Source of the DNA: Octopus sinensis
Taxonomy: Eukaryota
Direction: 5' to 3'
Assembly: GCF_006345805.1 (NCBI RefSeq)
Contig: NC_042998.1
Span: forward strand, 32,178,001-32,242,000
DNA: 64,000 nt
The position numbers and the translations under genes are program-made. Shown piece by piece: positions 1 to 64,000 of the stretch; positions within the stretch are counted from its first letter, which is position 1; the number at the start of each line of letters is the position of its first letter. The notes below the pieces were generated by a model, which made no database searches, had not been told where the DNA came from, and worked only from the letters and a program-made list of their open reading frames with translations.

Positions 1-430
1 TTTGTTTGTTTGTATTTTTGAAATTAGCTATTTCATCTTTAAATATGAAAAATTAATTTATTAGGTAATTTATTAGGTCTTTATTATATGTGCATATATA
101 TTAATTTATAGAGATTATTTTAGATCTTAATTATAATATTTATATACATTTATATATTTTCATTGATAATTTATATATAATAGTAATTTTTAAAAAAATA
201 TTTATGTAATTAGATATAGACTATTACTGATATTAGATTATTGGTGGGTTTCTTACCTTAAAAATTAAAATTAATATTTAACATTATAATAGATTTTGAT
301 ATAATCATAACCGTTAAGTTTTAAGTTTCTAGTTTGATAATAGAGTTTATTATAAGTAAAATTATTATATTATTTATATCTTAAAAATGTTGTTTAAATA
401 TTTCTGATTATTTTTAAAATATTTCAATTA

Positions 431-521
431 ACCTGAAGATTGACTGTAACCATAATTCGAATTATTAATTGAATTTAACTTATTGTTATTCGAATTGGTA
501 CAGCCATGAAACGATCGTAGT
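431..521 (+). ncRNA. Hammerhead ribozyme-like motif with long stem II, in a degenerate PLE-like terminus (about 1-795)
   Basis: CTGAAGA (433-439), then imperfect long stem (tgactgta..aattcgaat / attcgaatt..tacagcca), then GAAA-CGATCG(palindrome)-TA. Stem I is only about 2 bp (ac/gt). Confidence 0.55.
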
Positions 522-828
522 ATTTTACTCTTTATCTTTTATTAAACTTTTGATACTTTTGATATTTATATAATAAAAATAAAAAAATTAATATATAAAT
601 AAATAAATTAATAAATAAAATAATATATAAATATAAAAATATACATATATATATATATATTTGTATGTATATATTTAAAATTTATAAGTTTAAATTATTT
701 GAATTTTAACTTTTATATTTTAAAATAAATTTTATGTATTGGCTTATGCTTTTCACTGTTTGATTTGCCTAATAGTGGCTTTATCTCTAATTTAATATAT
801 ACATACACACACACACCACACACACAAA

Positions 829-1655
829 CATGATGTGGTGAATAAATTGTTCTCTAAACTACACAAAAATGAAAATATCACTGACATTTCATTTTCACAG
901 ATATATTTACCAAAATTACATAAAAATATCTTCAAATACTAAAGAGTAATTTATTCAATAAACTCACCATTGCCTTCCACCACAGCCTCCAGATGACTTT
1001 GGAATCTCCTGCAACTCTTCTGGACTCTCTCCTTGTTTAAGTTGGCGAATGCTGCAATAGTTCTTGCCTTCAGTTCATCTTTGGTGTTACCAAGAATTTT
1101 GCTGGTCTCTCGCTCAACTGCGCCCCACACATAATAATCAAGGGGGTTGATGTCTGGAGAGCAAGGTGGCTAGATGTTAGGGGTGATGTGGTTGCAGAAA
1201 TTGTCTGACAGTCATGACTGGGTTCTTCTGCTTGTGTGGCATGGTGCAGAGCCCTGTTCCCAGACATAGGTTCTTCCAGCAACCACCTTCTTGACCCAGG
1301 GCATTACTACCTACTCAAGGCATTTGATGTAGTCCTACCTATTGAGTTTGAGGCATTGTGGGAGGATGAATGAAGGCATAACGTCGCCATCAATAGAGAT
1401 CACTCCAAACCCCATGATGTTGACTGGATGTTTGATTTTTATCACTCTCGGTAAATGTCCTCATATTGACACTCAAACACTCAGAAATTTTCGTATTGAA
1501 GTTTCCGGCGCGAATGCTAAGCAGCTCAGCATGTCGTTTCCAAATTTCTGGCAGAGAGTATTGCGTCATGGTATTGTTTGTTTCTCACAGACGGTGCCCA
1601 ACTGACCAACTATACTGTGTAGTCGACAAACTTACAAACAAACAATGCCCATGCG
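829..1655 (-). mobile_element. Internally deleted Tc1/mariner DD37D (maT-type) transposon
   Basis: Minus strand 1569->951 translates, with stops and shifts, to MTQYSLPEIWKRH... then KHPVNIMGFGVISIDG...YVWEQGSAPCHTSRRTQS*LSDNF...PPCSPDINPLDYYVWGAVERE...LEAVVEGNGEFIE*. There are 37 residues between the (mutated) second D position and the third D. The middle of the ORF is missing. Confidence 0.8.
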
Positions 1656-1664
1656 CGAAATAAA

Positions 1665-1835
1665 AAAATATAATATATTTTTTCTCTCCTTGTTTTTTTT
1701 CTGTGTCCCTTTCTGTAGAAGAGCGTAAGCTCGAAACGTAAAAGACTTTTTCTATTCCTGAGCGTTATAGTAACACATCTGTTTGTTTTGTACACCACCT
1801 GTCTTCGTCTCTTGTTTTTTTCGTGAACTCTCCCT
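1665..1835 (+). mobile_element. Short PLE pLTR-like repeat with HHR (core CUGUAGA at 1713)
   Basis: cttt-CTGTAGA-a-gagc/gtaa/gctc-GAAA-CG-TA-aaag at 1709-1744. Related copy at 30800-30965. Confidence 0.65.
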
Positions 1836-1840
1836 ATATA

Positions 1841-3154
1841 CGAAAGCCGTTCAATAAGTAATGCCCCTGACCCACTTCCTATAGCAGTAGAGCAACGAAA
1901 CTTGGCACAGTTATTAGTCTTTTTCTACATAGGAATCACCCAGAGTTACGCATTTCTCCCATTGTTTGATGCAGCTCTGGAGACCGTTTTTGTAGAAGAA
2001 CCCAGCTTGGTCCTCCAACCACGACGTGACTTCAGAAATCAAGGCTGCATCATCTGGGAAACGCTTTCCTTTCAAAAACAACTTCATAACTGAGAAGAGG
2101 TGAAAATCAGAGGGTGCAAGATCAGGAAAGTAGGGGGATGGGGGAGGAGTTCATAGCCATACGCCTGTGCTTCTGATCTGGCGACAAGCGAGTTATGGAC
2201 CGGAGCGTTGTCCTGCAGGAGGAGGATGCCTTTGCTGATCTTGCCCCGCCTCTTGATTTTGATAACTTCTCTTAATTTCTTCAAAAGTGAAGCATAATAG
2301 GCTCCTGCAATTTTGGTACCCTTTGCCAGGAAATCTGTCATCACTACTCCGTCCTGGTCCCAGAAGACTGTGAGCATGACCTTGCCAGCAGAGGGCTGCA
2401 CACTTGCCTTCTTTGGAGGGGGTGAGTCACGGTGCTTCCACTGCATTGACTGGGCTTTGGTCTCTGGATCATCGTGATGGACCCAGGTTTCATCCTGTGT
2501 AATCAGTCTTTTGAAAAATTTTGACTCATCTTCTTGGCACATCTCCAAATTCACCCTCGAGCACTCGACGCGTTCTTGCTTCTGGAAAGGCGTGAGCAAC
2601 CTGGGAATCCATCTGGCAGACATCTTTTCATTATGCAAATGGTCATGAATGATAGTTTCCACAGACCCGGTACTAATCTTGACCTCATGGGCTATTTGGC
2701 GAATAATTGTGCGTCGATCTTCCAAAATGGCAGCCTCAACTTGACGGACAGATGCCTCATCAATGGCAGAAGGGGCGACCAGATCTGGGAGCTGTTTCCA
2801 CAGAGTTCCGACCATGTTTGAATTCACGATGCCAGCGTTTTACAAGGTCATATGATGGGGCATCATCACCATAAATTACTTTCATTTCATCAAAAGTCTC
2901 CCGTGGTGTGCGTCCTTTCAAATACAAAAACCGGATCACTGCTCGACACTCAACAGGCTCCATTTCACACTTGACTCGGTTCAAACACCTGTAAATCAGA
3001 AACAACAATTAATTCAGAGCTGTAATTTTCCACTCAATCTATATCTGTAATTTGCCACTTATTCTATAGAGATATAAATGATTGCACATGCAAAATTTCA
3101 GCTAGATCAAACAACTGCAAGTGGGTCAGAGGCATTACTTATTGAACGTCCCTC

Positions 3155-3155
<1 letters not shown>
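1841..3155 (-). mobile_element. Full-length mariner (DD34D) transposon with TA target duplication
   Basis: TIRs cgaaagccgttcaataagtaatgcccctgacccactt (1841-) and aagtgggtcagaggcattacttattgaacgtccctcg (-3155), TA on both sides, 1315 bp. Confidence 0.95.
1914..2963 (-). pseudogene. Mariner transposase, two frameshifts (near 2770 and 2130)
   Basis: MEPVECRAVIRFL...RSGRP / ...ARWIPRLL...ITQDETWVHH...QDNAPVH...HPP / YFPDLAPSDFHLFS...WEKCVTLGDSYVEKD*. WVPHEL-like and YSPDL-like motifs, D(34)D spacing. Confidence 0.93.
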
Positions 3156-3157
<2 letters not shown>

Positions 3158-3203
<46 letters not shown>

Positions 3204-3239
3204 ATATAATATATATATATTATATATATTATATATATT

Positions 3240-3282
<43 letters not shown>

Positions 3283-3338
3283 ATATTATATATATTATAT
3301 ATATATATATACTATATATATATATATATATATATATA

Positions 3339-3383
<45 letters not shown>

Positions 3384-3394
3384 ATATATATATA
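3158..3394. repeat. (TA)n microsatellite
   Basis: Direct reading. Confidence 0.98.
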
Positions 3395-3733
3395 TGTTTA
3401 AGGGTGGAAAGGAACACACGAGTTGATATATATGAAAAAACAAGTCAAAATTAGAAAATGCTAAGATGATTTATAGTGAATCTTTCAGTACCGGTTCGGT
3501 CATTTTGAGACCTTTTCAACTGTAACGATTAAATAATTAAATTTAGAAAAATTAGAAGAAAAGTTTTTTTAAAAGAATATTTCTGTAGTAGTGTTCAGAT
3601 ATAAGTAGCATTCTGCCTTTCTCTGACTCCCTTGTTTGCAGTGCAAACAAGGGAGTCAGAGAAAGGCAGAATGCTACTTACATCTGAACACTACTACAGA
3701 AATATTCTTTTAAAAAAACTTTTCTTCTAATTT
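3395..3733 (-). mobile_element. PLE terminal repeat with fold-back palindrome (3549-3733) and damaged HHR (3486-3522)
   Basis: 92-bp arms with 1 mismatch centred on G3641. Minus-strand cag-TTGAAAA-ggtc..gacc-GAA-CCGG-TA-ctg (one A short). 3395-3640 resembles the 3' end of the GIY-YIG element at 24383-24650. Confidence 0.8.
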
Positions 3734-4686
3734 GAGATGTTTCGGGGGGGAAAAGGTTTTTTATATGGTTGGGGGAGGTTGTGTCCTGTTAGGAGGGGGT
3801 TTGGAGAGTATGTGTATTTGAGGTGCGGTTTGGAATGGTGTTTATGGGGTACAGTGGAAGTCTGTGTTGTGGGTACTTTTATGAATGGGTTTTTGGATTT
3901 ATGGTTTAATATGAATTGTGTTTCATAGTTGAGGAAGAAATCTTTGTTGTTTTCCCAGCGTTTAAGGGAGGTTCGTTCTTCCTTTTCACATTCATCTTTC
4001 CATAGTTTAATAACAAGTTCGAGGGGCTGTTCGTTGGTGTGTGAGGTTAGTTCTAGAAGTATCTCATCGTCTATTTTTGTGTATTTTTGTTCGTGGTTTT
4101 GTGCTCTGAGTTTTAGAAGTTCTACTTCGGTTTTCATTTTTTCCAATGTTAGTTTTTCTCTTAGGGAGCGTTGTTTTTCAGGTTCGTCTGGGATGTGTTT
4201 GATTTGGAATTTTCGGGGTAGTATGATAGGGGAGGAGTTTAACCATTTGTCGTAAATTTCAGCTTTGTTTTGGTTTTTGAGCATGTTCCAGAAGAGAAGT
4301 TTTCTGTTGTGTAGTTTCTTAGTCCAAGTAGTGATGATCTGGTTTTTAATGCGTTGTGCTGGGGTTGAAGTGTGTTCCTTCTGTGTGTTGAGTGGTGTCT
4401 GAATTGGTAAGTAGAGTTTTCAGTGTAGTGTTGATTTCATTTAGGTTTACATCTATCTTATCCGAAAGTAGAGTTTTCAGTGTAGTGTTGATTTCGTTTA
4501 GGTTTACATCAATTTTATCCGAAAGTTGTTGATGATGGTTGTTTTCTGAGTTGTCCCGGGATTGATGGAGAAGTTCGTCAATTTTTTTGGAGAATGTAAG
4601 TAGATGTGTATTGAGTACTTTGAGTTCTTTAGAATGGTCTTATTGGTGACTGTCTCTGTAAGAGTGCTCTTGTTTTTCGGAGGCAT
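3727..4686 (-). pseudogene. Unrecognised K/E/L-rich, probably helical ORF, frameshifted at its 5' end and cut by the palindrome
   Basis: Open frame about 4420->3727 (…WTKKLHNRKLLFWNMLKNQNKAEIYDKWL…LPRKFQ…LWKDECEKEE…W). Upstream MPPKNK start at 4686. 57-bp tandem duplication at about 4410-4523. Confidence 0.6.
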
Positions 4687-4855
4687 TCTGAATCACACGT
4701 GTGGTAGAGGGTACAGATCAATAAATGGTGGGGTTGTGTTGACCGCACGTGGAGAAATGATAAGTAAGGAAAAATTTTTTTTAAAAATGCAGAATGCTCA
4801 AATGAAAGAAAATTTTAATAAAATGAGAAATTGATAAAATAAATAAATATATATT

Positions 4856-4896
4856 TATTCAACCGGTTTTCGTCATTGTATGACTTGTCAAGAATA
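4856..4896 (-). ncRNA. HHR motif, U3-A8 core variant
   Basis: Minus strand: tattc-TTGACAA-gtca/tacaa/tgac-GAAA-ACCGG-TT-gaata. Stem III palindrome AACCGGTT. Confidence 0.65.
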
Positions 4897-5044
4897 TTTA
4901 TGTTTTAAGAAGTTTTTTTTTAAATTAGAAAGGGGAAAAAAAGAAAATTGCACTGTTTTTTGTAAAAGAATAATGATAAAAATGTACAAAAATTAAAAAA
5001 TAAGTTCTCCGATACATTGTGAGTTCGTTGTGTATCTTGAGTTT

Positions 5045-5075
<31 letters not shown>

Positions 5076-5088
5076 TATATATATGCAT

Positions 5089-5131
<43 letters not shown>

Positions 5132-6234
5132 AGGATTTGTTTATCATGAGACTACGTTAAAAGACACTTGCTCTACTTGCCGCGCAGTAAGATCGAACTG
5201 GGTACCGAATACTCTCGAAGTAAACTTTTCTTCACAACTATACAGACATTTTATAGAAATGATATCGAACTAATATATTTCAGAACTAAAATACATGATT
5301 AGTAATCAGTCGAATTCTTCAGACGTAATCGCCTGTCTGAAAAGTGAAGTAGTATTCTACACACAGCCTTATAGTCCGACATAAAATATGTCACAATGCC
5401 AAAGAAAGATTCAACGTCGTGCAACTATACAGAAAAAAGCAAAGAGCAACGATAGATAATTAGGGTTAATGTAGTTTTTGGCAATGACAGTTACTGTAAC
5501 TTTCATAATTGTAACAGTTATATTTCACTAAAATCTTAATGGATGCAGGAACGAATGGGCTGGTAAAAGATCAGTACAATGTATCGTCAATAAATAAAAA
5601 AAAAACGAAAAATGCAGACATGGTGAATAAAGTAACGTGATTGCAGAACAGACTTACATGGAAGAGAGCAGAAACAAAATGTCTAACAGCAATATTAGCT
5701 GAGTGAAGGGGATCGAACGACTACATAAAAAGAAAAGAAACTACTGGAAAAAGAAAAATGTTAAATTAAGTTAAAACATATATTTTGGAAGTCACGACAT
5801 GACCTGAGAGCAGCAGTAGATTTCTTGTAAAAATGAAAACCAGTTTAGTATTATGAGATGAAAAGATAGGGGAATTCTACTAGTTTAATGAAACTGAATA
5901 AAAGTACAGAATTTACATATTATCAACATTTTGTTGTTTTTTAAGTGACGGATATTATCAGAAGAAATTTTTGATGACAGATCTTCCATGTATTATAAAA
6001 GGAAGCGAGTGCCAGAACCTTATCTTAGGTCATGTTGATTTTAGCAAAAGAGGCCTTGGAGATCTAATCTTAAGTTGTCATCAATATTGTAGCTCGTCAA
6101 AGACTAATGGGTGCATAATCTCCTGCGTGCAGCGGTATATTGATTAGAGGAAAGGAGAGGATAACGAATAATGATAGATGAAAAGAAGTGAGAAAGCACC
6201 GGAAGGTAGAAGCTTGAAGACAAGTGAGAATGGA

Positions 6235-6546
6235 GAAGCAGAAGAAGAAGAAGAAAAGAAGAAGAAGAAGAAGAAGGAGAAGAAGAAGAAGAAGAAGAAG
6301 AGAGAAAAAGAAGAAGAAGAAGAAGAAGAAGAAGAAGGAGAAGAAGAAGAGAAGAAGAAGAAGAAGAAGAAGAAGAAGAAGAAGAAGAAGAAGAAGAAGA
6401 AGGAGAAGAGAAGAAGAAAAAGAAGAAGAAGAAGAAGAGAAGAAGGAGGAGAAGAAGAAAAGAAGGAGAAGAAAAAGAAGAAGAAGAAGAAGAGAGAAGA
6501 AGAAGGAGAAGAAGAAGAAGAAGAAGAAGAAGAAGGAGAAGAAGAA

Positions 6547-6578
<32 letters not shown>

Positions 6579-6640
6579 AGAAGAAAAAGAAGAAGAAGAA
6601 GAGAAGAAGAAGAAGAAGGAGAAGAGAAGAAGAAGAAGAA

Positions 6641-6687
<47 letters not shown>

Positions 6688-6747
6688 AGAAGAAGAAGAA
6701 GAAGGAGAAGAAGAAGAAGAAGAAGAAGAAGAGAAGAAGAAGAAGAG
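6235..6747. repeat. (GAA)n purine tract
   Basis: Direct reading. Explains the poly-E/K/R/F/S/L ORFs. Confidence 0.98.
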
Positions 6748-6990
6748 GTAAGTGGTGGTAAGGAGGAGAAAGGGAGAAAATGAATATGGACACGGGGCAA
6801 AAAGATATAAACGCAAATTTAGATAAAAGTGAAAGCGACATCAGCATAGTAAGGATTTAAGAAGATGAAAGGTAAGAGAATTTAAGTGTGTATAGCAAAA
6901 AATAAGAGAAAATGAAGAAAAAATTATATATGCTATGATTGAACGGATACTTTCAGTTAATATTGCCTGTGCTTTATTGTAAGCAAACAA

Positions 6991-7387
6991 GGCGGCGAGC
7001 TGGCAGAAACGTTAGCACGCCGGGCGAAATGCGTAGCCGTATTTCGTCTGTCGTTACGTTGTGAGTTCAAATTCCGCCGAGGTCGACTTTGCCTTTCATC
7101 CTTTCGGGGTCGATAAATTAAGTACCAGTTGCGCACTGGGGTCGATGTAATCGACTTAATACCTATGTCTGTCCTTGTTTGTCCCCTCTGTCTTTAGCCC
7201 CTTGTGGGTAATAAAGAAATAGGTATTTCGTCTGCCTTTACGTTCTGAGTTCAAATTCCGCCGAGGTCGACTTTGCCTTTCCTCCTTTCGGTGATCGATA
7301 AATAAAGTACCAGTTGCGTACTGGGGTCGATCTAATCGACTGGCTCCTTCCCCAAATATTTCGGGTCTTGTGCCTAGAGTAGAAAAG
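6991..7387 (+). mobile_element. tRNA-derived SINE family 1, dimer (tail A + tail B)
   Basis: Head ggcggcgagctggcagaaacg, B-box-like gagttcaaattcc. TSD tttattgt(a/t)agcaaac at 6973-6988 and 7388-7403. Confidence 0.9.
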
Positions 7388-7445
7388 TTTATTGTTAGCA
7401 AACGGTAGATTGCTGGCCCCAATGCCTTACGGTATTATGGTATGA

Positions 7446-7680
7446 GGTGGCGAGCTGGCAGAAACGTTAGCACGCCGGGCGAAATGCTTAGCAGTATTTC
7501 GTCTGCTGTTACGTTCTGAGTTCAAATTCCACCAAGGTCGACTTTGCCTTTCATCCTTTCGGGGTCGATTAAATAAATACCAGTTACGCACTGGGATCGA
7601 TATAATCAACATAATCTCTTTGTCTGTCCTTGTTTCTCCCCTCTATGTTTAACCCCCTGTAGGCAATAAAGAAAGAAATA
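7446..7680 (+). mobile_element. SINE family 1 monomer
   Basis: Same head, core and tail A. Confidence 0.85.
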
Positions 7681-7789
7681 TTGTTAAAAATTTTCAAAAT
7701 GCAGCAAGGCATCGTTTAATAAGGGGAATGCTCTGAGCAATGGGTTTAATAAATGCACACGCCATGTATATATATATTATATATATATA

Positions 7790-7835
<46 letters not shown>

Positions 7836-7837
<2 letters not shown>

Positions 7838-8042
7838 AAATGTGACCGCGTGTGTGCCGTTGGCGATTTATTTTTCCTGTCTTCCCTTCTCTGGATCTTT
7901 CCTTCTCCTATGTTTCCGACGAAGAGCTCCACTCGAAACGTTAAATCCTCCTTCTTTCCTTCTTTCCTGAGCGTCCAATAATACTATATTTGTTCCACGT
8001 CCTCGCGTTGTTGTGTTTTTTTTGTGCTTTCTTGTTTGGATC

Positions 8043-8108
<66 letters not shown>

Positions 8109-8340
8109 ATATCTATATATATATATATATCAAAATGTGACCGCGTGTGTACCGTTGGCGATTTATTTTTCCTGTCTTCCCTTCTCTGGATCTTTCCTTC
8201 TCCTATGTTTCCGACGAAGAGCTCCACTCGAAACGTTAAATCCACCTTCTTTCCTTCTTTCCTGAGCGTCCAATAATACTATATTTGTTCCACGTCCTCG
8301 CGTTGTTGTGTTTTTTTTGTGCTTTCTTGTTTGGATCAAC
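7836..8340 (+). mobile_element. Tandem pair of about 210-bp HHR-bearing repeats separated by (TA)n
   Basis: Units 7836-8045 and 8131-8340 are near-identical. ttt-CCGACGA-a-gag..ctc-GAAA-CG-TT-aaa at 7913-7945 and 8208-8240, period 295 bp. Confidence 0.8.
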
Positions 8341-8346
8341 TATATA

Positions 8347-8403
<57 letters not shown>

Positions 8404-8895
8404 CATACATACATACATACATACTTACATATGTGTTTTGTTCGTGTGTGTGTATTGAAATGTGTTTACAAATTTATGTGCCCATTTAAGCACGCTTCGA
8501 TATTAATTTCAAGGAAAGTGGTTTCCAAGTAACATATCTTGAAGTCCTAAAGGTTGGGAGATTAAAGGGGTTAAAACAGTTTTTAATTGTATAAAATAAC
8601 TCATAAACGGTTTGGAATATAAATAAATATGAACAAACTTTAAAGAACAAATGAGCCGGAATATGATGACAAAACGTAGATACGAGATTGTAATTTATTT
8701 TAATGGTGCTGGAAGATGAAAGGAAATGTGAATGCCAAAGCGGTTTCCACTGAGAGCATAAAGTGACACAAGTAAATTAGAAAAGAATAATTTTCCTGCC
8801 TATTATGTGCTTCTGAGATTTTGATCCTTTATAATAATGGTGTACAGCTTAAGCACAACGAGAAATTTGAACATCGTTTCAATAAAATAAGTACC

Positions 8896-9225
8896 TATTT
8901 CTTTACTACCCACAAGGGGCTAAACACAGAGAGGGCAAACAAGGACAGAGAAACAGATTAAGTCGATTACATCGATCCCAGTGCGTAACTGGTACTTATT
9001 TAATCGACCCCGAAAGGATGAAAGGCAAAGTTGACCTCGGCGGAATTTGAACTCAGAACGTATTTCGTCTGTCGCTACGTTCTGAGTTCAAATTCCGCCG
9101 AGGTCAACTTTGCCTTTCATCCTTTCGGGGTCGATAAAATAAGTACCACTTGAGCACTGGGGTCAATGTAACCGACTTATAACTTTCCCCGAAATTGCTG
9201 GCCTTATGCAAACATTAGAAATCAA
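8896..9225. mobile_element. SINE family 1 dimer with inverted first unit
   Basis: 8896-9060 minus, 9061-9225 plus, forming a long inverted repeat. Confidence 0.8.
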
Positions 9226-9837
9226 TATTACAAAATGTGGCGAGCTTGTAGAGTGGATAGTGCGACGAACAAACTTTTGGTGGCATACCTTTTGACTCTT
9301 TACATTCTGTGTTCAAATCACACCGAGGTCAGCTGCGTCTCTTCGCCTTTCGGAGTCGATAAAATAAAATCTCAGTTATGTAGCTAAGCACTGGCTCAAT
9401 AAAATCGGCTTGTTTCTTCCCCTCTAAATTTCTCACTTTGTTCCAGAATTTGGAACTATATTACATAACTACAGGAAAACAGCATCAATTCCATTACTGT
9501 TTTCTGGCTCATATATAACTATTTGCCTGTTACTTCTTATACCAACTTAAAATGTTTATAAAGTTTCTATATAAATAATTGGGGCAAATTTTATATTTCA
9601 ATTCTACTTATTCAAGTGTGGGGTGAAATATATAACAATGGTACTTCCAGTGGCAAGGTTTCAACTCGTCACCATCAAACCTAATAATCCTGCGTAAAGG
9701 ATTACTAAAACTCCATCAACTATTCGTTAATTCCACGTCAAGGAAACAAAGAAAAGGAAAAATGGGGAGGTGGGATTAATCAGCAGAACATGGGTGCGAG
9801 AGAGTAACGGGTTGTACACCCTTGAACAAATTCCGTG

Positions 9838-10225
9838 TTTAGCCGCGCTTCGAGGACATGATTACAAAAGCATTGCCGTGCAGAATAGTCGATGTCATTT
9901 ACTGCAACATCCACCCTACCTCGCGGGGCTCATCTCCCAGGGGAGCGGCAGTTATCCCCATTTTGCAGAGGAAATCGGCTGAGCGGCAACCGGCACAGAC
10001 TGGTAGCGGCCGGTGAGACTCCTAGATTTCTTTACTTTTCTCTCCTCTATGTTACGGGTTTGCGGCCTATGCAACAAGTTCGGAGCCGGGGAACGGATTA
10101 GGGATGTGCCCTCCTCATATGAGAAGAAGCTTATTCCTTCGGGGTGCTTACCATCCCCGCATTCAAGACCTACTGGCTCCAGCGGGGCAAGGAGCCAACC
10201 TCATCGACGCGTCTTCTAATCATGT
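9838..10225 (-). mobile_element. CRE-like non-LTR retrotransposon 3' fragment (restriction-like endonuclease)
   Basis: Minus translation LEPVGLECGDGKHPEGISFFSY..G.SLI…EERKVKK.RSLTGRY..VPVA…EPREVGWMLQ*MTSTILHGNAFVIMS. Homologous to 32255-32960. Confidence 0.75.
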
Positions 10226-10547
10226 CGTTTCAAATTCATTTATCAAAGAACTATTTATCGTAAAAGTTATGGAGTAAAAGGTTATCAGCAAAAATAAGAA
10301 TCGCAGTTTGACCTTGGAATTGGCTTAAAACTTGTAAAGTGATCTAATGTTCATCTTTTGACAGGACACAAATCGAAATAATTCTCCGCATGTTAAATTA
10401 ACATATTACGAAAATATTTTAGATTTATGTGTTCAGTTTGAATTCTTGTGGAATGTACCTTTTGAATTGAACACAGAATATTTCGTCGGGAGTACTAAGG
10501 AGTTTACTTTCCTTGATTTACATATTTTAGTAACATAAGCAATGATA

Positions 10548-10682
10548 CAGTTCTATATTTAAGAGGTGAGGATTTATGTACATTATTTACGTTATTTACA
10601 TTTAACACAACTTTTCGGCTGATATACCCTCCAGCCTTCTCGAGGTGTCTTGGGGGAAATTTCGCACTTGGGTTCTCATTCC

Positions 10683-10741
<59 letters not shown>

Positions 10742-10889
10742 TCGTAAAATACCTTAGGAATGAGAACCCAGATTCGAAATTTCCCCAAGACACCTGATGA
10801 AGGCTGGAGGGTATATCAGCCGAAAAGTTGTGTTAACAACAAACAAGATGAGGACAAATATCCGTCAAATGTAAATAATGTAGAAATGT
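10548..10889. mobile_element. PLE-type cassette: inverted pLTR + (TAA)n + direct pLTR with HHR, 13-bp TSD
   Basis: TSD ATAAGCAATGATA at 10535-10547 and 10890-10902. HHR gacac-CTGATGA-a-ggctg..cagcc-GAAA-AG-TT-gtgtt at 10789-10834. Confidence 0.85.
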
Positions 10890-11824
10890 ATAAGCAATGA
10901 TAATAAAGTGGGTTAATTAAGGAACGAAAGTGTATGCTTTAATTACGAACTTTGTCTAGCTATTTTGTTTTTAAATATTGCATACACACAATAGTGTTGT
11001 CACGTATAGTCTAGCTTTAGCAATTTAAAATGATGTGACAAAACAATGTAGCTATACACAGCACAAATGTAGTGATCAGTAGTCAATATGATGAATAAAC
11101 TTAATTATGGATAACAATCACCCCTGATATTTTTTAATAGAAAATAAAAAATATCATAAATTTAAATAATTCAAATCACACATTTTTCTATTATATTCCA
11201 ATTTCTTTATTATTTTTCTATTATATTCTTCCGTTAATGGGCTTTAGTTAATGCTTTATTAATTAACTTCTTGACATGAATTCAAGTTTGTATCGCACTT
11301 ACGATATTTTCAGAGAAATAATAACGTTATGTGCAACAACATAACCATTTTGTTTCAATATGTTAATTTTCTTCTCGTTTATTAAGATACAATTCATGTT
11401 TAAAACCATGAGCGAGACAACATCATTGATATTAACACGCAAAATTATATTAGATAATTATTGTATTAAAATTAAAGTCTGTCTTGGGAAAATACAGTTA
11501 TTTACAGTTATTCTCTAACAGTTTACTAGAAATATAGTTTTGGTAATTCTAAATCAATTCCTTTCCTCACAGCCCACATTTATTAAAGAACATTTCACTA
11601 TTAATTTCAATAACTTTATAACCACATCACCATTACTTACGCATAGGTATGTACAGAATTTTATTTCATTTGTTCTTCATATTTAAATTTAATATTTATA
11701 AGTCACACTAATTCCTAATTATTTCTCATTTGTATTATGTATTCTCCAATACTAATTGTAATGTAACTAATGATATTTTCAGTATTCTTTATTATTATTA
11801 TGTGATGAAAACTCACAGCTTGTA

Positions 11825-11893
<69 letters not shown>

Positions 11894-11911
11894 TGTTGTA
11901 ATTTTTATGAA

Positions 11912-12495
11912 GGCGGCGATCTGGCCGAAACGTTAGCACGCCGGGCGAAATGCTTAGCGGTATCTCGTCTGCCGTTACGTTCTGAGTTCAAATTCCGCCG
12001 AGGTCGACTTTGCCTTCCATCATTTAGTGGTCGATAAATTAAGTAGCAGTTACGCACTGGGGTCGATATAATGGACTTAATCCGTTTGTCTGTCCTTCTT
12101 TGTCCCTTCTGTGTTTAGCCCCTTGTGGGTAGTAAAGAAATAGGTATCTCGTCTGCCGTTAAGTTCTGAGATCAAATTCCGCCGAGGTCGACTTTGCCTT
12201 TCATCCTTTCGGGGTGGATTAAATTAGTACCAGTTACGCACTGGGGTCGATATAATCGACTTAATCCGTTTGTCTATCCTTGTTTGTCCCTTCTGTGTTT
12301 AGACCCTTGAGGGTAGTAAAGAAATAGGTATTTCGCCCGTTGCTACGTTCTGAGTTCAAATTCTGCCGAGGTCGACTTTGTGTTTTATCTTTTCGGGGTC
12401 AATAAAGTAAGTACCAGTGAAACAGTGGGGTCGATGAAATCGATTGACCCCCTTCTCCAAATTTTCAGGCCTCGTACCAATAGTAGAAAGGATTA
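11912..12495 (+). mobile_element. SINE family 1 trimer (A, A, B tails)
   Basis: One head, then units restarting at ggtat(c/t)tcg. (TTA)n tract at 11826-11889 upstream. Confidence 0.88.
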
Positions 12496-12574
12496 TTATT
12501 ATTATTATAGTTATTGTAGCTGTTGCTATTATTATTTGACGAAAACTCTCACCTTATTTTGCCGAGTATGATGG

Positions 12575-12955
12575 AAAAAGTCATCTGTCGTAGTTGTTCA
12601 GTTTTTCTTCTTTCTCTTGTTGTCACCAGGACGTGGTATGTCTATAATCCTGCAAGTTCTTTCCTTTTTATTCACGACAGCTATGTCCGGTTTCCGATGT
12701 CTGGTCTGGTGATCGTACTGAACCATTGCATCCTACAGGATTTTGCAATCTTCATTTTCGGTGACTCCTTCGGGAATTTTCTCATACCTCGTCTTTGCTC
12801 TTTGTAGACCGTGATTTCCACAGAACTCCCAATGGATCGTTCTTGCCACATTACTATGTCGTCTTTTGTGCCAATTTCGGGCATTCGCTAACGATGTGCC
12901 ATACCGTTTCACCTCTTTCAGCTCACATTCTGCATTTTTCACTCTCAGTAGTGTT
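12575..12955 (-). mobile_element. R4/Dong-type non-LTR fragment (Zn-knuckle end + REL endonuclease)
   Basis: HKRRHSNVARTIHWEFC…YEKIPEGVTENEDCKIL*D…RHRKPDIAVVNKKERTCRIIDIP.PGD. Confidence 0.75.
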
Positions 12956-12982
12956 GTCGATTAAGTTCTCTGAAAGTAACTT

Positions 12983-13398
12983 GTTGTGGATGGTAGTAGT
13001 GATTGAATTCTTGAGGCATCCCTTCAGGGCACTTGACCATTAAGCATCCAACTACTATCATGGCACTCCCACATTCTTCTCCTCCTATTTCTTCTTCTCC
13101 TTCTTCTTCTTCTTCTTCTTCTTCTTCTTCTTCTTCTCTTTCTTCTTCCCTGCCAAGGATTCACAACGACCTCGAACCCACAAGAGTAAACAAGAAAGAC
13201 AGAGACAGACAGAAACAAGGAAAATGCCCCTTGTATTTGAATACTATGCAAATATTCTTTTAAAAAACTTTGCTTTTAATTTTTCCAAAATTTAATTGTT
13301 TTCCATACTTACAGTCGAAAAAGTCTCAATGACTGAAACCGGTACTGAGATGTTTTTATATAAAATTATCTTATATTTTCTCCCTTGACTTTTTTTTC

Positions 13399-13400
<2 letters not shown>
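12983..13400 (+). mobile_element. 5'-truncated, 5'-inverted copy of the PLE at 24383-25560, with HHR at 13312-13347
   Basis: 13023-13400 matches the reverse complement of 24817-24420. 12983-13020 matches 24826-24863 in the opposite orientation. HHR cag-TCGAAAA-agtc..gact-GAAA-CCGG-TA-ctg. Confidence 0.85.
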
Positions 13401-13429
<29 letters not shown>

Positions 13430-13452
13430 TATATATATATATATATATATAT

Positions 13453-13790
13453 AAACAATTGCAGCGTGGAAGGTGTTTATAAGCCATTTAAGAAACACAC
13501 AAGCCGTTCGATTCACTTCAACATTTAAGTTTAATTTGTCAAAATATTTTCGTCGCTAAAATCCGCGACCTGTTCACTGACAAAGTCCCTGCAGCACGGA
13601 CTTTGTCAGTGAACAGGTCGCGGATTTTAGCGACGAAAATATTTTGACAAATTAAACTAAATGTTGAAGTGAATCGAACGGCTTTTGTGTGTTTCTTAAA
13701 TGGCTTATAAACACCTTCCACGCTGCAATTGTTTTCGTTTCAGCACACGATCTCAGATCAAATTACTTGCTATGCGAGTACATCTCCGTA
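13453..13790. mobile_element. PLE-type palindromic pLTR (about 140-bp arms, 13453-13734) with an HHR on each strand
   Basis: Centre about 13593. Plus-strand HHR at 13602-13651: tttgtca-GTGAACA-g-gtcgc..gcgac-GAAA-ATAT-TT-tgacaaa. Mirror copy on minus at 13535-13584. Flanked by (TA)n. Confidence 0.85.
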
Positions 13791-14006
13791 ATATATATAT
13801 ATACATACATACATACTACTATTTATGTAAATGTATATATGTCTGTGTGTGTCTCTGTGTGTTGTGAATCTGTGAGTATATAAGTATATGTATGTATACA
13901 TATATATAAATAAATGTATTATATATGTATCATATGCATATATATATATATATAATATATTATATATATATATATATATTATTATATATATATATATATA
14001 ATATAT

Positions 14007-14061
<55 letters not shown>

Positions 14062-14764
14062 TATATTATATATAGTATACAAACATACCTGCACCTGCAT
14101 TCGTGCGTACAGACATTCAAACGTAAACACATATACGTCACTCAATAAAAGGACTATTATAAAGTTAGAAGAGCCTATATTCTTTATAGATTGCTTAACT
14201 GTCTCTTTTGAATCTGTTTATTTGTCGGTTAAAAACTTTCATTACAGTTGTTACATCCTGCTACATAGAAATCTCATTTCAATTTTCTGATATAACATTA
14301 TTACTGCACTGCATAGTAGAACAACAGGTTAGCTATTATTTTATGATCTGAAAATACTTCTATTACAGGCTGACTTCAAAGTTATAATTAAAAATCAATG
14401 ACATTAATTCCTTTCACACAGTTACGAGTCCGTAGATCAAACAGAATTTTAGTAGAAAACATCTTCGTACTTCTTTCAACTATTCCACTGTATAGTCTTA
14501 AGGATCCTTTCGATTTTGAATAAAAACTCTGAAGCTGTAACTATCCTCAGTGTGGTATCTATAGCCAGAACTAGTCAACTGTTACAGTTTCCTGCGCAGT
14601 GACACGGATGCCTATGATAATAGTCTAATCTAAGCCGGCCTGTGATCAAATGCATTTCAACCGTGTCTATCCCGTCCTTTTAAACATAGTGGACTGCGTT
14701 GCACAGTTTGTTCGACTTCGAGTTGTTACTGCTGTTGTGGCTGTCGTTTCAATACTGTTAACCT

Positions 14765-15170
14765 GCACGCCGGGCGAAATAGTGTGTGGTATTTCGTCTG
14801 TCTTTACGTTCTGAGTTCAAATTCCGCCGAGGTCGACTTTGCCTTTCATCTTTTTGGGGTCGATAAATTAAGTACCAGTTACACACTGGGTCGATGTGAT
14901 CGACTTAATCCCTTTGTCCTTGTTTGTCCCCTCTACATTTAGCCCCTTGTGGGTAGTAAAGAAATAAGAAACGTTAGCACGTCGGGCGAAATGTTTAGCA
15001 GTATTTCATCTGTCTTCGTGCTCTGAGTTCAAATTCCGCCGGGGTCGACTTTGCCTTTTATCCTTTCGGGGTCGATAAATTTAAGTGCCAGTTGCGTACT
15101 GGGGTCGATCTAATCGACTGGACCCCTGTCCCAAAATTTGGGGTCTTGTGCCTAGAGTAGAAAGAATATT
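14765..15170 (+). mobile_element. SINE family 1 dimer
   Basis: Tail A unit joined at aaagaaata|agaaacgttagc to a tail B unit. Confidence 0.85.
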
Positions 15171-15533
15171 GTTAGCCTGTAGATGTTGAGTGTGAAAGCT
15201 AGTTTCAACTTCAATTTACCTCCTACATTTTTGTCTCGCTGACAGACCGGAAAAAACATTATTTTTCAGCGACAAAACTGGCAAGACCATAAGCTGTCTC
15301 AAATGTTTTTGTTTTGCTTTAAAAGAAAGTTCTTTCGTTCGGAGTTTCTGCCCCATGGGTGGGGGGGGGGGTAACAAAAAGGGACGACCAGATACATTAC
15401 CAGTCTAATCAATAAGAAAATAAGACAACGAAGTCAGCAAATATCACCTTCTAAGAAGGAAAATAAGACACAAACTTACGGAGGATCCAAAACACTTTTA
15501 GCATGGCTGATGAACAATAGCAATAAAAATACG

Positions 15534-15575
<42 letters not shown>

Positions 15576-15632
15576 TCTAAGTGTGCGAAAAAAGTGTATT
15601 CCATTATTTTCCGTTAATACGTTTATCATTGA

Positions 15633-15930
15633 CTATCAGTATCGCCCGGCGTTGCTCGGGTTTGTAAGGGAAATAACTATATAAGCATTTTTAGAGAGTT
15701 ATAGCCAAAAAATAGCAAAAAAAATGCATTAAAAATGGAAAACAAATGATGGTAAGTTTTTTTTTAAATCGTAGACTCATCGTATACGCGCGCTAATACC
15801 CAGAAGGGCTCGATATGAATCACGACTATAAGATATCCGGTTTTGGTTAGACTGCACCGCAAAATGTGGGAGTAGTTAGGAATCTAAATCGTAGGAGACA
15901 GACACACAACTTCACTTTTATATATAAAGA
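15633..15930 (-). mobile_element. Non-autonomous Helitron
   Basis: Minus: A|TCTTTATATATAAAA … hairpin cccgagcaacgccggg … ATAG|T (degenerate CTAG). Sister copy at 41847-42235. Confidence 0.8.
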
Positions 15931-17029
15931 TATCAGTTCAGAGCGAACACCGTATCACGTCTTCTGAAACTGCGCACGCACCAAGCGCCCAGATGTAAAA
16001 TGAAACGCATCTTACTATTTCATTTGTTGACTATTACATAATTTCAGAAACTTGTGTTTACAATTTCTATCAAGTCGTGTTAACACATCGTGGTTGTCCT
16101 CTTTGACTTTGATATTTCCATTTCGATGTTGCGGTTAGTTTTCCTTTCAGTTTAATTTTGCCCCCGGCGAAACGCGTTTGTTCGTCTCAATCTTATGCTA
16201 TCTTTTCTTATCAACAATGCATCCAACAGTCCTGACAGGGTTACTGACACTTCGATCATAAATAACTCTTAGCGCACCTCCTGCCCAACTTTCAACTGTG
16301 ACGTTGTATAGATTTAATATTCTAAAGTAAAACTACTCAAATCAATATATTAAAATTGACTTGTCTGTAAAATTACGTCTGCTTGTTTAGGCGGACAAGG
16401 ATGCAGAACTATATACATACAAACATACATAAACACGTACATATACAAACATACACATGCACACACACATCATACATACACACGTATACTGATTTTTTTT
16501 TTCCCCGGGAAATACCATAATGCTTTCATGTTTTCACTTTTGATTACCTCTTTTCGAAAACAAAACAGCAAAATACCGAATTATGTCGGACAACTTCAAA
16601 AATTAATTTAACTAATAAAACTTTAGGCTATATGATCTTTCCTGCGGATGCGAAAATATTGACATGAGACTATATTTGCCAGAGGCAACAGCTACACATC
16701 TGGAGGTAGGGTTCAGTCGATCAAATTATTATTTCTAAACTCAATTTTCAGTAATAGTGAAGTTAGTAAATAAATCGTGGAGGAACAAGAATTGAAAGTA
16801 TATAGCATCTTATGTGTGCCTTGTTGAGCATGCGCATTATGAAATGGAGAGATATTCCTCCTGTGGGATCATCGAGTCCGTTTTATTTTTTTTATGTATT
16901 ACTCTTAGAATAACTTTAGATATGTATACACGTTTAAGTGAAAAATTCGTAGCGAAATTGCAAATAGCTTGGTAAGCTAGCAAACAATTGCTGCAGACAG
17001 ATACTGAGGAAAAATATAAAGCAATTGCT

Positions 17030-17830
17030 AGTTAACACAGGATGTTCATTGTAATTTGTTTCTTCTTTTATTTTCCATTGAGTAATATTCTTAATACAAA
17101 TATAATTTTGCCCTTGGAATTCTTTTCCCCTCATTTGTACAGGCTGTGTAATATAACCTTCAAATATTTACAAGTACTTCAGCGAATTTACACGTGTATT
17201 CTAGGTGTGGCCCTAGTTTACAATCTCTTGTATATCTAAAACGATGCTTATTTTAAAACTATTTTGAATATAATTTTAATACAGGATGAGTTTTCTTGGT
17301 GATCTCTGCGGTTCGGTTGGATTTGCGGACAGATTTCTCAAAGTTTCTCAATATCCCTCTGTTTCTATTTTTGATATAGTGAGATTTTTAACTGTACCTG
17401 ATTAATTTCATTTTCTATAGAATGTTCTTGGGATTCCTCTCGAATTGTCTTGTTTTTTATAATATTGTCTAAGCTTCTTAGGTTATTAAATATATTGTAT
17501 CCTTGCTAAGATATCTTTGTCGCAAAACAATATGTAAGAGATATAACATCAAAGGAAAATATGATATCACATATGTATGTTCCCTCATTCATATAATTGA
17601 ATTTTCTTTCTCTATTCCACTCACTACTAATATTCTTATGTGTATCTATCGATCTACCTTCTTTTCAGTTGTTTCTTCTGTGTCACTGTAATAGATAAGT
17701 GATCGTATTTACTTTGAGACTGTGATACCAGCATTTTTCTCTCTTTTTAAAATATCTTGGTGTTGCGTATTGTAACCGAGAGGGTTACTTTGCATGTTCT
17801 GGTTTGTGGTAGATCTTCTCTGTTTCAATA
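17030..17830 (-). mobile_element. Highly decayed PLE RT-thumb/linker remnant
   Basis: Minus IYHKP…YNTQH…SQ..IRSLI pattern (YRKPT…S.HP…SQ..R..I) and a Cys-rich linker. Many stops. Confidence 0.4.
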
Positions 17831-18494
17831 AAAATAGTCTCAGATGTTAGCAGTTTTCCCACCAGCTCACCTGTCATTATTTTTATGTTCTTTCAAACAA
17901 TATTATTAACGATAACTAGATGATCTCAAGCTACTTAGATTTAAATGTGACAGTCAGCAGTGCGTCGAGAGGTTTCTGAATTCAGGCACAGATGGGTTTA
18001 CACCTGAGAAGTCCTTAGTGCCGAGATTGATGCTAATTTCAGTTAAATGATATGATGTTGATGTTTGTTAGTTTAAAATAATCTGTGCAATTATTTTCTG
18101 TGTTACCTTGATCAGAACTCCCAAAAGAGAATTGCAGTGATTTGAACAGCGTTGCAGGGTTACACTAATATTTTTCATTATTAATTTAACATTTAAGATA
18201 GCAACTTCTGTTTTTCCTTACCCTTCTTATAATTCTTCTTTCCCTGCTGAACTTCTTGACCATAAACCTTTTCCACATATATCTACGTTACGCATCCAGT
18301 TGTTATTTATGGAGCAGCCAATCTAAACAATTTGCTAAAATGTTAAATGTTTTTGTCTATTTCTCATTTCCTGGGGCTGAAAAATACCTTTAGACCCTTC
18401 TTTCCCAGTGAGACTTGATCAACAAGATTTCAAAATGACAAATAAATTGACTAAATACATCTAGAAATCACACGTCTCTAGGTTTTAAAGGCTA

Positions 18495-20022
18495 CACAGG
18501 GAAACAAATTTGAACAATACTCAATTAAGAAACTCAGAAAACCAAATGGTACATTTTATTGTTTAACAAATACATTACACAATATATTTAATTACACATC
18601 TTAGAATATATATTTCGGTCAAATTGAGGTTTCAGTTACTCAGGGAGTGAACTTTCTCTTTGCTGGTCTGCATGAATAATTTGCATTACGAGAGTCTCTT
18701 TGCAGAAAACAGTAGAAGCTAGCCATCTTGTTTGTATTCCACTTGCCTTGAAACCTAACCTCGATGGTGTCGATGTCTTGGTAGAATTTTTCTTATTGCA
18801 CATTATTTATTGCTCTATGATTTTCTGGGAAGACGACCAGACGACTGTGTATAAAATGCACTTTTACATTCATGTTGCAGTCCAATGTTCGGAAATTGGT
18901 TAACAAGGTCTGCAAAAGTTCTTTATAATTTGATGACTTTTCATTTCCCAGGAAATCAAACACAATTGCAGCAAAAGCTTTCCATGCTTCCTTTTCCTCT
19001 CCAGACACTGTCTTCAAAAACTGCTCGTCCTGCAATAGTCACCTAATACATGGCCTGTCAAATACACAAGCTTTAATTTTCTCAAAATACGAAGCTGGAA
19101 ACAATCTGCTCAAGTATTTGAAGCAATCGCTGTCTGTGTTTCAATACACGTTTTACACACTCTATGGGGTATCCAGGGTTTGTCTTGATAATCCAGTTTC
19201 ATGCCAAAGTGAGTGAGGTAAGCTTTCTTCACAAAATCTGTGATTTTGTTTCGCTGCCAAGCTAAAATCTCACAAATATAGAAGAAAACATTGAGGCTGA
19301 TTTTGCTTTTTGTTCTGTCACAACTGGCCATATTTCTCAAATACAAAACACATTCAAGTTAGTTGTCACCTGGGAAAAGCCTTTTCAGAATTGTCAAGTT
19401 ATAAAGTAAGCAAATGCAGACTTGAAATGGCAAAGTTCCATAAAAAGTATACATGTCATGAAGTCTTTACTAAAATTCTTTGACTATGTTTGACAAAAAG
19501 TGACCTTAACCCATGTGACCCACAATGAAAACATTAAGGGCACATTCAAAATAATAATTTGCGAAGAAATATTTAAAGGTCCAACAAAACGTGTCTCACA
19601 ATGTGAGCATATCTGCAGAAAAATCCCCAAACTATGAGACACAGAAACGTGTTGTTTATTAACACATAATTGTGTAAAGAAACTTTCTGTCTTCATCATG
19701 ACATTGAAAACTGATCAGATTGAAAAGGGTGGAAATGGCTCAAGTTTGATGCTTTTTGTTTACTGAAGATGATATTCGTTTTCACTTTTGTCGTCGCATT
19801 TACTTTAAATGATATTGAAAATCTGTGTTTTCAAGCTTATGTAAAGCTCCATGCTTTCGTCTGCATTTGAGGAAACCAAATCTATCCTTTAAAATGGTGA
19901 AAATGCCGAAAACGTTGAAAACTGAACATTCGACTTTGTGAAAAATGGATTTCATTTTTGAAATCAATATTACTGGGAAAGATGTCCCCAAAATCAGACA
20001 TCAAAAGCCATGTTCCCCAATG
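18495..20022 (-). mobile_element. Chapaev3-type (CMC) DNA transposon remnant
   Basis: N-term VFFYICE…ITDFVKKAYLTHFGMKLDYQDKPWIPHRVCKTC. C-term EKEAWKAF..IV..FLGNEKSSNY..L…CNMNVKVHFIHS.L..FPEN…FYQDI. Candidate termini cacagggaaacaa (18495) and gttccccaatg (20022). Confidence 0.8.
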
Positions 20023-20502
20023 TTATATAACGAGAAATTTATTCCTTGTTATGAGAAAGATAACACGACAATGAGAGATCCTCTATACGGTCAGTTAAGT
20101 AGCAACCAATTCACTCTCAAATCACACCTAACCATATTCCACTATAACAAGGAGATTGGACAACGAGGCCCTTGATCCACTATATCTGAAATCACTAATG
20201 GCTTGCCTTTAATCATTAGCCTGTTTGATTAAGTTAATCTACGACTAGATGATAAAACTTGGAAGAAACTTGCTTCCAGAGGGGGAAACCAATGCCTGAC
20301 TGTCTAGTCCGTTACCAATCAGAAGATCAGAGATCATTATGTAAAATTTTATTATAAGATATCTTTTAGCGAAGCCCATCTTTCTAATTACATCATTATC
20401 CCTTATTAATAAATCGCTGAGTGTGCAGCCGTAAGGGAAAATATACAGCGTGAAGGAAAAGATGAATCCAACATAATACTTTCTACCAGGGAAAATATAA
20501 TG

Positions 20503-20504
<2 letters not shown>

Positions 20505-20564
<60 letters not shown>

Positions 20565-20593
20565 CACACACACACACACACAACACACACATA

Positions 20594-20624
<31 letters not shown>

Positions 20625-20625
20625 C
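20505..20625. repeat. (CA)n microsatellite
   Basis: Direct reading. Confidence 0.97.
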
Positions 20626-21889
20626 GGATACAAGTGTATAAAAGCAAGGTTTGAACAAATGAAATATAAGCTACAGCAAAAATACAAAATCTTATTAAAT
20701 TCATAGAATATAAATATAAGAGAGCGAGTTAAACAGTTTAAAGCATCTTTAACAAGTTGAGATGATAGACTTTTCATCTTAATTCCCTTAGATAGAGGAT
20801 TCTTTATTATCACATAGAAATCGTATTAGAATGGATTTCGTAGTTGTGGGATGAAGCTAAAATCAGGTTAGCTATTGTTCAGAACGGTTGAACTAACATT
20901 GATCCCGGTGAGGAAAATGTTAGATGTAGATCAAATATTACTTGACATCAAATAAAGGAAAATTCCAATAAAAATAACATTAGCATAACAGCTTATTATA
21001 TATTACCATTGGAATATGGAAGTTGGGAAGTATGTGAAGATTACGGAATATATGTGAAAAGAAAAAGAAAATAGAATCAACAATTATATTTACATATATA
21101 GATTACATACATAGATTACAGACATACATATATGCATTTATATATGTATGTATATGTTTGCGCGTGTATGTATTACGAATGTATTTTTACGTGTGTGTGT
21201 CTGTATGCATCTATATGAGTGTGTATGTGTGTATGTGCGTGTGTTTATAATACTCTAAATCTAAGAGTTTACGATATTTTCTTAAGAATGTTAAACAGGA
21301 TTAAGGACAAGAATGCACGTAATAGTATTACGTAAGTTATCAGGTGAGATATAATTTTAACTTCAAAATAGAATTAACAAGATTGTGGTAGAAACGGATA
21401 CAATAAAGCAAGAATAAAAATCAATAACTGAGAGAGAGATATGAATAGATTACAATAGATACTGAAGGACACACAGATATATTAAAATATGCATATCACG
21501 CTAAAACACATGTGGATAAGAAGTTTGTATCACGAATTTGTGGTTTTCGGTTCAATCCCAAATTATGTCAGATTGTGTTATACTTTGAGGTGAATCAAAG
21601 CATTGTGAGTAATAATTTGGAGAGAGAAACAGAGCAGAAAAACGGCAGAGGAACGATTCTTATATTGTGCTACATTTTTTCATGTGAGGGTTGGATTGAA
21701 CTGGATTGGACTGGATTGCCTAAGTTAAGTCTACTGCAGGGCGAAGGCCTCGGTATTTTCTCTCCATCAACCACAGTCTGGTGTGAATTTGGACATGAGA
21801 TCTTATTGATTTGATAATCCAGCCTACCACATTGGGTTGACATGGAGCAGTTGTTGTACTCTTATCCAGGAATAGTGAAGCCGAATACA

Positions 21890-22405
21890 TCGATCCCCAG
21901 TGCAGAACTGGTACTCATTTTACAGATCCCGAAAGGATAAAAGGCAAAGTCGCCTTCGGTGGAATTCGAGCTCAGAACGTATGAGATACCTATTTCTTTA
22001 CTACCCACAAGGGGCTAAACACAGAGAGAACAAACAAGGACAGACAAACGGATTAAGTCGATTATATCGACCCCAGTGCGTAACTGGTACTTATTTAATC
22101 GACTCCGGAAGGATGAAAGGCAAAGTCGACCTCGGTGGAATTTGAACTCAGAACGTATGAGATACCTATTTCTTTACTACCCACAAGGGGCTAAACACAG
22201 AGAGAACAAACAAGGACAGACAAACGGATTAAGTCGATTATATCGACCCCAGTGCGTAACTGGTACTTATTTAATCGACTCCGGAAGGATGAAAGGCAAA
22301 GTCGACCTCGGTGGAATTTGAACTCAGAACGTGGCGGCAGACGAAAGAACGTATGAAATACCGTTAGGAATTTCGCCCAGATGCTAACGATTCTACCAGC
22401 TTGCT
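21890..22405 (-). mobile_element. SINE family 1 multimer with two essentially identical 176-bp units
   Basis: Period 176, also visible as duplicated ORFs at 21900 and 22076. Confidence 0.88.
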
Positions 22406-23188
22406 GTGAAATTTCAACATTTACTAGCATCAACGGGGTATTTTAAGAAAACTAATTCAAATTATAATAAATTAATGTACATTATTTCATATCATGATTA
22501 TAATTATAATTATGTTTATTATGAAAATTCATTAAAATATCTCTTATGGAATTTTATGTCAAAAATTGATGATGGAAGCAATATTCTGCTAAATTATTTA
22601 AATGTTGAATACCGTGAAGCGTTATTTCATTTCTCAGAAGTTTTTGAACCACTTCGGTAAAAATAATATGGTAAAAATAAATTAAATTTGCCACATCTAA
22701 CAGGGAATTCCAAAAGCGTAAAATAGCTACAATTGCTTAATCATAGAAAAAAATGCAATTATTTAGATCTTACAACAGGAGTATTATAAACCGTAAAAAA
22801 ACGGAAATAAAAAAATAAGTAAAATTATTGAAATGAAAAAGAGGTTCACTAAAAGAGTATAAAAATATTTTACTAAAATTTACTAATTCTTGAATATTAA
22901 CATGTCATTTCAAAACTATTACTCTCAGTTACGTAACTGGAAAAATAAAATGCTTTCTCCGGAAAGCAGTTTGACAATCAGCCTCTATTCCATTAACTTA
23001 AACTTCAGCTACACCATTTTAGCATCAATTTTACCCAGATGCATAGGTGGGTGGGTTGCACTATTTCAGTCTCTGGAGGTGAAATATTTCTGAAGATTAT
23101 TTTATTTTATGACAGCAATAATTATGATGAAGATGTTTAAATTCAACGAAGCTATTACATTCGTATTCATTATAGTCCATTTTCTGAA

Positions 23189-23419
23189 GGCGGCGAGCTG
23201 GCAGAATCGTTAGCACGCCGGGCGAAATGCGTAGCAGTATTTCGTCTGTCGTTACGTTCCGACTTCAAATTCTGCCGAGGTCGACTTTGCGTTTCATCCT
23301 TTCGGGGTCGATAAATTAAGTACCAGTTACACACTGGGGTCGATGTAATCGACTTAATTCCTTTGTCTGCCTTTGTTTGTCCCCTCTGTATTTAGCCCCT
23401 TATGGGCAGTAAAGAAATA
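23189..23419 (+). mobile_element. SINE family 1 monomer with 15-bp TSD
   Basis: TATAGTCCATTTTCT at 23171-23185 and 23420-23434. Confidence 0.92.
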
Positions 23420-23799
23420 TATAGTCCATTTTCTTTCAGCATTTGTGAAATGTTTACTTCTATGCTTTGTAATGACTAATTTCACTGCTTGACACCTTTA
23501 GCTCAAAAGTCTTTCGGTCCCCATTTACTTCTCTGATCCCAAAGTTCGATAAAACAACTAACAGTTATGTACCGATGGCGAGTCTGATATTTCCTAATGC
23601 CGAATTAAAATAATCAGCTTTTGTTTTGAAAAGTAGTGTACGAAAGTATTCTCTAGATTATAACTGCGATATTTGAACATTTACCAACATAAATTTTATA
23701 TTATGCTCAAGGCTGGCACTTACCAAATTTCTGTAGATAAAAACTGAGTATATGCCATGGAAATAATAAATATTGTATTCCTAATATAAAATAATGCAA

Positions 23800-24382
23800 T
23801 ATATATGTGCATAAATGCATACATATGTGTGTGTGTGTATACGTGTATATATATATGTGTGTGTGTATACGTGTATATATATATGTGTGTGTATACGTGT
23901 ATATATATATGTGTGTGTGTAAATATATATATATATTATAAAGTATATATATTATATGGTATATTTAATATACATATATATAAATATACATATTATATGG
24001 TATATATAATATATACATACATACAAATATATACATGCATACGTTTATAAATATACATACATATATATACATGAATACATATATATATATACATATATAC
24101 ATGCATACATATATATATATACATACATATATACATATATATATACATACATACATATATACATATATATATACATACATACATATATATATATATGTAT
24201 ATACATATAAATATGTATATATATTTATATATATATACATATATATGTATAAATATATATACATATTTATATGTATATGTATATACATATATTTATATGT
24301 GTGTATATATGTTTATGTATGTATGTATGTATGTATGTATGTATGTATGTATGTATGTATGTATGTATGTATGTATGTATGT
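23800..24382. repeat. Mixed (TA)/(TG)/(TATG)n microsatellite
   Basis: Direct reading. Confidence 0.95.
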
Positions 24383-25560
24383 AGAAGGTTGAAAAGGAAC
24401 CAACGAGTTGATAAATATATAGGAAAAAAGTCAAGGTAGAAAATGCTAAAATAATTTTGTAAAAAACATTTCGGTACCGGTTTCAGTCATTGAGACTTTT
24501 TCAACTGTAAGTATGAAAAACAATAACATTTTGGAAAAGTTAAAGGAAAAGTGTTTTAAAAGAATATTTGTATAGTGTTCAAATACAAAGGGCATTTTCC
24601 TTGTTTCTGCCTGTCTCTATCTCTCTTGTTTACTCTTGGGGGTTCGAGGTCATTGTGAATTCTAGGTAGGGAAGAAGAAGAAGAAGAAGAAGAAGGAGAA
24701 GGAGGAGGAGAAGAAGAAGAAGAAAAGAAGAAGAAGAAGAAGAAGAAGAAGAAGAAGAAGAAGAAGAAGAAGAAAGCCATGATAGTAGTAGGATGTTAAA
24801 TAGTCAAGTACCCTGAATGTGATTCGTTGTGGATGGTAGTAGGGATTGAATTCTTGAGACATCTCTTTTGACTTTATTGTATATAATATTTGCGTAGGTT
24901 TTATTCTAAACAGCAATAGTGGTAAAGTTAGGAAGGGCGTGGCAGAAAAGAAGAAGACGAAGAAGAAGAAGGAGAAAGAGAAGGGTGAATAAGAAGGAAT
25001 GTAGGTAGTATGATAGTAGTAGGGTGTTAGATGGTCAAGTGACCTAAAAGTAGCTCGTTATGGATTATAGCAATGATTGGGACTGTTGTTTAATGAATTC
25101 TTGCGCATCTCTTGAGTGTATCATTTTTAATATTTGCGTGTGTGTTTGTATTATTCTAAGGCCGTGTTGGATATGTCGTTTGTTGTAGATGCGTTCAAAA
25201 GTGGTCTGTATTTTGTAATAAAGAAAGTATCTTTACTAATTCGTTGGCTGCAGGTTGTATCGTCTATGAATTGGTAGAGAGGAAACATTCTGAAGCTTGG
25301 ATTTTTGTTATTGGCGCAAATGTCAATGTGTTGGCTGAATGCTATTTTTCTGTTTTGGGGAATTATGATCTGGGATCTGTGCAGAGCCATTCTTTTACGT
25401 AGACTGTTTTTTGTTTGGCCTATGTATTACTCTTGACACCCAGAGCAGGTTAGTGTGTATATCAGGTTCTCTGAAGCACATGTGAAGTTGCTTTTCACTT
25501 TGAAACGTTGTCCCCGTTTGAAGGAGAACTCTGATTCCTCACTTAACTTGACGCATATCG
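24383..25560 (-). mobile_element. 5'-truncated Penelope-like element: GIY-YIG endonuclease remnant, repeated 3' UTR, HHR
   Basis: 25560->25151: FKVKSNFTCASENLIYTLTCSGCQE*YIGQTKNSLRKRMALHRSQI…FSQHI..C…KYRPLLN. About 230-bp direct repeat (24780/25010). HHR cag-TTGAAAA-agtc..gact-GAAA-CCGG-TA-ccg at 24472-24507. Confidence 0.9.
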
Positions 25561-26375
25561 TTGGTAACTCCTTATGGGGGAGGAGGCTGCAATGTCTATC
25601 TTGCGGGTAGTGATTTTTCCTTTCTCTGTTTGAAGTTACAAACATGACATTGACCTCTTTCTACCCATCTGTACCGAGTCGAGCTCTAAGTCTTTTCCTC
25701 GGACTACCCCGCTCTCCGTTTCGTTTTCAAACTCATTCTTACGGGTTAATAAGACACAACAATTTCTGTTTCCTTTATATTGCTCCTTTTCCGCTAAAAG
25801 CCTTTTGTCAACAATAAGAGTGTTCTTCCTATCATACTTTAGCTTCTCCTCATCCCGCTTAAATAATCATCCCCTTATCTTCTCTCGTAATGCGGGACCT
25901 CTTTTGTTTTCCAAGCTGCAAGGTGACCTCACGAACGCTGGTAGCAAGAAAAAAATCGACAGTACCCTCTGTGAAGTGGTTGACGTTAGGGCATCTAACC
26001 GTAAAAACCATGTAAAAAGAGAAGTACCGGAGTAAGAGGTGTCCGCTGACTCGTTGGAAACTGTCAAACTTCATGACCCATGGAGAACGGATGTAAAATG
26101 TTGATGATGATGATTATGGTGATGATGATCATAATGACAATGATGATGATGATAGTGAGGAGGAGGAGGAGGAGGAGGAGGAGGGATGATTATCAGAGCA
26201 GTGTGAGGAGTAATTATTATCGTAATTACGTGAACCTTCCGTTTATAACTCATGACATATTGAGTCAACAACAGAATTTCCTTCTCGTTTCACTTGCTAA
26301 AATAGCAGCCAAATATCTCTCTTATATTCAAAAATGAAATGAAGGACACATTAGCAATCAGGGTTGACACGAACT

Positions 26376-26377
<2 letters not shown>

Positions 26378-26440
<63 letters not shown>
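26378..26440. repeat. (CAG)n microsatellite
   Basis: About 21 pure units, no flanking coding context. Confidence 0.95.
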
Positions 26441-26444
<4 letters not shown>

Positions 26445-26559
26445 CAGACACAGCAGAAGCAACAGCAACAACATTTTTACATTATTTTGTTTATTCTTGG
26501 AACAGAAGAATGTGAAACAGAAATAGTGCGGCTTCGCCTTAAATATTTGACCTTGGAAT

Positions 26560-26604
<45 letters not shown>

Positions 26605-26638
26605 GTTAAACCTTATTTATGGAATTTATTATTTTGCT

Positions 26639-26684
<46 letters not shown>

Positions 26685-27339
26685 TCACATATATTTATAT
26701 TTTTTTTGTTTTATTAGTTCATATTCCTTTTTTTTAGAGAGTGAAGATTACTTCCTTAATCTCGGAAATTCTTCATGCAGATAAATGTAGGGAAGTTGCT
26801 GAGAGTTTTTTGTCAATATGACTATCTTTTTATGAATATCTTTTGAATTAGCTCTTAGTCAAATTCATAGATTTTTTTTTCAGTTGAAAAAAAATTTCAA
26901 GAACGTATGCATTCCCCAAATCAGCCCTCAACAGATATTGGAAGGAGGCGCCTCTATGAAATGCAATCAATATTTATATACTTTTATTCTGCAAAAAACA
27001 ATTCTATCAAGGCAGCACAGAGCTAATGATTATCAAGAACTTCTTTGATTTATTAGCTTAGCACTGAGAGGCTTGGCATAATTTCTTGGAATATTTCCAA
27101 TCATTCCTTTGAGCTCATACGTTTACTTGGCCGCTCGAAAAGGTATATATATATATTCTTCGAATAAACATAATTTTCATTGTGTGCGCATATGTGGATG
27201 CTTAGAAATTCTTTAGTATTTGTTTATAATGTACAGAAGTTTACAATAAGTTGTTAAGGCAAGCATGCTTTTTCTCTGCTTATAGATACTGAAGTACAAA
27301 CATACATATCCACATGAGTATATATATATATTTATAGAA

Positions 27340-27373
<34 letters not shown>

Positions 27374-27482
27374 ATGTGTGTGTGTGTGTGTGTGTGGTGT
27401 GTGTGTGTGTGTGGTGTGTGTGTGTGTGTGTGTGTGTGTGCGTCTGTATGTACTTTTGTATGTGAATATATGTATATATCTT

Positions 27483-27569
<87 letters not shown>

Positions 27570-27772
27570 TTGCATAATAGCAACGATATATATATATATA
27601 TATCGTTGCTATTATGCAAATGTGTCTTAAGTCCAAAACGTTGCTTATGTCAGAAAACGTAAAAATGGTTTCCCCATTCCATAACAAAGCCGTTGTACTA
27701 CACTTTGACAATTTTTAATATCTTGGCATCTGAAGCAGCTGGAAATACCACAGTTTAACATAATAACAACGA

Positions 27773-27808
<36 letters not shown>

Positions 27809-27859
27809 TGTATGTATGTATGTATGTATGTATATGTGTGCATGTACATATGTTGGTTG

Positions 27860-28320
27860 GGCGGCTCTTAGGAAGATGCATACCTTCATGGAAAGTGTCA
27901 AGGCTTCTTCAACGAGTACATCCTGCCAGTGATGGGTTACGGCAGTGAAACATGAACTCGAAACACTACCATCATAAACACCCTCATCGTATTGCAAAGG
28001 AAAATGTAACGAATTATACACGACATTGTATTGTGGGACAAGAAGGCCAACGCCAGGACACGGAGGAGAGACAGCGATATCATATGAACCATCAAGGAGA
28101 ACAAATATAGATGTGCTGGCCACATCGTGCGACTGAAAGACAACAGATGGACAATTAGGGTGACAGAATGGACACCAAGACAATGGACAAGAGGAAGAGG
28201 CCGACCAAAGACAAGGTAGGAAGGTGATCTCATCCGCTATCTGGAGCCTAGATGGCAACGACTGACCAGAGACAGATAGCGGTGAAAGGTGTCCAGGGAG
28301 GGTTTCCTCCTTCAGGAGTG
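27860..28320 (+). mobile_element. RTE-clade LINE 3' fragment
   Basis: LFNEYILPVMGYGSET*…QRKM.R…AGHIVRLKDNRWTIRVTEWTPRQWTRGRGRPKTR*EGDL. Confidence 0.85.
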
Positions 28321-28962
28321 ACGAAGCCCTGAACGTAAAGTGACAAAAGACAGCCATAGTAATTGCATGTATTCAAGACTAAAGCCATTTACAAAACATT
28401 AATTCTTCAATGCTACTTAATTCCAGGGTATTAAAGAAAGAACTAAACGAAATGATGATGTAAGAATGAAGCTGCTGTTACACATGCAGTTCTTCTGGAC
28501 AGTGTCCACCATTTGGCACACAAGCGTATCATGTTCTCTGTCCGTTTCCTTTTTTACTGTTTTCACAATGGCTTCCAATCATCAGATATGGATGTATTTT
28601 TTTAATCACATCTTTGGCTATCTTGAGTCATTTGTGTTTCTCTCTCGTCAACCATATCGTTTCTCCAGACCCCAAAACCAGCACCAATCATTTCACCATG
28701 ACATTTCTCGATATGCAAACCTATTGCAATTCTCAATCTCCGCATGATTTTCCTGTGCCCTTCACATGGAGCTTTTGAAAGGAACCATCGGCTACATCGA
28801 TTTCACCAGTCACAAAAGGTTTAAGGAACCACGATCATCGAGCTTTCCTATAAAATAAGCCACTGAACTAATTTTTAAGCAGTAAACTTTGTACTGCGTT
28901 GTGTATTACTTACATTTAAATTTAATCTGAAGCGACACTTCGTACTTTTAGTCCAATTGCCA

Positions 28963-28968
28963 TAGAAG

Positions 28969-29000
<32 letters not shown>

Positions 29001-29039
29001 GGAGAAGAAGAAGAAGAAGAAGTAGGAGAGGAGAAGAAG

Positions 29040-29071
<32 letters not shown>

Positions 29072-29460
29072 GGAGGGGAGAAGAAGAAGAAGAAAAAGAA
29101 GAAGAAGAAGAAGGAGGAGGGGAGAAGAAGTAGGAGAGGAGAAGAAGAAGAAGAAAAAGAAGAAGAAGGAGGAGGAGAAAAAGTAGAAGGAGGAGAAGAA
29201 GAAGAAGAAGAAGAGAAGAAGAAGAAGAAGAAGAAGAAGAAGAAGGAGAAGAAGTAGGAGAGGAGAAGAGAAGAAGAAAAGAAGAAGAAGGAGGAGGAGA
29301 AAAAGTAGAAGGAAGAGAAGAAGAAGAAGAAGAAGAAGAGAAGAAGAAGAAGAAGAAGAAGAAGAAGGAGAAGAAGAAGAAGAAGGAGGAGGAGAAGAAG
29401 AAGAAGAAGAAGAAGAAGAAGAAGAAGAAAAAGAAGAAGAAGAAGAAGAAGAAGAAGAAC
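28963..29460. repeat. (GAA)n purine tract
   Basis: Direct reading. Confidence 0.97.
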
Positions 29461-30204
29461 AAAATCTCAGTAAAGATTTTCTCCTCCTCGCAGCAATCTA
29501 CCTAAACACTTGCGCATTATTTATTCCCGTGGTTTGAAATTTATTGCTTTTCTGTATATTTTTTACTTTCGTAAATTGAGACAAACTCTGCTGTTATAAT
29601 AATTTATTTGTAGCCAACTTCATCTAAAGGTTACGTTTCAAAATGGTAAATATTTGATAAAGAATACAAGCATTTGAAAGAAACTGTCATTCCATTCGCA
29701 TAATAAGTACTCTTCATTGCATTTTAGTATTTCTAAGAGCAATAAAATAAGGAACACTTAAAGCTGCATTTTCTGCGCAAAATCTTATTTTAGTATTTTA
29801 GCATTGATTTCTCTCTCTCTCCCTCACTCTCTCTCTCTCTCTCCCTCACTCTCTCTCTCTCCCTCACTCTCACTCTCTCTCTTGCTCTTCCTCCCCCTCT
29901 GTCACACGCACACCACTCTCTCTTTTTCTGTTTCTTTCCCTTTCACTCTCTCTCTCGCGTGTGCGCTCCTCTTCCCCCTCCCTCTCGCTAATCTAAGTTA
30001 CTCATCTCTGCACATTCCTTTGGGCCTTAAAAATCGCAAAATTGCGAGGCAGTAATAATATCAGCAGATTCCAACGAATAAACAAACACTGCTAAAACCA
30101 TTGAACGCTTTCTATAAACCTAACCGTATGTGTTTGTGAGCGAGCATCTATAAGTGTATACATACATATATACACACGCACACACGCACACACACATACA
30201 CACG

Positions 30205-30745
30205 CACACAGGTGTGGTAAGAAGCTTGCTTCCCACCCACATGGTTCCGGGTTCAGTGTCACTGTATATATCTGTGTGTTTGTTTGTCCACTCCCAACAT
30301 CGCTTGACAACCGATGTAGGTGTGTTTACGTCCTTGTGACTTAGCGGTTCTGCAAGTACTAGGCTTACAAAAAAATAAGTCCTCAGGTCGATTCCTTCGA
30401 CTAAAACCCCTTAAGGCTGTGATCCATCATAGCTGTTGTCAAATGACGGAATCAAATGAAAGAATACATATGTGTGTATGTGTATGTGTGCGTGTGTGTG
30501 TGTGTGTGGAGGCGCGTGGCTTAGTGGTTAGCATCATGAACGTAAGATTGTGGTTTCGATTCCTGGACCGGGCGACGCGTTGTGTTCTTGAGCAAAACAC
30601 TTCATTTCACGTTGCTCTAGTCTACTCAGCTGGCAAAAATGAGTAACGCTGCGACGGACCGGCGTCCCATCCAGAGGGGAATTTCTACGCCACTGAAACC
30701 GGGAAACCGGCCCTTATGAGCCTGGCATGGCTCGAGAAGGAACAT
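30205..30745 (+). mobile_element. Two adjacent SINEs: internally deleted family 2 (30205-30465) and family 3 (30510-30745)
   Basis: tRNA-like heads gtggtaagaagcttgc..ggttcagt and ggcgcgtggcttagtggttag..gtttcgattcc. Confidence 0.75.
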
Positions 30746-30846
30746 TTATATTTATGTATAAGTTTGTATATCAGCCGTCATGACTGACCGCTAGCTTTCA
30801 TCCTTTCTGATTTTTTTATTCTCTCTCTGTTTATTTTCTCGTGTTC

Positions 30847-30882
30847 CTTTCTGTTGAAGAGCGTAGGCTCGAAACGTAAAAG
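30847..30882 (+). ncRNA. HHR motif (core CUGUUGA) in pLTR-like repeat
   Basis: cttt-CTGTTGA-a-gagc/gtag/gctc-GAAA-CG-TA-aaag. Same family as 1709. Confidence 0.6.
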
Positions 30883-31709
30883 ACTTTTGCACCTTCCCGA
30901 TTAACACACCTATTTGCTGTTTATACACGTACTCCGTCTTTTGTTTTTCTGTAAATTCCAACTATTACATATTATGAATATTTTATGTGGTTTTAGAGTG
31001 AAGTTTTGACTGCTATCTCTAGCACGATTGTATCTTTTTAGATACGCTTAATTATAAATATAAATATTTAAACATACACAGCTGTATGTATATGTGCATA
31101 TACGTACATGTGCGTGTATGCATGCGATTATGTATGTACCTTTGCCTCCCTTTTCTTAAATACATTAGCCATATATAAATCTATGATTTATTATATAAGT
31201 TTATTGTCATTATTATTCTTTATTCATTAGGCTAATCTTTTTGTCGTTTACATCCAATTGTTTGTCTTCACACTCATTTGCTTTTAACGTTCTTACTTCG
31301 TAAAATCTTTCTCCGACTTTTACAGCATTCATCTTCGTTTATAATACATCTCAGCACTTAAAATATCTTATGCTTTCTTCCAACTTTTGTTTTTACTGAC
31401 TGACAGGCCGCTGTCAATGAGTCACCCTGTATTTTCCGTTTAATAATATATGTGTGCGGCTGTCTGTGTGTGTGTGTAGTAAAAGTATTTGAATTTAGAA
31501 AGAAAGTTTTATCTACGTCAATGAGTCAGGCATCTAAGTTAAAGGCTTTCGACCTCTTACTGGAATCATCCATCTCCAACGTACTTAAGTCCTGTTACCA
31601 TTTGTTTAGAATGTAAGTGTTTGGAATTGGCAGGCACGTCACTTAACTGTGAGGAATCGAAGTAATGTATTATTAACGATTGTGTTGTTTGCAAGCACAA
31701 ATAAAATAA

Positions 31710-32140
31710 TGGCTTCAAACTTTGGAGCAAGGCCAGCAATTTTCGGTTCGGGCCAGGGGCTAAGTAGATTACATCGGCTCCACTGTTCAACTGGTACCTA
31801 TTTTATCGACCACGAAAGGATGAAAGGTAAAGTCGACCTCGGTGGAATTTGGACTCAAAACGTAAAGACGGACGAAATACCACTAAGCATTTTTTCCGGC
31901 GACTCTGCCACTTCACCGCCTTAAGCACAATTAATATAATCCTTTCTATTATAAGCACAAAGTCTTGAGTTTCTATCATATGCACAAGGCCTTGAGTTTC
32001 TTGATTTTACTTAATTTATCGGCCCCGAAAGGATAAAAATTAAAGTCTACCTCTGCGGAATTTGAACTTAGAACGTAGCGACGGACCAAAAGATCGCTAA
32101 GCATTTTGTCTGGTGTACTGATCATTCTGCCAGTTGGCCA
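31710..32140 (-). mobile_element. Two older SINE family 1 (tail B) copies
   Basis: Core gaaaggatgaaaggtaaagtcgacctcgg with divergence. Confidence 0.75.
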
Positions 32141-32254
32141 CCAGTTAATATAATATCTATTGAAAATGGTAACGGGGAACTTTATACAAATCTTTCATTT
32201 AAGAAACTAGTCATAGCGGTTTGTCATCTTTTTGAAACCATGGGAGTAAATGTC

Positions 32255-32960
32255 ATGGTTACAAATGGAGACCGCGGACGAGCTAGCCGCCGAACTTGAC
32301 CAGTGCTGTCTGGCATGATTCCGCCCATCCTCCGAGCCTCACAAATGAGCTTGGCTCAATGTAGCGCCATTACCCCGCAAGTGGTGTTCAACTTGATAGT
32401 CACTGCGTGTGCATTGGCGTTTTCTTAGGCTTGGTCTTCATATCTGAGGGCCGAATGGTAGGCCGATGTGAATCCACAGTGGATTCTTTTGCCCTCCACC
32501 CACTAGCGTTCATAGTGCTGGGGGCCTTCCACGCCATGCCACCCTTAATATTATAATGCAGGGCCGAGACGCTGCAGGCTTCCCTTCCCGGCTCGAGCCA
32601 GTGGGGATGGTAAAAGGCCGGGCGGTATGACGATTTTCCAGTTCCGTGGTGGTAGGCCCTTTTATCTCGGAGGACACATATTGTGACACCTTCACCAGCG
32701 GCAACTTGGTGTTGTCAGCTACCAGTCCAGGCTCCGCTGCTTGTCAGGCTGAGAAAAAACAACAGGTTTATGGTCGAGCCTGCGGTAGTTGAAATCTGTG
32801 ACGTTCTTGGCCGGATCATACCTTCGCTCATCGATATTGGGGTGGAGATTGCTCTCCGCAAATGGGAGCCCCGTGAATAAGAGCGGCTGTTCCAGTGCAT
32901 TACCCTCGCTATCCTCCAGAGTTACTCCTTTTCCATTTTGTCTGCCCGTGCCTGACTAAA
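32255..32960 (+). mobile_element. CRE-like non-LTR retrotransposon 3' fragment (Zn knuckle + REL)
   Basis: LRLGLHI…RCESTVDS.ALHPLA…HSAG.LPRHATLN…AGFPSRLEPVG…DGKRPGGMTIF…DTF…GSAACQAEKK…EPRE*ERLFQCITLAILQ. GC-rich island. Confidence 0.8.
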
Positions 32961-33431
32961 AGCAACTGTTTATTGCAGTTTGATAAAAACTTGGACTTCT
33001 TATTACCTGTCATATATGCATGGTTTCGTTATATATCATAATACACATTATATTTATTCTCCAAATTCTGCCGAGGTTGGCTTTGCTTTTCATCCTTTCG
33101 GCGGGGGGGGGGGGATAAAATAAGTATCAGTTCAACACGGGGGCAGGAGTGATGTAATCGACATGTTCCGTCCCTGAAGTTTCTGGCTTGTGTATATATA
33201 TAAGGATAAGATCGTTATTTAAATATCGAACTTATCATGTGGCCAGCATGGAAATAAAACACTTGAAAGGTAATAATTATTATTATTAAAATTATAATTT
33301 AGGGTATCTATAAGAGATACCACCACGCTTGAAATAGCAGCGAAAACTTGACTCTAAAACCACATTAAAAGTTCATACAGCACCAGGAGAGAAGACAAAA
33401 TAAATAAACTAGCAAAAAAATTACTGGATAA

Positions 33432-33487
33432 TTCCAGATTCCGGATTTCTGGTTTTGCATAAGAAATGCTTTGCCTCTTCAGTGGAA
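33432..33487 (-). ncRNA. HHR motif (core CUGAAGA) in a (TA)n-adjacent repeat
   Basis: Minus: ttcca-CTGAAGA-g..gcat/ttctt/atgc..-GAAA-TCCGGA-ATC-tggaa. Stem II is imperfect. Confidence 0.55.
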
Positions 33488-33509
33488 TATACACAGCACA
33501 TAAATACAA

Positions 33510-33593
<84 letters not shown>

Positions 33594-33661
33594 TAAGATC
33601 ATTTCAAATACGTTTGCAACAATATATGATAAAATATAAACAGTAACAGCAAAACTGCTAC

Positions 33662-33765
33662 TGGAGTAAAGATTATTTGCCAACGTAACATGACAGTCCT
33701 GGTTTAGGACGAATGTTGCCTAACCCAGAACTGCCATGTTATGTTGGCAAATAATCGCTACTCCA
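33662..33765. repeat. Imperfect inverted repeat (38-bp core stem, 10-nt loop)
   Basis: gattatttgccaacgtaacatgacagtcctggtttagg / cctaacccagaactgccatgttatgttggcaaataatc. Confidence 0.85.
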
Positions 33766-34220
33766 AAATACTGTTGCTGAATATCTTACGTTGTGAGATT
33801 TACAAATAGTAATTTTTCTAAAAAAGCTACTATTGTAAAATAGCCCAGCCTATATATTTTCTAATTATAGACACTAATCAATGAGTAGAATGTTTTATTT
33901 GGGCACAGATAATGTTGTAACATAAAACAAAAGGTGATATCTATCTGAATAGAACTTGTAGCAAGTACGTGCAATGGTTCTGATACGGATTAGAGGAAAC
34001 GTGGACATTGAATAAAGTATACTGCAGAGGCACATACAGAAAGATACAGTTTGTATAAAAATAACAAGGTACATTATTGAAGATACTCACCCACCCGCCC
34101 CTGTTTATATAGATCAGGAAAACAAGAACAGATGAATAAATGAAATGGCTGTGGTATGGTTCGAACTGATTACTATACTATTTAGAAACCTACACCTCAA
34201 ATATTTGCTTTAACTATTTT

Positions 34221-34818
34221 TATTTCTTTACTACCCACAAGGGGCTAAACACAGAGAGGACAAACAAGGACAGACAAACGGATTAAGTCGATTACATCGA
34301 CCGCAGTGTGTAACTGGTACTTATTTAATCGACCCCTAAAGGGTAAAAGGCAAAGTCGACCTCGGCGGAATTTGAACTCAGAACGTAGCGGTTGACGAAA
34401 TACCTATTTCTTTATTACCCACAAGGGGCTAAACACAAAGAGGACAAACAAGGAGAGACAAACGGATTAAGTCGATTACATCGACCCAGTGCGTAACTGG
34501 TACTTATTTAATCGATCCCGAAAGAATGAAAGGCAAAATCGACCTCGGCAGAATTTGAACTCAGAACGTAGCGGCAGACGAAATACCTATTTCTTTACTA
34601 CCCACAAGGGGCTAAACACAGAGAGGATAAACAAGGACAGACAAACGGAATAAGTCGATTATATCGACGCCAGTGCGTAACTGGTACTTATTTAATCGAC
34701 CTCGAAAGGATAAAGTGCAAAGTCGACCTCGGCAGAATTTGAACTCAGAACGTAACGGCACACGAAATGCTGCTCAGCATTTCGCCCGGCGTGCTAACGC
34801 TTCTGCCAGTTCGCCGCC
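34221..34818 (-). mobile_element. SINE family 1 trimer with one TSD pair
   Basis: TATTTGCTTTAACTA at 34202-34216 and 34822-34836. Confidence 0.92.
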
Positions 34819-36498
34819 TTTTATTTGCTTTAACTAATTTTGAGAAACTACTAATGTTTTTATACATATTTATATTTACTATTTGCCCATGCATATTTAG
34901 AATGTAGTCTTATACTACTTAGACTGTCGTTTTAACAAGGTTATAAATGAATCTGTAGATTAGGCGAGTTGCATTATTTATTAGGACTACTTCTTTGCAA
35001 ATGGGGAATTCTTTCACGTTTTAACCACACAGCTGTAAAATATTGATAGTTTCTATTCTACCAGGTTATAAGAAATTACAATTGAATAATAACCTAATGC
35101 TAGAAGAATTGTAAAACTTTGAATTTTGCAGTATCAATAGTTTCAGCAGATGTTTAAGACTTTTAACTCTATATTGACCATTCAACCCTGAAATACAACG
35201 AATTAACTCAGGCTTTGATCTCCGGGCTTTGAAAGTTTGATCTTTGGATCAGTCTTTTATCTTTTCAACAATTTGGCTACTGTATTTTCACAGGTATTAT
35301 TAATTTAATATTAATTCATTGGTATAATGTTCGATATAATATTGAATATGGTACCAAAACTATGTGGTCATGGCAAAGTCAGAGAATCGAAATATATGTG
35401 ATAATAGAATGAATGGCGCAAGTATTGATCTTATTCACTATGAGACACGGGGAAAAAAAGTTGAAATGGAAATTATATTGAATCTATGTCTCTGATGATT
35501 CGGGTAGCAATAAAACCTCAAAAAGAAAAGCGAGAGAAGAGTTGCAAATGCAATTCATTGTGAACGAATAAAAGATTTAAAAGATTTTCCTGCTATACAA
35601 CTGAATAAAAACTGCTATAATAGGACTGGTTTGGCAGTTCTTGTGTCGGTTAACTTACAAGCATTTCAGAGGAGTATTTTACAAGACGTTTTACAGTCGA
35701 GAGATATAATAAACTAGAAGAGGTTTAAATGAAGCTAAATCTAATGCATAGACATCATAAATAGTAGACATGGGTATTGGAGTATGTTTAAATATCTTGA
35801 AACTGGAGCCGTAATAAACTCCAATTATTTCGAAAACAAAATAATATAAAACTGACTGATAGACAATTGGTTCAGTTAACAAATTATGAAAAACAACTGA
35901 GAATATTGAAAACCTGTAAAAGTAGCATATAATACACAAAATTGGTACTAAACACGTTGCTTTGTAGTAAAGATCAGATGTGAACACTATACTGTATAAT
36001 CAGCACAAGTTATTCAAAGCATCTGCCGCTACGTTCTGAGTTCAAATTCCGCCGAGGTCGACTTTGCCTTTCATCCTTTCGAGGTCGATTAAATAAGTAC
36101 CAGTTACGCATTGGGGTCGATGTAATCGACTTAATCCCTTTGTCTGTCCTTGTTTGTCCCCTCTGTGTGTAGTCCCTTGTGGGCAGTAAATAAATAGGTA
36201 TTCGAAGGATGCCGGGAACTCTTTTAGAGACCGAAAGAAAATCAATGTTTCACATATTGTGAATGTTATTGCACTTAATTCTAAAGTATTCCTGAGTAGA
36301 CCTATGGTCAAAGGTATTCCAATGATAACCATAATATATGTTTGCTTCTATCTGATATTATCTAATGTGTCCTTTTTTTAAAGACAGGGTTGGAATTAAG
36401 AAACACATGACTGAAGATAGTTGAGGCTTCTTCTTTGACTCTTGCATTGGACGTGAGTATAAAATGAAGCCCGTGATTGACGTAGCGTGTGGTTTCTT

Positions 36499-36913
36499 AT
36501 TTCTTTATTGCCCACAAGGGGCTAAACGTAAAGGGGACAAACAAGGACAGACAAAGGGATTAAGTCGATTACATCGACCTCAGTGCGTAACTGGTACTTA
36601 ATTTATCGACCCCGAAAGGATGACAGGCAAAGTCGACCTCGGCAGAATTCGAACTCAGAACGTAGCGGCAGGCGAAATACCAATTTCTTTACTACCCACA
36701 AGGGTCCAAACACAGAGGGGACAAACAAGGACAGACAAACGGATTAAGTCGATTACATCGACCCCAGTGCGTAACTGGTACTTAATTTATCGACCCCGAA
36801 AGGATGAAAGGCAAAGTCGACCTCGGCGGAATTTGAACTCAGAACGAAACGGCAGACGAAATACTGTAGAGCATTTCGCCCGGCGTGCTAACGTTTCTGC
36901 CAGCTCGTCGCCT
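36499..36913 (-). mobile_element. SINE family 1 dimer (headless fragment also at about 36020-36200, plus strand)
   Basis: TSD gtggtttctt on both sides. Confidence 0.88.
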
Positions 36914-38151
36914 TAGTGGTTTCTTCTATTAACTAGGTTACATTATTAAGAATAGTTTTAAACACAATGAAAACATAAAAGCTAGAACTGTAAAACAAAT
37001 ATAAGAGATTCGTGGAGTCATTACCTTTGCTTTAGCTCACCTGAATGAAATATTACGCTGTATAATAGTAGAGACTACAAAGAACGCAGAAAAATCATTT
37101 TTGTATAATCTGTTGAGCACAACTTGTAGAAAGGCACGGCACGTGATAACACTTCTGTAATAATTTATCATTATATATACTTTGATGTTTATGACATGGA
37201 TTTCATACAGAAGTGAAATTGAATTTTATAAACTTATTTTTATTGCTCTTTTTTATTATTTATTTACGCATGATTTAATTGAGATCATCTCTAATTATGT
37301 ACAACATTTTCACATATTGATTTTAAGATTAATCTGAATGCAGAAACGTTCATTGTAAATTAAGCAAAGTGTAAAGGAAATTTAGAAGCAACTGAAAACT
37401 TGGATTGTGGATTGTGCAGCCGGTTTAACTTTGGTTCCCTAGGTGATATGGTTTATACTACAGTGAAATTAAGAGAGTGAAATGACTTGAAAGGAATTGC
37501 TGCCTTTGTTGTCAAGAAAAGAATTATCTTTCCATATAATGGAAATCTTATATGCGTATTTCTCTAAGACAGTAGAAAATAGGCAATAAAAGGAATTGCC
37601 GTGCAGCCACACAAAATAACATCTTGGTTATTTGTTATGAACTGGAGTGAAAGGTTACCCAGAATAAAGTTGAAGGAGCAGCTTCTCACTGCATCTCTGT
37701 CGAATGTGTAAAAGAATGGAATTGCGACGTACATGAACGGCAGAAGAAGTCTTTGAAGACATTGCAAAGTCGGGAATGAGATGTTTAGATGTAAATGTGC
37801 CTTTAGAAGGCTTTCCTTACAAAATGAAATATTGATGAGTACGTAATATGTCTAGAAAGGTATACGTTCATACATGTGTGTGTACATGTGTTTGTGTGTG
37901 TGTGTGTGTGTGAATATACCTATAGAACAATGTAAAGTTTATAAAATCAAAGGTGAGTACCAGTAAAATGTAAAATGAAAATGGCATGTCTTTCACCATT
38001 TCCAAAAATCGCAATACGAAGACGTTTCAAAACATTTTCACAATGTAAAAAAAAAAAAAAATAACAGAATTTAGGAAAAAAATTAAATTCAGTTGTTGGT
38101 CAGTTTATATAATTTATAGCGATATACAGGAGATAAAAATCATTGCAATAA

Positions 38152-38554
38152 TCTTTTCTACTCTTGAAACAAGGCTCGAAATTTTGGGCGAGGGCGCCAG
38201 TCGATTAGATCGACCTCAGTGCGCAACTGGTACTTAATTTATCCACCCCGAAAGGATTAAAGGCAAAGTCGACCTCGGCGGAACTTGAACTCAGAACGTA
38301 AAGACTGACGAAATACGTATTTCTATTTCTTTACTACCCACAAGGGGCTAAACGGAGAGAGGGCAAACAGGGACAGACAAACGGATTAAGTCGATTACAT
38401 CGACCCCAGTTCGTAACTGGTACTTGTCTAATCGACCCCGAAAGGATGAAAGGCAAAGTCAACCTCGGCGGAATTTGAACTCAGAACGTAACGGCGGACG
38501 AAATACCGATAAGCATTTCGCCCGGCGTGCTAAAGTTTCTGCCACCTTGCCGCC
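38152..38554 (-). mobile_element. SINE family 1 dimer (A + B)
   Basis: TSD aaaat(c/g)attgcaata. Confidence 0.88.
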
Positions 38555-40631
38555 TTAAAATGATTGCAATATTAATAACATTTGTTGGCTAGGTTAGTAA
38601 AGATGAAGATAGCATTGATCTTGGTGGCATTTCAATTGTACATTTTTCCTGTTGACTTATTGCATTCAGATTTCAGTTTGTCTTTGTGACCCAAATAATT
38701 ATAAGAAACAAAGACGGAATTTATCTTCATGTAAGGTTGATCTTGAAAACTTTTGTGTCTACAGTAGATGTAAATGGATTGTTTGATAACGATAAACAGC
38801 TTTACTATTTTTGGTCAGTGATTTAGAAGTTTAGATATACGAGAACAATACTTCGAAAGATCATTGTTAACGTTTCCGAGAAAACAATTTGTAGCAATTT
38901 TATTGGCAGAATAGTCAGTGAGATAATAAATCAATCTACTTCAAATTGTTCTATGACTTTAGTAGGAGCCATAAGGAAGAAGATAAACATTACTACAACA
39001 TCAGAAGGACTGGTTTGAAATGGAAGTGGAGTTTCGTATATTCCAATTGACATTGCAATAAAGTGAATTATAAAGGATTTCTATCTTGTTGCCACCACAA
39101 AGTAATAATTTTTCATTATATATTTTTAGTCTTCCTATTATTGCCGTTATCTGTTACGTTTATTGTTGGTGTGAATATATTTTCGCCGTATAATGGATAA
39201 AATATGTTCATACTAGCATTTATGTAGATAATAATGTTAAAGTATCAGTTCAATGATTGTTTTATGATTTTTTCCCATTGATATATAAAGTCCTCTTTTT
39301 GCTCTTTGATGTCGCAGTATAACGTCAAGCGTTTCTGTACTTTATTGCTTCAACCAGTTATAAAAGTACGATCCTCTGAACAACATGGCACGCTTCGCAT
39401 TTCCGACACTTCAATGCAACAAACCATATACGTCGTTCGTCTCTAGCTCGACACATCAGCTAACGCTTAGCTTTTCAAACATAACTTCAGCCATATCGAC
39501 ATCAATGAATCCTGTAATAATTTTCAAGGCCAACAAGATTAGGTTTAGCAGCCGACATATTTTACTGGGTCAAGAAATATTTCAGTTAGTTTCTTGTGTG
39601 CTTAATTTTCTATCACCTTTTTATGGAGAACTCACACAATTCTTTTTCTAACTGCATGAGTGCATGTTCTCACATATACATGGTTTTAAAATGCATATAT
39701 TTTGCACATATGTAGAAAACACGTCTATGGATAGATATTGTAAATATATGTCTATAAGTCGAGCAACATTTACTAGGCACTCAAAGCAAAGGGAAAATGC
39801 CTACTTCAAAGAACCCTGTCATTCCAACAGTTTTATGCAAAATTCCAAATGAAAGACTTGAGATGCACCTGTTCCAGTTAGCTCTAACGCCACATACTTG
39901 TTTTCCTTCAGAAGCCAATACTTTTTCTTCTGTAATGTTATTGAGCCTGAGCAGAGTATTGTCATACAATATATTACGGGACACAGTTATTGCTCCTCTA
40001 TATGCACATTTAGTAGAAACTCATTACTGTCACTGAGCAGTTCTCTTGAGCATGTCTAATGTTCTTAGCTTCTTGTTTTGATTGATACCTTCTTAATACA
40101 GACTTTTTTCATCCAAGTTAGTCAACAAATATAAGATAACTGTCCAGAGCCGCTCCAAACCGACAGAAATAGCGGCCAAATTTCCCTCTAATCAAAATAT
40201 AACACCGTAGAAAGGGTACAATATAGTTATATACACAGATTCCGAAAAGATGGAATGGTCAAGTCTGGGATAGTTTTGAAGGTAAGTCTGTTTCCTTAAA
40301 ATTTTTTGGAGTTTACAACAACAAAATGACAACAATACAAGTTCACACTTAATATTTTGCTTTCTATAAATCACATAACAAACTTGAATTCTGTACATAT
40401 AGGTTAATCTGTATATTCGATCTACACTCTGTTCGCACATTGCTTCTAATCCTTTAGACACCATCTTAACCGAACTAATTGTTATCTAGCCATGAGAGGG
40501 CTTCTTCTAAGCGTTCTTCGATTTACTAGAAAATATTTCCTTCAAACCACATTCTACTGTTTTAAAAGAGCATGACACACACACAAACAAAGACTGCACA
40601 TACATATATTCATGTATGTATATGTGTATAT

Positions 40632-40847
40632 ACTCTTTTACTCTTTTACTTGTTTCAGTCATTTGACTGCGGCCATGCTGGAGCACCGCCTTTAGTCCAG
40701 CAAATCGACCCCGAGACTTATTCTTTGTAAGCCCAGTACTTATTCTATCGGTCTCTTTTGCCGAACCGCTAAGTGACGGGGACGTAAACACACCAGCACC
40801 GGTTGTCAAGCAATGCTAGGGGGACAAACACAGACACACAAACACAT

Positions 40848-40878
<31 letters not shown>

Positions 40879-41040
40879 CATATATAGGGCAGGCTTCTTT
40901 CAGTTTCCGTCTACCAAATCCACTCACAAGGCTTTGGTCGGCCCGGGACTATAGCAGAAGACACTTGCCCAAGATGCCACGCAGTGGGACTGAACCCGGA
41001 ACCATGTGGTTGGTTAGCAAGCTACTTACCACACAGCCAC
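40632..41040 (-). mobile_element. tRNA-derived SINE family 2 with LINE-like 3' tail
   Basis: Head gtggctgtgtggtaagtagcttgc..ggttcagtcc. Tail ggcggtgctccagcatggccgcagtcaaatgactgaaac+(aaaagagt)n. 3' fragment also at 45553-45770. Confidence 0.88.
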
Positions 41041-41178
41041 ATAAACATAAATTTAAATATATATATTTATATACACACACATACACACACACACAAATAT
41101 AGGGATATAAGCATATATACATACATACGTTAATACATACACACACACACACACCACACACACACACACACACATATT

Positions 41179-41409
41179 TATTTCTTTATTGCCCACAGAC
41201 GGCTAAACATAGAAGGGACAAACAAGGACAGACAAAGGAATGAAGTCGATTACATCGACCCCAGTGCGTAACTGGTACTTAGTTAATCGACCCCGAAAGG
41301 ATGAAAGGCAAAGTCGACCCCATCGGAGGTTGAACTCAGAACGTAACGGCAGACGAAATGCCGCTAAGCATTAGGCCCGACGTGCTAACGATTCTGCCAG
41401 CTCGCCGCC
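41179..41409 (-). mobile_element. SINE family 1 monomer
   Basis: Head, core and tail A. Confidence 0.85.
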
Positions 41410-41449
41410 CTGACACACCCACCCTCTCACACACGCGCACGCAAATATA

Positions 41450-41785
41450 GGCGCATGGCTCGGTCGTTAGAGTGTCGGACTCACAATCATGAGGTTTGTG
41501 AGTTCGATTCCTGGACCAGGCAGTGTGTTGTATTCTTAAGCAAGACACTTTATCTCATGTTGCTCCAGTTCACTCATTGTAGAAATGAGTTGTAACGTCA
41601 CTGGTACCCAGCTCTATCGGCATTTGCCTTTGCCTTTGATAACATCAGTGGCATGGAGAAGGGAGGTTGGTATGCATGGGCGACTGGTGGTGTTCCATAA
41701 ACAACCTTGCCCGGACTTGTGCCTCGGAGAAGAAATTTCTAGGTGCATTTCATGATCATACATGACCGAAAAGGTTCTTTACCCT
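41450..41785 (+). mobile_element. tRNA-derived SINE family 4
   Basis: ggcgcatggctcggtcgttag..gagttcgattcc head. Related copy at 57680-58010 (minus). Confidence 0.75.
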
Positions 41786-41846
41786 TTGTATACACACGCA
41801 CACACAAACACAAACACACACATACTCATATGGTCATATATCAGGA

Positions 41847-42235
41847 CTAGCAGTATCGCCCGGTGTTGCTCGGGTTTGTAAGGGAAATAACTATAAAGCA
41901 TTTTTAGAGAGTTATAGCCAAAAAATAGCAAAAAATGCATTAAAAATGGAAAAGGAATTATGTTTTTTTTTTTTAAATCGTTGACTCATCGTAGACATTT
42001 TTAGAGAGTTACTTCCCTTTATTTAAAAAATATGCATTAAAATGGAAAAAATGATGGTAAATTATTTTAAAAATCGTAGACTCATCGTAGACGCGCGCTA
42101 ATACCCAGAAGGGCTCGATATGAATCACGACTATAAGATACCCGGTTTTGGTTAAACTGCATCGCAAAATGTGGGAGTAGTTAGGAATCTAAATCGGAGT
42201 AGACAGACACACAACCTTTCTTTTATATATAAAGA
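41847..42235 (-). mobile_element. Non-autonomous Helitron
   Basis: Minus: A|TC… hairpin cccgagcaacaccggg … CTAG|T. Has an internal duplication relative to the 15633 copy. Confidence 0.85.
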
Positions 42236-43192
42236 TATCAAGCGATTCTGCTTATAGGTTTGTTCATTTGTGTTTGAACTCGACTTAAACAGCCAGAAGC
42301 TTCCTCTACAATGGGGAAATTTTCTTGAGCCTTTAGCTGAGAGAGCTATTTCAGAGTCAGGTAAGAAAGTAAGTTCTGTTCAAATATCGAAGTAAAATAA
42401 AATAAAGTGAAAGCTGAAACGAAATGACAAAGTCAAAGAAGTGATTCAACTTTGCGTATAATAAAAAATAAAATTAATGTTCACCCAATCCAGAACTGTG
42501 TTAAAGTGAAATCGTGCGTCGAGCAAACCGAGTGAAAGTTTTATAATAGTACAATACACAAAAATAATAATTTTTATATTGAAACACGCAAATTACTCGA
42601 GAGAAACTACCAGAAATAATTCTTTAGGGAGGTGACATTAAGTCTTATAGTTTGCAAAAACGGCAATAAAGAGGTTTAGCTAATGAAAAATTTCTTAGCA
42701 GCAATACCATGAATATTCCCATGGGGAATTATTTCTTCCTCTAGAATTCCATTCATTATTTTCTTTGGGTTATCTGCGGTCAGTCTGAAGTAATTAAGCA
42801 ATTAGGTAATAATGGAAATTATTTATTTCTTAGTTAATATCCGTATTATCATTTTATTCTAATGCATCACATAATTTGTATTAATGCGGGTGTTTTATAT
42901 ATTTTAATTGCAATCAGATTTTTCGGATTTTGCCAATGTTCTGAATATGAAACTAGGCCAAATTCTGTTCCGTTTCTCTTCTATGAGTTTAGTGTTTTTT
43001 TTTTTTTGTTTATTAATTTGTATTCAGCAATCAATATACTAGACGGAATCCCTCTAGGCTCTACATCAACTAAAATAATTAGCTGGAAAAAATCCAATCA
43101 AGGGCACTGTTTTGTATGCCCCTATTCAACATAATATCTCTTTTTAGTCTTCTATTTTTACATAATTGATTCACTTTGTGTGTGTGTGTGTT

Positions 43193-43233
<41 letters not shown>

Positions 43234-43280
43234 AATATTCTTCTCTTTGATCAATCACTTTTAAAACATCACTAGTTTGT

Positions 43281-43448
43281 ACACTTCTATATTTAAAAGA
43301 TGAGGAATTATGTACATTATTTACATTACTTACAATTGATGGATATTTGCCCTCACCTTGTTTGCTGTTAACACAACGTTTCGGCTGATATACCCTCCAT
43401 CAAGAGTCTTGGGGAAATTTCGAACCTGGGTTCGATTCCAAGCAGTGA

Positions 43449-43495
<47 letters not shown>

Positions 43496-43855
43496 GGGTC
43501 CCACCTGCAAGGTCATGTGCTGTTTATCTTGATATGAGATCACCATGCCGTGCACATATGGTTGTGATGCATATGCCTGATGTACCCTTATCAGACGTGT
43601 AGTCATGATGGGTATACTGGGCTTTGTATATTTTACCCCAGTTTCATTTTGATGTCATGCACTGCTCTCTCGATAATAATAACATTGAAACATACCTTAG
43701 GAATGAGAACCCAGGTTCTAAACTTCCCCCAAGACACCTGATGAAGGCTTGGAGGGTATATCAGCCGAAACGTTGTATTAACAACAAACAAGATGAGGAC
43801 AATTATCCGTCAAATGTAAATAATGTACATTATTCCTCATCTCTTGAATATAGAA

Positions 43856-43892
<37 letters not shown>

Positions 43893-44205
43893 TGTATTAG
43901 ACATTCACTAGTACAACACAAAAAAAACCCAAATATATGGCACAGAACTTCCAACCTGTTGTCTCTTGAGGTCTCTGGGTGAGACTTGGAGCCAACTTGT
44001 ACAGACATAAAGCAAAAGTCAAACAATGAATAATAATAATAATAATAACAACAACATCGTAAGATACCTTAGGAATGAGAACACAGGTTCGAAATTTCTC
44101 CAAGATACCTGATGAAGGCTGGAGGGTATATCGACTGAAACATTGTGTTAACAACAAACAAGATGAGGACAAATATCTGTCAAATGTAAATAATGTAAAT
44201 AATGT
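43281..44205. mobile_element. Composite PLE-type cassette (inverted pLTR, two direct HHR pLTRs, (TAA)n-flanked inserts) with 13-bp TSD
   Basis: TSD ATCACTAGTTTGT at 43268-43280 and 44206-44218. CTGATGA cores at 43738 and 44109. Same family as 10548-10889. Confidence 0.85.
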
Positions 44206-44349
44206 ATCACTAGTTTGTGTAAAAGTAAAATATGAAATTTTACAATACGTAAACAATTTTAGCAATTTTCGTAAAGCATCTTCTCGAATATACTTATCTC
44301 TTCCTTTGGATTTTCAAAATAATCAATGGAATTAAGCTTTAATTTAGCT

Positions 44350-44760
44350 GTCACTGTGACCATAAATCTAATTTATTATACAAATGTGTAGCCAATAGTT
44401 ATATCAAACTTTAGGTCGTTATCAATGAACTGAAATTTTTTATACAGCCACTATAGAGTGGTGCATGTGCGATGCTTCAGAAAGAAAGCTAAAAATAGTC
44501 TTAAGAAAGATATTCTTTTTTAAATATTATAATTGATTGGAACAAACGGCAGTTTGGTTTATGAACAAGCAGGTGTTGTAAAAGTTTGCTTAAAATCAGT
44601 TTGGCAAGATTTAAATTCATGAAAAATGCCCTTTGGTGAAAGTGACATTGATGAATGTGTAGGAAGAGAGGTTGTAAGAACTGAATATTGTGTACAAACT
44701 GCCAACAGTGGAACTACAAAAGGTAATTAATATTGTTGCTGCACCAGATGTTTTTGTTTC
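44350..44760 (+). mobile_element. Possible decayed pogo/Tigger transposase C-terminus
   Basis: Faint motifs (NLL.…VISNF; FLKY; GVVKVCLKSVWQ). Heavily disrupted. Confidence 0.3.
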
Positions 44761-44855
44761 GCAGAGAGTACGAAAACGACGGAAGAACAACATGTCTATC
44801 ACTTTCTAGCTGACTACTTTACTCATTGTATTACATACACAGCAGCCAATACTAT

Positions 44856-44888
<33 letters not shown>

Positions 44889-44889
44889 A

Positions 44890-45487
44890 GGCGGCGAGCT
44901 GGCAGAAACGTTAGCACGCCGGGCGAAATGCTTAGCGGTATTTCGTCTGCGTTACGTTGTGAGTTCAAATTCCGCCGAGGTCGACTTTGCCTTTCATCCT
45001 TTCGGGGTCGATAAATTAAGTACCAGTTACGCACTGGGGTCGATGTAATCGACTTAATACCTATGTCTGTCCTTGTTTGTCCCCTCTGTGTTTAGCCCCT
45101 TGTGGGTAATAAAGAAATAGGTATTTCGTCTGCCGTTACGTTGTGAGTTCAAATTCCGCCGAGGTTGACTTTGCCTTTCATCCTTTCGGGGTCGATAAAT
45201 TAAGTACCAGTTCCGCACTGGGGTCGATGTAATTGACTTAATACCTATGTCTGTCCTTGTTTGTCCCCTCTAAGTTTAGCCCCTTGTGGGTAATAAAGAA
45301 ATATGTATTTCGTCTGCCGCTACGATCTGAGTTCAAATTCCGCCGAGGTCAACTTTGCTTTTCATCCTTTCGGGGTCGATAAATTAAGTACCAGTTTCGC
45401 ACTGGGGTCGATGTAATCGACTTAATCCGTTTGTCTGTCCTTGTTTGTCCCTTCTATGTTTGGCCCCTTGTGGGCAATAAAGAAATA
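44890..45487 (+). mobile_element. SINE family 1 trimer in a (CT)n tract
   Basis: One head plus three tail-A units. Confidence 0.9.
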
Positions 45488-45490
45488 TAT

Positions 45491-45538
<48 letters not shown>

Positions 45539-45786
45539 CCTGCATGTCTATATTCTTTTATTCTTTTACTTGTTTCAGTCATTTGACTGCGGTCAGCTGG
45601 AGCACAGCCTTACGAGTTTTAGTCGAACAAATCGACCCCAGGACTTATTTTGTTAAAGCCTAGTACTTATTCTATCGGCCCCTTTTTGCCTAACCGACAA
45701 ATTACGGGGACGTAGACACACCAACACCGGTTGTCAAGCGATGATAGGGGACAAGCACAGACAAAAGACACACATATATAGATATA

Positions 45787-46097
45787 TCACCGTGATCACC
45801 GTGACCGACCAGGCTATCAGATGTTGCTACACATCGCTGGTCACAATGTGCTTCGCATTGTTTTAGCCGTCAAATGACGCTACCCCGCTGGCTGAGCGAG
45901 CAGGCCAACAGAAGAAAGGGTGAGAGAATGTTGTGGTGAAAGAGTACAACAGTGATCGCCACCACACCCTGCCGGAGCCTCGTGGAGCTTTTTAAGTGCT
46001 TTCGCTCAATAAACACTCACAATGCCCAGTCTGAGAATCGAAACCGCGATCCTGCGACTGCGAGTTCGCTGCCCTAACAACTGGGCCATTGTGCCTC

Positions 46098-46098
<1 letters not shown>
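45787..46098 (-). mobile_element. tRNA-derived SINE family 5
   Basis: Minus head ggaggcacaatggcccagttgttagggcagcg..ggtttcgattctc. Confidence 0.7.
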
Positions 46099-46136
<38 letters not shown>

Positions 46137-46137
46137 T

Positions 46138-46177
<40 letters not shown>

Positions 46178-46178
<1 letters not shown>

Positions 46179-46380
46179 GACCTCGTGTGTACCGTTGGCG
46201 ATTTTTTTTCCTCTGTCTTCCCTTCTCTGGATCTTTCCTTCTCCTATGTTTCCGACGAAGAGCTCCGCTCGAAACGTTAAACCCTCCTTCTTTCCTTCTT
46301 TCCTGAGCGTCCAATAATATTATATTTGTTCCACGTCCTCGAGTTGTTGTGTTTTTTGTGCTTTCTTGTTTGGATTAACT
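46178..46380 (+). mobile_element. Solo copy of the CCGACGA-HHR repeat between (TA)n tracts
   Basis: HHR at 46249-46281 with 4-bp stem II gagc/gctc. Matches 7836-8045. Confidence 0.8.
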
Positions 46381-47080
46381 TTATATATATATATATATAT
46401 ATATATTAGTGCATCGTAGAACTCCTGCAGCTTGTTTTCATCCAAGTATATCTTCTGCAATTTATAGTTCTACCATTCAATTTGGTGTGTTCGAAACTTC
46501 TGTTAAAATTGTAACCGAGGTTAAATACATCCTTGTAGAAAACTACCTGATAAAGGACTCTCTCCGTGACAATTATGTACTTATTTTTTTATCCGTCAGA
46601 AAGATATGGTTTATGGATTTCTTAAACAACTTTTGATTTTAATTTGTTGATAGTATGAATGTATCTAATATTATTTTTAAATATTTATTTTTACTGGCAG
46701 AGTCTTGTCCGACATTCTAAATATTTCAATCATCATTTAGCTTAGTTGAAGTTTAGGAAAATAAAAATTTTACTATTTGCTAGCTTTGACGAGCTGTCTT
46801 TCGCTTGCCTTGATAATAGTATACTTAGTGTCATATTTAGTTTGCGTCAACAAACTGGGGATGAACAGAAATACGAATATTTAAACGTAATATATATGGC
46901 GTCATCCGCCCAGTATTCAATCCACGTATAGCAGGGGCAATTAAAACAAGCTATTAATATCATTACCGAATAATAAGCCTTAGATTCAGAATACCTCCGT
47001 AAGGTTTTGTATACATCTTCCGCGGAGGTCGACTTCGCCTTTCATCCATTCAGCGTCGATATGATAAGTGCTGGTTGAAC

Positions 47081-47861
47081 ATTTCTTTATTGCCCACAAG
47101 GGGCTAAACATAGAGGGGACAAACAAGGACAGACAAACGGATTAAGTCGATTACATCGACCCCAGTGCGTAACTGATACTTTATTTATCGACGCCGAAAG
47201 GATGGAAGGCAAAGTCGACTTCGGCGGAGTTTGAACTCAGAATGTAGCGGCAGACGAAATACCTATTTCTATTTCTTTACTCCCTACAAGGGGCTAAACA
47301 CAGAGAGGACAAACAAGGAGAGACAAACGGATTAAGTCGATTAAATCGACCTCAGTGCGTAACTGGTACTTAATTTATCGACCTCGAAAGGATGGAAGGC
47401 AAAGTCGACCTCGGCGGAATTTGAACCCAGAACGTAACGGCAGACGAAATACCTATTTCTTTACTGCCCACAAGGGGCTAAACACAGAGGGGACGAACAA
47501 GGACAGACAAACGGATTAAGTCGATTACAGGGACTCCAGTGCGTAACTGGTACTTATTTAATCGACCCGAAAGGATGAAAGGCAAAGTCGACCTCAGCGG
47601 AATTAGAACTCAGAACGTAGCGGCAGACGAAATACCTATTTCTTTACTACCCACAAGGGGCTAAACACAGAGAGGACAAACAATGACAGACAAACGGATT
47701 AAGTCGATTATATCGAGCCCAGTGCGTAACTGGTACTTAATTTATCGACCTCAAAAGGATGAAAGTCGACCTCGGCGGAATTTGAACTCAGAACGTAACA
47801 GCAGACCAAATACGGCTACGCATTTCGCCCGGCGTGCTAACGTTTCTGCCAGCTCACCGCC
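47081..47861 (-). mobile_element. SINE family 1 tetramer
   Basis: One head at the 47861 end, four tail-A units. Confidence 0.9.
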
Positions 47862-48498
47862 TTAATAAACCTCCAGAATAATGTGTTTACTCTGCATTAC
47901 ATAGCTGGGTAACCGACTTTTCTTTGTGCAGATTGCGCCATAGAGACTTTCAGTCAGTATCATGAGCCTGGGCTGGTTACATGTCTTCCATTTCCGCGTG
48001 CTTTATAGACAGAAAAGTAGAAACCTGCTACAAACAGTTGTTTGAGGTAATGAATAAGATGTGATAGCTTCAACAGCAACTGTTTTTGTATCAAGAGGAA
48101 TTCCAGTCGCAAAGGTTCTGCATGCTGGTTCGAGTGAGCAGTCAGACACTTTACATTCTTAATCTGACTTGAGTCATCATTTTGTGTCGGAGCAGTGCTA
48201 TGAACCAGTGCAACTGGCTCACCTTTTGCTACAACCACTAAATGGAATTTTTCTGTCACCAGCAATGCTGTTACGTCACTCATACTCTGAAAGTTCTTTT
48301 TCTGCAACTCTCAAAACAGACCACCGGTTCCAGCAAAAACGATGCATCTAATGGGTTCTAATCTTAGGAATTGATGGTTTTATACTCCCGTATCTTTTAT
48401 GTTTGCACCAAGTTTCTTTTGCGTTTGAGTATCTCAAAGAAAAGTTGTTTTTTTAAGTAATACGTTGGATTTTGCACGAAGATAGAGTATGAAAAGCA

Positions 48499-48722
48499 TT
48501 TAACCACCTTTTGTATACTTGCTACTTGCATTCTGTAATCATCGACATGTGAAGATCTTCGAATCGTTTCACATCCCCCTTGTCGAATTCATTTTGATGC
48601 TATTTAACCACCTTTTGTATTTAACCACCTTTGTATACTTGCTACTTGGATTCTGTAATCATCGACATGTGAAGATCTTCGAATCGTTTCACATCCCCCT
48701 TGTCGAATTTATTTTGATGCTA
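48499..48722. repeat. About 104-bp tandem duplication with a 17-bp partial third start
   Basis: 48499-48602, 48603-48619 and 48620-48722. Confidence 0.9.
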
Positions 48723-49749
48723 ACACGGAGGGATAAAACTAGTGGTAAGACAACCATCATCCTCGATTACCAATCTTGCTGTCTATTTGAGACACGCGAT
48801 CAGCATTCTTGGCACTGGTTCTGTAGCCAAGTTCCATAAGGTAAACTAAGATCTGTCGCTAACAGCAATAATCAAATCAACAACGAATTGACGTGTCACT
48901 CGTGTAATCACCGATGTGGCTTTAGGATTATCCTGGGTGGTCATAAGAGTGTGATAGGGACACGTCATTATTTGCCACGATGGGCTACCCGAAGGTAGAT
49001 ATCTGGGGCTTGGAAGAGGTAATCTACATAGGGGCAAGACTGTGTGAGTTGAAGATTATTGTAGCCATAAACTCTGCCACTTTCACATTCAATTGGCTTT
49101 TCATTTTTAATTATTTTGTTTCCTTGTGTAGATTACCTTTTTATGATTAATATTTCCTTGAAAAGCTTCTTAAACCTTTCAGATTTGTATGTTGCCACTT
49201 CACCTATAAAATTGAGGTATTATGTCAAAGTTAATTAAAAGAAATTGGACTAATTCACTTCTTAATTTCACCAACATACACTCCTTTAATGTTTGTTGCT
49301 ATACAGAGGCATATATATATAAAAGTTAAACGTTAATGTATATAGCAAGCTTGCGGGGTCAGAAAGGATGGAGCTGGATTTAACGTTTTGCACTTGGTTT
49401 GAAGATTAATGGGGAAATGTGCATCCTTCAAGCTGCGTCAGAAGTTTTAGTGATTTAATTATGTCCTGTGATTAATAAAAATATAGCAAAACAACATTTG
49501 TCAAAATGAGTTGCAAGACAAAATGAAGACCCCCGCCTCCCAGAGCTGTAAATTCTGTTTTACAATGCTTTTTCTATCCTGAAAACTGAACGGAGTTTTA
49601 CTGTATAAAAATAAGTGGAAAGAAAAATGAATACAAATGAATTATTACATATGAAACATTAATTACAGAGGGGAAATGTATAAAAATGAATCATAAAAGA
49701 GAAACAATGTATGTAAAATTATATTGGTTTCACGAGATGAGTAATAAGG

Positions 49750-50570
49750 GTTCAAGTTCTGGCACAAAGCCAGTAGATTTGGGAGAGGGGCTAAGTCAAT
49801 TAAATCGACCCCAGTGTTCAACTGGTACTTATTTTATCGACCCCGAATGGATGAAAGGCAGAGTCAACCCCGACAAAATTTCAACTCAGAACGTGAAGAC
49901 GGACGAAATGCCGCTAAGCATTTCGTCTGACGATTCAGCCTACTTTCTTACAATTAAAAATTGGAACTTAATGAGCCGGAATGAATACCAGGAAGCATTT
50001 GGGGGGAGGGGTGCGTTAACGATTCTATTCTAATGTAGGCACAAGGCCTGAAATTTTGTGAATAATCGATTTCGTCGACTCCACTGCGTAACTGGTACTT
50101 ATTTCATCGATCCCCGAATGGATGAAGAGCAAAATCAACCCCGACAGAATTTCAACTCTGAACGTGTAGACGGACGAACTGCCGCTAAGTATTTCGTCCG
50201 GCGTGCAAACGATTTTACCAGCGACCTTAAACTTAAAATGAGAATGTCATGATCCGAAACGAATACCAGGAAGTATTTTTTTCCGGTGCGTTAACGATTC
50301 TGCTAACTCGCTGGCTTTACGAGTTAAGTGATAATTAATGGCGGTGAGCTGGCAGAATCGTTAGCACGCCGGGCGAAATGCTTTTCAGTATTTCGTCTGC
50401 TGTTACGTTCTGAGTTCAAATTCCGCCGAGGTCGAATTTGATTTCATCCTTTCGGAGTAGATTAAATAAGTAACAGTTATGCACTGGGGTCGATGTAATC
50501 GACTGAATTCCTTTGCCTGCCCTTGTTTGTCCCCTCTGTGTTTATCACCCTGTGGGCAATAAAGAAATAA
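49750..50570. mobile_element. Cluster of older minus-strand SINE 1 copies plus a plus-strand monomer (50339-50570)
   Basis: Shared core motif. Confidence 0.75.
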
Positions 50571-51619
50571 GTAATTAAGGTTGATACACGATTGAGCTGA
50601 AAGTCGACTTATAATCGTGTGAGCATTTGTGTGTGTGTGTCCAGGAGTGTGTGTGCGTAGGTGTGTCTGTGTGTGCAGATGTATGTATAGGTATGTGTGT
50701 GTGTGTGTGCAGATGTGTGTATAGGTCTTTGTGTGCGTGTGCAGAATGTGTGTGTGTGTGTGAGTTAAGTGAGCCAACAGTTTTAGCTGCCACATTATTA
50801 AAGCAAATATTAAGTTTTTTTTCTCTGTGTGACCAGAAAAGGCATCGTTACGACTAGTTTAAAGCTTAATCGGTACAGGTTCGAATACGTATCAAGCATA
50901 TTTGAATTGATACCAAGTTTAAACTTATTCATAATGTATTGATATTTGCAATGATATAGTTAATACGTTTTATCCAATATCAGTCATTTGTTTAAATCTC
51001 TCTCTCTCTCTTTGACAGGAAAATAGGGTCAGATGTAGAAATTCGAAAACTCCAGTAAGAGACAAGTCGCATATATTTAATTTGTTTGTCAGATGTTGGT
51101 TTAACAGAAATACCACATTTTTATGTGTCTGTGTGTGTCTCCCCCACCTTCTCTCTCTCTGTTTTACAAGTTTTACATCATCTGAAAAGTCATTAGTTGA
51201 ACTATTATTATTCTTGCATTCTGGTGGGGGCGGGTATCGGAGCGTTTGAGTGACATAAGACCCCAACAAACGCCCATAAATTAAATTACATCTATCTCGG
51301 CCACGATCGTGGTCCGTTGCGCTTTATCTGTTAACTGTATTATAACGTTACGTCCTAAAGTTCCAAGTTAGAAAGAGCGGGTTTCTACCTGGTTGTACAA
51401 CTTCTTAGGAATAGCAAATAAATATCTCTCATGTCAGATGCTACCATATCAAAAGACAACCTAGTTGTCACACAGTGGATCTGAACCCAGAACCATGTAG
51501 TTGGAAAATTACTCGGCAACATTGCAGATAATGAGGGTGTAAGGGTTTGAATACTTTTGATCATTTTTTCCAGCTTTTTTGAAAAATTCTTTATTGCTGC
51601 TATACAGCGGAACCAACAT

Positions 51620-52045
51620 ATTCTTTTCTATTCTTGGCACAAAGCCCGAAATTTTGGGGGAGGGAGGTAGTCGATTAGATCGTATGCAACTGGTACTTAA
51701 TTTATCGACCCTGAAAGGATGAAAGGCAAATTCGACCTCAGCGGAATTTGAACTTAGAACGTAAAGACAGACGAAATACCGCTAAGCATTTCACCCAGCG
51801 TGCTAACGTTTCTTATTTCTTTATTGCCCACAAGGGGCTAAACATAGAGGGGACAAACAAGGACAGAAAAACGGATTAAGTCGATTACATCGACCCCAGT
51901 GCGTAACTGGTACTTAATTTATCGACCCCGCAAGGATGAAAGGCAAATTCGACCTCGGTAGAATTTGAACTCAGAACGTAGTGGCAGACGAAATACTGCT
52001 AAGCATTTACCCCGACGTGCTAACATTTCTGCCAGCTCGCCGCCT
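51620..52045 (-). mobile_element. SINE family 1 dimer (A + B)
   Basis: TSD-like gc(g/a)gaa(c/a)caacatatt. Same agaaacgttagc junction as 14765. Confidence 0.87.
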
Positions 52046-53469
52046 TCGCAGAAACAACATATTACACTTTCAAAAATACTTTTTATAGTTTTTAATATTC
52101 AGCTTGAAATGACTAAATTTTTGGAATATATTAAATGCTATTAAGTTAGTCATGGCCTGGGCCATTACTGGCCGAAACCTATCAAAGTATTTTAAATGGT
52201 TAGTCGTTAGATTATTTCTTCAACATTTACTAGCAAGAATGAGTGTACTAAATAAATGAGACATCCGTGAATGCATAATCATAGTAGAGAAGTTATAACT
52301 TAGAAGCTCCTGGTCATAAATGTTCTTTTCGTTATTGGTCTTACATGAAATTGTTTCACAGAATATATATCTATAGCTATACATAATTTGGTGTCAAGTC
52401 CAAGATACCTATGTCGGGTATATTGTTTTCGCATATCTTAAAGAGATTTTGAAAGGCATGTTCCTCCAGTCCTCCTTGTATTAAACTGTGAGGATTGTCC
52501 CAGTGTCTATAGCAGTTACGCTATTTACTTGAAGGCTGCTCTTCTTGCAATTTGCACGTTGCGTATTTTTTTAGCAAGAACATGATTCTCTTTACTGCAG
52601 ACGTTAGTAAATTGAAAATATTTTATGTCAGTGTTCAGCAGATATATATATCTCTCTCTCTCTTCTCTCTCTCTCTCTTTCTTTTTTGATAAGTATATAG
52701 ATGTGCATATACCTGCATGTGCACATACACGTATACATTCATCTATTTATCAAACCATCTTTATATGCGTGTCATTTATGTTTACGCTTACATATGTGAT
52801 AGAATTTCAAGTATTAATAAAAGATAACAACATGTATGGGTTAGTAATCTTTAGATGCAACTAAATATTAAAGCAAATGGTTATTAGATAAACTGCTCAT
52901 CAATTCAGTAGATTCTTTTTGAAAATATTTATAATGCAATTTACTTCTTCGATGTTAAATCTTCCTAATTTTCTATGGCTCAATTACGAGTTTCAAATTC
53001 ATCGTAACTGTGTTTAACTCAATTTAACTTGTCAATGCACACTGAGCATAATTTCATTTAGCATCAAATAAATAATTAAAATTGTTGATACAGTACAACT
53101 TAATTTCAACTAAATCTAAACCGCATTTCTAGTGATGAAATTCAGAAGTATTCCAAGAAAAAATATAATATAAATTAATTCTTGAATTGTAATTAAATTC
53201 AGTCAAATTAAAATTAAACCAAAAAGTCCAATTGAATTAAATTGTAACTCTAAAATCAATTAGTTATGCTATTTTATTAAAATCTCTATATTTATAATTG
53301 CAAAGTAGTGAAATTTTATTTATTTTCTGTTTTTACCTTTTGAATTCGATCAGCATCTGATGCTGAGTGTGAATATAAATCTCACCGTTTTAAAGAACTA
53401 ACTTTCTAGAGTTTACCTTTTGAAGAAACTTTATCGTTGATCTTCGATAATGACCTTCGATAACGCCAA

Positions 53470-53845
53470 ATTTTGGCATTGGAAGCTACACCAATGCCAG
53501 AACGGGACGACACTGCATAGTGCCAAAGGTCTCAGCAATGCCATTACTCTTCAGGACCAGTTACTGCAACAGCCTGGGTTTCAAGGGCCCACAGCTTTTT
53601 AATATTCTCCTAAAGAGTCTGAGGAACTTGCACAAAGTACATGTAGGGGTTTTTAATCAAAACTGGACCTCTTCCTGCCGAGAGTCCCAGATGAACCTAC
53701 CTCACGGCAAGAGGTGCAAATGAGGGTAGCTATATCAAACTCCATGATTCACCAAGTGCCACATATTAGAGGAGGCTCTTAGTAATAACAGTGTAGCACA
53801 AAACGGCGGTGCATCAGCATAGCCACAGCTCTGAGCTGAAACTAG
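53470..53845 (+). mobile_element. CR1/L2-type LINE 3' end
   Basis: CNSLGFKGPQLFNIL.KSLRNL…LDLFL..VPDEP and tail ggcggtgcatcagcatagccacagctctgagctgaaac. Homologous to 61401-61800. Confidence 0.85.
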
Positions 53846-54326
53846 AGGAAAAAAAGTGAGACCAACCTATACTGGAATAATTCTGTGATATCTGGAGTCG
53901 TACTATTACTACACACAAAACAAAAGTTAACTACATCGAAAGAACTAGTGCAGAGTTGATGACGAAACGTTACCCTCTTGCCAATATTTTTCTCCATAGA
54001 CTTGTGACTCCCATAATTTTTTTGCATGCATCTTACAGACACCAATCAACAATATTTCAAAGCAAAAATAAATTCTTTAAACTCATCAATCTACGAAGAC
54101 CTCTTTATTGGAATCTCCTGTCTTTTTTCTAATAAGATTTTCTAAAAAATCCATAGCATGAACTTGTCACTAGAGAAAAATAGTCTTAATGTGCATAAGA
54201 AATAGAAAAGCTATGAAATACAATAAATTAGTTGTAATAAAAGGAAAAAGAAAAATGCTTTAATTATTTCAGCTGATGTAGTAGATGGGTTTCCATCATA
54301 CTTGAATAGTTAGGAACGAGTGACCT

Positions 54327-54557
54327 GTTTCTTTATTACCCACAAGGGGCTAAACATAGAAGGGACAAACAAGGACAGACAAAACGGATTAAGTCAATTT
54401 CATCGACCCTAGTGCGCAACTGGTACTTAATTTATCGACCCCGAAAGGATGAAAGGCAAAGTCAACCTCGGCGGAATTTGAACTCAGAACGTAACGGCAG
54501 ACGAAATACTGCTAAGCATTTCGCCCGGCGTGCTAAGGTTTCTGCCAGCTCGCCGCC
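54327..54557 (-). mobile_element. SINE family 1 monomer (older copies also at 54882-55090 and 57121-57335)
   Basis: TSD ggaa(c/t)gagtgac. Confidence 0.87.
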
Positions 54558-55409
54558 TTCAAGGAATGAGTGACTTACAATGTCTACACTGTCTCTAGGA
54601 ACAATAAAGCTTGACAATGAATAAGATTGTATCAATTGAAACCACATCTGAACACGTATAATAACACGTTTAAAACATAGACATGCTGTTTCTTACAGAT
54701 TATATATAGTTTCTTTTCTGGTCTAGACTATTAATTTTGAAACCAATATTCATTTATCGTTATGAAAGAGGGAAGAATTTAAGAAATATTATTGCGCTTG
54801 ATGAAATAATTGGATTCAGGTGAGGTAAATATATTTGCTGGAAAATTTTATTAACAGCGTAATTATATGTCAGAATTGTAAGGCGGCGAAATGACAGAAT
54901 CGTTAGCACACCGGGTAAAATACTTAGCGACATTTCGTCTGTCTTTACGCTCCGAGTTCAAATTCTGTCGACTTTGACTTTCATCCTTTCGTGGTCGATA
55001 AAATAAATACCAGACAAGTACTAAGATTTATGTAATCGACTTACTCTTTCCTTGGAAATTGCTGGCTTTGTGCCAAAATTTCAAACCGATATTTCGGAGT
55101 TGTACTCGTTTCACAAATGGTTTGATTTAAAGCCGTATTTTGAAACTGAAGCAAGTATATCGTATAATAGCCATTCTAACGGCTTAATAACACGCAAAGT
55201 TCTTAATTTATTTTTGTGTAGTTGTTGTTCACCTTGTTTTTTAATATTGAATATATAAATGTGTCAGATCGTCTAGTTTTTGTTTGTCGTTTAAAATAGA
55301 TTATCAAGATATTTGACTGCAGTTTTTAGCACATCGTGAGAACGTATCGAGTCTCCATCTGAAGGTAAAATAATCGAAATTATTCAGTTGTGAAGATAAT
55401 ATTTCATCA

Positions 55410-56715
55410 ATAAAACTGACCAAGAATGTTTTGTTTTTCGTTTCGTTGTCAATAACATTCGAATGAATTTCTGGTAATTTGAAGCGCCGAATCCAAAAAT
55501 GACACCGATTTTATCTGATTGACTCTTTGCCTTCAATTTACAATGTTGCTCCGTATGATATACATGAGTTTTCCCGAATCAGATTGAAATATAGGTTAGG
55601 AGGTGAGTTCCGTTTGATAAAGTCAGAAGTCATAACACTTTGACACTCGTCAAATCGGCCGGCTGAGGATGGCCTACATGCTATGCCATATTTGACAATA
55701 TCACTGAATCGTTCAGTTTTACAAATATATTTGAAGATATTTTGGTAAGCAAGGTTTTTATCTACATATTTTTCTATTCTACATAACTATCTAATTCATT
55801 TTTGATGCTAACCTAAATTTAAAATTCTCTCTGATTTTATATTTTTGTAGACAAAGATGTAAAAAATGAGTTAATTACAAAGAGCCTGATTGACCAATCA
55901 AAACGTATTCTGCTGCATCTATGGCGAATATACTATAAAGAGCATAGAAATATATGTAAAAGGGACATATTTCATTTATTCTGGTGTAAACTGTGGACAC
56001 CAAAGTATGTCATAGGCAACGCATAGGTTATCCAAAGTCTATGTAAAAACAAAAACCCCTCTGCGGTAGACAAATCGTCAGAACAAATTAAATTTTGGAG
56101 CAACTATGCGGTAGCAAGAGCGACAAACCACCACAATGACAGATTGTTATTTTTGTGTCGTTAATACGAAAAACTTTCATTGCTACAAATAAAACAAAAA
56201 AGAATTATGCACGGGAATGCCGTTCTTAAATGCTTTGGAATCTGCAAAGAAATTCTCATGCCAATGCATACCTCTATGTCTGAACTTCCTTTGTCATGTG
56301 TTGAAGATATGTAGTTTAGTGTCTACAACAGTTAGGAGTTGTGAAAATGAATACGAAGTCCTTGGACATTAGAATAGTTGGATCTAAATAAGACCTTAGT
56401 CTCTCAAAGCAGTTCGTCTTAGCGTCCTAACATCATTAACTATGAAGACCTTAGCTACAGCAACAACACGCCCAGACTTTTCTGCAGACATGACTGCCAA
56501 AATATCGAACACATTGGCAACTCTTTATAACCACTCCAAAACAAGATTGAAACCTGTTTTATTACACAACAGAAAGCGATATGCCGCTTTACCAATTGTT
56601 TATCCAAGCAAACTTATAGAAGAGCATGAAAATGTCTAAACTGTCTGGCAGAATCTCTGCTACCAACAACTTTGCTGGTCCATATGTGTTGAACTGAAGA
56701 TGGTGTGTTTCATGG
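55410..56715 (+). mobile_element. Second, more decayed Chapaev3-type transposon
   Basis: NVFCCIYGEY…DCYFCVVN…DL.LSK…SKTRLKPVLLHN.KRYAALPI…W.ICVELKMV. Subterminal gccgaatccaaaaatgacaccgattt. Confidence 0.75.
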
Positions 56716-57472
56716 AGTAGATTTGACGAGGGTTGCATATTCATTTTAATTTAGTCGATACAGGCGGTATCAGTATACCCATTTTCCATACTGGAACGCT
56801 TCGGCAGAGTCATGACAACGCGTGAGCAAAAGTTGAAACAGACTGGATGGTTCACAGCAATTTAGCAGCATGATACAATGAACACTACTATACTTGATGG
56901 TATAGGAAACAGAACCTTCTCAATTATTTTGCATCCAGCTGTGTATCAATCTCCAGCGATCTAAGTATAAAGCATGTCTCTTTACGAGTGGTGCACATTT
57001 TGCCATTGGCGACTCAAAGATAATGAAATAAACATTAAAATTGCAAATCCATGGAGAAGAATTCATTGAACGTAGCATTCTAACGTAGGTTTTAACCGAT
57101 AACATTAAAGGGAGTCAGGAAGGCGGCGAACTGGCAGAATCGGTACCGAGATGGACAAAATACTTGGTGACATTTCTTCCGATTAACGGTCTGAGTTCAA
57201 ATTCTACAGACGTCAATTTTGCTCTTCATCCTTTCGGGGTCAACAAAATAACTTTCGGACAAGTATTGGAGTCAATGATATCGACTTACCCCTTCCCTTA
57301 AAATTGCAGGCCTTGTGCCAAAATTTGAAACTGTTATAGGAAACCAGAGAGGATTATGGGTAGAAAGAAAAGGGAAGGGAAAAACTTGAAAGCAAAGTTT
57401 TCGGTGAAGGAGCAACATAGGTGAAATAGTCAACCACATAGATTTAAAGTAGAGAAGGGGCGATAGCCACAT

Positions 57473-57511
<39 letters not shown>

Positions 57512-58035
57512 GAGTACATGGACATACGCTCTTACGCACAAAACCTTTCTGCTAAATAGAATGGATTGTGGTATAATACTACAAAAACGATATCTTCACA
57601 AAAACGATATCTTCACCTCAGCGTTGAGTACCATATATATGTGTGTGTTTGTGTGTGCATGTGTGTGTGTGTGTAAGGGGAGCCCCTTCTGTCATCGATG
57701 ACCATGGGATTGCACCTAGAGAGTTACCACCGTTGCACAAGTCCGGGCAAGGTTGTTTATGGAAGGCCAACAGTCGCACATGCATGCCAGCCTCCCCTCT
57801 TCACACTACTGATGTTATCCAAGGAAAGGTAACGGCCGATACAGCTTGGCACCAGTGATGTCGCAACTCATTTCTACAGCTGAATGAACTGGAGCAACGT
57901 GAAATAAAGTGCCTTGCTCAAGAACACAACACGCAGCCCGGTCCGAGAATCGAACATACAACCTCACGAACGTAAGCTCAACATTCTAAACACTGAGCCA
58001 TTCGCCTTCACACACATATATATGTGTATGTATGT

Positions 58036-58039
<4 letters not shown>

Positions 58040-58079
<40 letters not shown>

Positions 58080-58178
58080 ATATATATATAATATATATAT
58101 ATATAATATTTATATATATATATATATATATATATCTATATATATATATATATATAATATATATATATATATTATATT

Positions 58179-58211
<33 letters not shown>

Positions 58212-58281
58212 ATATATAGTATTTATATATATAATATTACCTATATATTTATATATATATATATTACCTATATATTTATAT

Positions 58282-58312
<31 letters not shown>

Positions 58313-58357
58313 TTATATATATAATATTATATATTTATATTATATATTTTATATAAT

Positions 58358-58390
<33 letters not shown>

Positions 58391-58407
58391 ATATTATATA
58401 ATATATT

Positions 58408-58442
<35 letters not shown>

Positions 58443-58445
58443 AGT

Positions 58446-58508
<63 letters not shown>

Positions 58509-58590
58509 TTATATATATAATATATCTATTATATATATAATATATTTATTATATATATATATATCTATATATATATAATATATATATATT

Positions 58591-58641
<51 letters not shown>

Positions 58642-58724
58642 TATATATATATATATATATATTTAATATATTTATATATATATATTTATATATATAGTAT
58701 ATATATTTATATATATATATATTT

Positions 58725-58768
<44 letters not shown>

Positions 58769-59168
58769 ATTTATATATATATTGTTTTATATATATATAT
58801 TTATATATATATATTTATATATATATATATATTTATATATATATTTATATATATATATATTTATATATATATTTTTATATATATATTTAATATATTATAT
58901 ATATTTATATATATATATATATATTTATATATAATATATATTAATTTATATATATATATTAGATATATATATATATATTTATATTATATATTTATATATA
59001 TATATATTATATATATATATATATAGATATATTTATATATATATTTATATATATTATATATATTTATTATATATATTATATTTATATATATATATATATA
59101 TATATTTATATCTTATATATATATATATATTTATATATATTTATATATATATTATATTTATAATTTAG

Positions 59169-59203
<35 letters not shown>

Positions 59204-59364
59204 TTATATATATATATATATTTTATATAGTAATATATATATATATATTTATATATATATATATTATATAATATATATATAGATAAATATATATATATAT
59301 ATTTATATATTATAGATTTATATATATTATATATATATTATTATTATATTATATATATACTATT

Positions 59365-59398
<34 letters not shown>

Positions 59399-60051
59399 TT
59401 ATATAATATATATGTATATATATAATATTTTTTATATATATTTATTATATATTATATATATATATTATATATATATATATTTATATATATTTATATATAT
59501 ATATATTTATTATATATATATTATATTTATATATATATATATATTTATATATAATATGTATTTATATATATATATTAGATATAATTATATTTATATATAT
59601 ATTATTATATATTATATTTATATATAGATATATTTATTATATATATATATAGAATACATAATATATATATATTATTTATTATATATATATATATATATAT
59701 TTATATATAATCTTATATATATTGATATATCATATATTATATATTTATATATATATATTTATATATATAATATATATATATATGTATATATATATATTTT
59801 ATATAGATATTTATTTATATACGGTAAATATTATATATATTTATATATATATAATATATTTATAACGGTAATATATCATATATATAATATATATATATAT
59901 TTATATATATATATATTATATATATTTATATATATTATTTATATATATTATATATATATATATTTATATATAGTTATATATATTTATATATATATATTTA
60001 TATATAATATATTTATATATATATATATTTATTTATATAATTAGTTTTATA

Positions 60052-60083
<32 letters not shown>

Positions 60084-60627
60084 ATATTTATATATATTTA
60101 TAATAGTATATATTTATAATATATATAGATATATTTATATATATATATAGTGTATATATATTATTTATATATATTTAGATAGATATAGATTTAGATATAT
60201 ATATTATATTATATAGAATTTTATATATATAATATTGATGATAAAACGGTAAGATAACAAAATATATTTATATATATAGATATATATATATATTATTTAT
60301 TATATATATATATATATATATTTATATATAATCTTATATATATTGATATATCATATATTATATATTTATATATATATATTTATATATATAATATATATAT
60401 ATATGTATATTATATATATATATATATATATATTTTATATATTATTTTTTATATATATATATATTTATATATATATTTTATATATATATATATTATATAT
60501 ATATTTATATATATATATATTTATATATATATTTTATATATATATATATTTATATATATATAATATATTTATATATATTATATATATATTTATAATATTA
60601 TATATATATCATTTATATATATATATT

Positions 60628-60665
<38 letters not shown>

Positions 60666-60680
60666 TATATATATATTTAT

Positions 60681-60711
<31 letters not shown>

Positions 60712-61185
60712 TTATATATATTTATATATATATATATTTTATATATTATATTTATATATATATATATATATCTTATATATATATATATATTATATTTTTA
60801 TATATATTTATATATATATAATATATTTATATATATTTATAATATATATATATATATATTTATATATATTATATTTATATATATATTTATTTATATACGG
60901 TAAATATATATATATATTATATATATATATATATTTAGAAACGGTAATATATATATATATAATATATATATATATATTTATATATCTATATATTATATAT
61001 ATTTATATATATATATTTATATATATTTATATATATATATATTTATTATATTTATATATATTTATATATATATATTTATATATATATATATTTATATATA
61101 TATATATTTATATATATTTATAATATATATATATTTCTATATATTTATATATCTATATTTATAGATATATTATTCTATATATATT

Positions 61186-61218
<33 letters not shown>

Positions 61219-61400
61219 ATTTATCTATATATGATATTTATATATATATATTAGATATATATATATTTATATATATTTATATATATATAGATATTTATAT
61301 ATATATATATTTATGATAAAACGGTAAGATAACAAAATATATTTTTATATAGATGTATATATATAATATATATTATATATATATTTATATATATATATAT
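58040..61400. repeat. About 3.4-kb degenerate (TA)n tract
   Basis: Direct reading. Contains six ACGGTA islands. Confidence 0.97.
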
Positions 61401-64000
61401 GATTGATTGATTGATTCTAGTTTCAGCTTATGAGCTGTGGCCATGCTGGGGCACCGCCATTTGGTGTTGCTACTTGGTTTCATCACTTCATGGAGGCTTT
61501 CTAGCAACTGCTATTTGGTGCATGAGAGAGTTCGATGCAGCTGCCCTCATCTGCCCCTCCTGCCGCGAAGTTGGTTCATCTGGACTGACACTGACAGGAA
61601 GAGATCCAGCTTCATTTTAAAGACATCTGTATCCACCCCATGCAGGTCTCTCAGGTTCTTCGGAGGATATTGAAGAGCTGTGGCCTCGGAAGCCCAGGCT
61701 ATCACAGAATCTTGTCCTACATCTTGATGGCAAGTTTGGAGTCCTAGGCACCACGCAGTGGCGCCCAGTTCTGGCATTTGCGTAACTCTCGATGCCAAAG
61801 TTCAGGACACTTCCCTCCAGGATCTTCCAGATGTCTATTATGGCATATCTTCCCGCCTACGCTTCAGGGAATATAATTTTAATATCTTGAGTCTTTCCCA
61901 GTAGCTTACATTCTGCATAGAGGCTATCTTCTTCGTGTAGCTTCGTTGGATCGCCTCAAGTTCTGTGATCAACTTGACACTGGATGGTGACCATAGCTGA
62001 GAGCAATAGTCAAAGTGGCTTAGGACAAGTGTCTCCAGAGGACCATCATGGTTTCTTGTTCTCTTGTTCTAAAGGTTCTAAGAATCCATCCAGCCAGCCG
62101 TCTGCATTTCATTGTCAGTTTAGCAACATGTACATGAAAGGTCGCGTCATCACTCATGTGAATACCCACTCACGCACTGATTGTGCCTCCGGGATTGCAA
62201 TCCCTCCGGGTCCAGTGTATTCATTGGGTATTGCATTCAGTTTTGCATGCTGATAGTATAAAGCTTGAAACTTTTCAGCATTGAACTGCATGCTATTCTT
62301 TTAGCCCACTTGTATATTTCGTCCAGCTCATATTGCAGGTGCTTAGTGTCTTCAGGATTCTGTATTGCCTGTGAAACTTTTGTATCATCTGCATACTTGT
62401 GATCGTGGCTCTCCGCGTGGCTGAGGGCATGTCTGAGAGGGCCATTATGAACAGTAGTGGTCCCCAAACAGTGCCCTGTGGAACACCGCTCACTATTTGC
62501 GTGCTAATGGAAGTGGCCCCATTGGCTGCTACCACCTGACTTCTATTCTTCAGAAAGTCGTGAAGCCATTCTCCTAGTTTTCCAACTATGCCAAGATCAC
62601 GCAGTTTGTGACATATCATTCCATGATCGATTTATCGAAGGCCTTTGCGAAGTCGAGATATATGACTTCCACATTTGAGTGGTTGAGCAGTTGTTTCAGC
62701 ACCCAGTCATAGTGCTGCAGGAGCTGAGTTAAGCAGCTTCTTCATGGTCGGAAACCATGTTGGGTGTCAGGCAGCAAGTCATTTTCTTCAAGAAGGTGAT
62801 TAGTTTCCTTCTGACTATTCGTTCCATGACCTTGCTGATGTGTGAGGTCAGAGAGATAGGTCTGTAGTTCTTGGCCTCCGCTCTGCTACCTCCTTTATGA
62901 ATAGGGCATATTTTACCTTCCTTCAGTTTCTTGAAGTTTGCCAGCTGCAAGGAAGCTCTGAAAGAGGAACTGCAGTGGTCTTGCTCGGACTCTCTTACAT
63001 ACTTTTAGGAGGATTGCCGGGAATCCATCGGGCCAATAGCTGAGTCTATTTTCATTTCATCTATAGCCTTTATTACATCGTCTTCCTTTATATCGATGTA
63101 ATTTATCGTCGCCGCCTCTGATTCTATATCTGCAGTGGTAAAGAAGTCAGTTGGATTGCTGATTTGGAAATGCCCAAGGGGTGGAGTGAAAACACTCTTG
63201 AATTGTTCATTCAGTATTTCACTACCCTCATTGGTTTTCCTGTGAGTGTGCCATCCTTTTCAAGGAGTGGCCCTATCCTACAGTGCACCGTAGCTGTTTC
63301 TTTGGCATACCTGTAGAAAGCTCTGGGGTTAGTTTTTATGTTGTCTATAGCCCAGCTTCTTTGTCTGCTCTTTCCTTCTCATGGGAGAGTTGCAGACACA
63401 ATTTTCAATTTCCAACAGTTTTATTTTCAGGCGGGACTTTTCACTGCTTTCATTTGTTTGTTTAGGCGATTTGAAATTTTTGTACGCCGTCTCATTAAAA
63501 TTTTCCTCTCTCTGGGGATTTTGTTCTTGTGTACAGTGGCCTTTCTCTCTGGGACACATTTGTAGCATATGGCTTGCATTACAGACATGAATTGTTGAAG
63601 TATCATGTCGATGTCCGGCGAGGAGACATTCAGGCCAGTTTTGTTTGAGGATCTCTTTCTCAATTTGTTTCCAGTTTGCCTTATTGAAGTTCAAGCTGGA
63701 AAGATTCTGAGGGTTTCTTGTAGGCTGCATGTCCGTGCTCTCTTTTGGCCCGTACATGGTCAGCTCTACCATGTTGTGATCCGAGAGTCGTGTCGGTGTC
63801 ACTTTCACATTATGGATGAGATCCATATTATTTGTGAAGCAGAGATCCAGTGTGTTACCTGCTCTGGTTGGTTGGAGTATTACTTGCTCCATGTACAGGG
63901 TGTTGATGAGGTTCAGGAGGGACCTCGCCTGTCCTCGTTCACATCTTGTCATTCCTGGGAGAGAAAGGCCCTCGGGCCATCTGACATTGGTAGATTGAAG
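61401..64000 (-). mobile_element. CR1/L2-group LINE ORF2 pseudogene (APE end + RT + 3' UTR + (AATC)n tail), continuing beyond the window
   Basis: QPTRAGNTLDLCFTNN…SDHNMV (APE); PIHKGGS…NYRPISLTSHISKVMERIV; SGVPQGTVWGPLLF; KYADDTK. Many frameshifts. Confidence 0.93.

What the first reader, a model, noticed from the sequence alone, without database searches (positions are those of the whole stretch)
431..46281. Panel of at least 14 minimal hammerhead motifs from several repeat families, with covarying 3-8 core pair
Seen: motifs of the form stemI-[7-nt core]-stemII-GAAA-short palindrome-UH-stemI'. Cores are CTGAAGA (433; 33482 minus), CTGATGA (10794, 43738, 44109), CTGTAGA/CTGTTGA (1713, 30851), CCGACGA (7916, 8211, 46252), TTGAAAA/TCGAAAA (3519 minus, 24504 minus, 13315), TTGACAA (4891 minus) and GTGAACA (13609 and its mirror). 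Positions 3 and 8 always pair (C-G, U-A, G-C). Stem III is palindromic in nearly all copies (ACGT, ACCGGT, AAATATTT, CGATCG, TCCGGA). Known: C3-G8 is a tertiary Watson-Crick pair in HHRs, and PLE terminal repeats carry minimal type I HHRs thought to cleave as dimers. Inference: this lineage has an unusually diverse radiation of non-canonical HHRs (G3-C8, U3-A8, U4C, A6U) that CUGANGA-only searches would miss.
Basis: partly seen in the sequence, partly recalled or inferred. Interest (0 to 1): 0.8.

Follow-up and report, generated by a model that had tools for sequence, protein, structure and literature searches.

The report
Swapped-core hammerheads in Penelope retroelements
These short motifs are hammerhead-shaped RNA ends of several families of Penelope-like jumping genes, and one very abundant family carries a swapped pair of core letters that I found described only as a laboratory mutant; they likely cut RNA weakly, but cutting is untested.

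Summary
All 16 listed cores lie at the stated coordinates and pair at 3-8. Eight pass a strict hammerhead descriptor, against 0.05 expected by chance. They are truncated copies of eight repeat families. Four families are clearly ends (pLTRs) of Penelope-like elements (PLEs) with RT plus GIY-YIG; two links are weak and two were not shown.

The best result lies outside the window. Three sister PLE families (54-60% protein identity) carry G3-C8 (5,148 exact matches), U3-A8 (4,498) and C3-G8 (3,476) at the same site. Their stem changes are compensatory and their flanks do not align. The G3-C8 family has a 1,042-codon open frame.

U3-A8 in PLEs, U4C in a viroid and high within-genome diversity are published, and G3-C8 is a known lab rescue. 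I found no natural G3-C8 or U6 in six searches, but three key papers were unavailable. This scan noted G3-C8 before, twice, on other DNA. Uncompensated U6, C4 and C9 cores are also abundant, which argues for weak or optional cleavage. Activity is untested. Verdict: new variant of a known kind.

The parts
431..521 (+). Family a motif: core CUGAAGA (C3-G8), long helix II closed by U.U, 8-nt palindrome, 2-bp stem I, H17 at 519. Repeat spans window 1-805. Hydra-clade-like PLE (link from one locus).
1709..1744 (+). Family b motif: core CUGUAGA (U6), intact, H17 at 1740. pLTR of a Neptune-type PLE.
3486..3522 (-). Family c motif (second subfamily): U3-A8; one A of GAAA deleted in this copy.
3731..5047 (-). 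Family d PLE fragment: pLTR plus about 1.1 kb of the ORF start, 97% identical to the full-length copy L181.
4856..4896 (-). Family d motif: core UUGACAA (U3-A8), extra A after GAA as a family trait, H17 at 4861 in my preferred parse.
7912..7946 (+). Family e motif: core CCGACGA (C4); first unit of a 295-bp tandem duplication.
8207..8241 (+). Family e motif: C4; second unit of the tandem.
10789..10834 (+). Family f motif: canonical CUGAUGA, stem III damaged. A damaged inverted copy lies at 10602-10675. PLE ORF link not shown.
13312..13347 (+). Family c motif: U3-A8, with a private U4C change; H17 at 13344.
13454..13791 (.). Family g insertion: two head-to-head pLTR remnants in (TA)n; the minus arm ends about 87 nt after H17, the plus arm about 146 nt (tail at one end).
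13535..13584 (-). Family g motif (mirror): G3-C8, core GUGAACA, 7-bp stem I, H17 at 13542.
13602..13651 (+). Family g motif: G3-C8, extra G after A9, 5-bp stem II, stem III AAUAUU, H17 at 13644; predicted cut between 13644 and 13645.
24472..24507 (-). Family c motif: U3-A8, stem I mismatch in this copy; 3' end of a PLE fragment reaching 25559.
25184..25555 (-). PLE linker and GIY-YIG fragment, same strand, about 680 nt upstream of the 24504 motif.
   Evidence: E 4e-21 and 3e-13 to L181 segments
30847..30882 (+). Family b motif: core CUGUUGA (U6), intact.
33431..33488 (-). Family h motif: canonical core, 6-bp stem I, extra A before G12, stem II damaged in this copy. PLE ORF link not shown.
43734..43778 (+). 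Family f motif: canonical core, one insertion in stem II and one mismatch in stem I. A damaged inverted copy lies at 43323-43433.
44105..44148 (+). Family f motif: canonical core, stems II and III damaged.
46248..46282 (+). Family e motif: C4, intact.

Best explanation
The motifs are minimal type I hammerhead sequences in the terminal repeats of several Penelope-like retroelement families, left here as short truncated insertions, and they likely act as weak, probably protein-assisted or paired self-cleaving ribozymes that would trim the element's RNA. Shown: sequence, fold pattern, copy numbers, position downstream of RT-GIY-YIG genes (families g, d, c, b), and compensatory change at 3-8 and in the stems between sister families. 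Inferred: selection in the active source elements has kept the active-site geometry, so G3-C8 and U3-A8 cores would cut (about 0.65-0.7), while the uncompensated U6, C4 and C9 cores would cut poorly or not at all and were tolerated. Inferred: most window copies are dead inserts, and the head-to-head pair at 13454-13791 would fold as one long hairpin rather than as a ribozyme.
For: Above chance. Genome-wide exact pattern counts with reversed-pattern controls: G3-C8 family 5,148 vs 0; b/e 29,018 vs 0; non-G3 sister skeleton 4,498 vs 0; third sister 3,476 vs 3. 23 of 30 best endonuclease loci have the g motif 0.9-1.3 kb downstream on the same strand, and one holds a 1,042-codon open frame; the EN part hits Pfam GIY-YIG above cut-off. 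Family d flanks a full element as direct repeats 4,603 bp apart; c and b lie downstream of PLE ORFs. In 13 copies of three sister families, 78 of 78 cells pair; 3-8 is GC 6, UA 5, CG 2; slid controls pair 13-56%. Core plus stem II is 14-18 of 22 identical between sisters while 120-nt flanks score z 0.5-2.0. PLE insertion marks: 75 of 83 g copies end at two sites; 14 of 30 have an inverted partial copy; (TA)4 follows 21 of 30 against 21% background. Lab data: C3G/G8C partly rescues a PLE hammerhead that cuts only with its protein (PMC11167929) and is the one rescuing swap in a full double-mutant scan (PMC9901934).
Against: No cleavage data. Uncompensated cores are very successful: of the first 100 b/e matches 48 have U6 and 32 have C4; of the first 100 third-sister matches 71 have C9; such changes are low-activity in the lab. 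Cleavage was not needed for insertion in vitro, and no RNA ends were seen at the site, in the one PLE studied. Stem III duplexes are weak in the key clade: g -0.2, s +2.2, x +1.4 kcal/mol, and no predicted minimum-energy dimer reproduced a full double hammerhead. The covariation rests on three lineages; chance matching of three pairs alone is 1 in 6, and one of the four covariation measures (pairs changed on both sides) did not beat shuffles, 134 of 500. The full g ORF had no Pfam hit at E 0.01; its RT is read from recalled motifs and weak matches. No ORF link for f or h; links for e and a rest on one locus each.
Confidence: 0.72

Rival explanations
1. The fold is kept for a non-catalytic job (binding the PLE protein, shaping the template) or is decaying; the variant families are pseudo-ribozymes and cleavage is dispensable.
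For: U6, C4 and C9 lineages reached thousands of copies. Hammerhead mutants did not affect insertion in vitro. Naiad PLEs thrive without canonical hammerheads (PMC8557442).
Against: The 3-8 pair forms in the active conformation, yet it is kept as three different WC pairs while flanks diverge. N7, the free position, varies among U6 subfamilies (A, T, C, G) while G8 stays in 47 of 48.
Confidence: 0.2
2. Some families (e, f, h) are non-autonomous retrozyme-like units copied by PLE proteins rather than pLTR fragments of autonomous elements.
For: No ORF link for f and h; two e copies form a 295-bp tandem; animal retrozymes are proposed to derive from pLTRs (bioRxiv 10.64898/2026.07.22.740005, abstract).
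Against: Copies are mostly solitary with variable 5' ends; an endonuclease remnant lies upstream of an e copy. It does not apply to g, b, c, d.
Confidence: 0.05
3. The head-to-head G3-C8 repeat is a MITE-like foldback DNA element and the hammerhead likeness is incidental.
For: Near-perfect inverted arms in the window and in many copies.
Against: The same motif ends RT-GIY-YIG elements; arms are unequal and variably truncated, as described for PLE inverted 5' copies.
Confidence: 0.02
4. Chance matches picked by a reader looking for hammerheads.
For: The most relaxed descriptor has real background: 3-6 hits per shuffled 800 kb against 19 observed.
Against: 8 vs 0.05 in the window; thousands of genomic copies vs 0-3 in controls.
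Confidence: 0.01

Closest known systems
[quoted passage not shown]
   Same: Short helix I, extra base after A9, palindromic helix III, many families per genome, mostly solitary or inverted copies, U3-A8 core in Schistosoma.
   Different: The representatives in the part of their alignment that I saw have only CUGA or UUGA cores. G3-C8, U6, C4 and C9 cores are family-level here.
Poseidon PAc hammerhead of Anolis (Frangieh et al. 2024, PMC11167929)
   Same: pLTR hammerhead, two discrete insertion ends, AT-rich targets; engineered C3G/G8C partly active.
   Different: There G3-C8 is a lab mutant; here it is the natural state of a family with 5,148 exact matches. The two g ends are about 58 nt apart.
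Natural hammerhead core variants (Perreault et al. 2011, PMC3088659)
   Same: U3-A8, a change at position 6 (A6C, low activity), U10.1-U11.1, and viroid U4C.
   Different: Described as rare; G3-C8, A6U and A9C are not named in the sections I read; here variants are fixed in high-copy retroelements.
PLE clades Neptune, Nematis and Hydra (Craig et al. 2021, PMC8557442)
   Same: b, c, d: DKG motif, cysteine linker, C-terminal GIY-YIG with CCHH. a: no CC pair inside the GIY-YIG core and flanking CxxC/CxH, as for Hydra. g, s, x: cysteine linker and CCHH.
   Different: Clade names are by motif only, with no reference sequences in a tree. 'Nematis-like' for g, s, x would be recalled, not tested.

Membership tests
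PLE minimal type I hammerhead | Type I topology: helix I closes the motif, helix II hairpin, GAAA, UH | tested here: met
   8 of 16 intact by strict descriptor; family forms intact for c, f and (with an extra A) d, h
PLE minimal type I hammerhead | Core CUGANGA, or the published UUGANAA | tested here: not met
   Met for a, f, h, c, d. Not met for g (GUGANCA), b (U6) and the C4 part of e; these are filed as variants that work like the family, not as canonical members
PLE minimal type I hammerhead | Watson-Crick pair at 3-8 | tested here: met
   16 of 16; GC, UA, CG in sister families
PLE minimal type I hammerhead | Palindromic helix III | tested here: met
   12 of 16 exact; not palindromic in the outside sister family x
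PLE minimal type I hammerhead | G10.1-C11.1 closing pair, often with one extra base after A9 | tested here: inconclusive
   Both present in b, e, g and intact f; c has A-U or G-C without extra base; a has U.U; h has an extra A before G12
PLE minimal type I hammerhead | Site-specific self-cleavage, as dimer or with helper protein | not testable with these tools
   Only assembled contigs were available; they cannot show RNA ends
Rfam hammerhead families | Match to a curated covariance model | tested here: not met
   No hammerhead family among 108 matches at E up to 5
Penelope-like element (EN+) | RT followed by C-terminal GIY-YIG in one frame, upstream of the motif | tested here: met
   g, b, d and c in broken copies; weak for e and a; not found for f, h
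Penelope-like element (EN+) | pLTRs as direct or inverted repeats, 5' truncation, tail at one end | tested here: met
   Direct repeats in L181; inverted copies and two end classes in g
Penelope-like element (EN+) | Placement in a named clade by RT phylogeny with references | not tested
   Only a 7-row tree of this genome's proteins, branching order open
Non-LTR retrozyme | Tandem non-coding units, each with a type I hammerhead | tested here: not met
   Only one two-unit tandem among 16 sites; g, b, c, d end coding elements
MITE / foldback DNA transposon | Fixed equal terminal inverted repeats, no RT parent | tested here: not met
   Unequal variable arms and an RT parent

The most novel reading that the evidence does not exclude
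Sister retroelements in one genome have walked the hammerhead active site through three of the four possible 3-8 pairs, including a natural G3-C8 ribozyme. They could do so because in the paired form one RNA supplies the core and the other the cut strand: a copy with a broken core is still cut by an intact sibling, while family-specific stems I and III keep pairing within a family. PLE ends would then be a natural, high-copy experiment on how a ribozyme crosses inactive intermediates.
Probability: 0.25. Interest if true: 0.78.

Novelty: new variant of a known kind. Interest (0 to 1): 0.55.

Why it matters
What PLE hammerheads do, and whether they are needed at all, is open. This genome offers matched natural controls: sister elements with G3-C8, U3-A8 and C3-G8 cores, and successful lineages with cores predicted to be weak (U6, C4, C9), at least one with a long open frame. 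Side-by-side assays would separate 'cleavage selected' from 'fold only'. It would be phylogenetic support for the third WC state of the 3-8 pair, so far seen by me only as an engineered rescue. It also shows that CUGANGA descriptors and Rfam miss tens of thousands of motifs in one genome, which matters for claims that some PLE clades lack hammerheads.

Tried and rejected
Rfam: no hammerhead hit. DNA search with the e motif found nothing because its words are too common; a pattern search then counted it. Expression: no RNA holder listed; contigs of four runs from four organism labels carry the g repeat but cannot show ends, strand or level; not used as evidence. No PLE ORF found next to f (8 copies, shared upstream at most 196 nt) or h (4 loci with about 2.3 kb upstream). 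The first 60 g loci, picked by DNA or pattern, showed no match to the d-family protein; the link came only after translating one inverted pair. Minimum-energy dimer folding did not recover double hammerheads. The protein tree did not resolve the order of g, s, x, so the ancestral pair is not established. A 12-family permutation test gave p 0.0002, but families are related and hand-picked, so I give it little weight. Term searches of the Perreault supplements were uninformative: the positive control was found only in an oligo table. Lunse 2017, Hammann 2012 and Przybilski and Hammann 2007 were not held. No family with A3-U8 was seen: 0 of the first 100 non-G3 matches and one damaged single copy; this was not a genome-wide test. 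I considered whether family a is a Naiad with an overlooked long hammerhead and rejected it: its GIY-YIG is C-terminal.
Full report
Setting. The window is G000:C2:32178001-32242000 of a 2.72-Gb animal genome. It is AT-rich, full of microsatellites and interspersed repeats. The commonest repeat resembles an octopus SINE; this label is recalled and was not tested.

1. Observation. All 16 cores are at the stated coordinates and all 16 are Watson-Crick at positions 3 and 8. A strict descriptor (stem I at least 3 bp, G5, A9, stem II at least 3 bp, GAAA, exact palindrome, H17; positions 3, 4, 6, 7, 8 free) gave 9 hits, 8 WC at 3-8, against means of 0.17 and 0.05 in 100 shuffles. After dropping 7 of 25 hits with AT-only stems, 11 of 18 had G5 and A9 and all 11 paired at 3-8; 5 of the 11 are outside the window; shuffles gave 0-2. 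A looser descriptor on 800 kb of samples gave 19 hits, 13 WC, against 3-6 hits and 0-3 WC in 6 shuffles. Eight of the 16 window copies are damaged or atypical, and stem III is an exact palindrome in 12 of 16. Rfam finds none of them.

2. What they are. The 16 sites fall into eight repeat families (a-h; b and e are related). Exact genome-wide pattern counts, with reversed-pattern controls: g (G3-C8) 5,148 vs 0; b plus e 29,018 vs 0. First-look candidates for the others: c 934, d 1,483, a 1,371, h 2,358; f was not counted. Copies are patchy: the b/e pattern occurs 3 times in the window but once in 800 kb of samples, where the genome mean predicts about 8.5; I have no explanation.

Links to Penelope-like elements. 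d: two direct repeats 4,603 bp apart flank a frameshifted RT-GIY-YIG gene, and the window holds its first 1.3 kb. c: RT/EN fragments lie upstream on the same strand in several loci and in the window at 25184-25555. b: a 492-codon frame with RT and GIY-YIG motifs ends about 870 nt upstream (Pfam RVT_1 and GIY-YIG hits below cut-off). g: the EN region hits GIY-YIG above cut-off; 23 of the 30 best EN loci carry the motif downstream within the fetched flank, and L281 has a 1,042-codon stop-to-stop frame ending about 920 nt before it. [quoted passage not shown] The window's mirror pair is such an insertion reduced to its pLTR.

Covariation. Searching with the g endonuclease found two sister families. 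s (54% identical) carries U3-A8; the non-G3 skeleton has 4,498 matches, nearly all s among the first 100. x (54% to g, 60% to s) carries C3-G8, 3,476 matches vs 3. In an alignment of 13 hand-chosen copies, 78 of 78 cells pair; 3-8 is GC 6, UA 5, CG 2; two stem II pairs change on both sides; slid controls pair 13-56%. Three measures beat all 500 shuffles; pairs changed on both sides did not (134 of 500), and further pair types fell below shuffles. Stem I next to the core also changes in register (TCA/TGA, CTA/TAG, CCA/TGG). Core plus stem II is 14-18 of 22 identical between sisters, while 120-nt flanks align no better than shuffles (z 0.5-2.0). These are three lineages, not 13 events, and their order is unresolved.

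Uncompensated cores. Among the first 100 b/e matches (counted by eye), 48 have U6, 32 have C4, 20 neither, none both; U6 copies show all four letters at N7 and keep G8 in 47 of 48. Among the first 100 x matches 71 have C9, 27 A9 and 2 U9. These are lineage-level states, not decay.

3. Mechanism. Shown: motif, position, copy number, covariation. From literature: PLE min-HHRs cut weakly and only as dimers or with an extended helix III (PMC4209133); one PLE hammerhead cuts only with its protein, C3G/G8C partly rescues it, and cutting was not needed for insertion in vitro (PMC11167929); in a double-mutant scan the G:C swap was the one rescue in the CUGA region and other changes were low-activity (PMC9901934). 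Inferred: source elements are selected for an active-site fold but need only low activity; G3-C8 and U3-A8 likely cut, U6, C4 and C9 likely cut poorly. Against a simple dimer model, the g, s and x stem III duplexes are weak (-0.2, +2.2, +1.4 kcal/mol) and folding did not recover double hammerheads; g has a 7-bp stem I that might compensate. For the novel case, each family's own stem I pairs at least as well as any cross pair in 10 of 10 rows, with ties for x and a and near-ties for b/e; this fits a family code but is also expected from plain divergence.

4. Known versus new. U3-A8 in PLEs, the extra base after A9, palindromic helix III and extreme within-genome variability are in PMC4209133. 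Natural U3-A8, A6C, U10.1-U11.1 and viroid U4C are in PMC3088659. Six searches aimed at natural G3-C8 or U6/C4 cores returned only engineered G3-C8. The library lacks most subscription papers, and Lunse 2017, Hammann 2012 and Przybilski and Hammann 2007 were not held, so the novelty claim is provisional. Two earlier notes of this scan describe G3-C8 motifs with an extra nucleotide behind PLE RTs in other genomes; I did not check them. None was on file for this genome.

What I read. PMC4209133: parts 1-2 of 4 of the text, supplement file 2 part 2 of 3 and a term search; file 1 could not be searched. PMC11167929: part 1 of 4 and passages. PMC8557442: passages; supplements not opened. PMC3088659: abstract, sections 8 and 9, passages, supplement term searches. 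PMC6765202: passages and section 11 part 2. PMC3884650, PMC8495972, PMC9901934: passages. bioRxiv 10.64898/2026.07.22.740005: part 1 of 5 and one passage; its supplements are closed. Hammerhead numbering and RT motif names are recalled.

5. Verdict. Real feature, known kind, new variants. The class and U3-A8 are known; a high-copy natural G3-C8 family with U3-A8 and C3-G8 sisters, plus thriving U6, C4 and C9 lineages, makes the question of PLE hammerhead function directly testable. Interest 0.55.

Noticed in passing
L289-L292; G000 genome-wide: Sister family x: a dominant subfamily has C at position 9, which would break the A9-G12 pair; A9 subfamilies coexist. Not in the window.
   Followed up: partly
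L059, L066, L069, L104, L135, L288; window 431-521: Several further families with a long helix II (40-70 nt) and an 8-nt palindromic stem III; short-loop descriptors would miss them. They may relate to the 'half-core' cases noted in PMC8557442.
   Followed up: no
L235:5000, L236:5046: Older, diverged motifs with core GUGACCA and the same stem II start: G3-C8 may be old in this lineage.
   Followed up: partly
L253:3614, L299:1433: Another U3-A8 family with a 6-bp stem I and a different stem III palindrome.
   Followed up: no
L274:3384; L194:4926: Single copies with A3-U8 (damaged g copy) and with C6 (b/e relative); probably decay.
   Followed up: no
window 2084-2839 minus: Mariner-type transposase fragment (Pfam Transposase_1, E 5e-23).
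   Followed up: partly
window 3591-3691: Near-perfect inverted repeat just upstream of the 3519 motif, likely the same inverted 5' copy seen in other PLE insertions.
   Followed up: no
window 7767-8419: 295-bp tandem of two C4 motifs with (TA)n spacers; a read-through RNA could hold both for pairing in cis.
   Followed up: no
window 58040-61400: About 3.3 kb of degenerate (TA)n.
   Followed up: no
window 63329-64000 minus: Open frame with a weak endonuclease-RT hit (E 0.002), probably a LINE fragment.
   Followed up: partly
window-wide, e.g. 11910-12443, 34221-34820, 44938-45488: Very abundant SINE-like repeat, often in 176-184-bp tandem units.
   Followed up: no
window versus 800 kb of samples: b/e exact matches: 3 in 64 kb here, 1 in 800 kb sampled, about 8.5 expected from the genome count; distribution looks patchy and is unexplained.
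   Followed up: partly
L190, L231, L311: The 3' untranslated regions of b, g and e contain long CA/CATA-rich simple repeats between the ORF and the motif.
   Followed up: no
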